Part shown: in pieces, positions 1-64,000 of the stretch
Layout of the letters: the number at the start of each line of letters is the position of its first letter
How positions within the stretch are numbered: the first letter of the stretch is position 1
Virus record (IMG/VR): IMGVR_UViG_3300009550_000008
Length of the DNA: 64,000 nt
From: a virus
Reading direction: 5' to 3' (one strand)
The notes under the pieces: generated by a model
Databases searched by the model: none
What the model was told of the DNA's origin: nothing
Seen by the model: the letters and a program-made list of their open reading frames with translations, nothing else
Program-made: the position numbers and the translations under genes

Positions 1-1
1 T

Positions 2-934
2 AAACATAATATTTCATTAAAGAAAGCTGGTGGTTCACAATTAATGTCTGCAAAGAAAGCTGAATTAATATCCACAGTAGAAGCTGCACAGGAAACCTAT
101 GGAAAAGCAAATAAGAAAGAGGTTGAAAATTTAGTCAATATCATGGAAAAGAAAATGGTTACATTGACTGAGAAAGACAGTGTGTCATCTATTGACGATA
201 TGAGAGAAAAGGAAAAACTAACACCCAAAGAAGCAGAACAGATTGCAGAAGTAGATGCAGCTCGTATAGGTGCAAAAGAAGTTGAAAATGAATTCAACAA
301 TGTGTTCTCGTCAGAAAAGTTTATGGGACATTTCTGCTTTGAAGCTGCAACTGGTAATGTAAAATTTAAAGACAACTGGCCAAGTGCAAATGTTGTATGT
401 ACATTTAATCCCGATCAAGCAAAACTGGAGAATGTATTAGTATTAGACTCACCCGAGGGTGCTGGTGTTAAACTTGCAAGAGGAAACTCTTTTTATGTTG
501 CATTTAAATCCACTGCTGGTTCTAAACCTTATCTCTCATTTAGAAGTAAGGCAAAAAGTAAGAAAGCAATGAAATCTGTAGTTAATGAAAGAACAGATTA
601 CCCTGATATACTTCCTTCATTAAGAACAATAATGATTGAAGAATTATCTAAAGGTGGATTACTTACAGAAGAAATGCAACAGTTAGATGAGTTTGCAATG
701 TTAAATAATCTAAAACAACAAGTAAGTGACTTCACAAATAAGGCAAAGAGTGTTATAATGAAGGTATGGAAAGGTATAATTGAGAGACTCAAGAAAGCTT
801 TTGCAATAATCAAGAAATTAGGTGGAAAGGCATTAAGAGCTCTTGCAAGATTTTTTGGTTTTGAAATAGGTAATGTTAGACTTACTAAAACAGGTGGAAT
901 GTATCCAGTAGACACTTTAATATTTAACAAATAA
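2..934 (+). CDS. Hypothetical phage protein, 5'-truncated; possible PD-(D/E)XK-like domain
   Basis: Frame is open from the window edge (KHNISLKKAGGSQLMS...); ISLK resembles the (D/E)xK motif region of nuclease-like proteins in T4-like phages. Confidence 0.5.
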   Translation, partial: KHNISLKKAGGSQLMSAKKAELISTVEAAQETYGKANKKEVENLVNIMEKKMVTLTEKDSVSSIDDMREKEKLTPKEAEQIAEVDAARIGAKEVENEFNNVFSSEKFMGHFCFEAATGNVKFKDNWPSANVVCTFNPDQAKLENVLVLDSPEGAGVKLARGNSFYVAFKSTAGSKPYLSFRSKAKSKKAMKSVVNERTDYPDILPSLRTIMIEELSKGGLLTEEMQQLDEFAMLNNLKQQVSDFTNKAKSVIMKVWKGIIERLKKAFAIIKKLGGKALRALARFFGFEIGNVRLTKTGGMYPVDTLIFNK

Positions 935-937
935 ATT

Positions 938-1552
938 ATGTATCAATTAGTTGAAGAAGCAATGAAGGTTCTCAGAGAACCAACCACAGATTTCGATTTT
1001 GAAAATCCACCCGAAGACCCAAAAGAGATCGAGAAAAACATGGCAGAAGCCATGGAACGATTTGGTGGTCTTGGTCTATCTGCAAACCAGTTAGGTTTAC
1101 CATATCGAGTGTTCGTCATGAGAACTGCAGATAGTGGTACTAGAGCATTCTTTAATCCTGAGATTACAAAGTTATCCAAAGAAACAGATTTAATGAAAGA
1201 AGGGTGCCTTTCTTTCCCCGATATATACTTAATGATAAAGAGACCTTCTGCAATTGAATTAGAATACTCAGATGCAGATGGAGAAAGACATACACTACAA
1301 TTAGAAGGAATGGGTTCTAGATGTGTTCAACACGAACTAGATCATTTAAATGGAATTATATTCCTTCAAAGAGCCTCTAAGTTAAAATTGGAAAGGGCTA
1401 TCAAGTCTAGACCTAAAGAGAGGAGAAAGAGATTAGATTATGAAAAAAGAATGGAAATTGCTAGACAACTCCAAAGTCTACAATCACAAAGTGATTCCGA
1501 TTCTGACGAAGGAAGAGTGCCAGAACCTGATTCAATGGCACAACAGTCATAG
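938..1552 (+). CDS. def: Peptide deformylase
   Basis: All three motifs present: GLGLSANQ, EGCLS, QHELDH. Confidence 0.95.
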   Translation: MYQLVEEAMKVLREPTTDFDFENPPEDPKEIEKNMAEAMERFGGLGLSANQLGLPYRVFVMRTADSGTRAFFNPEITKLSKETDLMKEGCLSFPDIYLMIKRPSAIELEYSDADGERHTLQLEGMGSRCVQHELDHLNGIIFLQRASKLKLERAIKSRPKERRKRLDYEKRMEIARQLQSLQSQSDSDSDEGRVPEPDSMAQQS

Positions 1553-2207
1553 ACATTTAGAAAAAGTCGGTTCACTAATAGATTATTGGGGCATCAGAAA
1601 GATGCATATCAAGAATGAGTACATTCGTCTCTTATTCCAAAAAGTCCAAAATCACTGTATAAGTGAAATCTACAATGCAACGGGACAAGTTTTCCATACT
1701 GAAATGGCAACTATGACTCGATGGCATATTGGTGGAGTACAAGACCCACACTTGGATACACTATCTAATGATGAGGTTCGAGAAGACCCTAATATCGAAA
1801 CAAAGGTTGCCTCAGGTGAGAAGTCACCATCTAGAGAATGGACAGTGATTGTATATTTAAATGATGATTACAATGGTGGTGAAACATATTTTCCACCTAC
1901 AGATTATTATCCATTTGGACACCAAGTCGAACCCGAGGTAGGTAGTGGATTTCTATTCCAAGGTATCTATCATGGCCATGGAGTATTCAAAGTTCGAAGA
2001 GCTCCAAGACACACCATTGCATGTTGGTTCACAGCTGACATCGATAAAGCTATGACAGAAAGACCCGTTGAAGATTTAGAACACAACGAGATCACTATCA
2101 GACAATTCTTAGACTATCAAGTCCAAGGTGGGTTATATAATACCGAAGACCTATCTAAAGACCCTGAAAGATGGGCAGAATATAAAAGATTATCTAAAAT
2201 CTCTTAA
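1440..2207 (+). CDS. 2OG-Fe(II) oxygenase (prolyl-hydroxylase-like)
   Basis: HLD ... IVYLNDDYNGGETYF ... HGV ... R-x-T; overlaps the 3' end of def by 113 nt. Confidence 0.85.
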   Translation: MKKEWKLLDNSKVYNHKVIPILTKEECQNLIQWHNSHRHLEKVGSLIDYWGIRKMHIKNEYIRLLFQKVQNHCISEIYNATGQVFHTEMATMTRWHIGGVQDPHLDTLSNDEVREDPNIETKVASGEKSPSREWTVIVYLNDDYNGGETYFPPTDYYPFGHQVEPEVGSGFLFQGIYHGHGVFKVRRAPRHTIACWFTADIDKAMTERPVEDLEHNEITIRQFLDYQVQGGLYNTEDLSKDPERWAEYKRLSKIS

Positions 2208-2216
2208 TCCCTATTA

Positions 2217-2293
2217 CTCCGTGTAGCTCAACTGGATAGAGCAACGGCCTTCTAAGCCGTAGGTTAGAGGTTCGAGTCCTCTCACGGAGGCCA
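2217..2293 (+). tRNA. tRNA-Arg (anticodon TCT)
   Basis: Acceptor CTCCGTG/CACGGAG, anticodon arm ACGGC-CT TCT AA-GCCGT, GGTTCGAGTCC T-arm, encoded CCA. Confidence 0.96.
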
Positions 2294-2302
2294 AATCAAG
2301 CC

Positions 2303-2332
2303 TTGACAATGCCTCAAGCTTTTTCATATAAT
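2303..2332 (+). promoter_or_regulatory. Sigma70-type early promoter
   Basis: (GCC)TTGACA-18 bp-TATAAT. Confidence 0.8.
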
Positions 2333-2361
2333 ATACTATCAACTAAAGAAATGGAGGAAAT

Positions 2362-2586
2362 ATGAGTCACTTTGGAAATGATATGATTGCAGATGACATT
2401 GCACAACATGTTTCTTTACTTGACGATATAGATGTGGTAAAAGCATTGAATGACAAAAATGTCAGTAAAGTAAGCAAATTCACTGGTGATAGTGTACATG
2501 GTGCAAACATCATAGATTATGCAAGAACAATATTGATCGACCAATTATGGGACGATGCAATGAGTGCCCCGTCACCACACGGCTAA
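2362..2586 (+). CDS. Hypothetical protein
   Basis: ORF with GGAGG RBS downstream of the early promoter. Confidence 0.75.
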   Translation: MSHFGNDMIADDIAQHVSLLDDIDVVKALNDKNVSKVSKFTGDSVHGANIIDYARTILIDQLWDDAMSAPSPHG

Positions 2587-2593
2587 TCAGGCC

Positions 2594-2623
2594 TTGACAA
2601 TGCCTACAGCTTTTTGAGATAAT
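2594..2623 (+). promoter_or_regulatory. Sigma70-type early promoter
   Basis: GGCCTTGACAATGCC, TTGACA-18 bp-(TGA)GATAAT; ATG follows 6 nt later. Confidence 0.75.
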
Positions 2624-2629
2624 ATACAT

Positions 2630-5047
2630 ATGGAATCAAAAATCAGAACACAAAAAGACAACCTTGCAAAATTAATGGCAGGGGAAAACTTAACAGTTGT
2701 GCATAGGAAAACTCCTACTGCATACTTTGATCTTAAGAATAGGTTACTTTGTTGCCCTATTTTCAAAGATGATATCTCTTCTGAACTCTATGATCTATTC
2801 ATGGGTCACGAAGTTGGTCATGCATTATGGACTCCATATGAAGGTGTTCACTCAGCAGTGACTAAAAACAGAACTCTTAAAGGATATCTTAATGTTGTAG
2901 AAGATGTCAGGATTGAGAAGAATATCAGAGAGAAGTATGCTGGATTGAGAAGGTCTTTCTTCACTGCATATAATGAATTGATGGAAATGGATTTCTTTGG
3001 AGTTAAAGATAGAAACCTCCAAGAACTTTCCTTGATCGACAAGATCAACCTTATCACTAAATGTGGTTCTAGAATCAACATCAAACTTTCTAAAGAAGAA
3101 CAATTCTTCCTTGATTGGTCAATGAAGTGTGCATCTTGGGATGAGGTTGAAGAATGTGCCACAGCAATATATGAGTGGTCAAAAGAAAACGAGACAAGAA
3201 CTGAGGAAGATGAAAAATTGATTCCTCAAATGTTTGACATCGGTGATGAAGAAGAGGGTGATGAAGATGATGAAGAATCTCAGGACGGCGAGTCTTGGGA
3301 TGAAGAATCTCAGGAATCAGAAGAAACTGAGGGTGATAATCTTCCTGAGTTAGAAGATGATGAATCAAAAGGTGGTGACCAAGAATCTGAGGATGGTGAA
3401 GAGGAAGAGTCAGAAGAAGAGTCAGAAGAAGCTAAGAAAAAAGTTGGTGGTACTGGTTCTAGTGAAGATGTAAAACCCGAAGATTTCGATGATGAAGATG
3501 GTGCAAGGGAATCAATCACTGAACACAATGCACATAACAACGAAGAGCAATTTGTTTCTGAGACTAACATGATTAGAACTCAGTGTGATCTTTCAATCAA
3601 AGATTTCGACAAGTATTGTTCTGACACTCTTTACGACTACAAATTGGTTCTTGATGATTGGAGAGAGTATTACTCAAACCCTGAATCGTTTGCAGTAAAA
3701 TACTACAGTGAGAAGATTGCAAAAACTCAGAAGATGGGTGTTCACACTTTCAAGAAGATCGAAAGTAAAAACAAAGCAATCGTCAATCACATGGCAAAAG
3801 AATTTGAAATGAGACAAACTGCTCTTTCATCGAAACATGCATTCAGTGGTAAGACTGGTAAGTTGGATATGAACAGACTTGCAAAGTATCAGATTGTTGA
3901 TGATGTTTTCAAAAGAGTTACTTATCTTCCTGATGGGAAGAACCACGGTGTCAACATCATGATCGATTGGAGTGGTTCGATCAACAACGAAGTTCAAGAC
4001 CTCCTAGAACAAGCAATGATTCTTACAATGTTCTGCAGAAAAGTTTCGATTCCTCACAGAGTCTACTTGTTCTCAGATAACATATCGAAGAAAAGAGAAG
4101 TTGATTCTGATGATAGCTACTGGAGAAACAGAGAAGGATTCTTGGTTGAGATTTTCTCTAACGAACAGAATGCAAAAGAGTACAAAGAAATGATGCAGTA
4201 TGTCTGCACACTTTGGAACCACTACTTTGTTGACAATATCAGATACGGTGGTGGTAGACACTTCCATAAGAAACTTGAAGCTCACAATGACTGGTTCGAA
4301 GGTGTTGATTACTACGACCCTGACCAAGGACATTGGATTGATGTTGACCAAGTCTTATTCCCTGAACACAAATACAGATTAGGTGGTACACCACTTGATG
4401 CAACTATCGTTGCCATGAGAGGATTACTTCCTAAGTTCAACAAAGCTTACAATGTCGAGAAATCAATCTTGACTGTAATCACTGATGGTTATTCTCATTC
4501 TGCAAACATCCTTCAAATGGATGATGCTGAGAGAAAAGAACAGCAAGACCAAATGGGTGATGATGAATATGGTTACAGAGCTACGAAGGAAAGAGATATC
4601 ATCGACCCAATAAACAAAAGAGTCTACAAGTTTGAAGAATCAACTAACAGATACAGAGAAAATTTCAGAATGACTCAGAACTTACTTCAATGGGTTTCTG
4701 ATACTACTGGAGTTACGGTTACTGGATACTTTGTTTGTGGTAGAAAAGGTGATATGACTGACTTACTATCTTGTATCGGTCATGAATCAACTCACAACTA
4801 TGACCACATAATGCAAAATGAAATGTGGAAACAAGCAAGAAATAACGGTTTGGTTCTCGAAACTGTCGGGTACAACAAATTGTTCTTGACTGCAGCGACA
4901 AACATCGGGACAGCTGGTGAAGATACTTTGGACGATGAATTGGTCGGTGCAAAGAAATCCACAATCATGTCAAGATTTAAAAAGAATCAGAAGAACAAAT
5001 CAACTTCTAGATTCTTAACTAACGAATTCATAAAGGAGATAGCATAA
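2630..5047 (+). CDS. CobT-like protein: HEXXH metallopeptidase-like N-terminus, acidic linker, vWA domain (partner of the CobS-like ATPase)
   Basis: HEVGH and NVVEDVRIE; D/E-rich linker; MIDAS DWSGS, GGTPL, ITDG. Confidence 0.85.
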   Translation: MESKIRTQKDNLAKLMAGENLTVVHRKTPTAYFDLKNRLLCCPIFKDDISSELYDLFMGHEVGHALWTPYEGVHSAVTKNRTLKGYLNVVEDVRIEKNIREKYAGLRRSFFTAYNELMEMDFFGVKDRNLQELSLIDKINLITKCGSRINIKLSKEEQFFLDWSMKCASWDEVEECATAIYEWSKENETRTEEDEKLIPQMFDIGDEEEGDEDDEESQDGESWDEESQESEETEGDNLPELEDDESKGGDQESEDGEEEESEEESEEAKKKVGGTGSSEDVKPEDFDDEDGARESITEHNAHNNEEQFVSETNMIRTQCDLSIKDFDKYCSDTLYDYKLVLDDWREYYSNPESFAVKYYSEKIAKTQKMGVHTFKKIESKNKAIVNHMAKEFEMRQTALSSKHAFSGKTGKLDMNRLAKYQIVDDVFKRVTYLPDGKNHGVNIMIDWSGSINNEVQDLLEQAMILTMFCRKVSIPHRVYLFSDNISKKREVDSDDSYWRNREGFLVEIFSNEQNAKEYKEMMQYVCTLWNHYFVDNIRYGGGRHFHKKLEAHNDWFEGVDYYDPDQGHWIDVDQVLFPEHKYRLGGTPLDATIVAMRGLLPKFNKAYNVEKSILTVITDGYSHSANILQMDDAERKEQQDQMGDDEYGYRATKERDIIDPINKRVYKFEESTNRYRENFRMTQNLLQWVSDTTGVTVTGYFVCGRKGDMTDLLSCIGHESTHNYDHIMQNEMWKQARNNGLVLETVGYNKLFLTAATNIGTAGEDTLDDELVGAKKSTIMSRFKKNQKNKSTSRFLTNEFIKEIA

Positions 5048-5268
5048 TGAATGAAATGGATGCCATTACAATGGTAGAAAAAATAGAAGTGGACGGCACC
5101 ACATTTAATGTCGAGGAATATTTTGAAGTCCTAGAGAACTTACGAAGTTCAGGGAAGATCAATATGTTTGGAGCTCCAAGATGGTTGGAAAACAATTTTG
5201 GGTTAAGTAAAAATCAAGCACGATTAGTGTTTATGAAATGGTCGGAGACATACAATGCCACATCTTAA
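5047..5268 (+). CDS. Hypothetical protein
   Basis: Coupled ORF (TAATG); LRSSGKINMFGA motif. Confidence 0.7.
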   Translation: MNEMDAITMVEKIEVDGTTFNVEEYFEVLENLRSSGKINMFGAPRWLENNFGLSKNQARLVFMKWSETYNATS

Positions 5269-5524
5269 AGTAGACCCAGCATATTATGAAAGAATACCAA
5301 CAACAGACTACAGTAAATTCGCTGATGCAATTAATGATGTTGGCCCTGCACCTTGCACTTTTCATAATTGTGAACGATACGATCACTGTAAGGAAAAGAA
5401 GGTTGAATGTTTTGCATTCAGAGCATGGGTTAATAATGGTGAGAAATATCTCACTCAAAAGAATGCAAAAGGTGAGGTTAAATGCTTAAACAAAATGGGG
5501 AGATTACTTGAACCAGTTAAATAA
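5255..5524 (+). CDS. Hypothetical Cys-rich protein
   Basis: PCxxxxCxxxxxC...C; GGAG RBS. Confidence 0.65.
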   Translation: MPHLKVDPAYYERIPTTDYSKFADAINDVGPAPCTFHNCERYDHCKEKKVECFAFRAWVNNGEKYLTQKNAKGEVKCLNKMGRLLEPVK

Positions 5525-5529
5525 TGGCC

Positions 5530-5559
5530 TTGACAATGCCCCTGGCTTTTTGAGATAAT
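5530..5559 (+). promoter_or_regulatory. Sigma70-type early promoter
   Basis: GGCCTTGACAATGCC, TTGACA-18 bp-(TGA)GATAAT. Confidence 0.75.
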
Positions 5560-5565
5560 AGCTAC

Positions 5566-6864
5566 ATGATGAGAAATAAAGTTAATACAGGAGAGACTAT
5601 GACTGATAAAACTATTTCGGTAAATGGTAAGGATTTTACCATTACACCCGATAAAAGTGAGGTACTGGATACCCTCATAAAATCGTATCCTAATCAGACT
5701 GCCTTTACTAGGGCAGAGATCAAAGAAGCACTTGATGGATATCTTCCATATTGGATTAAATCCTCAAGGTTTCCATTTAAAGAACCTAATCCCGAGGGTG
5801 GAGTTATCTTCAACCTTGAACAGGTTGTTAATGGATACAACGGTGGTTATTCTCACGGTGGTGAGACTCCAGTGGTTGTGACCCCAACGGTTGCACCAGT
5901 GGCTGCAAAAGCAGTTCCATCTAACATGCCAGTTGCAGCTGCAACTGAGTCTGTTAATCTTCTCGATGGTGATGTCAAAATCATTCCTGAGAAGATGTCA
6001 AACTATGTGCCGTTTGGTCATTTCAAGGATGTCAAGAACATCATCAAGTCTAAGATTTTCTTCCCAGTTTTCGTAACTGGTCTTTCAGGAAATGGTAAGA
6101 CTTTGATGATCGAACAAACTTGTGCCCAATTGAAGAGAGAACTCTACAGGGTCAACATCACTATCGAAACTGATGAAGATGATTTGATGGGTGGTCATAC
6201 TCTAGTCAATGGTAACATTGTTTTCAGAGAAGGCCCAGTGGTCAAAGCAATGAGGAAAGGAGCTGTCCTTCTTCTTGATGAAGTTGACTTGGGTTCTAAC
6301 AAATTGATGTGTTTACAATCAGTTCTTGAAGGTAAAGGTTACCTAATCAAGAAAACTGGTGAGTGGGTGAGTCCTAAAGAAGGTTTCACTATCCTTGCTA
6401 CTGCAAACACAAAAGGTCAAGGTTCTGAGGATGGTAAGTTCATCGGGACTCAGATCATGAACGAAGCAATGCTTGAAAGGTTTGCAATTACGATGCAACA
6501 AGAATATCCTCCAGTGAAAACTGAGAGATCGATTCTTAAAAAAGAAATGGGATTGACTGGTGAAGTTGATGATGATTTCTGTGAGAAACTTGTTGACTGG
6601 GCTGACATAATCAGGAAGACTTTCTACGAAGGTGGGATTGATGATGTCGTGACTACTAGAAGGTTGGTTCACATTGTGAATGCTTTCAGAATGTTCAAAG
6701 ACAAAATGAAGTCTATTGAAATGTGCATTTCAAGATTCGATGAAGAGACTAGGAATTCAATCCTTGATCTCTACACCAAAGTGGACGATGGTGTCCACTT
6801 GGAAGAGTCTTCTGAGACATTCACGGAAGAGGTTAACTTTGAGAGTGATGAGAATGACTACTAA
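5566..6864 (+). CDS. cobS: CobS/MoxR-like AAA+ ATPase (alternative start 5599)
   Basis: Walker A GLSGNGKT, Walker B LLLDE, ATANTKGQG, LERF; typical of T4-like marine phages. Confidence 0.92.
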   Translation: MMRNKVNTGETMTDKTISVNGKDFTITPDKSEVLDTLIKSYPNQTAFTRAEIKEALDGYLPYWIKSSRFPFKEPNPEGGVIFNLEQVVNGYNGGYSHGGETPVVVTPTVAPVAAKAVPSNMPVAAATESVNLLDGDVKIIPEKMSNYVPFGHFKDVKNIIKSKIFFPVFVTGLSGNGKTLMIEQTCAQLKRELYRVNITIETDEDDLMGGHTLVNGNIVFREGPVVKAMRKGAVLLLDEVDLGSNKLMCLQSVLEGKGYLIKKTGEWVSPKEGFTILATANTKGQGSEDGKFIGTQIMNEAMLERFAITMQQEYPPVKTERSILKKEMGLTGEVDDDFCEKLVDWADIIRKTFYEGGIDDVVTTRRLVHIVNAFRMFKDKMKSIEMCISRFDEETRNSILDLYTKVDDGVHLEESSETFTEEVNFESDENDY

Positions 6865-7813
6865 GAAACCAGTCAATCTATTGAAAGGGGAACAATCACA
6901 GTTCCCCGTTCAGGTTGTGCCTGGCATGAGAGTTCTCAGATATGACTATGTCAGATTAGTTGACATCAATGCAACCAATCAGAACTGGGGTAGAATCAGT
7001 GGTGTTACAACAGCTGGTAGGGATGGAATCAGGAGAATGATTCAGGATGGAACATACTTACCTCAACACTTTGAACCACCAGTGATAGATCAGGATGGTA
7101 ATCTTATCGCTGGAAAGCACAGGTTCGATGCACATGACGCTGAAGGTGAAGAATACATGTGGGTTGCAGTTTGTGAATTCGATGATGATGATGCAAGAAA
7201 TACATATGCAAATGATGAGAATATGAGAAACACCTTCAAGACTATGCAGACGCCTGAAGATTTCATTTTTGCACATGCACAAATTGTTAAGAGAGGAGAC
7301 AAAGTAGCTAAAACTAAGAATGCAGTTAGTAATTACATCAAGAGAAATTATCCACAACTCCCTATGAATTATCCAAGTAGGTCAAAACTTGCCGAAGAGA
7401 TATTGATTACAGCTGGAGTTGATTTTGTACCGATTGAAATTATGACTGATGAGAAAATCATTTCTGAGTATTATGAAGAGTATGGAATCGATATTGTCGA
7501 AGACCCTTCTTGCATTTTAAAGAAATTAACTGGTGCAAAGGATTTAAAAAGGTCAGATAGATGGGCAAGACTTATGAGAGATTTGACTGATGGTATTTCA
7601 ACTGGTGTTAACTATACAGTTATCACTACATTTACTGGTGCAAACTCTGAGTCAATTCCTGAACTCAGGAAAACTTGTTTAGAGTTCTATGATGATATGA
7701 TCGAGAATGCAAAGAAGTTAATCACTGGACAAGCAAGAAAGAAATTAGGAAGTGTTAGCTTTATTTTCACTAAGCAACTTCCCGAAGATGAGGTGTTCAA
7801 TGAGATTAACTGA
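6848..7813 (+). CDS. ParB/Sulfiredoxin-like domain protein
   Basis: PPVIDQDGNLIAGKHRFDA resembles the ParB/Srx GxHR motif. Confidence 0.6.
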   Translation: MRMTTKKPVNLLKGEQSQFPVQVVPGMRVLRYDYVRLVDINATNQNWGRISGVTTAGRDGIRRMIQDGTYLPQHFEPPVIDQDGNLIAGKHRFDAHDAEGEEYMWVAVCEFDDDDARNTYANDENMRNTFKTMQTPEDFIFAHAQIVKRGDKVAKTKNAVSNYIKRNYPQLPMNYPSRSKLAEEILITAGVDFVPIEIMTDEKIISEYYEEYGIDIVEDPSCILKKLTGAKDLKRSDRWARLMRDLTDGISTGVNYTVITTFTGANSESIPELRKTCLEFYDDMIENAKKLITGQARKKLGSVSFIFTKQLPEDEVFNEIN

Positions 7814-8351
7814 GAAGAAAGAATCTAAGTGTAAGGTAACCTATAATGGTTTGGCTGGTTGCATGAACGCTGGTCTTTGGGATTTATCCATCTATAAGAG
7901 AGATATGACTAGAATATTTTATGAAGGTGTATCAGGTCTTAGAACTGGATGGGAAAGTAAAGCTGCACAGGACATGAAGATGAATGATAAGAATTTTAAA
8001 CCAACATTCGATCATGTACTTGCACCACAAACTACAGCATATTTTATTTGTGATAACTGGGATAGGTTTCAAGACTTCGAAGAATTCAGAAAGATTTATT
8101 TGATTGCATCACAGGTATGTGCTGTAACTTCATATGAAAATAATGAACTAAAGAAATGGACTGGTAAGGATTCTTCTCAGGTTCTTTGTCCTATCAATGA
8201 GAGATACGATAGATGTGGTATCAGGTTATATCATAAGAATGTTGGATGGAATGATACACATTTAGAAACACCATTTCACTATCCATTTGAAGTTCCCGAG
8301 GGTTATTTGGAATATGAAGCAAAAACCCTATTGCAAGAACAGGAGGCATAG
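7800..8351 (+). CDS. Hypothetical protein, possible HNH-like
   Basis: GAGG RBS; TFDHVLAPQ ... ENN. Confidence 0.55.
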   Translation: MRLTEKKESKCKVTYNGLAGCMNAGLWDLSIYKRDMTRIFYEGVSGLRTGWESKAAQDMKMNDKNFKPTFDHVLAPQTTAYFICDNWDRFQDFEEFRKIYLIASQVCAVTSYENNELKKWTGKDSSQVLCPINERYDRCGIRLYHKNVGWNDTHLETPFHYPFEVPEGYLEYEAKTLLQEQEA

Positions 8352-8357
8352 AGTATA

Positions 8358-8663
8358 ATGAAATCAATGTCTATAAATTACAAATATAACGAACACGAAT
8401 TGATAAAACAATTCAGTGAGTATGTTGATAAGACATATGAACAACACTATTCAAAAGATAAGTTTCAGGCAACTGAGTTTATCATGGATGGTGGTCACGG
8501 AGAGGGATTCTGTATTGGAAACATTCTTAAGTATGCCCAAAGGTATGGTAAGAAGGATGGTTACAATAGAGCAGACTTATTTAAAGTCATTCACTATGGA
8601 TTCCTTGCATTATATAATCACGACACACACATAATGGAGGCTGAAAGTGATGAAAATAAGTAA
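8358..8663 (+). CDS. Conserved phage protein (DUF3310-like)
   Basis: HY ... GFCIGNILKYAQRYGKK ... DLFKVIHY. Confidence 0.75.
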   Translation: MKSMSINYKYNEHELIKQFSEYVDKTYEQHYSKDKFQATEFIMDGGHGEGFCIGNILKYAQRYGKKDGYNRADLFKVIHYGFLALYNHDTHIMEAESDENK

Positions 8664-9315
8664 TGATACGAGAAATGTCTTAAAAAATTTCTCAACAATT
8701 AATTCGGGAATCCGAGTTAAAGCTGGAAACAAGGTTGAAACCATTTCCAATATGAAGAATATTCTTGCAGTTGCAACGGTTGATGAATCGTTCCCTCAAG
8801 ATTTTAGTATATACAACTTGCCCGAGTTCTTAGGTGCAACATCTTTGTTGTCTGACCCTGAGTTTACATTCGGTGATGCAAGTTTAACCGTTGCAGATGA
8901 TAACTCAAGTCTTGCATATTTTTATGCAAGTGAAGGTATGGTTACTGCACCTGATAAAATGATTACAATGCCTGATGCAGAAATCAACATTGAAATCAGT
9001 TCTACACTTCTTTCTGAATTACAGAAAGCTGCAAGTGTTCTAGGTGTTAATGATCTTATTCTATCATCAGATGGTAATACTATCAAACTAGAAGTGACTG
9101 ATAAGAAGAATCCAACTTCAAACACATTCTCAAGAATCGTGGGTGAAGGGAATGGTTCTACATTCACTATGAACTTCAAGATTGAGAATCTTAAAGTTCT
9201 CGATGGTAACTATAGAGTTGCTGTGTCTTCTAAAGGTATCTCTCACTTTGTGAATACAGATATCGATTTAGAATATTTTATTGCATTGGAGCCTGACAGT
9301 AATTACAATGCTTAA
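8650..9315 (+). CDS. 45: Sliding clamp (T4 gp45)
   Basis: LKNFSTIN, IYNLPEFLG, YFIALE; synteny with gp44/gp62/regA. Confidence 0.93.
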   Translation: MKISNDTRNVLKNFSTINSGIRVKAGNKVETISNMKNILAVATVDESFPQDFSIYNLPEFLGATSLLSDPEFTFGDASLTVADDNSSLAYFYASEGMVTAPDKMITMPDAEINIEISSTLLSELQKAASVLGVNDLILSSDGNTIKLEVTDKKNPTSNTFSRIVGEGNGSTFTMNFKIENLKVLDGNYRVAVSSKGISHFVNTDIDLEYFIALEPDSNYNA

Positions 9316-9429
9316 CCTATATATTAGTGTAAGTATTGTGCCAGTCTCTGCAATGCATACGGGAGTTATCCAATCTCATCAATCTTCAAGGGTGGATAGC
9401 ACTGTTAATTCGGAGGGGTTTTAACATCC

Positions 9430-10371
9430 ATGAATCAAGAATATCTATTCGTAGAAAAGTATCGACCTCAAACAATTGAGGATACGATACTTCCTGCGTC
9501 CCTAAAACAAACATTTCAAGACTTCGTCAAACAAGGTGAGATACCTAACCTTATGTTATGTGGTTCTGCTGGTGTTGGTAAAACAACCGTTGCAAAAGCA
9601 CTCTGTAATGAGTTAGGTGCAGACTTTATCGTAATCAATGGTTCCGATGAAGGGAGACTTATAGACACTCTTAGAACGAAGATTAAAAACTTTGCATCCA
9701 CGGTATCATTATCGGATGCACCCAAGGTTGTGATACTGGACGAGGCAGATTATATTTCTGCAGATTCAGTTCAACCAGCTTTGAGAAACTTCATCGAGGA
9801 GTTCTCAAGTAACTGTAGATTCATATTCACTTGTAATTACAAGAATAGAATCATACCACCATTACATTCAAGAACAACGGTGATCGATTTTGTCCTGACC
9901 CCTGACGAGAAACAAAGACTTGCTTCAGTGTTTCTTGCAAGACTCATGGAGATATGTACTACAGAAAATATCAAATTCGATCAAAAGGTTTTAGTTGAAC
10001 TTGTAATCAAGTTCTTCCCTGATTTCAGAAGATGTATTAATGAGGTTCAAAGGTATGGAGTCTCAGGAGAGATTGATAGTGGATTACTATCGACTCTTAA
10101 TGAAGAGAAACTTACACCTCTTATTGATATGTTGGCTGATAAGAATTGGGGAGGTATGAGAAAGTGGGTTGGTAAGAATTCAGATAATGATTTCAATACC
10201 CTCTATCGAAAACTCTTCAATGCATTGGAACAACGATTGGAACCTCAATCCATTCCAGCTGCAGTTTTGTTTATCGCTGATTACCAGTACAAGTCTGCTT
10301 TTGCTATGGATTCTGAGATTAATTTCGTTGCATGTTTAACTGAAATAATGTCGGAGTGTAAATTCAAATGA
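9430..10371 (+). CDS. 44: Clamp loader large subunit (T4 gp44)
   Basis: VEKYRPQ, GSAGVGKTT, ILDEAD, PLHSR. Confidence 0.96.
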   Translation: MNQEYLFVEKYRPQTIEDTILPASLKQTFQDFVKQGEIPNLMLCGSAGVGKTTVAKALCNELGADFIVINGSDEGRLIDTLRTKIKNFASTVSLSDAPKVVILDEADYISADSVQPALRNFIEEFSSNCRFIFTCNYKNRIIPPLHSRTTVIDFVLTPDEKQRLASVFLARLMEICTTENIKFDQKVLVELVIKFFPDFRRCINEVQRYGVSGEIDSGLLSTLNEEKLTPLIDMLADKNWGGMRKWVGKNSDNDFNTLYRKLFNALEQRLEPQSIPAAVLFIADYQYKSAFAMDSEINFVACLTEIMSECKFK

Positions 10372-10664
10372 CGCAATATGATGAGAGAGTAGATATGCAG
10401 AAGAAGATTCTTCTTGCAGAAGAGTACAAAGATAAACCTAAGTGGGTTCATGCACATAGTTTAACATCTATGTGGTATGAGACTGAGAAGACCGCTAAAG
10501 ATGCTGTAAAGGGTGTCTTGGATGTTCAGTATATGGATGGTAGAATCGAAAGGACAATGTCAAAGACTGGAAAGAAATACCTCATTCAAAAAGGTATGAC
10601 TGGTGAAGAGTTAGTTCAAGAGGTTACTAGAAATCTTGCAGACTCAGGTAGATCACTTGACTAA
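10368..10664 (+). CDS. Hypothetical protein
   Basis: ATGA-coupled ORF between gp44 and gp62. Confidence 0.7.
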   Translation: MTQYDERVDMQKKILLAEEYKDKPKWVHAHSLTSMWYETEKTAKDAVKGVLDVQYMDGRIERTMSKTGKKYLIQKGMTGEELVQEVTRNLADSGRSLD

Positions 10665-11049
10665 AAGAAATCCATTCGATTTTGTAAAGTCGGTCTCTTA
10701 CGACAAAAAAGATATCATGGTTGATGATATCGAAGAGAAAGCATATCAACCATTCTTAATTAATAAATCATTATCCTATCATCAGGATTCTGTTTTCCTT
10801 ACTAATGAAATGAATGTCAGGCATGGTGTAGACAACCGTCTTCAATACATGTTTTTCCTAAATACTCTTAGAAAAAGACAAAGATTTTCACAGTGGTCTA
10901 AGCCATATATTAGTAAGAAACTCGATACGGTAAAAGCATATTATCAGATATCTACAAAAGAAGCTAAAGACTATGTGGAACTATTGTCTGATAAACAGAT
11001 TCGAGAATTGAAAAACAGAATGAAAACTGGTGGTAAGGATAATGAATGA
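10657..11049 (+). CDS. 62: Clamp loader small subunit (T4 gp62)
   Basis: YQPFLINKSLS, LQYMFFLNTLRKRQRFSQW; probable TTG start. Confidence 0.9.
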   Translation: MTKRNPFDFVKSVSYDKKDIMVDDIEEKAYQPFLINKSLSYHQDSVFLTNEMNVRHGVDNRLQYMFFLNTLRKRQRFSQWSKPYISKKLDTVKAYYQISTKEAKDYVELLSDKQIRELKNRMKTGGKDNE

Positions 11050-11452
11050 CCAAGAAGATATAATAAAAGACCTTGTTGAGGTCACATTCCCCGAAAAAGA
11101 CGACTTCCTAAAGATTAGGGAAACACTTTCACGCATAGGTGTTGCAAGTAGAAGAGAACAAGAACTGTTTCAGTCTTGCCACATACTCCACAAAAGAGGT
11201 AAGTATTACATTACTCACTTCAAAGAACTCTTTAAACTAGATGGTAAACCTTCTAACATCGATGAATCAGATATCGGTAGAAGAAACACAATTGTAGGTT
11301 TACTGGAACAATGGAACCTAGTTACTGTTCTTAACAAACAACAAATAGCCGAACCAAAGGCACCACTCTCACAGATCAAAATCATTCCATTCAAGGAAAA
11401 AAGTGAGTGGAAATTAACCACTAAATACAGTATAGGCAGTAATAACTCCTAA
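11042..11452 (+). CDS. regA: Translational repressor RegA
   Basis: DDFLKIRETLSRIG, QSCHILHKRGKYYITHFKELF. Confidence 0.96.
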   Translation: MNDQEDIIKDLVEVTFPEKDDFLKIRETLSRIGVASRREQELFQSCHILHKRGKYYITHFKELFKLDGKPSNIDESDIGRRNTIVGLLEQWNLVTVLNKQQIAEPKAPLSQIKIIPFKEKSEWKLTTKYSIGSNNS

Positions 11453-11494
11453 ATATACCTACGAAAGATATTAATTTCTTTCGAAGGAGTAAAT

Positions 11495-11671
11495 ATGTTA
11501 GAATTCCTACAATGGATTATAGCATGGATACAGGTGATTCCTTGGTTAGTTATGGGTGCATCGTTAGTTGCAGCTCTAACTCCAACACCAGTTGATGATG
11601 GATTAGTCAAGAAAGCTTACAAAGTGCTTGATTGGTTTGCATTCAATGTTGGTAAAGCTAAGGATAAATAA
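11495..11671 (+). CDS. Small membrane protein, putative holin-like (not in ORF track)
   Basis: 58 aa MLEFLQWIIAW...ALTPTPVDDG...GKAKDK; AAGGAG RBS. Confidence 0.65.
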   Translation: MLEFLQWIIAWIQVIPWLVMGASLVAALTPTPVDDGLVKKAYKVLDWFAFNVGKAKDK

Positions 11672-11703
11672 GATAACAAACTATTAATAGTGAGGAATAT
11701 ATC

Positions 11704-11976
11704 ATGGAAATATCATACATAATCGTATTGATTGTCGTGGTTACAGTTGGATATCTTGCATGGAGAGATACATCAGAGGCACCTGCCCCTGCGAAGAAGG
11801 TTGCAAAACCTACTCCGAAGGCAGATGCAAATAACAATGGTGTAGTTTCCAAGGCAGAATTGAACAAACTGACTAAGGTTCAACTATTTGACTTTGCAGA
11901 GAAAAATTCTCTAAAAGTTAAAAAGTCAGGAACTAAAGCTGCGGTCGTGAATGAAATTTGGTCTCAACAGAGATAA
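11704..11976 (+). CDS. Membrane-anchored protein with EF-hand-like and HeH/Rho-N-like motifs
   Basis: N-terminal TM, P/A/K linker, DANNNGVVSKAE, LNKLTKVQL...TKAAVV. Confidence 0.65.
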   Translation: MEISYIIVLIVVVTVGYLAWRDTSEAPAPAKKVAKPTPKADANNNGVVSKAELNKLTKVQLFDFAEKNSLKVKKSGTKAAVVNEIWSQQR

Positions 11977-11999
11977 ATTCTTATTTACAAAACAACGAG

Positions 12000-12026
12000 A
12001 AGGGGACATTCAGTCCCCTTTTTTTT
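12000..12026 (+). terminator. Rho-independent terminator
   Basis: AAGGGGAC-ATTCA-GTCCCCTT followed by a T-run. Confidence 0.85.
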
Positions 12027-12070
12027 GGGCAAATCAGTGCCATAATGAACCTAAAATCATAAATAATCGT

Positions 12071-12364
12071 ATGGATATATTACAATTTATGAGTGAAGTC
12101 GGAGTACCTATTGGGAGTGCTGTCATTATGGCATTCTTTATTTTCCTAACTTTACGATATATCCTAGAATCAGTAGTAGGACAAGTAACTGGTTTGACTA
12201 ATATTATTAGTAGTTTAGAAAGTAGAGTGAGGATGATGAACAATGATATGATAAAGATTGATTTGTTAGTGTCAGCAGCTCTAGAACTCAAACCCGACAT
12301 TGATCGTATCGCAAGAGCAGAAAACTTTGTAGAAGATGACAAGATTGATGTTCGAAGAGACTAA
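12071..12364 (+). CDS. Single-TM coiled-coil protein, first gene of the curli operon
   Basis: TM segment then SRVRMMNNDMIKID; preceded by late-promoter-like CATAAATA. Confidence 0.75.
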   Translation: MDILQFMSEVGVPIGSAVIMAFFIFLTLRYILESVVGQVTGLTNIISSLESRVRMMNNDMIKIDLLVSAALELKPDIDRIARAENFVEDDKIDVRRD

Positions 12365-12660
12365 TGGAAAAGATAGCACAACTGATTTCAGAGTTTGGTT
12401 TTCCAGTGGTACTTGCCTTGGGAATGGGTTACTTTATCTTTTTCGTATGGAAGTTTGTCACTCAGACACTTAAACCAAGTTTAGGTAAGGGCAGTACCGA
12501 ACTCATTCGACTTCTAGATCAAATTAGGATGTTAGATAACGATCTTATTCGTCTTAAAAGTAAGGTGGATACAGTTTTAGAATACCGAGAGAAACAGGAA
12601 ATTCTAACGGATGCCGAAGAAAAAGAGGCATTACAGAGGTTAAAAAAAGATGAAAATTAA
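12364..12660 (+). CDS. Single-TM coiled-coil protein, paralog of the upstream gene
   Basis: SEFGFP vs SEVGVP; QIRMLDNDLIRL vs RVRMMNNDMIKI. Confidence 0.75.
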   Translation: MEKIAQLISEFGFPVVLALGMGYFIFFVWKFVTQTLKPSLGKGSTELIRLLDQIRMLDNDLIRLKSKVDTVLEYREKQEILTDAEEKEALQRLKKDEN

Positions 12661-13162
12661 TGGTACACATTTAGGTATTGCAGTAATGGTTCTGTTCTTT
12701 ACAGGACAATTATTTGCAGACGAAATAGTACACAAATTTAAAAATCCAAGCTTTAGTGGTATTGGTCAAGGAGCCCATTATTTGACAATCGAGAATCAAG
12801 AAAGTTCTCGTAAGAAAGCAATAGAAGATGCCTTGGATGCAGCGAGAAAAGCTGCAGAAAGAGAAGCAGACAATACAACGCTTGCCAAATTTATTAGAAA
12901 CCTTGAGAGTAGAATCTATGCTCAATTTGCAAAACAGCTAGTTGAATCAATGTTCTCAAATGATAATCCAGCAGGATTCGGCTCATTCGTATTAGAGGGT
13001 AATACAATTACATGGGAAATTATTACGGATGCAGGCGGTACAGAATTTATAAGATTAACAATCGTTGCCGAAGACGGGAGTTCTACAGTAGTTGAAATTC
13101 CAGTCGGTACAGGAAACTTTGGACAAGACCCTGATATTGGTGGCGGTGATGGAGGAGGTTGA
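12650..13162 (+). CDS. csgF: Curli assembly component CsgF
   Basis: Signal peptide then ADEIVHKFKNPSFSG; FIRNLESRIYAQ; adjacent to csgG. Confidence 0.85.
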   Translation: MKINGTHLGIAVMVLFFTGQLFADEIVHKFKNPSFSGIGQGAHYLTIENQESSRKKAIEDALDAARKAAEREADNTTLAKFIRNLESRIYAQFAKQLVESMFSNDNPAGFGSFVLEGNTITWEIITDAGGTEFIRLTIVAEDGSSTVVEIPVGTGNFGQDPDIGGGDGGG

Positions 13163-14076
13163 TGTTGAGACTTTTAACAATATCACTCCTCGTAATGTTG
13201 AGTGGATGTGCCTCTGTTCCTAAGTGGTCAGAAGGCCCAGCAGATTGTGCATATGAGACTGGAAGGTTCGATGAAGGTTTCGGAAGGGATGTAGTAACTG
13301 GCGTTGCAAAGTCAGTCACTAGGAATTACATTTGTGTTGAAAGTCCCGAAGTTGTAAGACTTCCTTCTTACATACAATTATTAGAATTACCACCAGCAAA
13401 AGAACAACCAATAGTTGCAGTCTATACCTTTATGGATAAGACTGGACAAAGAAAAGCCAGAGAAGGCATTGCAGATTTCTCTACTGCAGTAACACAGGGT
13501 GCAACCGAAATGGTAATTGATGCACTGAAAACAGCTGGTGATGGTACATGGTTTAGAGTCGTTGAAAGAAACGGTATCGACCATTTAGTTAGAGAAAGAC
13601 AGATCATTCGTTCTGCAAGAACAGACTTTGCAAATAAGACTGGACAATCAGACGAGGGAATACAGCCACTGCTCTTTGCGGGCATTATAATAGAAGGTGG
13701 CGTAATTGGGTATGATACTAACCTCCAAACTGGTGGACGAGGCGCACGGACACTCGGTATTGGGATTAGTAAACAGTATCGTCAAGATGCTGTTACAGTA
13801 AGTATGAGAGCCGTATCGGTTCTAACAGGTGAAGTATTAATGAATGTCCAAACACGAAAAACCATTTTATCATATGGTAATTCAGGGGATGTCTTCCGAT
13901 TCATCGAAGAAGGAACCCAGTTGTTAGAGTTTGAGGACGGAGTTGGAAATAATGAATCAGTGACTTACGCAACACGAACAGCAATTGAAGCTGCAGTGTT
14001 GGAATTAGTATACCAAGGCCATCATAGAGGGTTTTGGGAAATAGAGGGGTATAACGAAAATGAAGAAACTAATTAG
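13162..14076 (+). CDS. csgG: Curli secretion channel lipoprotein CsgG
   Basis: Lipobox LSGC; VAVYTFMDKTGQRK, FSTAVTQGA, WFRVVER, ERQIIR, EGGVIGYD. Confidence 0.95.
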   Translation: MLRLLTISLLVMLSGCASVPKWSEGPADCAYETGRFDEGFGRDVVTGVAKSVTRNYICVESPEVVRLPSYIQLLELPPAKEQPIVAVYTFMDKTGQRKAREGIADFSTAVTQGATEMVIDALKTAGDGTWFRVVERNGIDHLVRERQIIRSARTDFANKTGQSDEGIQPLLFAGIIIEGGVIGYDTNLQTGGRGARTLGIGISKQYRQDAVTVSMRAVSVLTGEVLMNVQTRKTILSYGNSGDVFRFIEEGTQLLEFEDGVGNNESVTYATRTAIEAAVLELVYQGHHRGFWEIEGYNENEETN

Positions 14077-14797
14077 TTTAGTCTTTGGACTACTATTGTC
14101 GACAAACATTCTTTTCGCACAAGCCACTGATGATAACGAAATTAAGATTGAACAAGCTGGTGACACGCTTAAACTATACATCGATCAAATCGGTTTTGGT
14201 AACAAAATTGGTGGAGACGATGCAAGTGGTGGGTCATTATCAAATATGGAAATCACTGGTGGTGGTTTAGAATTTGATCTTGATTTTTCAGGGAACCAAA
14301 ACATTTTGTTCGGGCCACTAAAATCTGACGATTCGACTTACAAGTTAGATTTTACAGGTGACTCAAATAAGATTGATTGGAATATCGGTTACATTGGTAG
14401 TACGGATGACTCAGATATTAACTTTGATGTTACTGGAGACAGTAACCAATTTGATTTAGATCAAGGTTATGCTTTATCCGCAGAAAGATTGAATGCCGAC
14501 TTAATATTAATCGGAGACTCGAATATTTTTGATGTTGATTGGGAATCAGATGACTTAACATGGAACTTTGATATCACAGGTGATTCTAACAATATTAACA
14601 CATTACAAAAAGATGGAGAACAATATTTAAAATTGACTCTTGAAGGTGATAGTGCTGATATTGATATTAATCAGTTGTCAGGAACATGTGTAGGAGGTTC
14701 GCCTTGTGCAACACCTAATGCACATATTACATTAGATATCGATAGTGAAAATGCAATCATTCAGATCACTCAGAAAGACGCAGCTAACGATACTTAG
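14060..14797 (+). CDS. Secreted acidic curlin-like beta-solenoid protein
   Basis: Signal peptide; repeated (T/I)GDSN/GxxN strands; C-terminal Cys pair. Confidence 0.7.
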   Translation: MKKLISLVFGLLLSTNILFAQATDDNEIKIEQAGDTLKLYIDQIGFGNKIGGDDASGGSLSNMEITGGGLEFDLDFSGNQNILFGPLKSDDSTYKLDFTGDSNKIDWNIGYIGSTDDSDINFDVTGDSNQFDLDQGYALSAERLNADLILIGDSNIFDVDWESDDLTWNFDITGDSNNINTLQKDGEQYLKLTLEGDSADIDINQLSGTCVGGSPCATPNAHITLDIDSENAIIQITQKDAANDT

Positions 14798-15905
14798 TAC
14801 ATTGTTCATCAGTGGGGTTTTGCATGCTCAAGACCCCATTGGAGACATTGTCGAGTCTACTGGTATCGGACAGATACTACGCAACAACTCAGTTGTTGAG
14901 AATAATGTAGGCTCCAATATACAATTATATGATGTTGCAGAGACCGTTAATGGTCGAATGAAAATAGAGTTCTTAGATGATGAAGAACTAGACCTCATAG
15001 AACATACAGAAGTATACATCGATGAAGTATACTACGACCCTAATCCATCATTATCAAAGATGTCACTTAGAATGGTTCAGGGAACCGCCCGTTTTGCTTC
15101 GGGCAAAGGTAATAAGATCAAGAAAGCAAACATAGACATCAGCACACCGACAGCACAAATTGCAATCAACGGTACAGATTTCACAACTACAATCGATGAA
15201 TTGGGAAGGACACTTGTTATTCTGCTTCCTGATGCAGATGGTATTACACCATCAGGGGAGATTGTAGTATCAAACGAAGGTGGAGAGGTTGTCCTGAATC
15301 AAGCGTTTCAGGCAACAATGGTATCCACAATAGAAACACCACCTACAGGTGCAGTAGTAATCAATAATTTAACAACCAGTATGATCGATAACATGTTCAT
15401 TGTATCACCGCCTCAGGAGGTCAAACAGGCCGTAGAAGAACAGGTAAGGGATGATATGAACGATGACCAAGGGATACTCGATGTAGACTTCCTCGAATTT
15501 GATGGTTTAGATGGTGATATCGACACATATTCAGAAGGTGAAACATTAGAAGAAACAAGTAGATTGGATATCGATTACCTCGATGTAGACTTCCTTACCA
15601 ATGTCTTAGATGTTGTTGAAGCACTAATTAAAACAACTGCAAAATTACAAGATAAACAATCATCAGGTGGTGGAGGAACAGCTAGATTAGTTGGAGCTCA
15701 GTTTGGATTCAATAAAGACTCACAGTTTAATGTCTTTGAAGAGGATGGAAATCTAGTATTTTTTAGATCAGTTAATGGTGTTATTGAGATTGTCATTCAG
15801 AGTGGTAACTCAGGATTCATGGATTTAAGGGTTGGAGACTACGAAGGAGTCATAGAATTTGGTGGTGGAGACCCAGCAATTCAAATCTTTATTAACCAGC
15901 AGTAA
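14745..15905 (+). CDS. Exported FecR-domain protein
   Basis: Signal peptide; GTARFASG, ISTPTAQIAINGTDF, GEIVVSN. Confidence 0.85.
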   Translation: MKMQSFRSLRKTQLTILSTLFISGVLHAQDPIGDIVESTGIGQILRNNSVVENNVGSNIQLYDVAETVNGRMKIEFLDDEELDLIEHTEVYIDEVYYDPNPSLSKMSLRMVQGTARFASGKGNKIKKANIDISTPTAQIAINGTDFTTTIDELGRTLVILLPDADGITPSGEIVVSNEGGEVVLNQAFQATMVSTIETPPTGAVVINNLTTSMIDNMFIVSPPQEVKQAVEEQVRDDMNDDQGILDVDFLEFDGLDGDIDTYSEGETLEETSRLDIDYLDVDFLTNVLDVVEALIKTTAKLQDKQSSGGGGTARLVGAQFGFNKDSQFNVFEEDGNLVFFRSVNGVIEIVIQSGNSGFMDLRVGDYEGVIEFGGGDPAIQIFINQQ

Positions 15906-15941
15906 CCAAAATAACTAAATACTTGTTTGTAGGAGAGAAAT

Positions 15942-16088
15942 ATGGAATATCTAAATCGGTTTTTAGATTGGCATGAAGCCTTAACATACAAATGGATAGA
16001 AAGATTAGAGATAACAGAATACCACGCAATGTGGGTTGGTTACTTTAAAGGACTTTTGTTAGGACTACTACTATGGTGGATTTTTTAA
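15942..16088 (+). CDS. Small membrane protein (not in ORF track)
   Basis: 48 aa MEYLNRFLDWHE...GLLLGLLLWWIF; AGGAGAG RBS. Confidence 0.6.
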   Translation: MEYLNRFLDWHEALTYKWIERLEITEYHAMWVGYFKGLLLGLLLWWIF

Positions 16089-16777
16089 AAAACTTTTGGA
16101 AGAAATTAGATGCATTCGGAATCACATTACTGTTTGCATTACTATTTTTTATCGCTATGGGTGCATATGCAGGCCCGTCAGATGACAACCATGTTCATGT
16201 CGAACAGGTAGGAAATGGTGGTGATGATGTATCACTAACTATCGCTCAGCTTGGTTATGGTAACAAAGTTGAATTTTCTTTTGCACACTCCGATAACATA
16301 TTTAATTTGACTCAGAATGGTTCAGGTAACTATGTTGGTTGGGTCTCATATTGGGGTTCAGGAAAAAATTGGGGTGGTGATGTAGATGGTACAGATAACA
16401 ATGAAGTTGTAGTACAATTTGATGGTGCAACATATGGTAGACACTTATGGGGCAACAATAATGATGTCGATGTATATCAAAATGGAGATCATACATTTAA
16501 CCTAGATGTTCATGCAGACGATACAAATGTAGAAGCCTGGCAAGAAGGTTCAGGAAGTCACTATGCACATTCATACTTCTATGGTACAGCAGATGGTTCA
16601 GATGTTGATCTAGAACAAAAAGGTAATGCAAATCATAATGCACAAATTAGGCTTCAAGGTACTGAACCCACAACACTAAATCTATTACAACAAGGTACAA
16701 CTAATCAGAGTTATAGTGTAACTCAAAACTGTTTTACAGTTGGTGGTTGTAGTCTAACTGTAACTCAAGGAAACTAA
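16073..16777 (+). CDS. Curlin-repeat protein (CsgA/CsgB-like)
   Basis: Signal peptide; QxGxxN-type repeats (AQLGYGN, TQNGSGN, EQKGNAN, QQGTTN); terminal CxxxxxC. Confidence 0.82.
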   Translation: MVDFLKNFWKKLDAFGITLLFALLFFIAMGAYAGPSDDNHVHVEQVGNGGDDVSLTIAQLGYGNKVEFSFAHSDNIFNLTQNGSGNYVGWVSYWGSGKNWGGDVDGTDNNEVVVQFDGATYGRHLWGNNNDVDVYQNGDHTFNLDVHADDTNVEAWQEGSGSHYAHSYFYGTADGSDVDLEQKGNANHNAQIRLQGTEPTTLNLLQQGTTNQSYSVTQNCFTVGGCSLTVTQGN

Positions 16778-16941
16778 TGAAACAGTGGTTATTTAATAAG
16801 ATGGCTCCGTATGCCATCCAATTCAGAGAGTGGTCTAAAGGAAAGACTTGGATACAAATTCCATTATGGATACTTATATTATGGATGTTAGGATTTGCTA
16901 ATCCTATTTGGTGTGTTTATCCAGTCTGCTGGATTCAGTAA
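16777..16941 (+). CDS. Small Trp-rich membrane protein (not in ORF track)
   Basis: 54 aa, TAATG-coupled at both ends. Confidence 0.6.
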   Translation: MKQWLFNKMAPYAIQFREWSKGKTWIQIPLWILILWMLGFANPIWCVYPVCWIQ

Positions 16942-18779
16942 TGTATTCTTGGAAGACTGTATTAGTGACCATCGGGTTACTATTTGGACTTAAAGTTTGG
17001 AATCCCTATCTAATAGAAAACATCACATGGTCGTGGTTCGACTTCTTACATCAATCACATGAGGTAGAACAAGTAGAAGATATAGTTCTAGTTGATATCG
17101 ATGAGAAGTCATTAGAGAAGTATGGTCAGTATCCATGGCCAAGAAACATTTATGCAGATATCATGTTGGAATCACATTATTCCAATACACATGTATATAC
17201 TCAATTATTCAAAGAACCCGATAGATTTGACGGAGATGCTAAATTTGCAGAGGGTTTAGTTAATCGCTTATCGATACTTTCAGCAGCTCCAACAATTCAG
17301 AAAGATACTGGTACTGCACCGTTTGTGAGGACATCGGTCTTCGGCGGTGGCGAGATTAAAGATCATATTTGGAACTTTTCAGGCATTGCATCACCCGTTG
17401 AGATGCTAATGGCAAATTCATATGGTGTTGGCGTCACGGTTGCAACTCCGTCAATATCAGGTACACCAAACTTTGACGGGACGATTCGTTCTGCACCACT
17501 TATAGTATCTGCAAACGATCAGATATATCCATCCGTTGCACTGGAAGTGCTTCGTGCATTTGGAGATCATAAAAATTATCAGACAAGGGTTACACCCGAA
17601 GTTGGAATCGAGTGGATTCGTATGGGTCGATCTACACCCATTGAAACAACACCTACTGCAGATATTCAGATTGCATACTGGTATGACTTTGAGAGAATAT
17701 CTGCAGCTGATTTATCAGAGTCAGACTTACAAGGTAAGATACTTGTATGGGGTCTAACTGCAGAAGGACTTAATAATCCATCTTCAACCCCAGTGGGTGT
17801 AATGTATCCCCATCAAGTTCAAGCCTCAGTCCTCCAGTCCGTCTTGCAAGAAGTTCGAATACAACAATCCTACTATCTTGAATTTTTGTCTCTCGTTCTT
17901 CTTCTGTCAGTCCTTCTAGGAATACTGGGAGTGGTTTACACACTTCCCACAGCCTTTGCGGGGATAGTGAGTTTAACTTTCGTTGGATTTCAGGTGGGTG
18001 GGGGTTTCTATTGGTGGTCTTCATCTCTCGTTCTTTTCGATACTTTCTACTCATCGATTGCCTCCATGATTGTGTTTGGACACGCATCCTTCAACAAATA
18101 CTATAAGACCTATCAACTCAAAGAACAAATTAAGATGCAGTTCCAAAAATATTTATCTCCTGACATGGTTGACGAACTGGCTAAAAACCCTGAAAAATTG
18201 AGACTTGGTGGAGAAAGAAAGGAGATGACATTCATGTTTATGGACATATGTGGGTTCACTCCGATCAGTGAAGCTTACAAGAATAATGATGACCCCGAGG
18301 GATTAGTAGACTTGATAAACAAATTCCTTGATGTTCAAACCAAGATAATAATAAATAATGGAGGAACCATAGACAAATACATGGGCGATTGCATCATGGC
18401 ATTTTGGAATGCTCCATTGGATTGCGAAGAACATGCAGAACTTGCTGTTAAGTCTGCAGAAGAAGTATTAATTGCAACCAAGGAACTCAATGAAGAACTT
18501 AAACCTCTTAATCTGCCTCCTATTAATGTCGGTATCGGCATCAGCACAGGAGAATGTATTGTCGGAAACATGGGGTCAGAAGTTAGATTTGACTATTCCG
18601 TCATTGGAGACGCCGTCAACTTGGGTGCTAGACTCGAAGGACAAACGAGAAATTATGATGGGGTGGACTTGTTGTTATCGGAAAGAACTTATCAACTATG
18701 TCCAAACAGAGCATTTACTCAAGTCGACAGAATTAATGTCAAGGGCAAATCCGAGAAGGTTACAATATACACTTGTTGA
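16941..18779 (+). CDS. CHASE2-domain class III adenylate/guanylate cyclase
   Basis: IVLVDIDEKSL...GQYPWPR (CHASE2), three TMs, FMDICGFT, DKYMGDCIMAFW, GIGISTG, IGDAVNLGARLE. Confidence 0.95.
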   Translation: MYSWKTVLVTIGLLFGLKVWNPYLIENITWSWFDFLHQSHEVEQVEDIVLVDIDEKSLEKYGQYPWPRNIYADIMLESHYSNTHVYTQLFKEPDRFDGDAKFAEGLVNRLSILSAAPTIQKDTGTAPFVRTSVFGGGEIKDHIWNFSGIASPVEMLMANSYGVGVTVATPSISGTPNFDGTIRSAPLIVSANDQIYPSVALEVLRAFGDHKNYQTRVTPEVGIEWIRMGRSTPIETTPTADIQIAYWYDFERISAADLSESDLQGKILVWGLTAEGLNNPSSTPVGVMYPHQVQASVLQSVLQEVRIQQSYYLEFLSLVLLLSVLLGILGVVYTLPTAFAGIVSLTFVGFQVGGGFYWWSSSLVLFDTFYSSIASMIVFGHASFNKYYKTYQLKEQIKMQFQKYLSPDMVDELAKNPEKLRLGGERKEMTFMFMDICGFTPISEAYKNNDDPEGLVDLINKFLDVQTKIIINNGGTIDKYMGDCIMAFWNAPLDCEEHAELAVKSAEEVLIATKELNEELKPLNLPPINVGIGISTGECIVGNMGSEVRFDYSVIGDAVNLGARLEGQTRNYDGVDLLLSERTYQLCPNRAFTQVDRINVKGKSEKVTIYTC

Positions 18780-19086
18780 ACCTATAACTAATTTTCAATG
18801 GGGTTCATTTGTAACCCTTCAACTTCTTGATATGTACTCTACCTATAAAGGATTACAATACGATTGTGTATATGAAGCTAATCCTATCATGGGTGAACAA
18901 CCCTCAGTAATAAAAATGGGTATAACAAAGTTTGTTGTACTTTATCCAGCAGTAACAGCTGAACGCAATGGTCGAGAATTAAGTGAACAAAACATGAGAA
19001 ATATTAATAGACTTATGTCTATAGTTATCATGAACAATATGTCAGTCGTTAATAAAGCAAAAAGAAATTGCACAAAAAGGCCTTGA
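18490..19086 (+). CDS. Hypothetical membrane/exported protein; start uncertain (18490 overprinted on the cyclase, or 18736)
   Basis: C-terminal QLLDMYST...YEANPIMG motif; upstream in-frame signal peptide with AAGGA RBS. Confidence 0.55.
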   Translation: MKNLNLLICLLLMSVSASAQENVLSETWGQKLDLTIPSLETPSTWVLDSKDKREIMMGWTCCYRKELINYVQTEHLLKSTELMSRANPRRLQYTLVEPITNFQWGSFVTLQLLDMYSTYKGLQYDCVYEANPIMGEQPSVIKMGITKFVVLYPAVTAERNGRELSEQNMRNINRLMSIVIMNNMSVVNKAKRNCTKRP

Positions 19087-19121
19087 CATTTTCATATTTG
19101 ACCCCATATAATATATAAATA
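19082..19121 (+). promoter_or_regulatory. Composite promoter: sigma70, sigma32-like and T4 late-type
   Basis: TTGACA-18-TATAAT; CTTGAC-14-CCCCATAT; TATAAATA. Confidence 0.7.
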
Positions 19122-19184
19122 CTTTTGTAATTGCTCAATTGAGGATTACATTTATATTAACTTGCTTATTAAAAGGAGAAAAAT

Positions 19185-19595
19185 ATGACGCATTTAGATA
19201 TATTTGGTCAATTCAGACCGTTCGCAATTGGATTTGATAGATACTTCGAAGACCTCGATAGACTATCTAATCTTTCACAACCCAACTACCCACCTTACAA
19301 TGTTGTAAAGGTTGACGATGAAAATTTCATTGTTGAACTTGCAGTTGCTGGTTTTGGTAAAAAAGATGTTTCTGTTACTAAAGAGAAGAATCTTCTTATC
19401 ATTGAGGGTAAAGTAGAAGACGCCGAAAAAGAATTCGTTCACAAAGGTTTGGCTTCTAGAGCATTCAAGAGATCATGGACTCTTGCAGACAATGTTGAAA
19501 TTGATTCTGCAGAGTTGAAAGACGGCATCTTGTCTGTTAGTTTAGTGAAGGTTATTCCCGAAGAGGATAAACCAATCTCTATAAAAATCTCTTAA
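19185..19595 (+). CDS. Small heat shock protein Hsp20 (IbpA-like)
   Basis: NYPPYNVVK, ELAVAGF, HKGLASRAF, AELKDGIL. Confidence 0.95.
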   Translation: MTHLDIFGQFRPFAIGFDRYFEDLDRLSNLSQPNYPPYNVVKVDDENFIVELAVAGFGKKDVSVTKEKNLLIIEGKVEDAEKEFVHKGLASRAFKRSWTLADNVEIDSAELKDGILSVSLVKVIPEEDKPISIKIS

Positions 19596-19661
19596 AACCC
19601 ACTATACAAAATAGACTCTTGGTGTTATACTGAGAGTCTATTCTTAACTATAGGAGAGATT

Positions 19662-20183
19662 ATGTTATCAGTAGGAGAACAGTTCCCAAGTTTTACACTT
19701 AAGGGAATTAATGAAAACAACGAATTTGTTGATGTAGAAGTTAATGAAGGATATACGCCTTTGAAAAAAGACTGGTCTGTAGTTTACTTTTACCCGAAAG
19801 ACTTTACATTCATATGTCCAACAGAAATTGCTGGAATGGATATCTTAGTCGATCATGCAAATGTTGTTGGTATCAGTGGTGATAACGAGTTCTGTAAATT
19901 AGCATGGAAACAAGATAATGAGTTGATAGGTTCTATCAGACATTCACTTGCAGCTGATTGTGGACTTGGACTATCACATCAACTAGGTATCGTAGATGAT
20001 GAAAATGGTGTTTGTTATCGTGCAACATTCATTTTCGACAAAGACAGAGTCATTCAACATGCATCAATCAATGCATTAGACACTGGACGAAATGCACAGG
20101 AAGTTCTAAGAACTTTACAAGGATTACAAGCTGGTGGACTCACTGGTTGTGCATGGAACGAAGGTGATGAGTTTGTTGGTTAA
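19662..20183 (+). CDS. ahpC: Peroxiredoxin (AhpC)
   Basis: FYPKDFTFICPTE, RATFIFD, GRNAQEVLR. Confidence 0.93.
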   Translation: MLSVGEQFPSFTLKGINENNEFVDVEVNEGYTPLKKDWSVVYFYPKDFTFICPTEIAGMDILVDHANVVGISGDNEFCKLAWKQDNELIGSIRHSLAADCGLGLSHQLGIVDDENGVCYRATFIFDKDRVIQHASINALDTGRNAQEVLRTLQGLQAGGLTGCAWNEGDEFVG

Positions 20184-20233
20184 TTTCAAAAACCATCTTT
20201 ACATAGGACTATGGTATATGATATCATAGTTCT

Positions 20234-21487
20234 ATGTACTTTCAATATACTTTAGACGATTTAAAACAAAATTCTTCTCAGAAGAAATTCTCATATATTA
20301 CATTCTTTGCAGGCGGTGGTGGTTCATCGTGTGGATATAAACTCGCAGGTGGTGATGTTCGATACATGAATGAGTTCCAACAGATTCATGTTGACACTTA
20401 TCTTAAGAACTTCCCTGATACTGTACACGAATGTAAAGATATCAAACAAGTGACTGGTAAAGGCATTATGGAACTTACTGGTCTCAAACCATATGAACTT
20501 GATCTACTGGATGGGTCACCACCTTGTCCACCTTTCTCTATGGCTGGAACCAAGAGAGAAGGATGGGAACAAGAGAAGGTTGCATATGGAATGAAACAAC
20601 AAAACATCGAAGACCTTACATGGGAACAAATTAGAATTGCTGGTGAACTCAAACCCAAAGTAATTGTATGTGAGAATGTAAAAGGTCTCTCTATGGATTA
20701 TGCAAGAGATCATCTTAACAAGATGGTCACAGATTTTGAAGCACTAGGTTATTCAGTTGTATGGAAGATCATGAAAGGACATGAACATGGAGTACCTCAA
20801 AAGAGAGAAAGAGTATTCATGGTTGGTGTTCGTGATGATGTTCTAGAAGCAATTGGTAGACCTTGGATGACTCTAGGAAGTATCTTCCCTGAACCATCAG
20901 ATCAATATGCAACGATCAGTCAAGCAATTGATGATCTTGAAGATGATGAAGAGAATATCGAAGATGCTAAATACTTAGAACAAGCTATGAAAGATTCATC
21001 AAAAGGTCATTGGGTTCATGGATTTGAAAAACATCCTGATGAAAAGTTTGCAAACTGTACACCATGTAAAGGTATTGATGGTGTTGCAGATAAAGAGAAT
21101 ATGTCCTATGTTTCTATTGGAGATCATATTGTAAAACCTTGGTTCCAAGAGAACATTAGATTAGGACACATACCAGCGGAAGACGAGAAACATTCTTATT
21201 ATATGTCTAGGATAGTTCCAAAACATTTACCAGCTCATTCATTGACTGAACAAGGATGTCAACCTAAATTTATGGGTGGTAATCATTTCCATTACAACGG
21301 TAAGAGAATTTATACACCAAGGGAAATGGTAAGACTTATGTCACTACCTAACGATTATCAAATGACTGGTGATTACAATGATAAGGGTGCAAGGATTGGA
21401 TTAATGGTTGCACCACTATGCTTGTATTATCTAGTTGAAGAAATCAAAAAACAGATATTAGAACCATGGAACACATTGCAAAAGTAG
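20234..21487 (+). CDS. DNA (cytosine-5) methyltransferase
   Basis: FAGGGG (I), GSPPC (IV), ENV (VI), PQKRER (VIII), RLMSLP (IX). Confidence 0.95.
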   Translation: MYFQYTLDDLKQNSSQKKFSYITFFAGGGGSSCGYKLAGGDVRYMNEFQQIHVDTYLKNFPDTVHECKDIKQVTGKGIMELTGLKPYELDLLDGSPPCPPFSMAGTKREGWEQEKVAYGMKQQNIEDLTWEQIRIAGELKPKVIVCENVKGLSMDYARDHLNKMVTDFEALGYSVVWKIMKGHEHGVPQKRERVFMVGVRDDVLEAIGRPWMTLGSIFPEPSDQYATISQAIDDLEDDEENIEDAKYLEQAMKDSSKGHWVHGFEKHPDEKFANCTPCKGIDGVADKENMSYVSIGDHIVKPWFQENIRLGHIPAEDEKHSYYMSRIVPKHLPAHSLTEQGCQPKFMGGNHFHYNGKRIYTPREMVRLMSLPNDYQMTGDYNDKGARIGLMVAPLCLYYLVEEIKKQILEPWNTLQK

Positions 21488-22464
21488 ATCACGGTTTCAA
21501 AGAAACCTACGATAAGTGGAACGGAAAGTTCCTAGACAAATCATCATACGATGAAGTTATATCATCTATAGGAGTAGATGAGAAAGTAATTAAAGTAAGT
21601 AAACCAGTTGCATCTATTACAGGTGATATGGCTCCACTTGCATATATTGTTAAAGGTGAATACACTGGAGACAATTATCAGACTATTAAAGATACATTGT
21701 TTTCAATTGATGATGTCTCAACTATGAGAGCAAATGCATCAGGCCCAATCGATCATGAGGATATGAAAAAGAAAGGATTGATCGAAGGTGTACATTACAA
21801 ACTAAGAACACCTAACTCTTACTATCCACTTAAAAAGAATGGTAAGTTCAATCGTATTGCAGAAGCAAATGCAATTCATTCTGTATTGATAGGATATAAG
21901 AGAGGAAGATTTACAGGGATGATTAATCCTAGTGGTTGGATGAAGAAGAAATCTAATCAACAAAAGTGGGAAGTATTACAGAAGATTGCACCTCTTAACG
22001 AAGGTGCATTAAAGATCGCTGCTCCCGATGTGTGGCGTCAGCAAAGATCATTTGCAGACAATTATATTGAAAGTAAGTATCACATCGGGGGCGCACCTAT
22101 CACGGCTTTATCTGCAAACAGATATTCCAGTGAAGGTACTGCAAAAATGTCAGCACATCTAGATGGAAAAGATTTAGAGTTTGGATTGACAACAATGTGT
22201 GTTTTCAGGATTGGAGACTTCAAGGGTGCATATCTTTGTTTCCCTAGATACGGTCTTGCAATAGAAGCTGATGATGGTGATGTATTGATTGCAGATTCAA
22301 ATGAATTACATGGTGTTACACCTATCGAAGGAAATGGTGTGAGACTTTCATGTGTTGCATATTGTGATGAACATGTTGCAACAATGGGTATTGGTGGTAA
22401 ATCAGAAAACCCGATTGGCCCATCTAACAAAGATAAACATGGAAGTCTAGACGAGTTTTTTTAG
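21466..22464 (+). CDS. TET/JBP-family 2OG-Fe(II) dioxygenase (putative 5mC hydroxylase)
   Basis: AHLDGKD, GAYLCFPRYG, GDVLIAD..ELHGVTPI, RLSCVAY; overlaps the C5-MTase gene. Confidence 0.85.
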   Translation: MEHIAKVDHGFKETYDKWNGKFLDKSSYDEVISSIGVDEKVIKVSKPVASITGDMAPLAYIVKGEYTGDNYQTIKDTLFSIDDVSTMRANASGPIDHEDMKKKGLIEGVHYKLRTPNSYYPLKKNGKFNRIAEANAIHSVLIGYKRGRFTGMINPSGWMKKKSNQQKWEVLQKIAPLNEGALKIAAPDVWRQQRSFADNYIESKYHIGGAPITALSANRYSSEGTAKMSAHLDGKDLEFGLTTMCVFRIGDFKGAYLCFPRYGLAIEADDGDVLIADSNELHGVTPIEGNGVRLSCVAYCDEHVATMGIGGKSENPIGPSNKDKHGSLDEFF

Positions 22465-22465
22465 A

Positions 22466-23001
22466 TGATATACTTAATCGGTGGAGTACCATGTTCAGGT
22501 AAATCAACCCTGATGAGAGGTCTTATCTCTCGTTTAGAAGAACCTAAACTTGTAGAACCTATGCCTCTATTCAAATGTCAGGAACATGGTGACATTCTAG
22601 TATGTGGTCAGTATCCCGAAGGAGAAACATTCGGTGGTACAGATAGATTATCATATGGTGCAATACCACACTTTAGAGAATTTTGTGATGGTATCAGTAT
22701 TGGATATAAACATACTATTATAGAAGGTGATCGATTCTTTAGAGCAGAAGATATAGAATGGGTACTAGACAATCATGAATCAGAAGTTTACATTCTTACA
22801 GTTGACTCAGATGAAGAGAAACGAAGACACGAAGAACGACAAGATACTCAAACAGAGAAATGGTTACAGGGTCGTAGAAGTCAGATAGATAACATTCAAA
22901 AGAATTTCAATCTTATGGGAAGGTTAAATGTGGTCAACAACAGAGACATTCAAACTTCCCTAAGAATAGCTGATGAAATCTACGGGAAAATTATTTCATG
23001 A
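22466..23001 (+). CDS. P-loop kinase of the type linked to base-modification clusters
   Basis: GGVPCSGKST, GGTDRLS, IIEGDRF. Confidence 0.8.
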
Positions 23002-23573
23002 TTGTTCTTGTTCTAGGTGCTTCATGCAGTGGTAAGTCAACGATGTTAAATAATCTTTGTGATAGATTACATACTCCAAAAGAAGATATTTTTGAACCTC
23101 TTCCATTTTGGAAATGTAGAGAATACGGAGACATATTAAATGTTGAATCATATCCAATTAAGTATCCACCAAATCAAGTGTTCAATGGAACAGAAGTAAT
23201 AACTGCAGAGAACACTATCTATGATGGTGACTCAGGAGTTTCAGAGATTCCAAAGTATCAAGACTTCTGTAGATGGGCCGATTACTCATATGTACATACA
23301 CTTATAGAATGTGATATGTACTGGAAAAGTCAAGAGATACAATGGGTATTAGATAACCATGATGCACAAGCTTTTCTTTTAACAGTTGATTCGGATGAAG
23401 AACTTAGAAGACATAATGAAAGACATAGTACACAATCTGAGGAAGAAAAACTATTGTGTAAATTGCAGATAAATAATATACAAAAGAACATTAATGAACT
23501 TAATGTGAGAGAAAACAATACCACTGAATCTTCATTAAAAATTGAAGACGAGATTTATGCCAAAGTTATTTAA
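22998..23573 (+). CDS. Diverged paralogous P-loop kinase
   Basis: GASCSGKST; shares EPxPxxKCxExGDIL, WVLDNH, LTVDSDEE with the upstream gene. Confidence 0.75.
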   Translation: MIVLVLGASCSGKSTMLNNLCDRLHTPKEDIFEPLPFWKCREYGDILNVESYPIKYPPNQVFNGTEVITAENTIYDGDSGVSEIPKYQDFCRWADYSYVHTLIECDMYWKSQEIQWVLDNHDAQAFLLTVDSDEELRRHNERHSTQSEEEKLLCKLQINNIQKNINELNVRENNTTESSLKIEDEIYAKVI

Positions 23574-23871
23574 AGAAGTTTATAGGGTTGTAGAAAACCC
23601 ACATGAAACAGACGCTGGGATAGAGATCATCAGTGGAGAATGGGAGGGTTTAGTTTACCAGTACGGTGATGTACAATTCGAAGATGGTAAACCTCATTTG
23701 AATTTTAAGAGAACTATAAGAAGGTTACCTCAATCAGGTGACACTGTAGAAGACTTAGAAAAAAACGAGGAACTAAATAACCTTATGGGCGACATACTTG
23801 TAGAGTTAATACAAGAACAAATAGAGAGGGATAAAGAAATTGAACAAAGAAGTATTGAAGGAACAGATTAA
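23557..23871 (+). CDS. Conserved hypothetical T4-like phage protein
   Basis: GLVYQYGDV...MGDILVELI. Confidence 0.7.
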   Translation: MPKLFKEVYRVVENPHETDAGIEIISGEWEGLVYQYGDVQFEDGKPHLNFKRTIRRLPQSGDTVEDLEKNEELNNLMGDILVELIQEQIERDKEIEQRSIEGTD

Positions 23872-24295
23872 AAGACACGAAGGTGAGGTCTTAGAAGTCT
23901 ACGAAGATTCGTTAGGATATCTAACATTAGGCGTGGGTCACTTGATTCAGAAGTCAGACCCCGAATACGGACAACCAGCTGGAACTCCAGTTAGTCAAAA
24001 TGTAGTAGATTTATACTACACAGATGATTTTGATAAGCATGTCGATGAAACGATTCATGTATGTGAAAACAACAATATCGTTTTTGATGCATTACCTGAA
24101 AACATTCAACATGTTCTAGTGAATATGTGTTTCAACTTAGGTGCAAATCGATTAGGTAAATTCAGAAACATGTTAGCTGCAGTTTCTACATCTGATTGGA
24201 AAGAGATGGCAAGTCAGATGGAAGACAGCAGATGGTTCGGTCAAGTTGGTCGAAGATCAGTTGAGTTACAAGAAATGGTATTGGAGTTATCATGA
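23840..24295 (+). CDS. Lysozyme/endolysin (T4 lysozyme-like)
   Basis: RHEG...YEDSLGYLTLGVGH; NMCFNLG; SRWFGQVGRR. Confidence 0.9.
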   Translation: MNKEVLKEQIKRHEGEVLEVYEDSLGYLTLGVGHLIQKSDPEYGQPAGTPVSQNVVDLYYTDDFDKHVDETIHVCENNNIVFDALPENIQHVLVNMCFNLGANRLGKFRNMLAAVSTSDWKEMASQMEDSRWFGQVGRRSVELQEMVLELS

Positions 24296-24534
24296 GCAAA
24301 GATATGACAAATGATTTATTGAAAGCTGTTGTTGCACATGCAGACGGTCAGATAGAAAAACACAAAATTAATGTTCTTGTACAATGCAAGAACTCAGTTG
24401 GTGTTGCAGAGCATGGTGACCATGTAGAAACAATTCAAAAGGAAATGGAACAGATTGCACATTATGAAGACATAAAAGATGTAGTCCGTAAACATTTTGG
24501 AGAATATACAGATAGAACTACATTGACAGAATAG
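24292..24534 (+). CDS. Conserved hypothetical protein
   Basis: NSVGVAEH motif; ATGA-coupled. Confidence 0.7.
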   Translation: MSKDMTNDLLKAVVAHADGQIEKHKINVLVQCKNSVGVAEHGDHVETIQKEMEQIAHYEDIKDVVRKHFGEYTDRTTLTE

Positions 24535-24557
24535 AACATCCCTAGTATAATTATATA

Positions 24558-27074
24558 ATGGATTTCTATACAAATGTCTGTCGAACCCGTGACAAAATTC
24601 TAGTCAAAGGATATCAAGGTAAGAAACAAGTCAAGATGGCTGTTTCTTATCGTCCTAATCACTACATCCCCTCGAAGAAAGGGGACACTGCATTCAAGTC
24701 ATTAGATGGTAGATCACTGGAAGCAGTGAATCTAAACTCTATGGGTGGTGCAAGAAAGTTTCGAGAGAGATACTCAGGTGTCGAAGGATTCGAAATCCAT
24801 GGATACGACAAGTATATCTACACTTATATCGCAGAGAAGTTCAAAGGTGATATAGAATACAATCCTAAACTAATCAAAGTTGCATCCCTCGATATCGAGT
24901 GTGAGTGTGAAGATGGATTCCCTGAACCAATGATTGCTGGAGAGAAGGTTAATGCAATCTCCATCAAACCATTTGGAAAAGAAACTGTAGTATTCGGTAT
25001 CGGCCCATGGAATCATGATCGTACTGATGTGATCTATCACGAATGTACAAACGAAGCAAACCTATTGATGAAGTTCATCAAGTATTGGAGAACTGAATCA
25101 TTCGATATCATTACAGGATGGAATGTGAACTCATTCGATATCACATATCTTTGTAATCGTATCGATAGAATCCTAGGTGAAGATGAACATAAAAAGCTAT
25201 CACCATGGAATCAATCAGATGTTCGTGAGTTTACTGCTCATGGATATCAGAAACAACAGGTTTACAATCTCTATGGTGTGAATGTTCTTGACTATCTAGA
25301 ACTATATCGTAAACATACATTTGTAAATCAAGAATCCTACAGACTAGATCACATTGCAAATGTCGAACTTGGTAAAAGTAAATTAGATTATTCAGAGTAT
25401 GGAAATCTGCATACACTTTACAAACAAGACTATCCAAAGTTTCTTGAGTATAATGTACAGGATGCTGTACTGGTCGAAGAACTAGAAGAGAAACTAGGAT
25501 TGATCGAACTCGTTCAAGCGATGAGTTACAATGCAAAGTGTAATTACAACGATACCTTTGGAATGGTGAAGTATTGGGAAACCATTATCTACAACTTCCT
25601 TAAAGAACAAAACATTCAAACACCACCACAAAGACTTAGGACTGGTAATGACAAGATGAAACCTATCATAGGTGCCTATGTCAAAGACCCGTTAGTCGGT
25701 GGTCATGATTGGGTGGTGTCGTTTGACTTGAACTCACTGTATCCACATATCATCATGCAGTACAATATCAGTCCTGAGAAGATGGTAAAAGAATACAAAG
25801 AGGATGTATCAATTGATCGATTACTCAACAAAGAATGTAATCTATCATATCTAAAACAACAGAACAACACAGTTTGTCCCAACGGTGCAAAATTCAAAAG
25901 AGATCGTCAAGGTTTCCTACCTGAACTCATGGAGAAATTCTATGATGAAAGGAAGCAATGGAAGAGAAAGATGATCGAATATCAGATTGAACGAGAATCT
26001 TGTAAAGATCGTAAACGACTTAGAGAACTCGATACTCTCATCAAGAGAGCAAACAACAATCAGATGGTTCGTAAGATTGCACTGAACTCAGCTTACGGTG
26101 CATTGGCAAATCAGTATTTTGCATTCTTTTCTATTGACCTTGCAGAGGCAATCACTACATCAGGTCAGTTGATTATCAAATGGTCTGAGAGAACTATCAA
26201 TGACTTCATGAACAAAACATTAGGTACTGAGGATGAAGACTTTGTAATTGCAATGGATACTGATTCAGTCTATATCACTATGGACAAACTGGTTCAGAAG
26301 GTTTTACCCGAAGAGACAGACAAGGGTAAGATCATCGACTTCTTAAACAAATCAGAAGGTATGTTTGAGAAGGTACTTGCAGATGGTTTCGATGAACTAT
26401 CTGAGTACACAAATGCCTTTCAAAACAAGATGGAAATGGGGAGAGAGGTGATCGCTGATCGTGGTATTTGGACTGCAAAGAAAAGATACATTCTAAATGT
26501 CCACGACAACGAGGGAGTTAGACTTGCAGAACCCAAACTGAAAATGATGGGTATCGAAACTGCAAAGTCGTCAACACCACAATGGGTTAGAACTAAACTC
26601 ACAGAAGCTTTTAAGGTTGTGATGAATGGTACTGAACAAGACCTATGGGAATTCGTAGAGACCTCACGAAAGGAATTTCGTAATCTACCACCTGAACAGG
26701 TTGCATTCCCGAGAGGATGCAAAGGTTTAGTCCAATATGCATGTCCAACACATATTTACTCCAAAGGAACTCCGATTCATGTTCGAGGTTCGCTGTTGTA
26801 CAATCATCATCTTAAAAAGAAGAACATCGACAGACGATATGAAATGATTAAGAACGGAGAAAAGATTGCATTCAGTTATCTAACCGTTCCAAATCCAATC
26901 AACGAGAATGTCATTTCATTCATGAATGTTCTACCGAGAGAGTTAGACCTACACCGTTTTATTGATTATGATATGCAATTCAACAAAGCTTTTGTTGACC
27001 CTCTAAAAGTCGTAATCAGTTTAATCGGGTGGAATGTTGAACCAGTTGCAAGTCTAGACTCCTTTTTTGGATAA
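24558..27074 (+). CDS. 43: Family B DNA polymerase (T4 gp43)
   Basis: DIECE exonuclease, SFDLNSLYP, KIALNSAYG, MDTDS, KKRY. Confidence 0.98.
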   Translation: MDFYTNVCRTRDKILVKGYQGKKQVKMAVSYRPNHYIPSKKGDTAFKSLDGRSLEAVNLNSMGGARKFRERYSGVEGFEIHGYDKYIYTYIAEKFKGDIEYNPKLIKVASLDIECECEDGFPEPMIAGEKVNAISIKPFGKETVVFGIGPWNHDRTDVIYHECTNEANLLMKFIKYWRTESFDIITGWNVNSFDITYLCNRIDRILGEDEHKKLSPWNQSDVREFTAHGYQKQQVYNLYGVNVLDYLELYRKHTFVNQESYRLDHIANVELGKSKLDYSEYGNLHTLYKQDYPKFLEYNVQDAVLVEELEEKLGLIELVQAMSYNAKCNYNDTFGMVKYWETIIYNFLKEQNIQTPPQRLRTGNDKMKPIIGAYVKDPLVGGHDWVVSFDLNSLYPHIIMQYNISPEKMVKEYKEDVSIDRLLNKECNLSYLKQQNNTVCPNGAKFKRDRQGFLPELMEKFYDERKQWKRKMIEYQIERESCKDRKRLRELDTLIKRANNNQMVRKIALNSAYGALANQYFAFFSIDLAEAITTSGQLIIKWSERTINDFMNKTLGTEDEDFVIAMDTDSVYITMDKLVQKVLPEETDKGKIIDFLNKSEGMFEKVLADGFDELSEYTNAFQNKMEMGREVIADRGIWTAKKRYILNVHDNEGVRLAEPKLKMMGIETAKSSTPQWVRTKLTEAFKVVMNGTEQDLWEFVETSRKEFRNLPPEQVAFPRGCKGLVQYACPTHIYSKGTPIHVRGSLLYNHHLKKKNIDRRYEMIKNGEKIAFSYLTVPNPINENVISFMNVLPRELDLHRFIDYDMQFNKAFVDPLKVVISLIGWNVEPVASLDSFFG

Positions 27075-27082
27075 ATAGAAGT

Positions 27083-27505
27083 ATGGCATACAGTAAAAAG
27101 GTAGTAGATAGATTTAATAATGTTCTAAATGACCCTCAGAAACATGCAGTTGGGAGGTTTGACCCCAACGACCCGAATGTTGCAACAGGAATGGTAGGGG
27201 CACCAGCGTGTGGTGATGTCATGAAACTAGATTTAAAACTAGACATAGACGATAGAATCGAAGATGTAAAGTTTAAAACATACGGATGTGGTTCTGCAAT
27301 TGCATCATCAAGTTTGTTTGTTGATATGTTGATAGGTAAGACTATCTCAGAAGCAAAACAAATACAGGACAAAGATATTGCAGAGATATTAGAATTACCA
27401 CCGATCAAACTCCATTGTAGTGTATTGGCAGAGGAGGCCATATGTAAAGCAATCGAACACTGGGAGAAAAAAACCAGTAATCGAAAACATAATTACAATA
27501 AATAA
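27083..27505 (+). CDS. iscU: Fe-S cluster scaffold IscU
   Basis: GAPACGDVM, FKTYGCGSAIASS, LELPPIKLHCS. Confidence 0.95.
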   Translation: MAYSKKVVDRFNNVLNDPQKHAVGRFDPNDPNVATGMVGAPACGDVMKLDLKLDIDDRIEDVKFKTYGCGSAIASSSLFVDMLIGKTISEAKQIQDKDIAEILELPPIKLHCSVLAEEAICKAIEHWEKKTSNRKHNYNK

Positions 27506-27509
27506 CAAT

Positions 27510-27971
27510 ATGTACGAATATAATGTCAAGGTAGTAAAAGTTGTAGACGGCGACACAGTTGATGTCGACATCGATCTAGGATTTGGAATGACCTATAAAA
27601 AACAAAGAGTCCGCTTAATGGGCATCGATACACCTGAATCGCGTACTAGGGACAAAGTAGAGAAATTATTCGGAAAAGCTTCAAAGAAACATTTGAAGAA
27701 TTTAATGGAACAAGCAGAACAACTAACTCTAGTATCCCACGATAAAGGAAAGTTTGGAAGAATCCTCGGTGAATTATTCTCATATCACAATGTAGGACAT
27801 CCAGTACACGAAGTACATTTCTCTATCAATCAGCAAATGATTGATGACCATCATGCAGTAGATTACGCTGGTGGTAATAAAGAAGAGATACAAGAACAAC
27901 ACATGCAACATAGAACATTACTAATTGAGAAAGGAGTCGTTACTCAGGAAGATATCGACAAAGTGAAATGA
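27510..27971 (+). CDS. Thermonuclease (SNase-like)
   Basis: VVDGDTVD, RVRLMGIDTPE, GKFGRILG. Confidence 0.9.
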   Translation: MYEYNVKVVKVVDGDTVDVDIDLGFGMTYKKQRVRLMGIDTPESRTRDKVEKLFGKASKKHLKNLMEQAEQLTLVSHDKGKFGRILGELFSYHNVGHPVHEVHFSINQQMIDDHHAVDYAGGNKEEIQEQHMQHRTLLIEKGVVTQEDIDKVK

Positions 27972-28132
27972 TTATAGGTTTCCTTGACATCTTCTACATG
28001 ACAATCATTCTAGTAATATTCGGTTTCATTATTCATCTTGAAGCCCAAGTAAAGACTATCAAGACTATGATCGAGGGATACCTTGATACTAGGAATGGTA
28101 AAAAGATGAAAGATTTTCCAAAAAAGAAATAA
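27968..28132 (+). CDS. Small membrane protein (not in ORF track)
   Basis: 54 aa, N-terminal TM, ATGA-coupled. Confidence 0.55.
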   Translation: MIIGFLDIFYMTIILVIFGFIIHLEAQVKTIKTMIEGYLDTRNGKKMKDFPKKK

Positions 28133-28193
28133 AACCCCCTTGTAAAATTACTCACTATATATTATAATGGTTATATCATTATGAGAGGTGAAT

Positions 28194-29246
28194 ATGTCAT
28201 TTTTAAAAGACTTAGTTAAAGCAACTGGAAACGAATATGCAAATATCGTATCCGATGGTGTTGCAGCTGGGGATGTAGACTCATTCGTTGATACGGGGAG
28301 TTATGTCTTCAATGCATTACTTAGTGGTTCACTACACGGTGGACTTCCAAAAAACAAAATCACTGCAATTGCTGGAGAATCTGCAACAGGTAAAACTTAT
28401 TTTGCCTTGGGAATGTGTAAACAATTCCTAGAAGATAATCCCGAAGCTGCAGTAATCTATTTCGAATCCGAATCTGCAATCAGTAAAGATATGATTGAGG
28501 ACAGAGGAATCGATTCTAAAAGAATTGTTATCGTGCCTGTAGTAACAGTTCAGGAATTCAGGAAACAGGCAATTTCTATATTAGACAAATATCTCGAAAC
28601 TGATGAATCAGAAAGACCACCTATGATGATGTGTCTTGATTCATTAGGAATGTTGTCTACTACTAAAGAGATCGAAGATACTGCAGAGGGTAAAGAAACC
28701 CGAGACATGACTCGAGCTCAAGTAGTTAAAGGTGCATTCAGAGTATTGACTCTAAAACTTGGTAGGGCAGGTGTCCCTATGATAGTGACTAACCACACTT
28801 ATGATGTGATTGGTTCCATGTTCCCACAAAAAGAAATGGGTGGTGGTAGTGGATTGAAGTATGCAGCTTCATCTATTATCTACTTGTCCAAGAAAAAAGA
28901 GAAGGAAGGAACCGAAGTTATTGGTAACATCATTCACTGTAAGAATGCAAAGTCAAGACTTACAGTTGAGAACAGAATAGTGGATGTTAGATTAAACTAT
29001 GAAACAGGTTTAGATAGATACTATGGATTACTTGATCTTGCACTTGCAAGTGGTATCTTCAAAAAGTCTTCAACAAGAGTTGAGCTACCAACAGGTAAAA
29101 CCGAATTTGCAAAAACAATAAACAACAACCCTGAGAAATTCTTCACTGATGAAGTGATGGAAAGATTAGAAGAAGTTGTAAGAGATTATTTTAAATATGG
29201 AAACGAGAATAGAACAGACGATACTCAAGAATCTGATTCAGAATGA
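28194..29246 (+). CDS. uvsX: RecA-like recombinase UvsX
   Basis: [26 protein letters not shown]. Confidence 0.95.
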
Positions 29247-30576
29247 AGAGTTTACACGGAAGTGTATTCCTTTTCTAAGGCCTGAGTATTTCACAGATAC
29301 ATCTGAAAGAACAATCTATGAATTTACATATGATTACTTTCAGAAGTATACTAAACCACCCACAATAGAAGCACTTCTCATAAATCTTGAGAACAGCACT
29401 TCCCTTAATGAGAAGACTCTCAAGGACACAAAATCTATTGTAAACGGTTTCGGTAGTGAAGAATCCCCACAGGAATGGCTGGTCGATGAGACAGAGCAGT
29501 GGTGCAAAGATAGAGCAATCTATATTGCAGTAATGGATTCAATCGAAGTGATCGATAAGAAGTCACAACGATCTACTGGTGAGATACCAGAGCTCTTAAA
29601 GGATGCACTCTCCGTGTCCTTTGATACACATATAGGACATGATGTATTAGAAGACGCGGACGATAGATTTGAATTCTATCATACGGAAGAAGAGAAGATT
29701 CCATTTGATCTAGAATACTTCAACAAAATCACAAAGGGTGGATTACCCAATAAGACACTGAACATTTGTCTTGCAGGCACAGGTGTTGGTAAGTCATTGT
29801 TCATGTGTCATATGGGTTCTGCAGCTTTGATGATGGGTAAGAATGTATTGTATATCACACTAGAAATGAGTGAAGAAAGAATTGCAGAGAGAATCGATGC
29901 AAACACTTTGAACATTCCTATGAAAGAACTTCCTGATATATCTAAGAAGATGTATGATAAGAAGATCGAGAAACTCAAGAACAAAACAAAAGGTAAACTA
30001 ATTGTAAAAGAGTATCCAACTGCAGCTGCACATGTCGGACATTTCAGACATCTATTGCAAGAGTTAGATATCAAGAAAGACTTCAAACCCGATATCATCT
30101 TTATCGATTATCTAAACATATGTTCATCACATAGAATCAGGCCTGGTTCAGGTGCAAACTCTTACACTTTGGTCAAGAGTATTGCAGAAGAACTTAGAGG
30201 ACTTGCAGTCGAATATGATGTACCTATTATGTCTGCAACTCAGACTACAAGATCAGGATACGGTTCGACAGATATTGGACTTGAAGATACATCAGAATCC
30301 TTTGGATTACCAGCGACAGCTGATATGATGTTTGCATTAATCACATCTGATGAACTCGAAGAACTAGATCAGTTGGTTGTAAAACAGTTGAAGAACAGAT
30401 ACAATGACCCAACTATATTCAAGAGATTTGTTATCGGTGTAGATAGATCAAGAATGAAACTATATGATTGTGAACAAGAAGCACAAGAAGAACTCTTAGA
30501 CTCAGGGGATGACTATGATGATAGTGTTCCAGTCGCCGACAGAGGAAGAGACAGATATTCGGACTTTAAGATATGA
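29197..30576 (+). CDS. 41: Replicative DNA helicase (T4 gp41)
   Basis: [37 protein letters not shown]. Confidence 0.96.
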
Positions 30577-30716
30577 TAAAAAAGAAAAATATACAAAACA
30601 GAAGACAAAGAGCCCTAGATACTTTAATGAAAGTAAAGGAACCTAATGATCGTCAAAAGAAGGAGATTGCAATTCTGCAACAGCATCTAAAGCTGCAAAA
30701 CACTATTGACTCATAA
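30573..30716 (+). CDS. Small hypothetical protein (not in ORF track)
   Basis: 47 aa ORF, ATGA-coupled to gp41. Confidence 0.5.
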   Translation: MIKKKNIQNRRQRALDTLMKVKEPNDRQKKEIAILQQHLKLQNTIDS

Positions 30717-30739
30717 GGTATCATGGGTTATAATGGTAG

Positions 30740-30931
30740 ATGGTACAAAAAATGGTTGGGAAAACATTGAAATCTGATGAAGTAATTGAGAGTATTACCT
30801 ATAAAATACAACTCAAAAAAGACCTTAGACAGGCCAAATCAAAGGGTGATCTAAGAAAGGCTGATCTTATCCAACTAAAAATAAATCAAATAGAAGAAAA
30901 ACTTAAGTCGTCACCACTCTCCAAAACCTAA
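30740..30931 (+). CDS. Hypothetical protein
   Basis: ORF after a TTGACT...TATAAT promoter. Confidence 0.55.
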   Translation: MVQKMVGKTLKSDEVIESITYKIQLKKDLRQAKSKGDLRKADLIQLKINQIEEKLKSSPLSKT

Positions 30932-30967
30932 ATAGTTGGGTATAACTTTTTTTAGGAGAACATTTAC

Positions 30968-31420
30968 ATGGCATGGGCAGACGATATAATTTTATTAAAT
31001 CTTAGAATTGCTAGACAGCAAAGATATGTCGACTACTTAGAGGGTGCTAACTCTAATGTTTTTGGGCCTAGAGGTGCAAATGCAGACCCAATGAATCCAG
31101 CACATACAAACGGATGTGACCCTGATGATTCAACTGCAGCTTCTCATAGATGGACAGGAACAGGTGGTGCAAACGCATACTTTGCTTGGTGGAGATCACA
31201 ATTTTCATCCGCGGATGAGAACACAGCTGGTATAGAAGGTGCAGTATATGATGCATGGAAACACTGGAACGACACACTTTCACAGGACATTGCAAATGAG
31301 ACAGGATATGCAGACACACTTGCAGGGCATAAGACAACTATTACCAATCTCACAACCAAGAGAGACCTTTTACAAGCAAATATCGACAACGGTGTTGAGC
31401 AGAAAACTGCACCCGAATAA
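30968..31420 (+). CDS. Hypothetical protein
   Basis: AGGAG RBS; TAAATA upstream. Confidence 0.7.
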   Translation: MAWADDIILLNLRIARQQRYVDYLEGANSNVFGPRGANADPMNPAHTNGCDPDDSTAASHRWTGTGGANAYFAWWRSQFSSADENTAGIEGAVYDAWKHWNDTLSQDIANETGYADTLAGHKTTITNLTTKRDLLQANIDNGVEQKTAPE

Positions 31421-31472
31421 TAAAAAAGCATAAATAGTAGTATTACACAGGATTATGTGATATACTACTATT

Positions 31473-32678
31473 ATGGGTGCAAAGAACTTACATTTAGAAC
31501 ATTTAGAAGACGAGATCATCAATCAGGGTATTGATGGTGGTCGTGGTGCAATTAACTTTCTTCAAGGTCTAAGAGACATGTTGAAAGGTAATGCAAAGTC
31601 AGGGGTCAAGATGACCGTTAAATGGGACGGAGCTCCAGCGATATGGGCAGGGCCTCATCCCGAGACAGGACAATTCTTTGTTGCAAAGAAATCCCTCTTT
31701 ACCAAAGCACAACTTCACTACACCTCAGAACAACAAATCAAAGATGCACCTGAACTCTCAGGTGATCTACAAACCAAATTCCTAGAAGCATTCAAACACC
31801 TTTCAAAGTTAAACTTTAGTAAGATATTACAGGGTGACTTGATGTTTACATCAGGTGATAAGAAGATGTCTACCATTGATGGTGAGTCATTCATAACATT
31901 CGGGCCAAACACAATTACATATGCAGTTCAAACATCGAGTGAACTGGGTAAACAAATAGCTGGTGCAAAATTAGGAATCGTATTCCATACCACATATACA
32001 GGTGCAACAATAGAAGATTTGGGTGCATCATTCGGTGCAGACATATCCAAACTAGGACATAGTTCTGATGTATGGGTAGATGATGCAGAGTATAGAGATG
32101 TCAGTGGTAAAGGTTCGATGACAGCAAAAGAAACTCTCTCGTTAACTCAGGAGTTATCTAAAGCTGGTAAAGCATTCCACGGTATCAAGAAGAAAGACTT
32201 AGAGAAGTTCAGAGAATTACAAACTGCAATTGCAAAGAAGGGTGCTGGGGCAACTTACAAGACCTATTGCAATTCACTTATCCGACAAGGTAAATTTAAA
32301 CCCACATATGATGGGTACATGAAACACTTTGAGAACTACTGGAGAGATAAAGTAGTTGGCAAAGTAAAACAAGAAAAGACAAAACAAATTAAGAGAGACA
32401 TTGGTGAACAACTATACAATGAAATGAGATCGATCAAGAAGTTTTTAACAAACCTTACACTATTCATGGGACACTTAGTTGTTGCAAAACAAATGATTAT
32501 TGTTGTACTAAATAGAGTAAAGAGTATAGGAACATTTAAGAAGACTGCAAATGGTTTCGAGGCAGTAAACCCCGAAGGATATGTTGCAATCGATAGAAAA
32601 GGTGGTGCAGTCAAACTCGTAGATAGAATGGAGTTTGCATTTAATAACTTTACTGCACAAAAGGCATGGGACAAATGA
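31473..32678 (+). CDS. Conserved T4-like phage protein (DUF6267-like) with ATP-dependent ligase-type motifs
   Basis: KNLHLEHLED; TVKWDG (motif I), LQGDL (III-like), EGYV (IV), AVKLV (V). Confidence 0.7.
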   Translation: MGAKNLHLEHLEDEIINQGIDGGRGAINFLQGLRDMLKGNAKSGVKMTVKWDGAPAIWAGPHPETGQFFVAKKSLFTKAQLHYTSEQQIKDAPELSGDLQTKFLEAFKHLSKLNFSKILQGDLMFTSGDKKMSTIDGESFITFGPNTITYAVQTSSELGKQIAGAKLGIVFHTTYTGATIEDLGASFGADISKLGHSSDVWVDDAEYRDVSGKGSMTAKETLSLTQELSKAGKAFHGIKKKDLEKFRELQTAIAKKGAGATYKTYCNSLIRQGKFKPTYDGYMKHFENYWRDKVVGKVKQEKTKQIKRDIGEQLYNEMRSIKKFLTNLTLFMGHLVVAKQMIIVVLNRVKSIGTFKKTANGFEAVNPEGYVAIDRKGGAVKLVDRMEFAFNNFTAQKAWDK

Positions 32679-33955
32679 AGACATTTAACAGATTCTTATC
32701 AGAGGCAAAAGAGAAAAGTTGTACATTTACTTTCGGTAGATTCAACCCGCCTACTACAGGTCATGAGTTACTCGTTAAGAAACTTATGAAGGTAGGTTCA
32801 GGAACAGATGTATTATTGTTCTCATCACACTCAAATGATAAAAGAAAGAATCCACTAAATCACAGAGATAAAGTTAAGTATCTCAAAAAGTTCTTTGGTA
32901 AAATTGTTGTTAATGCAAATGTTAAAACAGTATTTGAGATTGCAAACTATTTACAAGAACAGAAGTATGTAAATGTAAACATGGTTGTAGGTTCAGACAG
33001 AGTAAAAGAATTTGAAATGTTATTAACCAAATACAACGGAGTTAAAGCAAGACACGGATACTACAAGTTTAAGAATATAAACATCATATCAGCTGGAGAA
33101 AGAGACCCCGATGCAGATGATGTTTCAGGGATGTCTGCAAGTAAGATGAGACAATTTGCAGAGGATGGAGATTTTGATTCATTCAAACAAGGTGTACCAT
33201 CTAAAGGTAGAAGTGTTGCAAAGAAATTATACGATGATATCCGTAAAGGAATGGGTATCAATGAGGGTAATCTTCCTGAATACATGATGGAAGATTTAAT
33301 TACAGAAGGTGTTTATGACCCAGGCGTCTTCAAAGCAGTATTCCTTATGGGTGGGCCTGGTTCAGGTAAATCAACAGTTGTAGATCAGTTGGCTTTAAAA
33401 GCACTAGGTCTTAAGATGGTGAATACTGATAAGGCATTCGAGGTTGGTCTTAAGAAAGCTGGAATGACTCTAGACCTTAGAGGTGCAGACTTTGATAAGG
33501 TTGACCCGATTCGTGCAAAGGCAAAGAAGATTACTGGTAAGAACATGGATGCATATATCTCAGGTAGACTAGGAATGATCTTTGACACCACAGCTGCAAA
33601 CAAATCTAAGATCGTTAGTTACAAGAAGATGTTAGATAAACTTGGTTACGAGTATAAAATGGTATTCGTTACTACATCCCTTGCAAATGCACAACATAGA
33701 AATAGTATGAGAGCAAGAAAACTACCATTCGATATCGTACAAAAAGACTGGGAAGCTGCAATGAAAAATGCAGATGAATTTAAGAAATTATTTGGGAAAG
33801 ACTTCATATCAATCACTAATGATGATGACTTCAATACATTAAAGAAGAAAGCGAGTCAACTATACAAAGCTATGTTAACTTGGACATCGAAGTTCCCATC
33901 AAACAAGTTTGCTCTTAAGTGGAGAGAACGCATGTTATTAAAGAAACGGGGATAA
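32675..33955 (+). CDS. Cytidylyltransferase-like (HIGH) nucleotidyltransferase fused to a P-loop kinase
   Basis: FGRFNPPTTGH, VVGSDR, MSASKMR; then GGPGSGKS, IFDTT. Confidence 0.88.
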   Translation: MKTFNRFLSEAKEKSCTFTFGRFNPPTTGHELLVKKLMKVGSGTDVLLFSSHSNDKRKNPLNHRDKVKYLKKFFGKIVVNANVKTVFEIANYLQEQKYVNVNMVVGSDRVKEFEMLLTKYNGVKARHGYYKFKNINIISAGERDPDADDVSGMSASKMRQFAEDGDFDSFKQGVPSKGRSVAKKLYDDIRKGMGINEGNLPEYMMEDLITEGVYDPGVFKAVFLMGGPGSGKSTVVDQLALKALGLKMVNTDKAFEVGLKKAGMTLDLRGADFDKVDPIRAKAKKITGKNMDAYISGRLGMIFDTTAANKSKIVSYKKMLDKLGYEYKMVFVTTSLANAQHRNSMRARKLPFDIVQKDWEAAMKNADEFKKLFGKDFISITNDDDFNTLKKKASQLYKAMLTWTSKFPSNKFALKWRERMLLKKRG

Positions 33956-33963
33956 ATAATACT

Positions 33964-35196
33964 ATGTCAGCAAAGAAATACAGAGATTTTTTAAAGGAAG
34001 CAAACCTCGATAAATTCGATGAGGGTAAACTTGTATCTGATTGGTCATCTATACTCAAACTTATAACAGATAAGATTCAATCTAAACTAGGTAAAGAATA
34101 CAAGAAGAATCCTGAAAGGGGTATTGCAATGATTAACACCATAGGTTCTATGGTTGGTGCAAAAGTTACTGATAAGAAACAACAGAAGGGTAGATTATTC
34201 CTTAAGTTTGGTGACCCTATAGAAGAAACAATCGAAGAGAATAAGGCTGCAAAACTTCTAAAGAAAGTTAAAGGTCTATCGAAACAACAAGTACAAATGT
34301 TGTCTCAGTTACCAACACCAGTGTTAACATCGATGATTAACCAGTTGAGTGTTTTAGTTGCTGGGGACATACAAGAAGACGCTGCAGTAGACGCAGCTAA
34401 TCTCAAGGCAAAACAAACCGAAGAGATGGAAAGACTCAAAGAGAAACAAGCTGGTGAGATGGAAGCTCTTAAAGATAGACATACAAGACAAATGGATGCA
34501 ATCAATCTACAGAAAGAGAAAGAAGCACAGAACAAAGCAATCGAGGCAGAAAGGGAATCTGCAAGAAAAGCTGCAACCAACGAAGAAGTTTTATATGAGA
34601 ATGAAAAAGGTCTCAAGAACAAAGCAGAGAAATCAGGAATGCCTCTTGGTATATTGAAACAGGTATACAACAGAGGACTCGCTGCATACAAAACAGGACA
34701 CAGGCCTGGTGCAACTGCACCTCAGTGGGCAATGGCAAGAGTTAATAGTTTTGTAACCAAGTCAAAAGGAACTTGGGGTGGTGCAGATAAAGACTTAGCT
34801 GCAAAGGTTCGAGGTAAGTCTGAGGGTTATAACGAAGACAAAGAAGAACAAGATAAAGATGTATCGAAGAATAAGGGTACACAACCTAAGAAGTATTACA
34901 AAGGTTTAGACAAAGAAACTAAACAGAAAAGGGATGCACACTTCAAACAAGGTAAGACAGGGCCTGCTCCTGGCGATGAGGATGAAGATGGTAAACCTAC
35001 AAAGACTAAGAAATCCACTCACACCAAAAAATTTCAAAAGATGTACGGTGAGAAACTAGACAAAAACTCAGACGCAGGAGATTACATTGATGATTTCAGG
35101 AAGTCGGATGCACCACAGTTTAAGGGTAAATCCGATAAGAAAATTAGAAAGATGGCAATCGCAGCATTCTTGGACAAGAAAGATGGCAGGAAATAA
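33964..35196 (+). CDS. Probable virion internal protein with a DUF5824-like domain
   Basis: LKQVYNRGLAAYKTGHRPGATAPQWAMARVNSF; K/E-rich; late-type promoter. Confidence 0.65.
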   Translation: MSAKKYRDFLKEANLDKFDEGKLVSDWSSILKLITDKIQSKLGKEYKKNPERGIAMINTIGSMVGAKVTDKKQQKGRLFLKFGDPIEETIEENKAAKLLKKVKGLSKQQVQMLSQLPTPVLTSMINQLSVLVAGDIQEDAAVDAANLKAKQTEEMERLKEKQAGEMEALKDRHTRQMDAINLQKEKEAQNKAIEAERESARKAATNEEVLYENEKGLKNKAEKSGMPLGILKQVYNRGLAAYKTGHRPGATAPQWAMARVNSFVTKSKGTWGGADKDLAAKVRGKSEGYNEDKEEQDKDVSKNKGTQPKKYYKGLDKETKQKRDAHFKQGKTGPAPGDEDEDGKPTKTKKSTHTKKFQKMYGEKLDKNSDAGDYIDDFRKSDAPQFKGKSDKKIRKMAIAAFLDKKDGRK

Positions 35197-35410
35197 ACAC
35201 GACAACGGAGTCCTCGAACAGGGGACAGATGAGATAAGAATATCTTATCAAGAGGATACGCCTGGTCAATCAGTTGATGAGTACATCAAAGAGAAAGAAA
35301 AGTCATTCCACGAAACAAAAGAGACAATCAAGAAAAGATTCAAAGATGTATTCGGTAATCCATTGAAGGACTATCCATACAACGAGGAGTTCGAAGTTGA
35401 AGACCTTTAG
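35182..35410 (+). CDS. Hypothetical protein
   Basis: EQGTDE...DTPGQ motif. Confidence 0.6.
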
Positions 35411-35927
35411 AACACTTGCGATAGAAGAAACCGTTGCATCCTTACAAGAGAATCAGATCAATATATTCGATAATCCCTTTAGATTAGGGTCAGAAATGTT
35501 CTTTGAAACTATCAAAGAAGCACGAAGACTACATTTAGAGGGTAGTTACATACCTACTGCAGTAGATAAGACCCTTTTAGAAACAGATTTAGGGGAGTTT
35601 GCAGAGTATGAAGGACAACATGTACCATTAGATTGTCCTATGCATGAAGAGAAAGATGTAGAGTTAAACTCACCGAAAGTTGGTGGGCCAAAAAAGTATT
35701 ATGTGTATGTTAAAGACCCCGAAACAAAGAAGATAAAGAAGATAACATGGGGTGACACAACAGGTTTAAAAGTCAAACTAGGAAACGAGAAAGCAAGGAA
35801 ATCGTTCGCTGCAAGACACAAATGTGATCAGGCAAATGACAAGATGACTGCTAATTATTGGTCATGTCGTTTACCTCATTATGCAAAACAACTGGGTCTT
35901 AGTGACGGTGGAAACTTCTTTTGGTAA
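35397..35927 (+). CDS. Conserved hypothetical T4-like phage protein
   Basis: KKYYVYVK...WGD...RKSFAARHKC...YWSC. Confidence 0.75.
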   Translation: MKTFRTLAIEETVASLQENQINIFDNPFRLGSEMFFETIKEARRLHLEGSYIPTAVDKTLLETDLGEFAEYEGQHVPLDCPMHEEKDVELNSPKVGGPKKYYVYVKDPETKKIKKITWGDTTGLKVKLGNEKARKSFAARHKCDQANDKMTANYWSCRLPHYAKQLGLSDGGNFFW

Positions 35928-35942
35928 ACACTATATACTAAC

Positions 35943-36134
35943 ATGAGGAAAGAATTTCATCAGTTTCAATTGGATGGAAGAAAGGCAATAGTTTACTTTC
36001 ACACCGAAATGGGGTGGGAAGTAGATTTATATGAAAACGATGTATTCCTAGAGACAAGAAAGGTTCACGATCACTCAGAGTCATATGCTGAGGATGTTGC
36101 AGAAAATTTTGTTCAAGGAATATACGGTGTCTAA
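35943..36134 (+). CDS. Hypothetical protein
   Basis: HSESYAEDVAENFV motif. Confidence 0.6.
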   Translation: MRKEFHQFQLDGRKAIVYFHTEMGWEVDLYENDVFLETRKVHDHSESYAEDVAENFVQGIYGV

Positions 36135-36411
36135 ACCATACAGAGAAGAAATTTTAGAGAAACACGGAACTAGAGAGACTTATAGAATAAGGGAGTTTGA
36201 AGAAACCCTCGAAGATCGAGAGTTAATCTGGCACCGAGATGCAGAAACACGAAGGGTGTCTGTATTATCAGGGGATGGTTGGAAGTTACAGTTAGATGAT
36301 GAACTTCCACAAACTTTAAAGGTAGGGGAAAGGTATGCTATACCTAAGTTAAAGTACCATCGGGTTATAAAAGGCAAAGGAAATCTTGTTATAAAGATTG
36401 AGAATATATAA
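36127..36411 (+). CDS. Cupin-like protein
   Basis: LIWHRD...WKLQLD...YHRVIKG; probable GTG start. Confidence 0.65.
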   Translation: MSKPYREEILEKHGTRETYRIREFEETLEDRELIWHRDAETRRVSVLSGDGWKLQLDDELPQTLKVGERYAIPKLKYHRVIKGKGNLVIKIENI

Positions 36412-36422
36412 ATAATACTGTT

Positions 36423-37211
36423 ATGAGTTATAAGTCAGAAAACTGGAAAGAGAAACTAGAACAAGTCCGTAATCACATTGCTTTAAAAGAAGGTAGTGTG
36501 GAGAAGACTGCAGATGAGATTCTTGAGTCACAGATCGAAGAAGAACTTAATACTTTTGATGACATTCAAGAAGTCACCGATAAAGAAATTAACGCCGTTA
36601 AGAAACTCTCTAAGCTTATTGAAAAGGCAAAGAAAGATTATTTCAAGATTGCAAAAATGGGTGATAAGACTCTCCAAGACACAAAGTTTAACGGGAAGTA
36701 CGAGTCTCTTCTTCAAGCACAACAAGACATTCTTTCATTAATTGGTGAACTTACCAATGAAAAATTGATGCAAGGTGAAGAAGTTGTTGAAGAAGAAGTA
36801 ATTCTTGAAGCTTCAATGGGTGATATGATTAAGAAAGTATTCAATACCAAGAGTGAAACAGAAGCAATGGGTATTGCAAAACTTCTTAACATGACCGATG
36901 TTAAAGTTGCACTTGCAATGCAGAAACAAAATCCAAAAGGATTTGTTAAAACTACATTCGCGATGGGTGCAGACAACAAGAACAAAGATATGATTAAGGA
37001 TAAAGACCTTATGAAAATGTTCAAGAAAGCTGGTGTCAAACCATTACCCGAAGGTGTCGAAATCGAATCAGAAGAATCAGTTGAAAAGACTACAGAGAAA
37101 CTCGTAGAGAGAAACATGTTGGGTCGTCTTGCAAAACAACTACAGCTCAACGAAGAAGGCAAACAAAAAATGTTTGCGTACTTTGAAAAAGGAGAACTAA
37201 ACCAATCATGA
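36423..37211 (+). CDS. Hypothetical K/E-rich protein, probable internal head protein
   Basis: TATAAATA late promoter; many hydrophobic-x-E sites. Confidence 0.6.
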   Translation: MSYKSENWKEKLEQVRNHIALKEGSVEKTADEILESQIEEELNTFDDIQEVTDKEINAVKKLSKLIEKAKKDYFKIAKMGDKTLQDTKFNGKYESLLQAQQDILSLIGELTNEKLMQGEEVVEEEVILEASMGDMIKKVFNTKSETEAMGIAKLLNMTDVKVALAMQKQNPKGFVKTTFAMGADNKNKDMIKDKDLMKMFKKAGVKPLPEGVEIESEESVEKTTEKLVERNMLGRLAKQLQLNEEGKQKMFAYFEKGELNQS

Positions 37212-37942
37212 GTATACAAGACTTACCCCAAGGATTACTAGAAGCATCTAGAACAGTCCTACAAAATTCTAAGGACTATGAAGAGTTCTTTAAATCTGCA
37301 CTAAAGAAGTTTGGTGTAGAATCACCAGCAGATTTTAAATCAGACGAAGAAAAGAAAAAGTTTTTCGACTATGTAGATAAGAACTACAAAGGAGAAAAGT
37401 CTGAATCTGTAAAAAAGTATAGTCGAAGTTTTCGTTTAGACGAGGCTTCGTTAAACTATGTCTATTTCGATAAAGCAGAGGCAAACAAATTCTCAAAGAA
37501 AATTGCATCTTTCGTAGATTCAGTTGATGTCGAGAGATCAGTAGCAGGTCACTTTAATGTTAAAGTTAAAGGAGACAAACAAGGACTTAAGAAAGCTACT
37601 GATGTTGCAATCAAAATGTCAGAGAGTGTTGAAGTAGTTTCCGAAGCAAAGAAAGGAAAGTACAAATCTAAGAAACAAAATAACATTATCCGTGATATAG
37701 AAAAACTCAAAAAACAAGAGAAGAAAGACGGACACGATGTAAAAGACATCGATGCAATAGTCAAGATGATTAAAAAAGGTCTAGAGACTGAAATGTATGA
37801 TGACATGGAAATCATGACTGGTAAAACTCTTAAACTATTAGATAAACATATGATGAATATGGATACTATGCCTAGAGAAGATATTGCACAGATAATCCAA
37901 AAACACGACATAGACATGTATGATATGATATTCGGGTATTAA
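37208..37942 (+). CDS. Hypothetical K/E-rich protein, probable internal head protein
   Basis: FFKSALKKFGV...KKKFFDYVD motif. Confidence 0.6.
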   Translation: MSIQDLPQGLLEASRTVLQNSKDYEEFFKSALKKFGVESPADFKSDEEKKKFFDYVDKNYKGEKSESVKKYSRSFRLDEASLNYVYFDKAEANKFSKKIASFVDSVDVERSVAGHFNVKVKGDKQGLKKATDVAIKMSESVEVVSEAKKGKYKSKKQNNIIRDIEKLKKQEKKDGHDVKDIDAIVKMIKKGLETEMYDDMEIMTGKTLKLLDKHMMNMDTMPREDIAQIIQKHDIDMYDMIFGY

Positions 37943-37945
37943 ACC

Positions 37946-39394
37946 ATGAACTTATTCCAACAGATCAAAGAAAAAAAAATACTAGACAAAGATGGTAAAG
38001 TCGATGCACTAGGGCCTTATGGTAAATCTAAACTTACTGGTCAGGAAGTTGCAAACTATTTCAAGAAAAACAAAGTAAAAGACCCTGAGATCAAAAAAGC
38101 AGTCGAGGTTGCATTAGACCTTAGTGGTGCAATGGATGTCGCTGGAAAAGAAATCCAAAAGTTCTTTGGAAGAAAGATAAGAAACTCTAAAGAAGTAAAA
38201 AGAGCTCTTAAGTATGCAAACGAATCATTTGAAATGAATCAATTGGTTTGTATGTTGCATGAAGATGTATTGAATCTTACAGAAAAGAACCTTATGCCTG
38301 ATATCCAAAAGATAGTTGACACTAAAGGTGCAGCTAAAGTTGGTGGTGTAATGTTAGATATGTTCACTGCATCTATGATTTCAAAAGTTTACGACAAAGT
38401 AAACGATCAGAACAAGAAGAAGATGGAAAAAGCAAAGATCGAAGTTCTTGTTAAACTTGCACATAAAGTTATGGGTATGAAAGAGGAACAAGTTGCAGAG
38501 ATCATAGAAGGTAAGACCCTCAAACAATTAAAGAAAATTTATAAGAAAGATGTTAAAAACTATAACAACAATAGAGACATCTCTCAAGGTGCTGCAATGG
38601 CATTTGCATACTGGGCAATCAAAAATGGGGACATAAAAACAGATGACCCTGATGAATTTGACCAGTGGTTAGATGATAATCTATCAGAATGGATAGCTGC
38701 AGACGGTACTAGAAGAAGAGTACACGAAAAAGACAAGAGAAAATCAAAGGTAACTGTTAAAGAAGGTGGTAAATCTCAAGCACAACAAGCTGCAATTGCA
38801 ATCTCTAAGAAAGAGAAAGCAGGGAAGCCTGGATATGATAAAGAAGGTAAGTCACTTAAGAAAGAATCAGTTATGGATTCCTACAGAAAAATGTGGGAAG
38901 ATGCAGTAGAAGAAGATATTGACGAAGCATTCTCCAAGAAACCCGCAAAAGGTAGAGATATTGCAAAGAAGATGATGAAGAGTAAGACAATGAAAGGTTT
39001 TGCTAACAAAGTTAAGAAAATGAAAACAGTTACCGCTGTTCAGTTAGATAAAATGTTGCCAGATTATGTCTCAGGTGGAGATATTGGGGCAATGTTTGAA
39101 GATGCAGTAGAAGAAGAAACTATTGTAGAGAAGAAAGAAATGGATTCAAAAGTAATCGAAAAGATTGCAAAGTTAACCGATCAAAACGATCATAATAAAG
39201 CTGTAATGGACTTAGCTCGTTACATGAGAGAGATGAAAGTCGTTAAGATGATGGAACACATGATTGCAATGCATAAAATCAATGGTTCTATGTCTAGTGA
39301 TATGATAAACATAAGAAAAGAAATGTTAGACTTATGTTTGAAGAAAGCTAAGAAGTTATATGATAACTTTGATGACATATACAAGGCATTCTAA
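37946..39394 (+). CDS. Hypothetical K/E-rich modular protein, probable internal head protein
   Basis: Short modules separated by E-rich linkers; AQQAAIAISKKE. Confidence 0.6.
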   Translation: MNLFQQIKEKKILDKDGKVDALGPYGKSKLTGQEVANYFKKNKVKDPEIKKAVEVALDLSGAMDVAGKEIQKFFGRKIRNSKEVKRALKYANESFEMNQLVCMLHEDVLNLTEKNLMPDIQKIVDTKGAAKVGGVMLDMFTASMISKVYDKVNDQNKKKMEKAKIEVLVKLAHKVMGMKEEQVAEIIEGKTLKQLKKIYKKDVKNYNNNRDISQGAAMAFAYWAIKNGDIKTDDPDEFDQWLDDNLSEWIAADGTRRRVHEKDKRKSKVTVKEGGKSQAQQAAIAISKKEKAGKPGYDKEGKSLKKESVMDSYRKMWEDAVEEDIDEAFSKKPAKGRDIAKKMMKSKTMKGFANKVKKMKTVTAVQLDKMLPDYVSGGDIGAMFEDAVEEETIVEKKEMDSKVIEKIAKLTDQNDHNKAVMDLARYMREMKVVKMMEHMIAMHKINGSMSSDMINIRKEMLDLCLKKAKKLYDNFDDIYKAF

Positions 39395-39966
39395 TGGCTA
39401 AACTCACGGCTGCAGAAGTACAGAAGATTCTTACCACAGATGGTAGGACTAAACTTTTTAAGGAGAAACTTAGGAAGTTAGGTTATGTGAAAGATGCAAA
39501 GGAAGTATCCAAAGTTATGGAGAAAACTGCAGATTTTGCTATGATGTCAGACGGTGGGAATAAGAAGGTTGCTCGTGCAGTTGCAAAAGCAAAAGACGAG
39601 AAAGACCTTAGAAAGAAATTAGAAAAGATTTCAACTATGAGTGGTGGAAAGTATTCTGAAGCTCAGGAAGATGAAGTAATCGATAGAGCTATCGATGCAT
39701 TTAATAGTAAAGCACAGGGAATGCAACTCAGACCCGATGCAAATATGTTGATGCAGTTAAGAAAGTTTGCCGATACAAAGAAGGATAGTGAAGTCAGAAC
39801 AGACGACATGAAGAAGATCAAAGTCAAACATAAGGATGCGATCAAAGTTCATGATGTTTTAATGTCTGTTAAGGCTCCCATTCGTGATAAATACACTAGA
39901 CTATTACAAAAAGATAGTAAATCATTTAAGAAGACTTTCAAAGATATTTTGAAAATCGCAAGTTAG
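39394..39966 (+). CDS. Hypothetical protein
   Basis: Coupled ORF, K-rich. Confidence 0.6.
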   Translation: MAKLTAAEVQKILTTDGRTKLFKEKLRKLGYVKDAKEVSKVMEKTADFAMMSDGGNKKVARAVAKAKDEKDLRKKLEKISTMSGGKYSEAQEDEVIDRAIDAFNSKAQGMQLRPDANMLMQLRKFADTKKDSEVRTDDMKKIKVKHKDAIKVHDVLMSVKAPIRDKYTRLLQKDSKSFKKTFKDILKIAS

Positions 39967-39975
39967 GAGATAAAA

Positions 39976-40527
39976 ATGGCATTATGGGGAGTATCAGACG
40001 CAGACGAAAGTAAACCAAAATACTTATCGGATGCAGATAAAAAGAACACCATCGCTAAATCAGAAGGTTGGGTACTAAAGAAAACTGTAGGTTCTAGAAA
40101 CCTAGAGGAGATTTTAGTCGCAACTGGAGCAGACCTATCAGTTGGTATTGGACAAGCAGATATAACAGAGATTGATTTCGTTACAACAGCATTTGATAAA
40201 TCAGATGGTGGAACATTATCCGTTAAAGTTATATTCAACGAGAATGTGACTGTAAGTGGAACACCACAATTAACTGTTGTTAACAGTGTTAATTCAAATC
40301 ACACATTATCGTATGCAAGTGGTTCAACAACCAACGAACTTATATTCAATCTTGCAATTGCAGCGGGTAACGCAGCAACTGATGCAGACGATGTATTAAG
40401 TATTGGTGCAAACGCAGTTTCACTTAACGGTGGAACAATCGTTGACAGTGTCGGCGGTGGTAATGCAACCATTACTTCAAGTGGTGCAATAGGAACTGCA
40501 GCTGGAACAATTACTGTTGTAGCATAG
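39976..40527 (+). CDS. Putative structural protein (Ig-like beta-rich)
   Basis: MALWG start; FNENVTVSGTP, YASGSTTNEL. Confidence 0.65.
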   Translation: MALWGVSDADESKPKYLSDADKKNTIAKSEGWVLKKTVGSRNLEEILVATGADLSVGIGQADITEIDFVTTAFDKSDGGTLSVKVIFNENVTVSGTPQLTVVNSVNSNHTLSYASGSTTNELIFNLAIAAGNAATDADDVLSIGANAVSLNGGTIVDSVGGGNATITSSGAIGTAAGTITVVA

Positions 40528-40542
40528 GTTTAGGGGAAGATT

Positions 40543-40806
40543 ATGAAGATTAAAGTTTTAGGTTCAGAAGCTGCATGTGGAACAAGTTCGGGCAATGGCT
40601 CGAGTTATAGTGGTGCAACACATGTAAGAGTAGTTAACTCAGGTTCTACAAACAGATTAGTATCTGTAGAGAACTCAAGTAATTCTCTTATAGGAACATT
40701 CACACTAGGTGGTGGAGCATCTGAAATAGTTGTAAAAACTCAGACTGATGAGGTATTCGCTGCACATGCAGAGGTTCTTGCAGTCGGAATAGCGGTGGAA
40801 AATTAA
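40543..40806 (+). CDS. Putative small structural protein
   Basis: G/S/T-rich beta-type sequence. Confidence 0.6.
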   Translation: MKIKVLGSEAACGTSSGNGSSYSGATHVRVVNSGSTNRLVSVENSSNSLIGTFTLGGGASEIVVKTQTDEVFAAHAEVLAVGIAVEN

Positions 40807-40807
40807 T

Positions 40808-41227
40808 ATGAAAACATTCAATCAATTCATAAACGAAGGAATTGCAAGAGGTTCAACCTTGCAAGGAGCTGGACTAAGTTCAGAACAGATACCTCACGAC
40901 ATCGATGATGTTGATGTTAAAAATAAAGTCAATGCAATTTTGGGACATACTGCAGTATCAGAATACTTGTCACCAAAAGCTGCAGTTGAACAGATGAAAG
41001 CAAAACTTTCTCAACTAGGTTTAAATCCTCAGACTGCAGATGAGGAATTAGAGTTCTCCGAAACTGGAGAATTCGACTTAAACTTCTCAAGATATGGAGA
41101 GATCATTGGTAAAACTGGCAACAGTGAGATTGATGAGATCGAAAAGGAAGAGAAGGTTGTTTCACTTAAGGTGAAATACGAACAACTATCTAACGGTAGT
41201 TACAAGGTATACGGGTCATTAGTATAA
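40808..41227 (+). CDS. Hypothetical protein with a T4-type capsid-targeting N-terminus
   Basis: MKTFNQFINE. Confidence 0.65.
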   Translation: MKTFNQFINEGIARGSTLQGAGLSSEQIPHDIDDVDVKNKVNAILGHTAVSEYLSPKAAVEQMKAKLSQLGLNPQTADEELEFSETGEFDLNFSRYGEIIGKTGNSEIDEIEKEEKVVSLKVKYEQLSNGSYKVYGSLV

Positions 41228-41345
41228 CGGGTCGTGCCGATACTAATCCAAGTAATAATAGATTAGTACCCTCGGGTACTATGAAGTGAATCCAAGTCAA
41301 GGACTCGTACACCTCCCTTCGGGGTGACCTACATACTATTACATT

Positions 41346-41717
41346 ATGAGTCTTTTTGATAAAATCACAGCAAAAAACTTTCAAGCGTTTGCATTAAAGC
41401 ATTACGATGACCCTCAATGTGAGTCTTTAGAAGACTTCCAAGAGGATTTACGAAGGTTTAGATACCTAAAACGGTTACTACACCGTTACCACAACAATGG
41501 TGAAATGAGGGAACGCCTCATGTTAAACCATCTAATATGTCTATTCAATGTCTTTGGTTTCGAACCATGCATGAGAATGTTAAAGTTTAAGATCAAAGAT
41601 GACTCATACTGGACATCCATCAAAACTATGTTACTATATCTTGGTTATGTTGAAAACAACTGGGAACCTGATGTAGAACTCGATCTTTCCCTTGCACAAC
41701 GATTAAGAGAACTTTAG
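41346..41717 (+). CDS. Conserved hypothetical T4-like phage protein
   Basis: HYDDPQC...EDLRRFRYLKRLL...RLMLNHLI. Confidence 0.75.
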   Translation: MSLFDKITAKNFQAFALKHYDDPQCESLEDFQEDLRRFRYLKRLLHRYHNNGEMRERLMLNHLICLFNVFGFEPCMRMLKFKIKDDSYWTSIKTMLLYLGYVENNWEPDVELDLSLAQRLREL

Positions 41718-41735
41718 ATTGCTATAAATAGTTCT

Positions 41736-42311
41736 ATGAGAATCATAGACACATTAATTGTATTCCGAATCATTAAACTGTTAGTCACACCGTTTAATAA
41801 ACAGAAAGCCTTTAAGTTGGGTTTCATCGATTCAAAAGGTAAAAGAATAACTCACAATGAGGATGGAACTAGAAACGACCCATTCACAAAGATGGAGAAG
41901 AGTTCTTATACTCTACTTCATAGATTAGTATTCAACCTTAAAAAGATCATAGAAAAGGTTCCTTTTGGTAAGACACAATTTGCATCATACGCTGTTGCAC
42001 TTGCAATACTAAAGGAACATTGTGAACTATCAGATGACCAAGCAGAAGAACTCTACGAGAAGTTCTATCGTCATTTGAAAGAGACAAACCAACTGAATCC
42101 TGAACACATTACAGAGTCAGTTGGGTTTCCCGTATTAACTAGAGGAACATATAGACTTCGTCACTATACTAGAGATTTAAACGATGAACAACTTGACCCT
42201 AAGACTGCAGTCGATATCCAAGGAGAGATTGCAAAGGTATTTGGAATCTCAGTATATGAGGGTTATGTTGGTGAATCTAAAATCTACTTGAGTGCTGAAG
42301 ATGTTTATTGA
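41736..42311 (+). CDS. Conserved hypothetical T4-like phage protein
   Basis: KLLVTPF...AFKLGFID...HRLVFNLKK; TATAAATA upstream. Confidence 0.75.
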   Translation: MRIIDTLIVFRIIKLLVTPFNKQKAFKLGFIDSKGKRITHNEDGTRNDPFTKMEKSSYTLLHRLVFNLKKIIEKVPFGKTQFASYAVALAILKEHCELSDDQAEELYEKFYRHLKETNQLNPEHITESVGFPVLTRGTYRLRHYTRDLNDEQLDPKTAVDIQGEIAKVFGISVYEGYVGESKIYLSAEDVY

Positions 42312-43032
42312 GTCAGTCCTAGAAATAGTAAACATGGTCTTCAAACCACTGAAAGACCTGAAAGAACCAAAGTATAAGAAGTTAGAGATTTGGAATCAGG
42401 GGTGGGAGACTATCGATATAGGTACACCACCTACAGGAAACGAAGTTGTTAAAGAGATTCATCAGGTACAGGATGAGTACAGAACTGCAACAGACGAACA
42501 GAAACAACAGTACATTAATTGTGATATGGATGCATCATATTACATTAAACTCTACATGGAAGATCATGATTTAGATTATGATGAAGATGAGATTGAATTC
42601 ATCGAACAACAATGTAGACCTATCATAAAACATTATAAGAACTTTTACAATCGACCAAGACCATATCAAGTTGCAGAGGCATTAGATATAGAGTTTGATC
42701 GATTCGTAACTAAAACTGCAAAGACACCATCATTCCCAAGTGGACATACAGTCCAACCTATAGTCGTTGCAGAGTATTATGCAAAGAAATACCCACAACA
42801 TAGATCAGGACTTATGAAGGGTGCAAAGATATGTGGTTATGGAAGAGTAATCGCTGGAATGCATTATCCCTCAGATTATGATGCTGGTGTGAAATTAGGA
42901 GAAGAACTAATAGACTTCCTAAACATGGGATTGAAAGAAGATGCTCCAGTTAACTCAACAGGAGGTGGAATATCCATGCCTCCTACAATGAAGAAAAAGA
43001 AAAAGAAAGATGAAGTCCTAAAACGATTCTAA
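42301..43032 (+). CDS. PAP2-family phosphatase
   Basis: KNFYNRPRP, PSFPSGH, GRVIAGMHYPSD. Confidence 0.9.
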   Translation: MFIESVLEIVNMVFKPLKDLKEPKYKKLEIWNQGWETIDIGTPPTGNEVVKEIHQVQDEYRTATDEQKQQYINCDMDASYYIKLYMEDHDLDYDEDEIEFIEQQCRPIIKHYKNFYNRPRPYQVAEALDIEFDRFVTKTAKTPSFPSGHTVQPIVVAEYYAKKYPQHRSGLMKGAKICGYGRVIAGMHYPSDYDAGVKLGEELIDFLNMGLKEDAPVNSTGGGISMPPTMKKKKKKDEVLKRF

Positions 43033-43038
43033 TATATT

Positions 43039-44220
43039 ATGAAATTTCTGAACGCGTTGGCATTATTAACAAGTCTAGGTATCGCAGGTATCGCTGCATA
43101 CTTTTCTGTATTAGGACTTGCAACTATATTTGCTGGTGCATATCTCGGTGTCATTATCATGGCATCAACCCTAGAGTTTGGTAAGATAGTTACAGCTGCA
43201 TATGTACATATCTTTTGGGACAAACTCAATTCAATCAAATACTATCTCTCATTCTCAGTCTTTGTATTGATGTTAATTACATCACTAGGTATATTCGGTT
43301 ACCTTGCAAAGGCATCCAGTGACACATCATACGAGACAGCAGCTGCACAACAAGAGATCGATAACATCGATAGAAAGATCGGTAGAGAAGAACTACAACT
43401 ATCTCTAATCAACGACAGAATCGATAGTTTATCAGAGGGTGGAGTAGATGTAACAGACTCAGTGAATGCACAAATAGTAATCAGAGATGGTGCATGGGAC
43501 AGAGTACAGGGTGATATAGACTATGCACAGGAACAGATCAATAGTCTAAGAAGTGAATTGACTGCATTAGATACTGCCGTATCAGAACTCAGAGACAAGG
43601 GTGTAGAAGTAATTACACTGGACGAGGGTGGTGTCTTTAGACAAGGTGAAACAGAGAAGATAGATTATGTTGCACAGGCAGATCAATTGTATGAACAACA
43701 GTCAGAACAAAGAGAACAGATTCGTGCAGACATAAAAGCACAACAGGATAACATAGACAAGTATAGAGAACAAGCACAGACAACCATCAATGGTGCGAAT
43801 GCAGAGATCAGTCGATTAAGGAACCTATCAACAGGTGATGCAGAGGAAAAAATCCAAGAGATTGAGAAATACAATGGACAAATCGATGACATCTATGATA
43901 TAATACAAGAACTCAGGGAAGAGAAGTTTCCTTTTGAACAGGAGATTCTCGGATTCGAGAGAGAAGTAGGGCCAATTAAGTATATTGCAGAGGTTATATA
44001 CGGACAGGATGAATCTGTCAAGTACCTTGACAACGCTATTAGAGCGGTCATTTTTGCCCTAATATTCGTATTTGACCCGCTGGCAATACTTCTTCTCATC
44101 ACATCAGTCGGACTGATTGCTCGGAGAATAGAGGAAGAGAAACCCAAGGTGGTGGAGAACAGATATGTTATCCAAGTCCCTAAGAAGAAGTTAGAAGAAA
44201 TACAGAAAAACACCTTGTAA
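43039..44220 (+). CDS. Multi-TM coiled-coil membrane protein
   Basis: Three N-terminal TMs, long coiled coil, EVGPIKYIAE, FVFDPLA. Confidence 0.75.
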   Translation: MKFLNALALLTSLGIAGIAAYFSVLGLATIFAGAYLGVIIMASTLEFGKIVTAAYVHIFWDKLNSIKYYLSFSVFVLMLITSLGIFGYLAKASSDTSYETAAAQQEIDNIDRKIGREELQLSLINDRIDSLSEGGVDVTDSVNAQIVIRDGAWDRVQGDIDYAQEQINSLRSELTALDTAVSELRDKGVEVITLDEGGVFRQGETEKIDYVAQADQLYEQQSEQREQIRADIKAQQDNIDKYREQAQTTINGANAEISRLRNLSTGDAEEKIQEIEKYNGQIDDIYDIIQELREEKFPFEQEILGFEREVGPIKYIAEVIYGQDESVKYLDNAIRAVIFALIFVFDPLAILLLITSVGLIARRIEEEKPKVVENRYVIQVPKKKLEEIQKNTL

Positions 44221-44250
44221 AAACCACATCCCTACTGTATAATAGTAGAT

Positions 44251-45276
44251 ATGCTATGGTTGGAAAGGAAATACCTTTCACAGGTTGTGTCACTTCTAGA
44301 CTCGGCCAAGTGGAAGAATGAGAATACACTAAATCACCGTTGTCCTTATTGTGGAGATTCCCAAAAGAATCAATACAAGGCAAGGGGATTCCACTTTACC
44401 GTGGAACAAAACTTCGTATACAAGTGTCATAATTGTGGTAAATCTACCTCAAGTGTGAACTTCCTCAAAGATCACTTCCCAGTTATTCATAAAGAATATA
44501 TAAAAGAATGGCTAGCAGAACAAGGTAAGAAACCAAGAACAAAAAAACAGAGAAGTAGTAATGATTTTAAGTTTACTCCGCGAAAAGAACTTCTAAATAT
44601 GAAAGAAGTCGATTTGACAGCATTATGTTTTCGTGCAAATGAGAAGGCAGTATCGAGGGATTATCTTGAATCAAGACAGGTTCCCAAAGAACAGATAGAA
44701 AAACTATGGTTTGTGTCTCAAGCACAAACACTTGCTGGATTCTCAGAAAAGTACAAGAGTAGGGTTCTTGGTAATGACCCTCGAATCGTCATTCCATTCT
44801 ATGCACAGGATGGAGAATTGATTGGTGTCAGTGGTCGTGCAATAAATGATTCACCATTGAGATATTTAACCATGAGATTCGTAGATGATGTTCCACTTAT
44901 CTACAACATTAATAATGTGGACAAAACAAAAACTATCTTTGTGACAGAAGGCCCACTAGATAGTTTATTCCTTCCAAACAGTATTTCAGTCGGTGGAAGT
45001 GATTTTAAGAAATTAGATAGAGAATTAAAAGACAAAGCAATACTCGTATATGATAACGAACCAAGAAGTACAGAAATAATTAAAAAGATCACCGAGGTCA
45101 TTGATGACGGGTGGTCAGTCTGTATATGGAATGATAGAAGGATATCAGATTATAAAGATATCAATGATATGATTCAAGGTGGGTTGACTCAGGATGAGAT
45201 TGTGGAGATCATTACTTCGAATACTTACAGTGGCCTGTCAGCAAAAACAAAACTATCGGAGTATAAAAGAACATGA
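44251..45276 (+). CDS. 61: DNA primase (T4 gp61)
   Basis: RCPYCGDS, KCHNCG, TEGPLDS, YDNEPR, KDIND. Confidence 0.95.
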   Translation: MLWLERKYLSQVVSLLDSAKWKNENTLNHRCPYCGDSQKNQYKARGFHFTVEQNFVYKCHNCGKSTSSVNFLKDHFPVIHKEYIKEWLAEQGKKPRTKKQRSSNDFKFTPRKELLNMKEVDLTALCFRANEKAVSRDYLESRQVPKEQIEKLWFVSQAQTLAGFSEKYKSRVLGNDPRIVIPFYAQDGELIGVSGRAINDSPLRYLTMRFVDDVPLIYNINNVDKTKTIFVTEGPLDSLFLPNSISVGGSDFKKLDRELKDKAILVYDNEPRSTEIIKKITEVIDDGWSVCIWNDRRISDYKDINDMIQGGLTQDEIVEIITSNTYSGLSAKTKLSEYKRT

Positions 45277-47579
45277 ATCAGAACGGTAATGGTGGAATCA
45301 AAGTTGTCAAGTCAGACGGAAGTAAAGTATCAATCGATCTAGATAAGATTCACAGAATGGTAGAGAAAGCCTGTAGGAATATTACAGGTGTATCAGAATC
45401 GATGATTGAAATGAACAGTGGTCTTCAATTCTATGAAGGTATATCTACACGGGAGATTCAATCTATATTGGTTAAATCTGCACATGACTTGATTGATGTT
45501 ACTAATCCTAATTACCAGTTTGTAGCTGCAAGACTATTACTATTTGCAATTCAGAAACAAGTATTCAATACCAAGTGGAAGGACAGTGAAATCTATCCAC
45601 CACTTGATGATATCATCAGAAGGAACATTGACGCTGGTGTATATGACTCTCAGATTCTAGAACAGTATGATGAGGATGAGATCAATCGATGTAACAGTTT
45701 TATTAAACATTCAAGAGATTTAAACTTTACCTATGCTGGACTACAACAGATTGTAGACAAGTATTTGGTACAAGATAGATCAAGTGGTGAGGTATTTGAG
45801 ACACCACAATTTATGTACATGCTTATTGCAATGACATTATTTCAACATTACGACAAAGAGGTCAGACTAGACTATGTCAAACGATACTATGATGCCATAT
45901 CAAATTTCAAAATTAACATACCGACACCTATCATGGCAGGGGTCAGAACTCCACTCAGACAATTTGCAAGCTGTGTTCTCGTTGACTCCGATGATTCACT
46001 ACAGAGTATATTCTCCAGTGACCATGCGATTGGAAAGTATGTTGCACAACGAGCTGGGATTGGAATTAACGCTGGGAGAATTAGAGGAATTGGCTCTAAA
46101 ATTAGGGGAGGTGAAGTCCAACATACAGGAGTTATCCCATTCCTTAAGAAGTTTGAAAGCACAGTTAGGTGTTGCACACAAAATGGAGTCAGAGGAGGTT
46201 CAGCAACCGTCCACTTCCCAATCTGGCACCAAGAAATCGAAGACATCCTTGTCCTCAAAAACAACAAAGGAACCGAAGACAACAGAGTTCGTAAGTTGGA
46301 CTACTCAATACAACTTTCCCAAATCTTTTATCAAAGATTTTTGGAAAACGGAGAAATAACTTTATTCTCTCCACATGATGTGCCTGGCTTGTATGAAGCA
46401 TTTGGTACAGATGAGTTCGATGAATTGTATACAAAGTATGAGAATGCATATTCAATACCTAAGACAAAGATAGGTGCAAGAGAACTCTTTACAGACTTAT
46501 TGAAAGAACGAGCAGAGACTGGCCGTATCTACATTATGAATATAGATCATAGTAATACTCATAGTTCATTTAAAGACAAAGTGAACATGAGTAATCTATG
46601 TCAAGAGATAACATTACCTACAGACCCAATCGATCATATCGATGGAGAGGGTGAGATTGCATTGTGTATACTATCTGCAGTCAATGTAGGTATTGTTAAG
46701 GAAGAAGAAATGGAATCTCTTTGTGACCTAGCAGTGAGAGGACTTGAAGAACTGATAGATTTCCAAGAATATCCAGTAAAAGCTGCAGAACGATCAACCC
46801 TTGCAAGACGAAGTCTTGGTATTGGTTATATCGGACTGGCACATTTCCTTGCAAAAAACAAGGTAAAGTACGATGACCCTAAAGCTTTAGAACTGGTACA
46901 CGATCTTACAGAGAGGTTTCAATTCTATCTTCTTAAATCGTCAAACAAAATTGCACAAGAGAAAAGTGCTTGTGCATGGTTTGATAGAACAAAGTATGCA
47001 GATGGGATACTTCCCATTGACACATACAAAGATTCCGTTGACGAACTTGTTAAACCAAAATACAAGATGGACTGGGAAGGACTTAGAAAGGATATCCTTG
47101 CACATGGACTAAGACATAGTACATTGACTGCACAGATGCCGTCTGAGTCGTCTAGCGTGGTCTCTAATGCAACAAATGGTATTGAACCACCAAGAGATCA
47201 TCTAAGTGTTAAGAAGAGTAAGAAAGGAACCCTTAAACAGGTTGTACCACAATACTCTTTATTGAAGAACTCATACACCTTACTATGGGATATGCCTGAC
47301 AATACAGGTTATATTAACATAGTTGCAGTGATGCAGAAGTTTTTCGATCAAGCAATTTCAGGTAATTGGTCATACAATCCTGAAATGTATGATAACAATG
47401 AAGTACCAGTTTCGGTAATGGCAAAAGACTTATTGACTACATATAAATACGGGTGGAAAACATCTTATTACCACAACACAATGGATGGTAAAGTAGAAGA
47501 TGTTATGGTTGAAGAACAACCCGTGATGGATGACCCTTTCGAGGGTAGTGAGGAAGACTGCGATGCCTGTGCGATTTGA
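45273..47579 (+). CDS. nrdA: Ribonucleotide reductase class Ia alpha subunit
   Basis: ATP cone, FASC, SNLCQEI, C-terminal CDAC. Confidence 0.97.
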   Translation: MNQNGNGGIKVVKSDGSKVSIDLDKIHRMVEKACRNITGVSESMIEMNSGLQFYEGISTREIQSILVKSAHDLIDVTNPNYQFVAARLLLFAIQKQVFNTKWKDSEIYPPLDDIIRRNIDAGVYDSQILEQYDEDEINRCNSFIKHSRDLNFTYAGLQQIVDKYLVQDRSSGEVFETPQFMYMLIAMTLFQHYDKEVRLDYVKRYYDAISNFKINIPTPIMAGVRTPLRQFASCVLVDSDDSLQSIFSSDHAIGKYVAQRAGIGINAGRIRGIGSKIRGGEVQHTGVIPFLKKFESTVRCCTQNGVRGGSATVHFPIWHQEIEDILVLKNNKGTEDNRVRKLDYSIQLSQIFYQRFLENGEITLFSPHDVPGLYEAFGTDEFDELYTKYENAYSIPKTKIGARELFTDLLKERAETGRIYIMNIDHSNTHSSFKDKVNMSNLCQEITLPTDPIDHIDGEGEIALCILSAVNVGIVKEEEMESLCDLAVRGLEELIDFQEYPVKAAERSTLARRSLGIGYIGLAHFLAKNKVKYDDPKALELVHDLTERFQFYLLKSSNKIAQEKSACAWFDRTKYADGILPIDTYKDSVDELVKPKYKMDWEGLRKDILAHGLRHSTLTAQMPSESSSVVSNATNGIEPPRDHLSVKKSKKGTLKQVVPQYSLLKNSYTLLWDMPDNTGYINIVAVMQKFFDQAISGNWSYNPEMYDNNEVPVSVMAKDLLTTYKYGWKTSYYHNTMDGKVEDVMVEEQPVMDDPFEGSEEDCDACAI

Positions 47580-48621
47580 AGATAGGACTATAGAATATAT
47601 CGTAAAAGATGCTCTAGCGAGTGAGAAGAAATCAGATATAAGTGGAAGGACAAATCCTGATACATGGCAACTGATGAAAGAAGGATATGTTGTTTTAAGG
47701 AACTTCATACCTAAAGAACTGATTCAGATTACCATGGACACATGGCAAACGATGGAATTAAACCCTCAGTCATATCCTGAGTTTGGACATAAAGAAAAAG
47801 ATATAATAGAGAACTCACCCGAGGATACTTTATTTAAATCAACTGGAATCTACAATGCACCATTTGGTGTTGCATTACATAGATGGATATGGGATGAACT
47901 GAAACATCATATTGATCTAGAGTTACATGAGACATACTCTTACTCTAGAAAATATGATAGAGGTGCATACCTTAAAGCTCATGCAGATAGACCATCGTGT
48001 GAGATCAGTGGGACATTATGTTTAGATTATAAATCTGATGATAATACACCATGGTCGATATGGGTAGATAATTCTAGTGATTGGATAAACAGACCTAGTG
48101 AAATATATACTGAAACCCAAGAGATTCCTATAAGATATAGGAAGACTGCAAGGAGAATTGATTTAGAGGTAGGTGATCTACTATTATATCAGGGCCCTAA
48201 TGTTGCACACTGGAGAGAGAAACTCTTAGGAGAATATAGTTACCATATATTTGTACATTTTTATAATGTAAATGGACATACTCATATGCTACCTAATTCT
48301 GATTCTGCATATGAATCTGTACCACAGAAGTATCAGTATCGACAAGAAGAGTTTAATCCATTGATGTATGATGGTAGAGTGTCAAGATATCATCCCATTG
48401 AGTATGACTCATGGAGAAGAAAGAGTTTTGATACTTTCATGGGTAATTGTTGGCATAGTCAGGATGCTTGGGTAAACCATAACAAGTCAGATTTTATTAA
48501 TAATTATGAACCATTTGTACAGATAAAAGACGGAAAGGAAGTAGAAGGAAATAATAATTTTAAACCTAAGAATGCAGAGAGAATAGAAGCATTCAAAGTG
48601 AAGAGACAGACAAGAAGATGA
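47563..48621 (+). CDS. 2OG-Fe(II) oxygenase between nrdA and nrdB
   Basis: YSYSRKY...LKAHADRPSCEIS...HWRE. Confidence 0.8.
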   Translation: MPVRFEDRTIEYIVKDALASEKKSDISGRTNPDTWQLMKEGYVVLRNFIPKELIQITMDTWQTMELNPQSYPEFGHKEKDIIENSPEDTLFKSTGIYNAPFGVALHRWIWDELKHHIDLELHETYSYSRKYDRGAYLKAHADRPSCEISGTLCLDYKSDDNTPWSIWVDNSSDWINRPSEIYTETQEIPIRYRKTARRIDLEVGDLLLYQGPNVAHWREKLLGEYSYHIFVHFYNVNGHTHMLPNSDSAYESVPQKYQYRQEEFNPLMYDGRVSRYHPIEYDSWRRKSFDTFMGNCWHSQDAWVNHNKSDFINNYEPFVQIKDGKEVEGNNNFKPKNAERIEAFKVKRQTRR

Positions 48622-49715
48622 CAGTATTTAATAGAAAACAAGTAGACTTCACAAAAGAAAAGTTATTCTTTGGTGAGTCATTAAACACTCAGAGATTTGA
48701 TGATTTCAAATATCCTATATTTGATAAACTAACTCAGAAACAATTAGGATTCTTTTGGAGACCCGAAGAGGTATCTCTACAGAAAGATCGTGCTGACTAT
48801 CAACAGTTAAACAAAGCACAGAAACATATTTTTACCTCAAATCTGAGGTATCAAACCTTACTTGACTCGGTTCAGGGAAGAGCACCATCCATAGCATTTC
48901 TACCCTTTGTGTCTCTACCTGAACTTGAGTCTTGTATCATCACTTGGGACTTCATGGAGACCATACACAGTAGGTCTTATACTCACATCATAAAGAATGT
49001 GTATGCAGACCCAAGTGACATCTTTAATACTATTTTAGATGAGGATGCAATTGTAAAGAGAGCTGAAATGGTGACAGAAAGATACGATCATTTCATAGAA
49101 TTAGGTAGAAAGAAACTATTAGGACTCAAGGTAGATGATTACGAGTTGTATGAAGCATTATACCTTGCAATAATGTCAGTGAATATACTAGAAGGACTTA
49201 GATTCTTTGTATCGTTTGCATGTAGTTTTGCATTTGGTGAGTTGAAACTGATGGAAGGTTCTGCAAAGATACTCTCGCTGATTGCAAGAGACGAAGCTCA
49301 ACATCTTGCAATCTCACAGCACATTCTGAAATGTTACAAACAACATGAGAATGATAAGATCATGAACAAGGTAATGAAAAACAATGTAGATACTGTATAC
49401 AAAATGTATGAGGATGCAGTAAACCAAGAGAAAGAATGGGCAGAATTCCTATTCAAAGATGGTTCGATGATTGGTTTATCTGTACCACTACTGAGTAACT
49501 ATATTGAATTCATTGCAAACAAGAGATTACGAATGATTGGGTTTGACCCGATCTATGATATATCGAGTGCCAATAATCCATTACCATGGACTAAACATTG
49601 GTTTAATTCGAGAGGTCTACAGAATGCACCACAGGAGACCGAGATAGAGTCGTATGTTATTGGTGGAATTAAACAAGATGTCACAGATGACACATTTACG
49701 GACTTTAAATTATGA
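48618..49715 (+). CDS. nrdB: Ribonucleotide reductase class Ia beta subunit
   Basis: FFWRPEE, ETIHSRSY, EGLRF, RDEAQH. Confidence 0.97.
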   Translation: MTVFNRKQVDFTKEKLFFGESLNTQRFDDFKYPIFDKLTQKQLGFFWRPEEVSLQKDRADYQQLNKAQKHIFTSNLRYQTLLDSVQGRAPSIAFLPFVSLPELESCIITWDFMETIHSRSYTHIIKNVYADPSDIFNTILDEDAIVKRAEMVTERYDHFIELGRKKLLGLKVDDYELYEALYLAIMSVNILEGLRFFVSFACSFAFGELKLMEGSAKILSLIARDEAQHLAISQHILKCYKQHENDKIMNKVMKNNVDTVYKMYEDAVNQEKEWAEFLFKDGSMIGLSVPLLSNYIEFIANKRLRMIGFDPIYDISSANNPLPWTKHWFNSRGLQNAPQETEIESYVIGGIKQDVTDDTFTDFKL

Positions 49716-49981
49716 TGAAAAAATGGTATCACATATTATGGGGAAGCAAAGAGGAAGACGAACTTGTAAAAAGAGTTAAGGATGTAGAAGCACAACTACA
49801 TGGGATGGGAGACATCAACGATGAACCATCACAACGACCTGATGCTGACCCTGATGATTTAACAGTAGAAAATGCATACAAAACTAGATGGATTTGGTAT
49901 CACACCATATTAGGAATACTAATGTTGATGGCAAACTTTATCATGTTAGCTATTTTCACACTACTTGCAATCAAACTATGA
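49712..49981 (+). CDS. Hypothetical membrane protein
   Basis: C-terminal TM. Confidence 0.6.
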   Translation: MMKKWYHILWGSKEEDELVKRVKDVEAQLHGMGDINDEPSQRPDADPDDLTVENAYKTRWIWYHTILGILMLMANFIMLAIFTLLAIKL

Positions 49982-50157
49982 AGGAAGCAACAGAAAAGAA
50001 ATTACTACAAGCAGCTAATCTTTCACCAAGTGAAGAGTGGATAGAAAGAATAGTTGAAGTACACCCAATGAAACAGGTTGCAGTTATGTCAGTTGTACAG
50101 ATAGTTGTACTGATGGGGATGGGTGTTTGTATGTACATAATAGGGAGGATATTTTGA
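49978..50157 (+). CDS. Hypothetical membrane protein
   Basis: ATGA-coupled; C-terminal TM. Confidence 0.55.
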   Translation: MKEATEKKLLQAANLSPSEEWIERIVEVHPMKQVAVMSVVQIVVLMGMGVCMYIIGRIF

Positions 50158-50420
50158 TAGAGATATACGGAAAACCACAATGTCCATTTTGTGATAAAGC
50201 AAAAGCATTATGTGAACAAAAAGGATATGAATATACCTATAAACAATTAGGTGTAGATTTTACTAGGGAAGAACTCTTTGAACAGTTTCCAACTGCACGA
50301 ACATTTCCACAAATTAGATTATTGGAATCAAGTAATACTTGGACATACATTGGAGGATTCACAGAACTAGATGCATGGAGTAGTATCAGTGGGAGACACC
50401 TCGTCAATGAAAAGCTTTAA
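50154..50420 (+). CDS. Glutaredoxin
   Basis: CPFC, TFPQI, IGGF. Confidence 0.92.
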   Translation: MIEIYGKPQCPFCDKAKALCEQKGYEYTYKQLGVDFTREELFEQFPTARTFPQIRLLESSNTWTYIGGFTELDAWSSISGRHLVNEKL

Positions 50421-50649
50421 ATTATACCTACCAAAGAAGAGATATCAAGAGGTTGACAGTATGAGACTGCAACATATCTTCAATAGTATTGATAATACAG
50501 AGAACGAAGTCCGTGTCTATATAGAAGGTCAAGACTTTTTCGAGTCGGATGCACCTCATCCATTACCATATGCAACTTTAGATGGTAAAAAGAAGTCTTA
50601 TGAGAACCTTTATACAGAAGCCATAGGAGAAAAGATTCATCATGACTGA
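50407..50649 (+). CDS. Hypothetical protein
   Basis: ORF with GGAG RBS. Confidence 0.55.
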   Translation: MKSFKLYLPKKRYQEVDSMRLQHIFNSIDNTENEVRVYIEGQDFFESDAPHPLPYATLDGKKKSYENLYTEAIGEKIHHD

Positions 50650-50821
50650 GAATCAAACCAAGATATTTAAGTGTTATTGTCAAGAATGTAAATCCGAATG
50701 TGAAGTCGAGCATGAAATGGATGCACACCACTATCCAGTGTGTCATTGTCCGTTTTGTGGATGTGAGGTCGATGAAGATCAGATTGAAGAACTAGAATAT
50801 GAAGATGGAGATATACTGTAA
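50642..50821 (+). CDS. Small zinc-ribbon protein (not in ORF track)
   Basis: 59 aa; CQEC ... CPFC. Confidence 0.65.
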   Translation: MTENQTKIFKCYCQECKSECEVEHEMDAHHYPVCHCPFCGCEVDEDQIEELEYEDGDIL

Positions 50822-51107
50822 ACAAAAGAACTTATTAGACCTTGCAATTAGTCATGCTAAGGCACTTAGCGTCGATTCTAAGGACGCTATAGTAACTATT
50901 AAACGATTACCACCACAATTCTCTCAGAAGGGTCTTATAGAGTACCCTAGAACCCTCGGAAAAAGAACTTATATCGATATATTCATCAAAATGGATGAAG
51001 AAAAAGAGATCACACTTGCACATGAAATGATGCATGTCAAACAGGTGTTAATTGACGGCGTAATCGATGAAAATGAGGCATATTTGTACGAAAAAACGGC
51101 CATTTAG
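50799..51107 (+). CDS. Small HEXXH metallopeptidase-like protein
   Basis: TLAHEMMHVKQ...ENEAY. Confidence 0.7.
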   Translation: MKMEIYCKQKNLLDLAISHAKALSVDSKDAIVTIKRLPPQFSQKGLIEYPRTLGKRTYIDIFIKMDEEKEITLAHEMMHVKQVLIDGVIDENEAYLYEKTAI

Positions 51108-51110
51108 GCC

Positions 51111-51140
51111 TTGACAATGGGCCGGGCTTTGTACTATAAT
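51111..51140 (+). promoter_or_regulatory. Sigma70-type early promoter
   Basis: GGCC-TTGACA-18 bp-TATAAT; ATG 6 nt later. Confidence 0.8.
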
Positions 51141-51146
51141 GTATAC

Positions 51147-51659
51147 ATGATTGAGAAAAAGCAAACGGTAAAAAGAATCTTCGTTGATATGGACGGAGTT
51201 GTTGCAGACTTCCTGACTGGGTGTTCTGCAATGATGGGTAAACCCCTTACTTCTGATGATGCTGGTCATACTGAGTATGATAACAGAAAAGAAGAATTAA
51301 CTAACAAAAGATTATTTGGTATGTTACCACCTATGGTTGACTATGCAGACTTGATTGGATATATCAAGCACACTGGTCTTCCTTGGGAAATACTAACAGC
51401 TGCTGGTACTATCAACAGAGAGTTAGTAGTTTATGATAAAAACAAGTGGGTTAGAAAGTATATTGACCCTAGTGTGGTTATCACTTGTACTTTCAGTGGA
51501 ACTCAGAAAGCTGCATTTGCAAAGAAAGGTAGTGTTCTGATCGATGATAGACCAAAGAACATAAAAGCATGGGAAGATGCTGGTGGTATTGGTATCGTCC
51601 ACGAAAGTGCTGAAAAAACAATTTTAAAGTTAAAGGAGTTAAGAAATGGTGGAAGTTAA
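51147..51659 (+). CDS. HAD-family 5'(3')-deoxyribonucleotidase
   Basis: FVDMDGVVADF, ILTA, LIDDRPKN, WEDAGG. Confidence 0.85.
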   Translation: MIEKKQTVKRIFVDMDGVVADFLTGCSAMMGKPLTSDDAGHTEYDNRKEELTNKRLFGMLPPMVDYADLIGYIKHTGLPWEILTAAGTINRELVVYDKNKWVRKYIDPSVVITCTFSGTQKAAFAKKGSVLIDDRPKNIKAWEDAGGIGIVHESAEKTILKLKELRNGGS

Positions 51660-51852
51660 AAGAGTAAGTCCTCTTTCAGGTCAAACCAACAGTATGTATC
51701 TTGATATATCTGCAGAGCAGATCGAAGAGTGGAACAAACCACCTTCACAACGAAGATATATCCAAGAGATATTTCCTAATTTAACTCAAGATGAGCGTGA
51801 GTTCATCATGACAGGTTACACAGTTGCCGATTGGAAGGCAATGCTAGTTTAA
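51646..51852 (+). CDS. Conserved small phage protein
   Basis: IQEIFPNLTQDEREFIMTG. Confidence 0.7.
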   Translation: MVEVKRVSPLSGQTNSMYLDISAEQIEEWNKPPSQRRYIQEIFPNLTQDEREFIMTGYTVADWKAMLV

Positions 51853-52069
51853 GTCAAGAGTAAATGGTCTATGTGGTTCCCGAGACGAGTATAAGAGTGG
51901 GGATTCGGAAACCCACCCCCATAGATTCCCCAAGGTTCACTACCTTGCTTGAAAGATAGAGAGAAAAACCTATTAGTGATAGGTGACTTAGGGACTCAAG
52001 ACTAGAAACCCCTCGACACTGCTGAAGAGTATTGAATGAAGAGGGGTTTTGTTTCACCTATATATTACT

Positions 52070-52363
52070 ATGTTAAATAAACTCAAGAATATCCTTATCT
52101 CCATATTCTTATGGAGTGTAAAAGTAACCAAGGCAATCGGTCTTGAGATACAATCATGGTTTATTACACGGTATAAGGTCACTGTATCATTCAATAAAGA
52201 ATGGGGCGATGCAGATGATCGATCATACATAACAAAAAAGATCATTACTCAGAAAGAAAGGCACTTGAAATTTCGGGATGAGAATGGTAAAATAGTAGAG
52301 TATCGAAGTGCAGCTGGACTGAACTATATAATCGAAGACTACGAGTACGGAGAAGAAGAATAA
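52070..52363 (+). CDS. Hypothetical protein
   Basis: ORF coupled to the downstream gene. Confidence 0.6.
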   Translation: MLNKLKNILISIFLWSVKVTKAIGLEIQSWFITRYKVTVSFNKEWGDADDRSYITKKIITQKERHLKFRDENGKIVEYRSAAGLNYIIEDYEYGEEE

Positions 52364-52746
52364 TGCAACAGATGTTAATCACATTAATACTTGTTCTTGG
52401 TGTAGGTTCTTATTACCTATACAATCAGAATGTTACTCTCAAAGAGAATAACACCAAATTAGAATATGCAATTGCTGAACAACAGTCAGCGATGGAAGCA
52501 CTAAGAGAATCATATGAATTACAAGGTAAATCTTTGTTGAATATGAGTAGAAGGAATGCAGAGATAGAACAGGAGAAAGCTGAATATCTTGCAATCTTTA
52601 GTAGACACAATTTAGATTTACTTGCATTGAAGAAGCCTGGCATGATAGAACTCAGGTTTAACAATGGAAGTGAAGATGTAATGGAGACAATGGAAGATGA
52701 AACAGAAGACCTTTATAAGCTTACTGTCCCTGACACTACTGATTAG
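52363..52746 (+). CDS. Putative inner-membrane spanin (Rz-like)
   Basis: N-terminal TM, coiled coil, LALKKPGMIE; overlaps a lipoprotein gene. Confidence 0.65.
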   Translation: MQQMLITLILVLGVGSYYLYNQNVTLKENNTKLEYAIAEQQSAMEALRESYELQGKSLLNMSRRNAEIEQEKAEYLAIFSRHNLDLLALKKPGMIELRFNNGSEDVMETMEDETEDLYKLTVPDTTD

Positions 52747-53245
52747 TGGTTGTTCTCTTCTCCCTGAGAAGAAGATACAGATAAACTCTACTCCAATAGA
52801 GATAGAGATTTTGCAACCTGATTTACCACGACCAGTACAATTGACAGCACCTAAATGGTTTGTAGTATCAGAGGCAAAGATTGTTAATCCATGTAAGAGA
52901 AGTATTCCATTCGACCCACCTAAGTTTAATGATGAGGGTGTGGAAGAACTTAAAAGACCTAAGACATGTGAACTATCAGAAAGGGACAATCCTGATTGGC
53001 CTGTGGGTTACACATATCTAGATCGATTCCTAGACGAAATGAAGCGTCAGAATAACGGTGAAGTGTTATTCGTTGCAACCACTATCGGTGACTACAAAGT
53101 CATGGCAGAGGATATGCAAGAACTAAGACGATACATCAATCAACTTGGAGAAGTTATTATATATTATAGAAATGTTACAATCAAGGGTGAACCCGCGGTT
53201 GGAGCTGCAGTGACGAAGAATGAGACCTCCAAAGATAAAGAATAA
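52697..53245 (+). CDS. Putative outer-membrane spanin lipoprotein (Rz1-like)
   Basis: Lipobox LISGC, Pro-rich, C-terminal ELRRYINQL..VIIYY. Confidence 0.65.
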   Translation: MKQKTFISLLSLTLLISGCSLLPEKKIQINSTPIEIEILQPDLPRPVQLTAPKWFVVSEAKIVNPCKRSIPFDPPKFNDEGVEELKRPKTCELSERDNPDWPVGYTYLDRFLDEMKRQNNGEVLFVATTIGDYKVMAEDMQELRRYINQLGEVIIYYRNVTIKGEPAVGAAVTKNETSKDKE

Positions 53246-53966
53246 TCAATTAGAATTTGCACCATACAATAATACTGTATATCAAATCTTCCCAACACCT
53301 TTTCTAAGAGGTGAATTAAGACTACCTCATCAACAGGTAGCAAAAGATTGTGAGTTCCTTATAGGTGAGATCAAGAAGTTTGATGATGACCCTAAAAGAT
53401 ATTACACCACATATTTCCATGAAAATGTAAGAGAAATGATGCGTAATACAGAGTGGTACACATCGTTTGCAAATCAGATCAAGGACACCTACATCGATTT
53501 CATAAGACAGAGTTTTGATATGAGAGTCGATCATCTATCTCGTAATGATATACATCTATTTGCATGGGTAAGTGTTTGGGAAGAAGGTATTACACATACC
53601 TATCACAATCATCAAGACTGCTTAATCAGTGGTACATACTATCCAGTAAACGAAGGTGGTCAATCAATCAAATTCTTAAGTCCTAATGTACATGCACAAC
53701 ATCCTTATGGTGGTCAGAGAATACAGGACTACAAATTAGATATGCCTAATACCAAAGGGATTGGTTCAGGACATAGTCACATTGAAATGGAGATCAACCC
53801 GACATGTGGAGAATCCATGATGTGGCCATCAACACTATTACATACAGTATCAGAACAACAAGGTGAATATAGACGAGTTGCAATATCATTTAACTTAAAA
53901 CATAACGACCCTCTAACACATACAGAGGACGGAGAGGATTTATCATATGAATTTCTACAGTATTGA
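53220..53966 (+). CDS. 2OG-Fe(II) oxygenase
   Basis: IFPTP, HNH..ISGTYY, WPSTLLHTV, RVAISFN. Confidence 0.85.
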   Translation: MRPPKIKNNQLEFAPYNNTVYQIFPTPFLRGELRLPHQQVAKDCEFLIGEIKKFDDDPKRYYTTYFHENVREMMRNTEWYTSFANQIKDTYIDFIRQSFDMRVDHLSRNDIHLFAWVSVWEEGITHTYHNHQDCLISGTYYPVNEGGQSIKFLSPNVHAQHPYGGQRIQDYKLDMPNTKGIGSGHSHIEMEINPTCGESMMWPSTLLHTVSEQQGEYRRVAISFNLKHNDPLTHTEDGEDLSYEFLQY

Positions 53967-54630
53967 TACGCTATTCAAGCAATCAGCTGAATGGGATGTT
54001 ACTTGGGATGATGATCTACAATGTTTCATGATAGATAATTACTACGAAGACCCCGAGGGTGTTTTCAATCATCTTGAGAAGAGAGATATACCATTATGGA
54101 AGTATAACGAAGAACGAGAAACCCCTAATGGACGCGATTACATTGATGCAAGGGTAGTAGATAAGGTAGGCCACCCTACTAGAATATGGTGGAACTCTAT
54201 GGAAAGAGTATTAGATATATGTAGAATCAAATGGCATAAGGGTGATTACACTTGGAGAGACGATATCGAAGTGAACTGTTTTAAGACTAAGACAATCTTT
54301 GATAACAAATTACAACACTACCCACATATCGATGGGAACTTTGATGACCCTGATAACGAAGCAGTTATCAATATGCTGGTCTATCTAGATAAACAAGAGG
54401 ATGGTGGAACTGCAGTATACGAACAATGCTGGACTCCTAACATGGAACACGAAGGTCTGATTCAACCAGTAGAAGAAATGATGGACTTAAAACATGTTAT
54501 ACCAGCTAAATATAATAGATGTGTATTGTTCCTAGGAAACAAAATGCATGGTGCATATATAAAAGACTATAAACAATATGAACACAGCTGGAGATACTCT
54601 CAAGTAATGTTCTTTCACCCTAAAAGATAA
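53947..54630 (+). CDS. 2OG-Fe(II) oxygenase
   Basis: PHID, VYLD..GGTAVY, KYNRCVLF..MHGA, RYSQVMF. Confidence 0.82.
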   Translation: MNFYSIDTLFKQSAEWDVTWDDDLQCFMIDNYYEDPEGVFNHLEKRDIPLWKYNEERETPNGRDYIDARVVDKVGHPTRIWWNSMERVLDICRIKWHKGDYTWRDDIEVNCFKTKTIFDNKLQHYPHIDGNFDDPDNEAVINMLVYLDKQEDGGTAVYEQCWTPNMEHEGLIQPVEEMMDLKHVIPAKYNRCVLFLGNKMHGAYIKDYKQYEHSWRYSQVMFFHPKR

Positions 54631-55235
54631 TGCCAAAGCAAAGAGTACAAGTAATACACAATGATACTGATGCACCAAAGAAAGCTGGTGATGGTAACTT
54701 TTTGATTGTTCATGATGAGGCAGTCAATCCAGCCATGTGTGCAGAGATCATAGAAAGGTTTGAAGAGATACCACTTGTCGAAGTAGAAGCTCACGGTGGT
54801 AATAAGTTCTTACCAGTAGATGAGTCATATCATGGTGTAACACATAGATATGAATCTCAAGGTAGAATACACGGTAACATATTTCCAGGCCATCTCTTTA
54901 ATGACATATTTGATATGGTAGGATTTGCATTACCAAAGGGTATGGAGTTTGGTGAAGTTAATTATGTACAGATTATAAAGTATCCCGAAGGTTCATTCTT
55001 TCCATGGCATAAAGATGTCGCAGATGATCGTGATACGGGAACAGCAATATTAATGTTAAATGACAACTTTGTAGGTGGTCAATTAAATGTAGCTGGTCAT
55101 AGGTTCTTGACCAAGCAGGGAACTATCATAGGATTTAACAATCCTACTAAAGTTTTCCATAATGTAGAACCAATATATAAGGGGAGTCGATACTGTTTAG
55201 CAATATGGTTCGGTCTCGCATTAGAAGAAGAATAA
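54630..55235 (+). CDS. 2OG-Fe(II) oxygenase
   Basis: WHKD, LNDNFVGG, FHNVEPI..GSRY. Confidence 0.88.
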   Translation: MPKQRVQVIHNDTDAPKKAGDGNFLIVHDEAVNPAMCAEIIERFEEIPLVEVEAHGGNKFLPVDESYHGVTHRYESQGRIHGNIFPGHLFNDIFDMVGFALPKGMEFGEVNYVQIIKYPEGSFFPWHKDVADDRDTGTAILMLNDNFVGGQLNVAGHRFLTKQGTIIGFNNPTKVFHNVEPIYKGSRYCLAIWFGLALEEE

Positions 55236-55247
55236 CCAAGAGGAAAA

Positions 55248-55472
55248 GTGCCAGTAAAATTCGGAAAAACATCAACTAACTACAATCGTGCAACAGGGAA
55301 AACAACTTTGGTGCATGACTATATGAAGTGTAAATCGAATTCGGAACTGATAGAGGCATATAATAAAGATGGTATCAAACCAAAACTCAAACAGAAAGTC
55401 AAGAATGAAATTGTTCGAAGAAATAAGTTGGGAATTGCAAGGGTAGTCTTTAATGCTATTCCATCAGAGTAA
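55248..55472 (+). CDS. Hypothetical basic protein
   Basis: GAGG RBS, GTG start. Confidence 0.6.
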   Translation: MPVKFGKTSTNYNRATGKTTLVHDYMKCKSNSELIEAYNKDGIKPKLKQKVKNEIVRRNKLGIARVVFNAIPSE

Positions 55473-56073
55473 AATCGGATTTGTACATGTACCACGAACA
55501 GGTGGTACGAGTGTAGAACACGCCCTCATGAAAAAGTATCCTCAAGTGGTACAACTTCATGCAAATAAGTTCTATGATAGACCAATTATAAAAGTTATAT
55601 CAGTACATACACTGAAACTGCCAGGCGGTGAGTTGGAATATCAAAAGAAACATGCAACACACGATGAGTTATGGGAAGTAGCAAAGAACTATAAGTTCTA
55701 TGCAACTGTAAGACATCCCTTGAGACGATTAGAGTCGATGTATAGACTACTGACATTTTCTCAAACAGATGGAGTCCCTTGGACAACATTAGAGTTTAAT
55801 GAATGGGTATATAATCTAGTAGAGAATTATACCATGATGGAAGAACAGGACATATTAGATAGTTCTATGTTCCATCTAACACAATCTGCAATGATAGGTA
55901 ATGCAGAATGGCATAAGACAGAGGAAGGTACTATATGGGAAGCACTCGATATAGAACCAAGACATGATTATAAATTGTCTGACCAACCTATCGATTGCAA
56001 TTGGAGTAGTGAATCACTGCAAATGATAAGGAATTATTATGCAGAAGATTTTGAAAGATTTAGTTATAGATAA
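55453..56073 (+). CDS. Sulfotransferase family protein
   Basis: FVHVPRTGGTS (5'-PSB), VRHPLRRLESMY (3'-PB), YYAEDFERFSY. Confidence 0.85.
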   Translation: MLFHQSKIGFVHVPRTGGTSVEHALMKKYPQVVQLHANKFYDRPIIKVISVHTLKLPGGELEYQKKHATHDELWEVAKNYKFYATVRHPLRRLESMYRLLTFSQTDGVPWTTLEFNEWVYNLVENYTMMEEQDILDSSMFHLTQSAMIGNAEWHKTEEGTIWEALDIEPRHDYKLSDQPIDCNWSSESLQMIRNYYAEDFERFSYR

Positions 56074-56074
56074 T

Positions 56075-56150
56075 GGGGCGGTAGCTCAGTAGGGAGAGCG
56101 ACTGGTTTGCATCCAGTAGGTCGTAGGTTCGATTCCTATTCGCTCCACCA
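56075..56150 (+). tRNA. tRNA-Ala (anticodon TGC)
   Basis: Acceptor GGGGCGG/TCGCTCC with G3:U70, ACTGG-TT TGC AT-CCAGT, GGTTCGATTCC, encoded CCA. Confidence 0.96.
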
Positions 56151-56163
56151 TCATCGAGAACAT

Positions 56164-56769
56164 ATGGAAAAGAGAACAGTTAAACAGGAAGATACAAGAG
56201 AAGTACATGATCTAGGAGAACATATTATCTTATTTGATAATTACTTCTCAAATGAATTTTGTGAGGACTGTATTACGATCTTTGAAGAAGCAGAAGCATC
56301 AGGATTAGTAGTAGGTAGACAGAATAGTGGTCTATCGATCAAAGATCAAGCTCTTATTCATACTCAAATACCAGCGAGTTCATTACCACTTGCAAAACAT
56401 CTAGTCGATATAATCAACTACGATATAATACCTGAGTTTCTCAAGAAATATGATATTGCATCACAATATGATTGCATCAATGTAGGTGGTGCAAAGATAC
56501 AAAAGACATTACCAACAGAGGGATATCATGTCTGGCATATGGAACATTCCAATCAGATGGATAGTTATAGATCAATATGTGCATGGGCATTGTTTTTAAA
56601 TGATGTAGAAGAAGGTGGTGAACTAGAATTCCTATATCAATCTAAGAGAATAAAACCAAAGAAAGGAGATTTTGTATTGTGGCCTGCTGGATATACCCAT
56701 CACCATAGAGGTAATCCACCACTAAAAGGAGTCAAATACATATACACAGGATGGCTAGATACTTTATAA
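56164..56769 (+). CDS. 2OG-Fe(II) oxygenase
   Basis: GYHVWHME, LNDVEEGGE, WPAGYTHHHRGNPP..KY. Confidence 0.9.
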   Translation: MEKRTVKQEDTREVHDLGEHIILFDNYFSNEFCEDCITIFEEAEASGLVVGRQNSGLSIKDQALIHTQIPASSLPLAKHLVDIINYDIIPEFLKKYDIASQYDCINVGGAKIQKTLPTEGYHVWHMEHSNQMDSYRSICAWALFLNDVEEGGELEFLYQSKRIKPKKGDFVLWPAGYTHHHRGNPPLKGVKYIYTGWLDTL

Positions 56770-57287
56770 GAAAAATATTAGATAGAGATATCGACACTCT
56801 CATTCGATACGAACAGAGAGAGGCAAGAGGTACAGATATCACACTATCTGCAAAGAACAGAGAACAATGGCAACATTGTATAGACACATATGAATATCCT
56901 ATTGCATTGATCGACAGTGAGTCTGATCTATTGTGGGGATGGTTACTTGCATGTCAGGTAGAAAATAACATATGGATAAGACAAATATTCATACTCAAAG
57001 AATATCGTGCATCACTGGCTGCAGATAATCCTGAAAGAATGGAATATGCAGAAGGATTTGGTGCTGAATATGATACTGATGAGTCAAAGACAAAAAGACC
57101 AATACCATATATCATGGCAGAAGCAGAGAGACTCGGTGGTTATGCAATATCACCTATTGCAGCTGATAACCATGTAGCAATACAACACCTTACATATAGA
57201 AAATGGTCTACAGAAGGTAAACAATGGTTATACCCTGAATGGTATAATGGTGAGACCATGAGAATAATACTTTGGAATGATGTATAG
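56751..57287 (+). CDS. Hypothetical protein, possible GNAT fold
   Basis: IWIRQIFILKEYR resembles GNAT motif A. Confidence 0.5.
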   Translation: MARYFIRKILDRDIDTLIRYEQREARGTDITLSAKNREQWQHCIDTYEYPIALIDSESDLLWGWLLACQVENNIWIRQIFILKEYRASLAADNPERMEYAEGFGAEYDTDESKTKRPIPYIMAEAERLGGYAISPIAADNHVAIQHLTYRKWSTEGKQWLYPEWYNGETMRIILWNDV

Positions 57288-57504
57288 TTTTGAAGAAGTA
57301 AAAAAACTCTTGTTGAGACAAGAGAAATATATAACATATAAGTCGCTGACCAGCGACAAAGAACACACTAGATTAGTAACAATACCGAAGGACTTTCAAA
57401 AAGACTCGGACAAGATAGTAGTATGGGATATGAATTTATCATCATGGCACGATGTGCAGATAAACACCATAGTATCTATTGTAGAGCCAGTTTCTGATGT
57501 ATAA
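57277..57504 (+). CDS. Small WYL/SH3-like protein
   Basis: ITYKS...VVWDMNLSSWHDV. Confidence 0.5.
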   Translation: MMYSFEEVKKLLLRQEKYITYKSLTSDKEHTRLVTIPKDFQKDSDKIVVWDMNLSSWHDVQINTIVSIVEPVSDV

Positions 57505-57593
57505 ATACTAATGTGACAATTATGTGACAAGAACGAGTAGGGAAACCGAAGGTCAGTCACGGATAGTTACAACACATAATGGAGGAGATAACA

Positions 57594-57704
57594 ATGCGTA
57601 ACTTTGCATCATTGTCTGCCTCGTATCTTAGGAAACAGGGTAGACAATTTCATAAACTAATGAAATCGGGTAGACTGAATAAAGTAATCAACGCTTCGTT
57701 CTAA
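57594..57704 (+). CDS. 36-aa basic peptide (not in ORF track)
   Basis: GGAGGAG RBS; MRNFASLSASYLRKQGRQFHKLMKSGRLNKVINASF. Confidence 0.55.
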   Translation: MRNFASLSASYLRKQGRQFHKLMKSGRLNKVINASF

Positions 57705-57802
57705 AACCCTATTGAGGATATACGACTCTAGTGTTATAATTATAGTATTAGAGTCGTGTACTAAATAAGTGAGTACATAATTTAAGGAGTGAAAAATATA
57801 TT

Positions 57803-58705
57803 ATGGCAGTTGCAAATATCTATGTTTATTGTGGTGAAGGTGGGTTATCCATATCTGATGTCAATCGACTATCAGAATCACTATCCACAAATCGTCAATG
57901 GGAATCCCACGAAGGGATTAGTCTTACAAGCTTAACCGTTATAACTAACGAGGACAGCGATCAATTCTACAATCAAGGTGGAAGAGTTATATTCCAACCA
58001 TACACATATGACTATGGTGGATTTTGGAATCATATAACATGTTACAAACAAGGATATCTAGATCAACATGATGATGATAAAGTTATAGTTATTACTACAC
58101 CTATGATATGTCATGATCTAGTCGGAATCCCTATGTTAGAACATGCACCAGTACAAGGTAAGACTGAGAACGCATCACAGAATATCGATGATGAAGATAA
58201 GAAACTCATCATAGATCAACAACTATATCCAGTGCAACAATTCAATAACTGGTACAACGATGAAACAGACTTTTCACCATTCTTTATGGGTTGTGCAGCG
58301 GGTACTGCAAGAATGATATACAATGCATTGAATGATAATATCGAAGAATTAAAAGCTGATTATGACCCAACTCCATATGGTCTACAGCAATATCTAGAAT
58401 GTGAACTCGAAGAGAAGTTCTTTTGGATGAATCAACCTAAAGGTATCATTGCACCTTATACTATAGGTAATAAGGATGCACAACTAGAACGAAATGAACT
58501 ATGGGAATCAAATGTAAGACCATGGTTTGTTGATAATCCTCCTGATGGATATGGATGGAGAGGACTAGGTGGTGAAGCTGAATCTCTTCTATGGGAATTC
58601 ACTCATGAATGGCGTACCATATCAAGACAAGTAAGTTTTATACATTTCGAGGGAGACACAGATACTATTCTAGAGGATGAGTTTGCTCGATGGTGGATAT
58701 TGTAA
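57803..58705 (+). CDS. Hypothetical protein, possibly a degenerate glycosyltransferase fold
   Basis: AAGGAG RBS; LTVITN ... FIHFEG. Confidence 0.5.
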   Translation: MAVANIYVYCGEGGLSISDVNRLSESLSTNRQWESHEGISLTSLTVITNEDSDQFYNQGGRVIFQPYTYDYGGFWNHITCYKQGYLDQHDDDKVIVITTPMICHDLVGIPMLEHAPVQGKTENASQNIDDEDKKLIIDQQLYPVQQFNNWYNDETDFSPFFMGCAAGTARMIYNALNDNIEELKADYDPTPYGLQQYLECELEEKFFWMNQPKGIIAPYTIGNKDAQLERNELWESNVRPWFVDNPPDGYGWRGLGGEAESLLWEFTHEWRTISRQVSFIHFEGDTDTILEDEFARWWIL

Positions 58706-59604
58706 AAAAATACCATAGTAAACATACTTCTTTCTTTACACCCGAAGAATGTCAACACATAATATCCGTCTTTGAGAAATACAAGGATGATATTCCACAT
58801 GGAACAGAAGATGAGACTGGTTACACAGGTCTCACATCGACCTTCATGCATTATAATTGGCTATATAATGAGGAACTACAAGACCTCAATATAGAACAAC
58901 GATTATTTAATCTACCTGAATTCAGTAAATGGCAATACATGACACTCCAGTGTTGGGGTAATGCATTACATGTAGGAGAAGACCTAAAACAACATAGTCA
59001 TGGTCATGATTTAAATAGTATGGGTCAGAAAGAAGAATTCAGACGGTTTATGTTCTATAATGCCAATATATTCCTTGGTGGTGAATACGATGAAACATGG
59101 TACGAAGATCAAGGATATGTAAACAACGAGATCGGTGATATACACATATTTACATGTGATCTAGAGCATCGAGTCGATAAGAATACAGGGAATGATACAA
59201 GATATTCTATGGCAATCGACATATACCCTGAATTTAATAAACACCTAGACAACACCGAAAGATATAAATTATGCAAGAATGAGTATACTAATTTCCGTGA
59301 TACCATTGCAATGAGATTTTATATTGCACGGGCGTTGTTTGCAATAGATTTTCACAACACGAAGATACTCGAAGAAAGTCAGCTAGAAAATAAAAAAGCT
59401 GTCAGATTCCATACTGAACAAAGAGAACGCTTAATTGAATGGTCAAACCACTACAAAGATTGGGTACATGAACTAGAAGAAGAGAATAGACAATACGGAT
59501 TTGAACCTGATGTACCACCACTGCATTTTGATGTAGATAGAGCATCCTCTAGACACACTATATTTAAGAAAGTCATCGACCCCTTTACAGATAAACCTAA
59601 GTAG
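58690..59604 (+). CDS. 2OG-Fe(II) oxygenase
   Basis: CWGN..HSH, LEHRV, RYSMAIDI. Confidence 0.78.
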   Translation: MVDIVKKYHSKHTSFFTPEECQHIISVFEKYKDDIPHGTEDETGYTGLTSTFMHYNWLYNEELQDLNIEQRLFNLPEFSKWQYMTLQCWGNALHVGEDLKQHSHGHDLNSMGQKEEFRRFMFYNANIFLGGEYDETWYEDQGYVNNEIGDIHIFTCDLEHRVDKNTGNDTRYSMAIDIYPEFNKHLDNTERYKLCKNEYTNFRDTIAMRFYIARALFAIDFHNTKILEESQLENKKAVRFHTEQRERLIEWSNHYKDWVHELEEENRQYGFEPDVPPLHFDVDRASSRHTIFKKVIDPFTDKPK

Positions 59605-60292
59605 GTTTAGTCTTAGTCACATAGTCAGGAGCCGACTTATATCCAGTATCCTTATTGTGTTCGATATTAGTATTTAATCTATTCTCATCGAATATATTAA
59701 AGTTATACACCCATCGATCACTGTTTCTATCCCCACTATACCAATGATATGAGTATTGACTACTACAGAATAGATATGCATGATTTACCTTCCATGGAAT
59801 AAACATATCACTCTCTTCACCGTTTAATCCACAAAACATCGTAGGTACAGACTTCACAGGACGCAGCGGGAATATACAGGTCAACATCTTACCAGCATCC
59901 GTATGAGGTGGATAATCTCTCATATTACGAGGAGAACCCTGAACCCTATCCGTAAGAAACATACGAGACTCGCGGGATACAGACTTCTGAATATCAAAAC
60001 GATAAGAAGCGTCTATATGATTGTCCCTAAACCATTCAAAGACATTATACCAGTTCTCCATGATGATTTCAGTCTTACGGGGAGTGGGTATATTAAAGAT
60101 AACGGTATTAGGATAGGTATCAGAGGGGATACCATGTGTCCACATATTAGTTCCATGGTCATAGTGATCGTTACATGCATGCTCTATTGCCTCTAATTCC
60201 TTCTGAGTACAATACTCAGGAATCTCTAATACTATGCCATATTTGTCCTTGGGAAAGGGTGCAGAATATATTTTGAAGGGCAGAAAGTCCAT
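59597..60292 (-). CDS. 2OG-Fe(II) oxygenase (the only clear minus-strand gene)
   Basis: YPPHTD, SYHWY, DRWVYNFN. Confidence 0.75.
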   Translation of the reverse strand: MDFLPFKIYSAPFPKDKYGIVLEIPEYCTQKELEAIEHACNDHYDHGTNMWTHGIPSDTYPNTVIFNIPTPRKTEIIMENWYNVFEWFRDNHIDASYRFDIQKSVSRESRMFLTDRVQGSPRNMRDYPPHTDAGKMLTCIFPLRPVKSVPTMFCGLNGEESDMFIPWKVNHAYLFCSSQYSYHWYSGDRNSDRWVYNFNIFDENRLNTNIEHNKDTGYKSAPDYVTKTKPT

Positions 60293-60499
60293 TTCTATTA
60301 TTTATTCTGTATATAATAGGAGATATTGAGAAAAATAATGCAGAATAGGGTTAGAAAAGATTATGTGCGAAAAGTGCCTTTTGGTGCTTGTGTTCGGGGA
60401 GGCAAATCACATATTTATTTTGGAGTCAAGAGCCCCGAGAGGGTCTCGGAGGCATGCTGAGTACGGCTCAGAGAGCGGGGCAGTCCTTCGGCCAGGGCC

Positions 60500-60529
60500 T
60501 TGACAATGCCTCAGCACTTATAGTATAAT
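60500..60529 (+). promoter_or_regulatory. Sigma70-type early promoter with no downstream ORF
   Basis: GGCCTTGACAATGCC, TTGACA-18 bp-TATAAT. Confidence 0.8.
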
Positions 60530-60767
60530 GGTTACATAATGGAGATTGAGGAGAAAAACAGTGAACTGATGGTATAGTAACGGTAAAATGGGGCGCTCGT
60601 TATGGCAGAGTGACAACCGAAAACCCCTACTGATAGAGTCCCTAGTATAAGAAGGCTTCCAAGCACATTCATTTACTGACAGCAAGAGAAGATAGCACTA
60701 CTAGGGATTATCAACATATAGGAGATACTAAGGAGATACAAGCCGTCTTATTCATATAGGGAAAACC

Positions 60768-60797
60768 TTGACAATGAGTACGGCTTTTTAGTATAAT
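60768..60797 (+). promoter_or_regulatory. Sigma70-type early promoter
   Basis: CC-TTGACA-18 bp-TATAAT; ATG 6 nt later. Confidence 0.8.
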
Positions 60798-60803
60798 AAT
60801 AGT

Positions 60804-61028
60804 ATGGGAAATTGTTTAAAAGGCCGTATGGTTCGATCTAATATGAGGGTTGTTATACCTCTAAGTGATGCACAGGTTGTTCTAGCGTGTGATAAAGACC
60901 CTAATAGTATGAATGATTCGTGGGATAGGATGTGTAAAAGCCTTATAGCAGGGGGCTTTCCTGACCCGCGGGGGAACATGCACATAGACTTTATATGCAT
61001 AAATGGGGTAGACAGATCATTCCATTAG
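60804..61028 (+). CDS. Hypothetical protein
   Basis: ORF directly after an early promoter. Confidence 0.55.
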   Translation: MGNCLKGRMVRSNMRVVIPLSDAQVVLACDKDPNSMNDSWDRMCKSLIAGGFPDPRGNMHIDFICINGVDRSFH

Positions 61029-61179
61029 TGTTATAATAGGATATAAGAAACGGAATTGACTATACTATATGTCCGTGGATTGCATATAATAGTGAAGAGT
61101 ATAGTGTTGGTAAACAGAGATTCCCATGGGAGAATGAGATAGGCTCCCAAACCCTTATAGCTCGGGCCTCTCGAAGGCC

Positions 61180-61208
61180 TTGACATTGGCGGAGCATTAT
61201 GTTATAAT
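61180..61208 (+). promoter_or_regulatory. Sigma70-type early promoter
   Basis: GGCC-TTGACA-17 bp-(TG)TATAAT. Confidence 0.75.
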
Positions 61209-61578
61209 GGAGTGTTATGATACTCATGTCTACTCAATAGACACCAAGATAATCAATATCAATAAGTCATATCGGCTTGAGAAGAGGACGGAAGCGCCTC
61301 TGAGAATCTCTGACGCCGTCTCTCTGGCGACCGAATTAGAGTCCAAGGGACATGTCATCATGTTAGAGAAGGTCTCTCAGCAGCCTTAAAAACAGTCATA
61401 TGGGACTCCTACCGAGAATGTGTTCCGCCTCAACGCCCCATACTCAAGCCTTCAACGAGTAAATAAGAGTGATAACTAATTTTTTTTTTTGGGTAAAATT
61501 TAAGGAGCTAAGGTCATCAGATCAATAACTATATCTGGCCCCCGTGGCGGATACCTCAGAGACGAAGACAAGATATAC

Positions 61579-61887
61579 ATGTTCTACTTACACTGTTCTG
61601 ATATATTAGGACTAGATCAGTATCATTATCACCTAGATATAATCGTACACCCTACTTACATACATACTCATCCTGATGCATTGGGGTTGTGTTATGAGAA
61701 TGATGGGGATAGTATTGAGATACATCTAGCCCGTAAGTATGTGGAGGGTCTACGGAATGATATATACCGTACTCTTGCACATGAGTTATTACATGCACGA
61801 CAGACCGCTAAGGGTGAGTATATGTACGAGAGACCAGTTAGGAAGTATGAAGATTTAATTTACGAACTTGCAAAGGAGAGAATGTAA
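61579..61887 (+). CDS. Small HEXXH metallopeptidase-like protein
   Basis: TLAHELLHARQ. Confidence 0.65.
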   Translation: MFYLHCSDILGLDQYHYHLDIIVHPTYIHTHPDALGLCYENDGDSIEIHLARKYVEGLRNDIYRTLAHELLHARQTAKGEYMYERPVRKYEDLIYELAKERM

Positions 61888-62127
61888 ATGAAGTATTGTG
61901 GATATGATTTTGATGTGGATAAGGGTGTGATCACCTTTGATGAGGAGTTGAATGCTGAGCGTTTTCTTTCTTTGAATGGATTCCGCGATGGTCAGGTGTG
62001 TATGTTTCGTGTATCTAATGATGGGCGTCTTGTCCTCGTATGTACCGACATACAATTAAACTGTTCTAAGGGGTATGCATGTGATTATAATCCAGCACAA
62101 ACTGTATTGCCCTTTGATGAGTTATAG
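61888..62127 (+). CDS. Hypothetical protein
   Basis: AAGGAG RBS. Confidence 0.55.
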   Translation: MKYCGYDFDVDKGVITFDEELNAERFLSLNGFRDGQVCMFRVSNDGRLVLVCTDIQLNCSKGYACDYNPAQTVLPFDEL

Positions 62128-62142
62128 TGTATAATAGATAGT

Positions 62143-62451
62143 ATGAGTCCAAAGAACAGAGATTTTGATTATCAAGAAGTAAAGAATTCTAAACGAATCT
62201 TTAAGTCTGCAACTCCGAAGTATACCTTAGACTGGTATATTAAATGGGTTGCATCCGTCTTTGTCCTTGCAGCGATCTCTATGAGAGGTATCGATGGGTT
62301 TCAAATCTATGACCTAGGTCTATCCGTAGTTGGTGTAGCATTATGGTTATGGGTATCGATACTCTGGCAAGATCGTGCATTGATTCTATTGAACGGTGTC
62401 GGTCTATTATTTTTATTACGAAACCTATTTGAGATATGGAGTATATTTTAA
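62143..62451 (+). CDS. Small multi-TM membrane protein
   Basis: DWYIKWVAS...WQDRALILLN. Confidence 0.7.
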   Translation: MSPKNRDFDYQEVKNSKRIFKSATPKYTLDWYIKWVASVFVLAAISMRGIDGFQIYDLGLSVVGVALWLWVSILWQDRALILLNGVGLLFLLRNLFEIWSIF

Positions 62452-62726
62452 TGTATGATATAACTGAGAAAGGTCAACGACAATATAAAAGAGTCGTGAG
62501 ATTGATATGGGGATTATATATTCTCATACCCGCTTTGTTTTTAATAACGGGATGTTCTACTGTAGAAGTATTGGATGGACTTTGTTATAACGATAAAGAT
62601 GGGACATACATATGTCCTACAGAAGAAGTACCGATTGAACATCAACAACAAGATCAATGGGAACAGTGTGAACCCTTTTTAAATCATGACGCAGAAGCAT
62701 GGTCTAACTGTATGATGATAGCATAG
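62451..62726 (+). CDS. Putative lipoprotein
   Basis: Hydrophobic stretch with lipobox ITGC. Confidence 0.55.
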   Translation: MYDITEKGQRQYKRVVRLIWGLYILIPALFLITGCSTVEVLDGLCYNDKDGTYICPTEEVPIEHQQQDQWEQCEPFLNHDAEAWSNCMMIA

Positions 62727-62800
62727 ATGGATATAATCTTTTATCTATTAACCATTGTGTTTCTATATACATTATATCGAATCTACAATGATAATAATAA

Positions 62801-62998
62801 TTGGCCATCATGAGAGTATTGCTAGATAACTACGGTGACACTCGAATCTTTTATGATCGACCTTATGGATATAAGCGTTATCATATTGAATGGGACGATG
62901 GGAACTGCTCGATGTTCTCAGGGTTATGGTACTCAGAAGAGAGAGTCAGGGAGATAGTAAAGAATGGGAGACAGAGTTTAATTAGAACGACTAAATAA
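62801..62998 (+). CDS. Hypothetical protein
   Basis: RPYGYKRY motif. Confidence 0.55.
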   Translation: MAIMRVLLDNYGDTRIFYDRPYGYKRYHIEWDDGNCSMFSGLWYSEERVREIVKNGRQSLIRTTK

Positions 62999-63002
62999 CT
63001 GT

Positions 63003-63209
63003 ATGGACTTCTTGATGGATATTTTATTATTACCTTACACATTGTTAGTGTGGGGATTGAAATACATTGTTGCAATTGGTTTGTGGTATTTGTTTTTCAA
63101 TTGGTTGGTGCAAGCTGTAGATACATTTGATTGGGAAGAATATCTTCCAAGACGCAAGAAGAAATATAAACACGATTATGGAGAAGACCCCGAGGATTAC
63201 ATTCTATGA
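63003..63209 (+). CDS. Small membrane protein
   Basis: Hydrophobic N-half; TAAATA upstream. Confidence 0.55.
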   Translation: MDFLMDILLLPYTLLVWGLKYIVAIGLWYLFFNWLVQAVDTFDWEEYLPRRKKKYKHDYGEDPEDYIL

Positions 63210-63382
63210 GTGATGAATTAATATTAATCCACATTGGATTTATCGTTGCATTGGTATACACCGTGTTTCGATCAGGAGAAAAATCAGGACGAGTACAAAT
63301 GGTTGAGGATATGCTTGACCGTGGTCTTATAACCGAAACAGACTTGGTTAATAAATACAATATTAAAGACAAGCATACTTAA
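63206..63382 (+). CDS. Small membrane protein (not in ORF track)
   Basis: 58 aa, ATGA-coupled. Confidence 0.5.
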   Translation: MSDELILIHIGFIVALVYTVFRSGEKSGRVQMVEDMLDRGLITETDLVNKYNIKDKHT

Positions 63383-63397
63383 ACACATTATTATATT

Positions 63398-64000
63398 ATG
63401 AAAATTATTGGATACAACTCATCCCACGAAACATCCCTATGTCAGTTTGATTCTGATACATGGGACTTAGACTTTCTTTTCGAAGAAGAAAGGTTTAGAC
63501 GAGTCAAGCAATGGACACCCGAACCACCACAACATCAGTTGTTGTGTATCGATAGAGAAGTCATACAGACACCCGATCATTTTATTGGATGCTCTTTTGA
63601 TCGAAGAGAATTCGTTCATGACTTGGGTGGTCTTGAATGGAACAGAGATTATCTTAAGTACAATAAGAAACTCAATCGTCAACTATTAGACTTCATTGAA
63701 CAGGAACAAATGACTGAGGATAGATTGATTGAGATGAATTCTACATTCCCGAATGTTTTCACTGAGTTTAATCTAGATAAACTTAAGAAGGATGACGGAC
63801 AAGCGAGGGATGACTTTCTTCATTCTACTGTCGCTGAACAGCTGTTCCTCGAAGAGTTTGTTTACGAAATTCAACATCATCTTTACCATGCAGAGTGTGG
63901 TTATTGGTTCAGTCCTTGGAGAGAGAAAGAGTCTGCAATTGCTATCGTATGTGATGGTGGTGGTGCAAAGTTATATCATGAGAAAGGATTCCCGAACTAT
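63398..64000 (+). CDS. Carbamoyltransferase (NodU/CmcH family), N-terminal part, runs off the window (not in ORF track)
   Basis: MKIIGYNSSHETSLC...FEEERFRRVK...HHLYHAECGYWFSP...AIVCDGGG. Confidence 0.85.
   Translation, partial: MKIIGYNSSHETSLCQFDSDTWDLDFLFEEERFRRVKQWTPEPPQHQLLCIDREVIQTPDHFIGCSFDRREFVHDLGGLEWNRDYLKYNKKLNRQLLDFIEQEQMTEDRLIEMNSTFPNVFTEFNLDKLKKDDGQARDDFLHSTVAEQLFLEEFVYEIQHHLYHAECGYWFSPWREKESAIAIVCDGGGAKLYHEKGFPNY

Follow-up and report, generated by a model that had tools for sequence, protein, structure and literature searches.

Phages under restriction either lose the recognition sites or methylate them, as is known from classical restriction-site avoidance and from orphan and multispecific phage methylases, such as those of SPR and phi3T of B. 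subtilis.

The C5-methyltransferases (C5-MTs) associated with TET enzymes in phages act at GpC (Burke et al. 2021, PNAS, PMC8256090), a preference that an earlier note on the present DNA had rightly called established. In that study, clade I enzymes have a TRD insert, are encoded next to HSP, redoxin and P-LK genes, and show the specificity GC[C/T/G], not GCA; clade II genes follow a polymerase gene, and GC[C/T] is the specificity of clade IIa. The specificities were measured in E. coli, and the restriction-site content of phage genomes was not analysed. In phage S-B43, nanopore sequencing revealed GC-motif modification on the phage's own DNA (PMC12783734). The paper on phage Melnitz names just a 'type II methylase' (PMC9004378). 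The locus described here carries a cassette of an already known type, and the surrounding DNA bears a pattern of site loss that depends on GpC.

Restriction-type motifs in the 64-kb window

The source phage is uncultured, marine and T4-like. Motifs were counted exactly on both strands over the whole stretch of 64,000 nt (hereafter, the window), and the null expectation was derived from codon-preserving shuffles (n = 300) that retain each protein and the per-gene codon usage. Counts are given as observed/expected, and their ratio as O/E.

1–64000, no strand: window-wide footprint; restriction-type motifs missing unless a cytosine in GC[C/T/(G)] context falls within the site (against Markov expectations and codon-preserving shuffles)

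Against the shuffles, GGATC (0/78.5) and GGWCC (0/32.9) are missing, while GATC is common (188/235) and GGSCC, which is always GpC-covered, is enriched (24/12.2). The same avoidance is visible in codon pairs, as the earlier note had described: Asp-Pro uses GAC in 45/45 cases, while GAT:GAC is 866:395 overall, and Gly-Pro uses GGC or GGG in 16/16, while GGT and GGA together number 990 vs 176 overall. CCWGG occurs at 15/9.8 with GpC overlap and at 0/22.7 without it, and no shuffle contained fewer than 12 uncovered copies. The corresponding values for CCAGA are 9/9.7 and 1/79.7, and the flank bias gives binomial p values of 1.5e-8 for CCWGG and 1.9e-8 for CCAGA. CTGAAG is reduced to 6/40 in total, with 5/12.5 GpC-flanked and 1/27.5 unflanked. 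CCSGG has a single copy by exact count on both strands. The surviving CCWGG sites, none assigned to a strand, are as follows.

5541–5545: kept as CCTGGC, one strand covered
6920–6924: kept as GCCTGGC, both strands covered
16536–16540: kept as GCCTGGC, both strands covered
30142–30146: kept as GCCTGG (exact count)
33320–33324: kept as CCAGGC (exact count)
33356–33360: kept as GCCTGG (exact count)
34705–34709: kept as GCCTGG (exact count)
34969–34973: kept as CCTGGC (exact count)
35261–35265: kept as GCCTGG (exact count)
38828–38832: kept as GCCTGG (exact count)
46383–46387: kept as GCCTGGC, both strands covered
52636–52640: kept as GCCTGGC, both strands covered
54885–54889: kept as CCAGGC (exact count)
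55621–55625: kept as GCCAGGC, both strands covered
60492–60496: kept as GCCAGG (exact count)

The earlier note had listed about 15 such sites; the list proved exhaustive at exactly 15, with three coordinates one base off. It had also recognized that CCAGA survives almost only as GCCAGA/TCTGGC, which holds for 9/10 copies. Three further sites are single copies of their kind.

29587–29591, plus strand: the sole CCAGA without GpC overlap (TACCAGAG); the other nine are GCCAGA/TCTGGC
51122–51125, no strand: the sole CCGG of the window, kept as GCCGG (flank table)
50870–50874, minus strand: the sole CGACG of the window, kept as CGACGC (GCG-context cover)

CCGG and CGACG thus stand at 1/29 and 1/34, and ACGT, which the earlier note had overlooked, at 0/98. 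AGATCT (0/24), TGATCA (2/23), AGTACT (0/14), ACTAGT (0/9) and GTGCAC (0/6) are also depleted. The list of likely host specificities proposed earlier was incomplete, as ACGT, CCGG, CGACG, CTGAAG, AGATCT, TGATCA and GTGCAC also belong to it.

A maximal-order Markov model of the window agrees with the codon shuffles. Flank tables indicate that a site is rescued by a 5′ G or a 3′ C and by no other flank, and the bias is strand-symmetric. As a counter-point, some GpC-containing motifs are depleted in the window's clade whatever the cover (WCCTGC 9/59, CGCA 0.33x, AGCC 0.53x). The observation is real and far beyond chance: GGATC, GGWCC and unflanked CCWGG all fall far below the expectation from the shuffles split by GpC overlap.

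The modification cassette and its neighbourhood

The methyltransferase/TET cassette that the earlier note had invoked is present, followed by two kinase-like genes.

19185–19595, plus strand: HSP20, left-hand neighbour and marker of the clade I/A layout (PF00011, E 1.5e-17; layout per Burke et al. 2021)
19662–20183, plus strand: AhpC/redoxin, left border of the variable modification island (PF00578, E 7e-22; borders mapped in relatives)
20234–21487, plus strand: cytosine-C5 DNA methyltransferase resembling Burke clade I, the proposed writer (PF00145, E 9e-51)
21466–22464, plus strand: 2OG-Fe(II) dioxygenase of the TET/JBP type, whose predicted reaction turns 5mC into 5hmC (PF12851 match above the cut-off, E 3.7e-13)
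22465–23001, plus strand: P-loop kinase-like protein 1, candidate 5hmC kinase (weak Pfam Ploopntkinase3 match, E 1.4e-4, below the cut-off)
22998–23573, plus strand: P-loop kinase-like protein 2, paralogue of kinase 1 (weak P-loop NTPase matches; 43% identity to kinase 1, blastp)
23840–24295, plus strand: phage lysozyme, right border of the island (PF00959; synteny in relatives)
24558–27074: DNA polymerase, after the lysozyme

The C5-methyltransferase has the SPPC catalytic motif at 94–97, ENV at 147–149 and, compared with the enzyme of Melnitz, a TRD insert of 21 aa. The TET protein has an HLD motif at 231 and is 55% identical to the unannotated gene 6 of Melnitz. Kinase-like protein 1 is retained in the cassettes of many relatives.

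Relatives with and without the cassette

The footprint replicates in 80 IMG/VR loci (969 kb) encoding the methyltransferase at 58–99% identity. Their uncovered CCWGG sites number 3 vs about 290 in codon shuffles (3/662 by the Markov model), covered sites are at or above expectation, and GGWCC has 7 copies vs about 440 expected. In the cultured phage Melnitz, CCWGG is 68/25 when covered and 0/64 when uncovered. In contrast, uncovered CCWGG is retained in empty-island relatives (5/9), in relatives with only a DruA-like gene (22/30) and in Pelagibacter phage HTVC008M (68/66). These three groups keep GGWCC and purge GGCC (O/E 0.3–0.5) and GGSCC, the latter being enriched in module-bearing phages. 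The conditional pattern is absent from empty-island relatives and HTVC008M. Because module-less relatives also purge motifs (GGCC, CGCG, AGCT, ACGT and GATC), host restriction pressure on the family is real.

The cassette is supported as a source of the pattern, as the earlier note had proposed, but it is not the family's only one. An unrelated methylase with an SPPY motif occupies the same locus in a 151-kb contig (G001, about 83% complete) and in 21 loci, all of which show the footprint. G001 and other SPPY-class contigs have no PF00145 match and no tblastn match to the methyltransferase or TET; therefore, the C5-methyltransferase/TET cassette is not necessary for the pattern in this family. 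At this locus the two methylase types exclude each other, as would be expected of functional substitutes. The footprint can be predicted from island content: it accompanies either C5-methyltransferase plus TET or the SPPY methylase and is missing where the island is empty or holds a DruA-like gene alone. In three island-variant loci on short contigs (L140, L148 and L155), the footprint is present and no methylase was seen. In S-B43, taken as a positive control, 8/8 surviving CCGG sites are GpC-flanked, and unflanked copies are 0/141.

Sequence context of the tolerated cytosines

The single GpC rule of the earlier note explains its four observations, extends to CCGG, CGACG and CTGAAG, and replicates in relatives and Melnitz; its inclusion of GCA did not stand. 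GTGCAC, where the context is GCA, is purged in relatives as in the window (0/about 120), and CCTGCA is 4/104 unless GCC-flanked. The tolerated context is GC[C/T], plus GCG in the window's clade. In Melnitz, WCCTGC is 66/81 when the next base is Y and 1/108 when it is R, CTGCAG is 14/20 with GCY flanks but 0/41 without them, and GCGC splits into 64/65 vs 0/14, showing that, for a given cytosine, the base at +1 makes a difference.

CGCG is tolerated in the window (O/E 1.0) and purged in Melnitz (1/54), so the rule for Melnitz is GC[C/T] only. CGCG is tolerated only with a clade I-type enzyme (O/E 0.7–1.0 vs 0–0.14 with clade II-type or SPPY enzymes). GCG cover, on the other hand, rescues CGACG only weakly (4/27 vs 2/136). 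The refined rule fits the published clade I specificity. The footprint tracks the published enzyme specificities: the window combines a clade I layout and TRD insert with tolerated CGCG, and Melnitz a clade II layout with purged CGCG.

Proposed mechanism and alternatives

We consider it likely that a phage-made cytosine modification shields the sites it overlaps, and that sites it cannot cover are purged. The data themselves show the motif counts and their replication, the genes present, and how the footprint correlates with island content. After replication, the phage C5-methyltransferase, the putative writer, would mark its own DNA at GCC, GCT and probably GCG, not GCA. The adjacent TET dioxygenase would oxidise 5mC to 5hmC, which the two P-loop kinases probably phosphorylate as a handle for more tailoring; the shielding form may be 5mC, 5hmC, or a phosphorylated or further tailored base. 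A marked cytosine on one or both strands of a site would block cleavage by restriction enzymes that presumably come from the host population. Under this mechanism, covered sites are neutral and thus remain at or above their expected frequency. The lethal targets would be the uncoverable ACGT, GGATC, GGWCC, AGATCT and TGATCA, together with copies of CCWGG, CCAGA, CCGG, CGACG and CTGAAG lacking a flanking G/C, and selection would remove them mostly via synonymous codon choice. The likely hosts of the phage family, SAR11 and OM43, are genome-streamlined, so that more than 10 restriction specificities must be assumed to be spread over the host population, which counts against this explanation. If it is true, sequence alone reveals both the targets of the enzymes and the shielding of the phage's own DNA.

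The mark might instead be written by another enzyme common to all footprint-positive relatives, with the cassette serving packaging, regulation or host-DNA marking. The full footprint of G001 and other SPPY-class contigs and the three loci without a visible methylase favour such a writer, and the authors of bioRxiv 10.1101/2023.12.21.572611 are sceptical that GpC-limited marks serve solely against restriction. We regard it as unlikely, given that island content predicts the footprint, that the CGCG values follow the methyltransferase clade in line with measured specificities, and that the two methylase types replace each other at one locus.

A self-inflicted purge, in which phage nucleases destroy unmodified host DNA at these motifs and the phage's own genome keeps only shielded copies, is quite improbable. 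T4 destroys cytosine-containing DNA in an analogous manner. All module-bearing lineages, Melnitz with its streamlined OM43 host among them, purge CCWGG, GGWCC, CCGG and GTGCAC, which module-less relatives do not, and several nuclease genes are annotated in Melnitz. However, the more than 10 distinct motifs purged in the window are too many for a few phage nucleases, purging of ACGT, CCAGA, GATC and CTGAAG comes and goes among close lineages, as varying host defences would lead one to expect, and module-less relatives purge motifs as well. An origin in chance, codon usage, amino-acid composition or mutation bias, with no modification, is favoured by GCC encoding alanine and by the bias that codon context can impose on flanks; its probability is negligible, and it is refuted by shuffles that never approach the observed values, by the strand symmetry and 5′ G/3′ C specificity in the flank tables, and by module-less related phages of similar composition that lack the pattern.

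Comparison with known systems

Returning to the shielding explanation, the closest cassettes are the C5-MT, TET and P-loop kinase clusters of Burke clade I/A (e.g. contigs 43 and 88), likened here by layout and description. They share with the window the order HSP, redoxin, C5-MT, TET, P-loop kinase, the TRD insert and a marine virome origin, and their specificity of GC[C/T/G], not GCA, agrees with the window footprint. The window cassette differs in having two paralogous kinases and no glycosyltransferase.

The phage itself belongs to the family of Melnitz (Methylophilales phage; MZ577097; Buchholz et al. 2022, PMC9004378) and the pelagimyophages HTVC008M and Mosig, with a collinear T4-like genome, curli CsgF/G with a CHASE2 cyclase, and HSP20 in common. 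Melnitz has a methyltransferase 54% and a TET homologue 55% identical to those of the window and a matching conditional footprint; unlike in the window, its cassette follows the DNA polymerase gene (the clade II layout), and its TET gene is annotated as hypothetical. HTVC008M has neither such a module nor a GCY-conditional pattern.

The nearest solved structure (E 8e-70) is SpCmoX of Synechococcus phage S-B43 (PDB 8YF3; PMC12783734), a GC-motif DNA cytosine C5-carboxymethyltransferase that shares the SPPC catalytic motif and GC-motif recognition with the window enzyme. Where SpCmoX binds the carboxymethyl group through Arg350, the enzymes of the window and of Melnitz carry Leu, and the gene neighbour of SpCmoX is the CmoY ligase instead of TET. 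M.CviPI of Chlorella virus (cited in Burke et al. 2021), likened by description, is also a virus-encoded orphan GpC C5-methyltransferase, but it methylates any GpC, whereas the window footprint leaves out GCA.

We found no description of the conditional footprint in the literature. Compared with classical avoidance and the SPR and phi3T methylases, the window phage appears to combine both strategies site by site, leaving a flank-dependent signature: a methylase that reads two to three bases would cover any site it overlaps, and only the uncovered copies are purged.

Gene content of the window and its modification cassette

The window has 37% G+C over 64 kb and carries nearly all of its genes on the + strand. 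Its protein matches are strong and its nucleotide matches weak to T4-like marine phages, namely Melnitz (a cultured phage of the OM43 host) and the pelagimyophages. The earlier note had invoked a methyltransferase (MTase)/TET cassette, which is indeed present according to Pfam. The features considered here are as follows:

2217-2293, tRNA-Arg(tct)
12650-18779, curli-type secretion gene region, including a curlin-repeat protein, then a CHASE2 and class III cyclase gene (16908-18779)
19185-19595, HSP20 (Pfam)
19662-20183, AhpC/redoxin (Pfam)
20234-21487, complete C5 cytosine methyltransferase (PF00145, E 9e-51, model positions 2-324 of 324)
21466-22464, TET/JBP dioxygenase (PF12851, E 4e-13, 49.5 bits, cut-off 34.9)
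22465-23573, two paralogous P-loop kinase-like genes (Pfam)
after the kinase-like genes, lysozyme and then DNA polymerase (Pfam)
56075-56150, tRNA-Ala(tgc)

The MTase has the catalytic cysteine in an SPPC motif (motif IV, DGSPPCPPF) and an ENV motif (motif VI). Because its motif IV reads SPPCP, a PCQ/DPPY regular expression is blind to this enzyme, and the Pfam profile detects it. The TET gene overlaps the MTase stop codon, and the TET protein contains an HLD motif. As candidates for the 5-hydroxymethylpyrimidine DNA kinases (P-LK of phiW-14, SP10, ViI and M6), the two kinase-like proteins were compared with the P-loop nucleotide kinase family: one matches Ploopntkinase3 weakly (E 1.4e-4, 21.9 bits, under the cut-off of 27), and its paralogue gave only generic P-loop matches in Pfam. 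The tRNA-Arg(tct) is also found in Melnitz, and the curli/CHASE2 cyclase module is annotated in both Melnitz and the Pelagibacter phage HTVC008M (discussed in PMC9004378).

Restriction-type motifs in the window

The genome-wide motif test drew on the window together with related contigs and cultured relatives. The null came from shuffling synonymous codons gene by gene, so that protein sequences and codon usage stayed unchanged; values are given as observed/expected. Under this coding-constrained null, restriction-type motifs were depleted, as is expected of restriction-site avoidance. GGATC (0/78.5) and GGWCC (0/32.9) were absent, while GATC occurred 188 times and GGSCC was in excess (24/12.2). 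GAC is the Asp codon in all 45 Asp-Pro pairs, and the Gly codon of all 16 Gly-Pro pairs is GGC or GGG, although the general codon preference is strongly opposite. Each of the 15 CCWGG sites has a 5' G or a 3' C, and nine of the ten CCAGA sites are GCCAGA, with the lone exception at 29587 (binomial p ~2e-8 for each flank bias). In the flank tables, sites were rescued by a 5' G or a 3' C only.

These regularities had been reported from a manual scan in the earlier note, and the exact counts bear them out: GGATC/GATCC is missing beside a common GATC, GGWCC is avoided and GGSCC kept, the Asp-Pro and Gly-Pro codons are as described, the list of about 15 CCWGG sites is complete, and CCAGA has its single exception. 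The codon-preserving shuffle split by GpC overlap, a check named beforehand, gave the same picture for CCWGG and CCAGA (first rows of the table).

Observed/expected motif counts with and without GpC cover (codon shuffles in the window; whole genome in Melnitz; G001, a 151-kb IMG/VR contig)
Genome and motif: covered; uncovered
Window, CCWGG: 15/9.8; 0/22.7
Window, CCAGA: 9/9.7; 1/79.7
Melnitz, CCWGG: 68/25; 0/64
Melnitz, CCGG: 15/22; 0/46
Melnitz, CCTCC: 13/23; 3/132
Melnitz, CTGCAG (cover as GCY flank): 14/20; 0/41
Melnitz, GCGC (cover as GCY flank): 64/65; 0/14
G001, CCWGG: 52/20; 0/71
G001, CCAGA: 15/23; 2/176
G001, GCGC: 35/37; 0/13.5

The purged motifs named by the manual scan are upheld, but its list was incomplete. 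The most depleted tetranucleotide, ACGT (0/98), is wholly missing from the window and had not been listed; because ACGT cannot be covered by a GpC, its absence fits the rule. An unbiased k-mer scan added CCGG (1/29, the survivor being GCCGG), CGACG (1/34, the survivor being CGACGC), CTGAAG (6/40, GpC-flanked in five of the six), AGATCT (0/24), TGATCA (2/23), AGTACT (0/14), ACTAGT (0/9) and GTGCAC (0/6). The surviving GATC sites are confined to the hexamers AGATCA, AGATCG and CGATCA.

Replication in cassette-bearing relatives

Among 126 MTase relatives in IMG/VR, 80 loci (969 kb, 58-99% identity) were kept and pooled by identity tier. A TET gene accompanies the MTase in all 80. Uncovered CCWGG occurred three times in these loci, against about 290 expected by codon shuffles and 662 by a Markov model, and covered sites were at least at expectation. 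GGWCC occurred seven times against about 440 expected, and GGSCC was enriched two- to three-fold by codon shuffles and about four-fold by the Markov model. There is a strong preference for CCWGG sites flanked on both strands: with zero, one and two covered strands, 0, 10 and 5 sites were observed in the window (20.6, 8.3 and 2.3 expected) and 3, 55 and 67 in the relatives (284, 85 and 5.9 expected). The purge of ACGT, CCAGA, GATC and CTGAAG varies by lineage and is present in some only, as would be expected if it reflected differing host defences. GCCAGA copies persist in every lineage that purges CCAGA.

Melnitz encodes an MTase (54% identity) and a TET homologue (55%) directly after the DNA polymerase gene, and its whole genome shows the same conditional pattern (table), with GGWCC at 0/62. 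The 68 CCWGG, 60 GGSCC, 64 GCGC, 15 CCGG and 14 CTGCAG sites left in Melnitz all overlap GCY. The TET/JBP homologue, 55% identical to the TET of the window, is Melnitz gene 6 (L081:5208-6194), annotated as 'hypothetical protein'. Melnitz is therefore a cultured phage with an unrecognised C5-MT/TET pair; the paper describing it mentions only a 'type II methylase' (PMC9004378).

Site survival depends on the base following the GpC

The simple rule that any GpC protects is ruled out, since the genomes are purged of GTGCAC, CCTGCA and YGCGCR, as well as of CGCG outside clade I. In Melnitz, one and the same cytosine of WCCTGC protects if C or T follows (66/81) but not if A or G follows (1/108); CGCG (1/54) and GTGCAC (0/18) are also depleted there. 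WCCTGC fails as a clean test of the +1 base in the window's clade, where it is about three-fold depleted whatever its cover, and CCTGCA is the cleaner motif: it stands at 4/104 without and 35/12.5 with a GCC flank. In the same clade, GTGCAC is at 0/31, and GATCGC is at 18/22 before Y and 1/22 before R. For CGCG, the observed/expected ratio in the window is 1.0, and tiers A-C give 0.7-1.0, in contrast to 0-0.14 in Melnitz, phages with an SPPY-motif methylase, module-less relatives and HTVC008M.

According to Burke 2021 (PMC8256090), clade I enzymes methylate GC[C/T/G] and not GCA, in clusters characterised by oxidation to 5hmC in a single step, and clade IIa enzymes are strict for GC[C/T]. The genome footprint, an indirect indicator, agrees with the clade I specificity in that CGCG is tolerated and GTGCAC and CCTGCA are purged. 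For two enzyme clades, the footprint thus gives the correct +1 preference, which we take as the strongest argument that the cassette MTase writes the protective mark.

Relatives with other island contents

The island between the redoxin and the lysozyme-polymerase genes is variable, with five alternative contents:

1, C5-MT and TET, with or without kinases
2, a 482-aa methylase (P0001) with a TSPPYF motif and a partial PF01555 match
3, a DruA-like protein, a cytidylyltransferase and other genes, in one case with a TET-associated glycosyltransferase
4, the DruA-like gene alone
5, nothing

A second C5-MT/TET insertion site (L039, L047 and L055) lies between homologues of the window genes at 9430-10371 and 10636-11049.

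The earlier note had proposed comparing relatives with and without the cassette. The conditional pattern is absent from the empty and DruA-only islands, with uncovered CCWGG at 5/9 and 22/30 and GGWCC at 4/7 and 19/27, respectively. In these phages TGCA is near expectation, and GGCC and GGSCC are avoided instead. HTVC008M, which lacks any such module, likewise shows no conditional pattern (CCWGG 68/66, GGWCC 49/50, GGSCC 0/12, GGCC 0.30x). Sites with an internal GCC are therefore purged without the module and enriched with it. The comparison held for these phages but not throughout, because the footprint is also seen in SPPY-methylase phages that lack the C5-MTase.

HTVC008M (NC_020484; L166, L167) has 53 GATC sites against 208 expected and GGATC/GATCC near expectation (71/85), so nearly all surviving GATC there lies within GGATC(C). 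This footprint, too, is conditional, and belongs to another modification or enzyme specificity.

P0001 (L164:10386-11834, - strand; homologues in L098-L122, L133, L142-L144 and L157) occupies the exact position of the C5-MT/TET cassette, and the two are mutually exclusive. It contains TSPPYF, a candidate for the SPP[YF] motif IV of N4-cytosine methyltransferases, and a DTSCGWG motif, a candidate SAM-binding motif, and its PF01555 match is barely over the cut-off (27.2 bits, 70 of 221 model positions). Sequence comparison with the PDB gave no relative, and cultured pelagimyophages yielded no homologue. The full GCY-conditional footprint was observed in G001 (L158-L165), where both insertion sites are empty of the C5-MT/TET cassette, and in 21 further loci of this class. 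G001 follows the rule in its covered and uncovered sites (table) and has GTGCAC at 0/21. The GC[C/T]-conditional footprint of P0001 carriers is as in the window, yet CGCG and GCCGG are purged. The simplest reading would be that the SPPY methylase and the C5-MT cassette are functional substitutes with the same target. For a genome already retaining dozens of GCY-dependent sites, substitute writers would be obliged to match in this way.

The footprint is also seen in L140, L148 and L155, whose island encodes a DruA-like protein (PF14236), a cytidylyltransferase-like protein and a 444-aa protein. The last has no methylase motif and no Pfam match, and no writer was found on these short contigs. 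L155 carries a TET-associated glycosyltransferase (PF20691) and no TET on the contig.

Proposed explanation

The best explanation, which we regard as probable, is that restriction sites overlapping a modified GC[C/T/G] are shielded and that selection removes the unshieldable ones; the protecting chemical form is unreadable from sequence. The mark would be placed after replication, and selection would remove every site beyond its reach. Methylation would be followed by TET oxidation, after which the kinases would probably phosphorylate. That an enzyme other than the cassette writes the mark appears improbable: the full footprint of the SPPY-methylase phages is the main evidence for it, but the footprint tracks the +1 preference of two MTase clades. 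A selective agent consisting of phage-encoded nucleases instead of host enzymes seems improbable to a similar degree, and the chance of a composition artefact is negligible.

The GpC steps themselves are biased. In the window, as well as in related loci (L001-L075) and G001, TGCA is 1.5-fold over-represented (TTGCAA 2.45x, CTTGCA 2.55x), and AGCA (0.5-0.7x) and CGCA (0.3-0.6x) are under-represented, with strand symmetry. The excess of TGCA and the shortage of AGCA stand out only in the window's clade and in SPPY-class phages, and Melnitz shows them weakly or not at all; the CGCA deficit is partly shared by module-less relatives. GpC steps in GCY context are overall 30-45% under expectation. 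We found no simple rule by which the count of modifiable strands would predict the over- or under-representation of NGCN. Possible causes of these biases are that the mark is costly or that nucleases dependent on modification are being avoided.

Under modification and selection acting together, a two-layer anti-restriction system can tentatively be proposed. A cheap cytosine mark of two to three bases would cover the sites it overlaps, and the rest would be purged. This would lock in the specificity, so that chemically unrelated writers (C5-MT with TET and kinase, or an SPPY type that is possibly an N4-cytosine enzyme) could interchange at the island only if they target GC[C/T]. The GCY deficit and the excess of TGCA, the sole GpC context unmodifiable on both strands, might then be the trace of what the mark costs, or of escape from nucleases that depend on modification.

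Relation to previous work and comparison with known systems

The type of cassette and its GpC preference are already published, as TET-associated phage methylases were shown biochemically to act at GpC (Burke 2021, PMC8256090). We found no description in the literature of flank-conditional restriction-site avoidance in these phages. A 2023 preprint (10.1101/2023.12.21.572611) considered that a GpC-limited mark 'seems unlikely' to protect genome-wide, and left open whether phage or host DNA is the enzyme target. The footprint speaks to both points: the phage genome evolved as if its GC[C/T/G] cytosines were shielded, and the coverage gap of a GpC mark is closed by purging unshieldable sites. 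It offers a way, from sequence alone, to read the specificity of uncharacterised phage DNA modification to the +1 base in uncultured viruses, to detect modification enzymes that share a target without being homologous (the SPPY methylase is an example), and to catalogue the restriction specificities present among hosts of abundant marine phages. Under the proposed explanation, hosts with streamlined genomes would have to present many such specificities.

In the classification of Burke 2021 (PMC8256090), clade I enzymes adjoin HSP, redoxin, P-loop kinase or glycosyltransferase genes and have an extra insert in the target recognition domain (TRD), and clade II enzymes follow the DNA polymerase gene. 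The window shares with the clade I/A clusters a C5-MT with the catalytic cysteine and motif VI, an adjacent TET and the order HSP20, AhpC, MT, TET and two P-loop proteins. Its MTase also has a TRD insert, of 21 residues relative to the Melnitz enzyme (a single stand-in for clade II). The layout of the Melnitz cassette is that of clade II.

The closest solved structure to the window MTase is SpCmoX of Synechococcus phage S-B43 (8YF3, E 8e-70), a C5-carboxymethyltransferase. The SPPC motif is the same in the window and Melnitz enzymes, whereas both have Leu in place of Arg350, the residue by which SpCmoX binds the Cx-SAM carboxymethyl group (IGLMVAPL in the window enzyme versus VGRMVPPL). A CmoX-type carboxymethyltransferase is therefore ruled out for the window and Melnitz MTases, as the diagnostic Arg350 is missing. 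In S-B43 (MN018232; L169-L179), GACGTC (1/24) and GTCGAC (0/23) are purged. Unflanked CCGG stands at 0/141 in this phage, and all eight survivors are GpC-flanked, with 47 flanked copies expected. Nanopore sequencing demonstrated GC-motif modification in S-B43's own genome (PMC12783734), so the same kind of footprint is found where modification of phage DNA has been shown.

Follow-up and report, generated by a model that had tools for sequence, protein, structure and literature searches.

A stretch of DNA from a marine T4-like (pelagimyophage/Melnitz-like) phage carries what is, on balance, probably a post-replicative cytosine hypermodification cassette, in which a C5 cytosine DNA methyltransferase (MT) and a TET/JBP-type dioxygenase (TET) are followed by a P-loop kinase (K1) that would phosphorylate 5-hydroxymethylcytosine (5hmC) and by a diverged duplicate of that kinase (K2). 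The genome measures roughly 140 kb, and the window analysed covers 64 kb of it. In the proposed pathway, MT would methylate cytosine of the phage DNA, probably at GpC, TET would turn 5mC into 5hmC, and K1 would move one phosphate of ATP onto the hydroxymethyl group to give 5-phosphomethylcytosine in DNA. For the first two steps the experiments are those published on homologous contigs, whereas the third step is one that we infer. The phosphate ester might stay as the final modification, or it might be displaced by a transferase that has so far escaped recognition. The gene layout and the idea of 5hmC phosphorylation were already published in 2021, and the term "candidate new pathway" used in the original prediction is not supported as it stands, since Burke et al. 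(PNAS, PMC8256090) already combine C5-MT/TET with an HSP, a redoxin and a kinase. What is new here is only the second, fast-evolving kinase copy.

All four ORFs are located on the + strand, and their earlier description as overlapping or abutting genes for a complete C5 methyltransferase, a TET/JBP dioxygenase and two paralogous P-loop kinases was confirmed in coordinates, domains and motifs. MT (20234..21487, 417 aa) is a member of PF00145 (173.7 bits against a cut-off of 22, E 9e-51) and matches TIGR00675 (E 2e-43). Its motifs I (FFAGGGG), IV (PPCPPFS, with the catalytic Cys98), VI (ENV), VIII (QKRER) and X were located, and the 'modification methylase' of phage Melnitz is 54% identical to it. 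The observed/expected ratio of GpC in the window is 0.71 versus 0.57 for CpG, values that are uninformative on modification. TET (21466..22464, 332 aa), an Fe(II)/2OG 5-methylpyrimidine dioxygenase, belongs to PF12851 (49.5 bits, gathering cut-off 34.9), with iron ligands in H231-L-D233 and at H282 and the 2OG-binding arginine at R293 (R293-L-S). Gene context, as distinct from sequence placement, supports its assignment to clade A of Burke et al. The TET C-terminus, GSLDEFF, is conserved in homologues as GSLD[SEG]F[FL] and is similar to the end of the polymerase, ASLDSFFG; such a clamp-peptide-like end may tether the enzyme to the sliding clamp.

The four cassette genes are translationally coupled: the first 22 nt of TET lie within the end of MT, the K1 ATG directly abuts the TET stop, and the end of K1 overlaps the start of K2 in an ATGA. 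A candidate sigma-70-like promoter lies just 5' of MT on the + strand (20198..20227; TTTACA, an 18 nt spacer and TG-TATCAT, 10/12 consensus matches), and the search for a + strand terminator between MT and K2 returned a single weak site within MT. Two perfect 12/12 promoter-like sites precede hsp20 (19083-19112) and the DNA polymerase gene (24523-24551); all three sites are consensus matches only. Upstream of MT on the same strand are hsp20 (19185-19595, PF00011, E 1.5e-17) and an AhpC-type peroxiredoxin gene (19662-20183, PF00578, E 7e-22). Downstream, a small + strand ORF of phrog_3998 (23557..23871) overlaps the end of K2 with its ATG at 23557. In almost every locus it comes after K1 or K2, and a search for an isolate-phage match to it found none. 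This ORF was set aside as a pathway member, since loci with glycosyltransferases in place of K1 have the same ORF downstream; it is probably not specific to kinase chemistry.

K1 (22465..23001, + strand, 178 aa) keeps its Walker A motif and is a candidate 5hmC DNA kinase. HMM and structure searches, which the original prediction had proposed, set the kinases in the P-loop lineage linked to base modification. The best Pfam family of K1 is PF18751 (Ploopntkinase3), at 21.9 bits and E 1.4e-4, below the 27-bit gathering cut-off; four of its homologues (P0016, P0128, P0144 and P0141) reach 30-32 bits and the others 18-27. K1 also matches phrog_800 (E 1e-11). Neither kinase matches PF18748 (HMUDK_HMUD1) at E up to 0.1, a family to which the verified 5-hmdU DNA kinase M6 gp54 scores 65 bits. 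Nevertheless, hhalign relates K1 to M6 gp54 with 94% probability and E 1e-7, as remote homology only, aligning GGTDRLS of K1 to AGLDRIK of M6 gp54, with the G-x-D-R and E-G motifs common to both. The AF2 model of K1 has a pLDDT of 93, and its Foldseek/BFVD matches include the PhiW-14 and SP10 5-hmdU DNA kinases at TM 0.63-0.66. There are 24 invariant columns in the K1 family, including K13, D60, E87-G88-D89-R90, R121, R125 and R137. From these comparisons the K1 lineage comes out as sister to the verified 5-hmdU DNA kinases, and K1 itself is probably a 5hmC DNA kinase. It should be mentioned that the score below the PF18751 cut-off, the acidity of K1 (net charge -8 versus +2.7 for M6 gp54) and the fact that the kinase substrate could be 5hmU speak against this assignment. 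A distant kinase relative (P0139, 448 aa) has the kinase at its N-terminus and a C-terminal part with no assigned family.

Because the same gene order is found again in about 50 non-redundant IMG/VR loci, the order of the cassette is not due to chance. Kinases unlinked to TET, which the original prediction had named as an adverse outcome, did not emerge from the conservation survey: in all 47 loci that were fetched with K1 and had enough upstream sequence, MT-TET precedes K1, either with nothing in between or with one or two slot genes, and MT and TET co-occur and overlap in every locus. In five loci of sister phages (L093-L097) the K1 position is taken instead by a TAGT (PF20691), a DNA alpha-glucosyltransferase (PF11440), an epimerase and a cytidylyltransferase. 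Glycosyltransferases stand at the K1 site, and K1 would therefore hold the tailoring step that acts on 5hmC. This displacement, together with the genomic linkage, supports placing K1 in a class of 5-hydroxymethylpyrimidine DNA kinases. The cultured relative Melnitz, which infects OM43, has the layout MT-TET-427 aa-kinase. Across the relatives the locus plan is an MT-TET core, an optional ParB-like gene and a swappable tailoring module of either kinase or glycosyltransferases.

The same survey bears on the view that the two kinases simply serve dNTP supply, as ordinary enzymes acting on nucleotides or nucleosides, and are mere neighbours of MT-TET. Nicotinamide riboside kinase, guanylate kinase and hCINAP are the closest solved structures, and weak PHROG matches to guanylate and thymidylate kinase point the same way. 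However, K1 is strictly linked to TET and coupled to it in translation, glycosyltransferases take its place at the same site, and it is nearest to PF18751 and not to NMP kinase families. A ThyA-family hydroxymethylase is absent from the complete Melnitz genome and three large relatives, which would leave a nucleotide kinase without free hydroxymethyl-dNMP as substrate. We consider a role in dNTP supply very improbable.

Thymine could also be the substrate, in which case the dioxygenase would also or mainly make 5hmU, K1 would be a 5-hmdU DNA kinase and MT would have a separate anti-restriction function. P-loop kinases and ParB-like partners are found with thymine dioxygenases, and the 5mYOX enzymes include some with activity on T as well as on 5mC (PMC13229309); 5mYOX176 and TET89 are examples that oxidise both. 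The nearest isolate homologue of K1 outside its group, Cr30 gp114, is found in a Tet_JBP + ADDT cluster, where there is no C5-MT downstream of Tet_JBP, the one side covered. On the other hand, MT and TET overlap and co-occur at every locus, an adjacent C5-MT is missing from the thymine dioxygenase clusters, and glycosyltransferases of the TET-associated and T4 AGT types replace K1 at the same site. Clade A/B enzymes in the same gene context were shown by Burke et al. to make 5hmC. A thymine substrate thus seems quite unlikely, and 5hmC is the more probable substrate of K1.

The original prediction also described the cassette as lacking a glycosyltransferase and an aGPT-PPlase-like gene. This agrees with a tblastn search of the 64 kb window with TAGT, AGT and two ADDT proteins, which gave no match in a test of low sensitivity on a part of the genome. 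The amino acid:DNA transferase (AADT/aGPT-Pplase, PF18724) was found neither in complete Melnitz nor in five large relatives, with Cr30 and M6 positive as controls. As no transferase was recognised, the simplest interpretation is phosphorylated 5hmC, be it the product or an intermediate, as had been predicted; the idea itself is that of Burke et al. Biochemical proof of 5hmC phosphorylation was not found in the literature searched.

It is possible, though we hold it tentatively, that 5-phosphomethylcytosine is only an activated intermediate, from which an unrecognised transferase displaces the phosphate to yield a further hypermodified cytosine. Wherever such a base phosphate has been characterised, it serves as a leaving group (PMC8989533), 5-PmdU with the amino acid:DNA transferases being the analogy, and Burke et al. 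expected further modification by neighbouring hypothetical proteins. The displacing enzyme could be encoded outside the window, because the 64 kb are part of a genome of roughly 140 kb; other candidates are a ParB/Srx-like protein or its partner, and K2 itself. At least five gene families, unrelated to one another and without a Pfam match, occur in the slot between TET and K1, and this hotspot favours such a transferase. However, apart from the PF18724 result, 12 non-redundant loci have TET followed by K1 with the slot empty and no K2, and the main slot family folds as ParB/Srx, a partner type that a 2026 PNAS paper (PMC13229309) assigns to dioxygenase activation and not to group transfer.

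Neither the ParB/Srx-like partner genes nor the exchange of kinase for glycosyltransferase at the site was part of the original prediction. A ParB/Srx-like gene occupies the slot in most relatives, and the slot of the window is empty. The model of the relatives' ParB-like family (pLDDT 63) matches MxParB in Foldseek with E 2.6e-5. A 348-aa slot family shows a weak hhalign match to the ParB-like one (E 0.028), and its profile search of PDB sequences gave nothing useful. The Melnitz 427-aa slot protein and the 495/510-aa and 189-aa families gave no significant profile similarity to the ParB-like family and no Pfam match.

The window has one ParB/Srx-like gene of its own, 13 kb upstream of the cassette on the + strand (6851..7813; the longest ORF runs from 6716, the true start being probably near 6851). 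Its product carries the motif DGxLxAGKHRxxAH and is 61% identical to the product of a gene between TET and K1 in a relative (L050); its nearest ESM Atlas clusters, ParB_N and 'ParB/Sulfiredoxin', are a lead only. The gene was not found in complete Melnitz or in the contigs of eight relatives, among them all five searched that have another slot gene (four of these ParB-like), and one locus with an empty slot like that of the window (G007) has a homologue at 91% identity. The protein is a possible remote accessory of the TET module. Its partner ORF on the + strand (7752..8351, 199 aa) has no family and no Pfam match; it is 31% identical (E 2e-16) to an ORF that precedes the ParB-like gene in the slot of another relative (L053).

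K2 (22998..23573, + strand, 191 aa) is a tandem paralogue of K1 (43% identity, E 5e-56) with no match to PF18751. The predicted motif contrast is correct, GGTDRLS/EGDR of K1 standing against NGTEVIT/ECDM of K2. K2 branches inside the K1 subclade of the window on a long stem (0.82), and its homologues form only 7 clusters among 5.8 billion proteins. To judge from sequence comparison, it is a recent tandem duplicate of K1 that is restricted to the sublineage of the window and evolves fast. Its acceptor and lid region has changed and its surface is strongly acidic. K2 has most likely given up the task of K1 and acts either as a kinase of modified function or without catalysis. The roles that the original prediction gave to it, addition of a second phosphate or a regulatory subunit, would seem weakened for so acidic and lineage-restricted a duplicate.

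K2 could still be a second active DNA base kinase for another sequence context or substrate, or, as a variant, could add a second phosphate; we give this some credence, well short of an even chance. Two paralogous base kinases, gp67 and gp243, were both verified in phage ViI (PMC8989533), which is a precedent for the twin kinases of the window. K2 retains Walker A, the Walker B-like E104/D106 and the two lid arginines R137/R142, and it stays an intact ORF over homologues at 51-95% identity. In contrast, six residues that never vary among 36 K1 sequences (D60, G88, R90, W133, L134 and R137) are not kept in K2; among them are the D of G-x-D-R, which has become E, and the arginine of GRRS. It has a 14-aa acidic insert (23205-23246), and its net charge of -15 and its dN/dS of 0.7-1.05 also argue against this reading. 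As for a second phosphate, the verified relatives yield the monophosphate only, even with excess ATP (PMC8989533). It is rather unlikely that in this abundant group of marine myophages, in which no amino acid:DNA transferase was found, 5-phosphomethylcytosine is final in virion DNA and that K2 is a rapidly evolving pseudo-kinase taken up for a different task, for example counter-defence or the regulation of K1.

If the predicted action of K1 on 5hmC in DNA is correct, base phosphorylation would reach beyond thymine derivatives to cytosine, and the enzyme would be a candidate tool for selective 5hmC tagging. Phages with a wide distribution in the ocean could then carry a natural DNA modification not described before, and, if 5-phosphomethylcytosine is final in virion DNA, the first natural DNA base with a phosphate. 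Phages of the Melnitz type were found in 79% of GOV2 viromes (PMC9004378). With the concept already in the literature, the value of the present analysis lies in a sharper test.

Kinases associated with TET were, as later papers cite it, first predicted by Iyer et al. in 2013. Among known systems, the cassette is compared with the marine metavirome contigs of Burke et al. (PMC8256090), who describe an HSP, an AhpC redoxin, a C5-MT and a TET followed by a P-loop kinase or a glycosyltransferase. There, clade I/A C5-MT/TET pairs, including pair 88 from a P-loop kinase contig, make Gp5mC and then 5hmC in E. coli, and phosphorylation of 5hmC by the kinase was proposed and left untested. Contigs 49, 76 and 88 share HSP20, AhpC redoxin, C5-MT, TET, P-loop kinase and lysozyme, with ParB in some, a likeness at the level of gene context; the proposed chemistry from 5mC via 5hmC to phosphorylated 5hmC is also alike. 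In contrast, the window has no gene between TET and K1 and has a second, diverged kinase, of which the main text of Burke et al. makes no mention.

The 5-hmdU DNA kinases (5-HMUDK; M6 gp54, ViI gp67/gp243, SP10 gp186 and PhiW-14 gp37; PF18748) are small P-loop enzymes (about 180 aa) whose substrate is a 5-hydroxymethylpyrimidine within DNA; they share motifs and fold with K1, and ViI has two kinase paralogues, as the window does. K1 differs from them in having the sister family PF18751 as its best match and in its presumed substrate, 5hmC made by TET instead of 5hmU incorporated at replication. An amino acid:DNA transferase accompanies the 5-hmdU DNA kinases, whereas none was found with K1.

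In the ParB-dependent dioxygenase systems (PMC13229309), as in the relatives of the window, a ParB/Srx-fold gene follows the dioxygenase and precedes a P-loop kinase, and these ParBs and the relatives' slot family have the same closest structures, the M. xanthus and C. crescentus ParB. However, those systems oxidise thymine and have no adjacent C5-MT, whereas the C5-MT of the window overlaps the dioxygenase gene, and the only ParB-like candidate of the window is the distant gene upstream. Finally, the MT/TET pathways with glycosyltransferases (TAGT, AGT-like) have an identical MT-TET core and site and differ from the window in the tailoring enzyme, which is here a kinase instead of a glycosyltransferase.

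The window, in which coding runs on the + strand, derives from a marine T4-like myophage whose closest isolate is Methylophilales phage Melnitz (Kyanoviridae; protein identity 45-74%). Four coupled ORFs occupy 20234-23573. The first encodes the C5 cytosine DNA methyltransferase MT (20234-21487, +; PF00145, E 9e-51), with motifs I, IV, VI, VIII and X all found; the second, overlapping it by 22 nt, encodes the TET/JBP dioxygenase TET (21466-22464, +), which exceeds the PF12851 cut-off with 49.5 bits and carries H231xD233, H282 and R293. The ATG of the P-loop kinase K1 (22465-23001, +) abuts the TET stop, and an ATGA overlap joins K1 to its paralogue K2 (22998-23573, +; 43% mutual identity, E 5e-56). 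Based on these domain scores, motifs and the K1-K2 identity, the original prediction of a complete methyltransferase, a TET and two paralogous kinases is accurate, as is the motif contrast it drew between the kinases. In the window, the order is hsp20, AhpC peroxiredoxin, MT, TET, kinase and lysozyme. Two perfect 12/12 matches to the sigma-70 promoter consensus (19083-19112 and 24523-24551) flank the hsp20-to-o80 block, which suggests that the cassette may be expressed early by the host polymerase. Another 2OG-Fe(II) oxygenase gene of the window matches PF13640 at 1440-2207, and 56107-56769 holds a homologue of the Melnitz '2OG-Fe oxygenase', at about 56563-56757.

IMG/VR loci were fetched with K1 (54) and TET (63) as queries, about 50 of them non-redundant. 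Their conserved order is CHASE2 cyclase, hsp20, (AhpC), MT, TET, a slot, K1, (K2), a small ORF, lysozyme and DNA polymerase. The predicted linkage of the kinase to TET holds among relatives, as MT-TET precedes K1 in 47/47 K1-fetched loci with sufficient upstream sequence. Five loci (L093-L097) are without K1, the site being taken by TAGT (PF20691) and a T4-type DNA alpha-glucosyltransferase (PF11440), together with epimerase, cytidylyltransferase and spermidine-synthase-like genes. Because K1 is replaced by glycosyltransferases at the same site, the two would represent alternative tailoring modules after one shared MT-TET core. Among the genomic arguments for K1 as a candidate kinase of 5hmC in DNA, this module swap is the strongest. 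The spermidine-synthase-like gene of L096 (7421-8212; PF01564), located after TAGT and the epimerase, raises the possibility that the sugar or base is decorated with a polyamine or aminopropyl group. In a third locus type (L100:5962-9284), TET is followed by ORFs of 396, 425 and 218 aa with no Pfam match, and neither K1 nor a recognisable glycosyltransferase was found in that locus.

The top Pfam family of K1 is PF18751 (Ploopntkinase3), at 21.9 bits below the 27-bit cut-off, which several K1 homologues exceed. Its sister family, PF18748, contains the verified 5-hmdU DNA kinase M6 gp54, to which a K1/K2 profile aligns with 94% probability (E 1e-7), placing GGTDRLS opposite AGLDRIK. The AF2 model of K1 is confident (pLDDT 93). 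Against solved structures it matches only generic nucleoside/nucleotide kinases (TM about 0.5-0.6); the matches among viral predicted structures include the 5-hmdU DNA kinases of PhiW-14 (TM 0.66) and SP10 (TM 0.63). The closest isolate homologue beyond the marine group is Cr30 gp114, whose cluster comprises Tet_JBP, an amino acid:DNA transferase (AADT, PF18724) and a TAGT-like gene. It should be mentioned that M6 gp54 (L057:11686-12249), Cr30 gp114 (L002:6989-7534) and phrog_800 carry a 'terminase small subunit' label in RefSeq/PHROG; on verified or probable DNA base kinases, this label is a propagated misannotation. A metagenomic relative of 448 aa, P0139, has a PF18751-type kinase domain fused to an uncharacterised C-terminal region of ~290 aa, and could be a kinase-transferase fusion.

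PF18724 was not found in complete Melnitz or in the contigs of five large relatives (52-81% complete), the Cr30 and M6 controls being positive. ThyA-family hydroxymethylases were not found in Melnitz or three large relatives, which argues against a free hydroxymethyl-nucleotide as the substrate.

K2 is confined to the nearest relatives of the window (L003-L006 and L046). A set of 5.8 billion proteins contains 7 K2 clusters, and a K2 query against 1.84 billion cluster representatives returned 21 matches, mostly K1-type. In the tree, the K2 sequences form a single clade (100/100) whose stem measures 0.82 changes per site; its nesting inside the window's own K1 subclade makes K2 a recent tandem duplicate of K1. 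K2 still has Walker A, the E/D on the Walker B-like strand and a pair of lid arginines, and 6 of the 24 K1-invariant residues are lost (D60 to E, G88, R90, W133, L134 and R137). A 14-aa acidic insert adjoins the acceptor motif, and the net charge is -15, compared to a K1-family median of -2.6. Pairwise dN/dS, on small counts, is 0.7-1.05 for K2 versus 0.02-0.27 in most neighbouring genes; for the lysozyme gene it is as high as 0.50, from three substitutions. Since the reading frame is preserved even at 51% identity, K2 is probably functional, though it probably does not duplicate K1. The L006 allele (L006:5868-6398), only 51% identical to that of the window, lies between flanking genes 94-100% identical to those of the window, and K2 dS is well above that of the adjoining K1 and o109; together these suggest allele replacement by recombination at this position. 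Verified 5-hmdU DNA kinases add one phosphate only, and a pair of paralogues occurs in phage ViI (PMC8989533).

The TET C-terminus, GSLDEFF (22444-22461), resembles that of the DNA polymerase, ASLDSFFG (near 27050-27071), a T4 gp43-type clamp-binding peptide. GSLD[SEG]F[FL] is kept in nearly all fetched TET homologues, suggesting that 5mC oxidation may be tethered to the sliding clamp.

Most relatives have 1-2 additional genes between TET and K1. The chief family in this slot (328-414 aa, 20 non-redundant loci) has no Pfam match, and identity between its subfamilies is only 22-30%. Structures similar to its model (pLDDT 63) include the ParB proteins of M. xanthus and C. crescentus, along with Noc, KorB and sulfiredoxin. 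ParB-like partners activate some phage dioxygenases (PMC13229309), and the slot family, judged by predicted structure, fits such partners. The slot is empty in the window, where a candidate ParB/Srx-like gene (about 6851-7813, +) with a ParB-type motif is 61% identical to the L050 slot gene, and the gene next to it (7752-8351, +) is homologous to the partner gene in the L053 slot. This pair was not found in complete Melnitz or in the contigs of eight relatives, which include five searched relatives with another slot gene, ParB-like in four. One close relative, its slot likewise empty, has the pair at 91% identity. A connection of the pair to the cassette is plausible. The pair follows a MoxR/CbbQ-type AAA ATPase (5566-6864) and precedes DUF3310 and the gp45 clamp (8647-9315); its homologues in L050, L052 and L053 sit within the TET-kinase operon.

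The cassette is real and well conserved, and it is a member of an already described cluster type. In Burke et al. 2021 (PMC8256090), GOV2 and IMG/VR were screened for C5-MT/TET contigs; in clade I/A contigs, HSP and redoxin co-occur with a P-loop kinase or else a glycosyltransferase, and ParB and lysozyme genes lie near MT/TET. MT/TET pairs of this type produced Gp5mC, then 5hmC, in E. coli, and a kinase-bearing contig was the source of pair 88, one of the pairs assayed. Kinase phosphorylation of TET-made 5hmC was put forward there as a proposal only, and no demonstration of a 5hmC DNA kinase was found in the literature searched. The claim of a new pathway is thus not supported as it stood, as both cluster type and hypothesis were already published in that work. 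The HSP/redoxin/MT/TET/kinase/lysozyme neighbourhood of the window matches the context described for the clade I/A contigs. New here are K2, restricted to one lineage; the exchange of kinase for glycosyltransferases documented at a single site; the failure to find AADT in complete Melnitz or the five large relatives' contigs; and a ParB-like slot of variable content.
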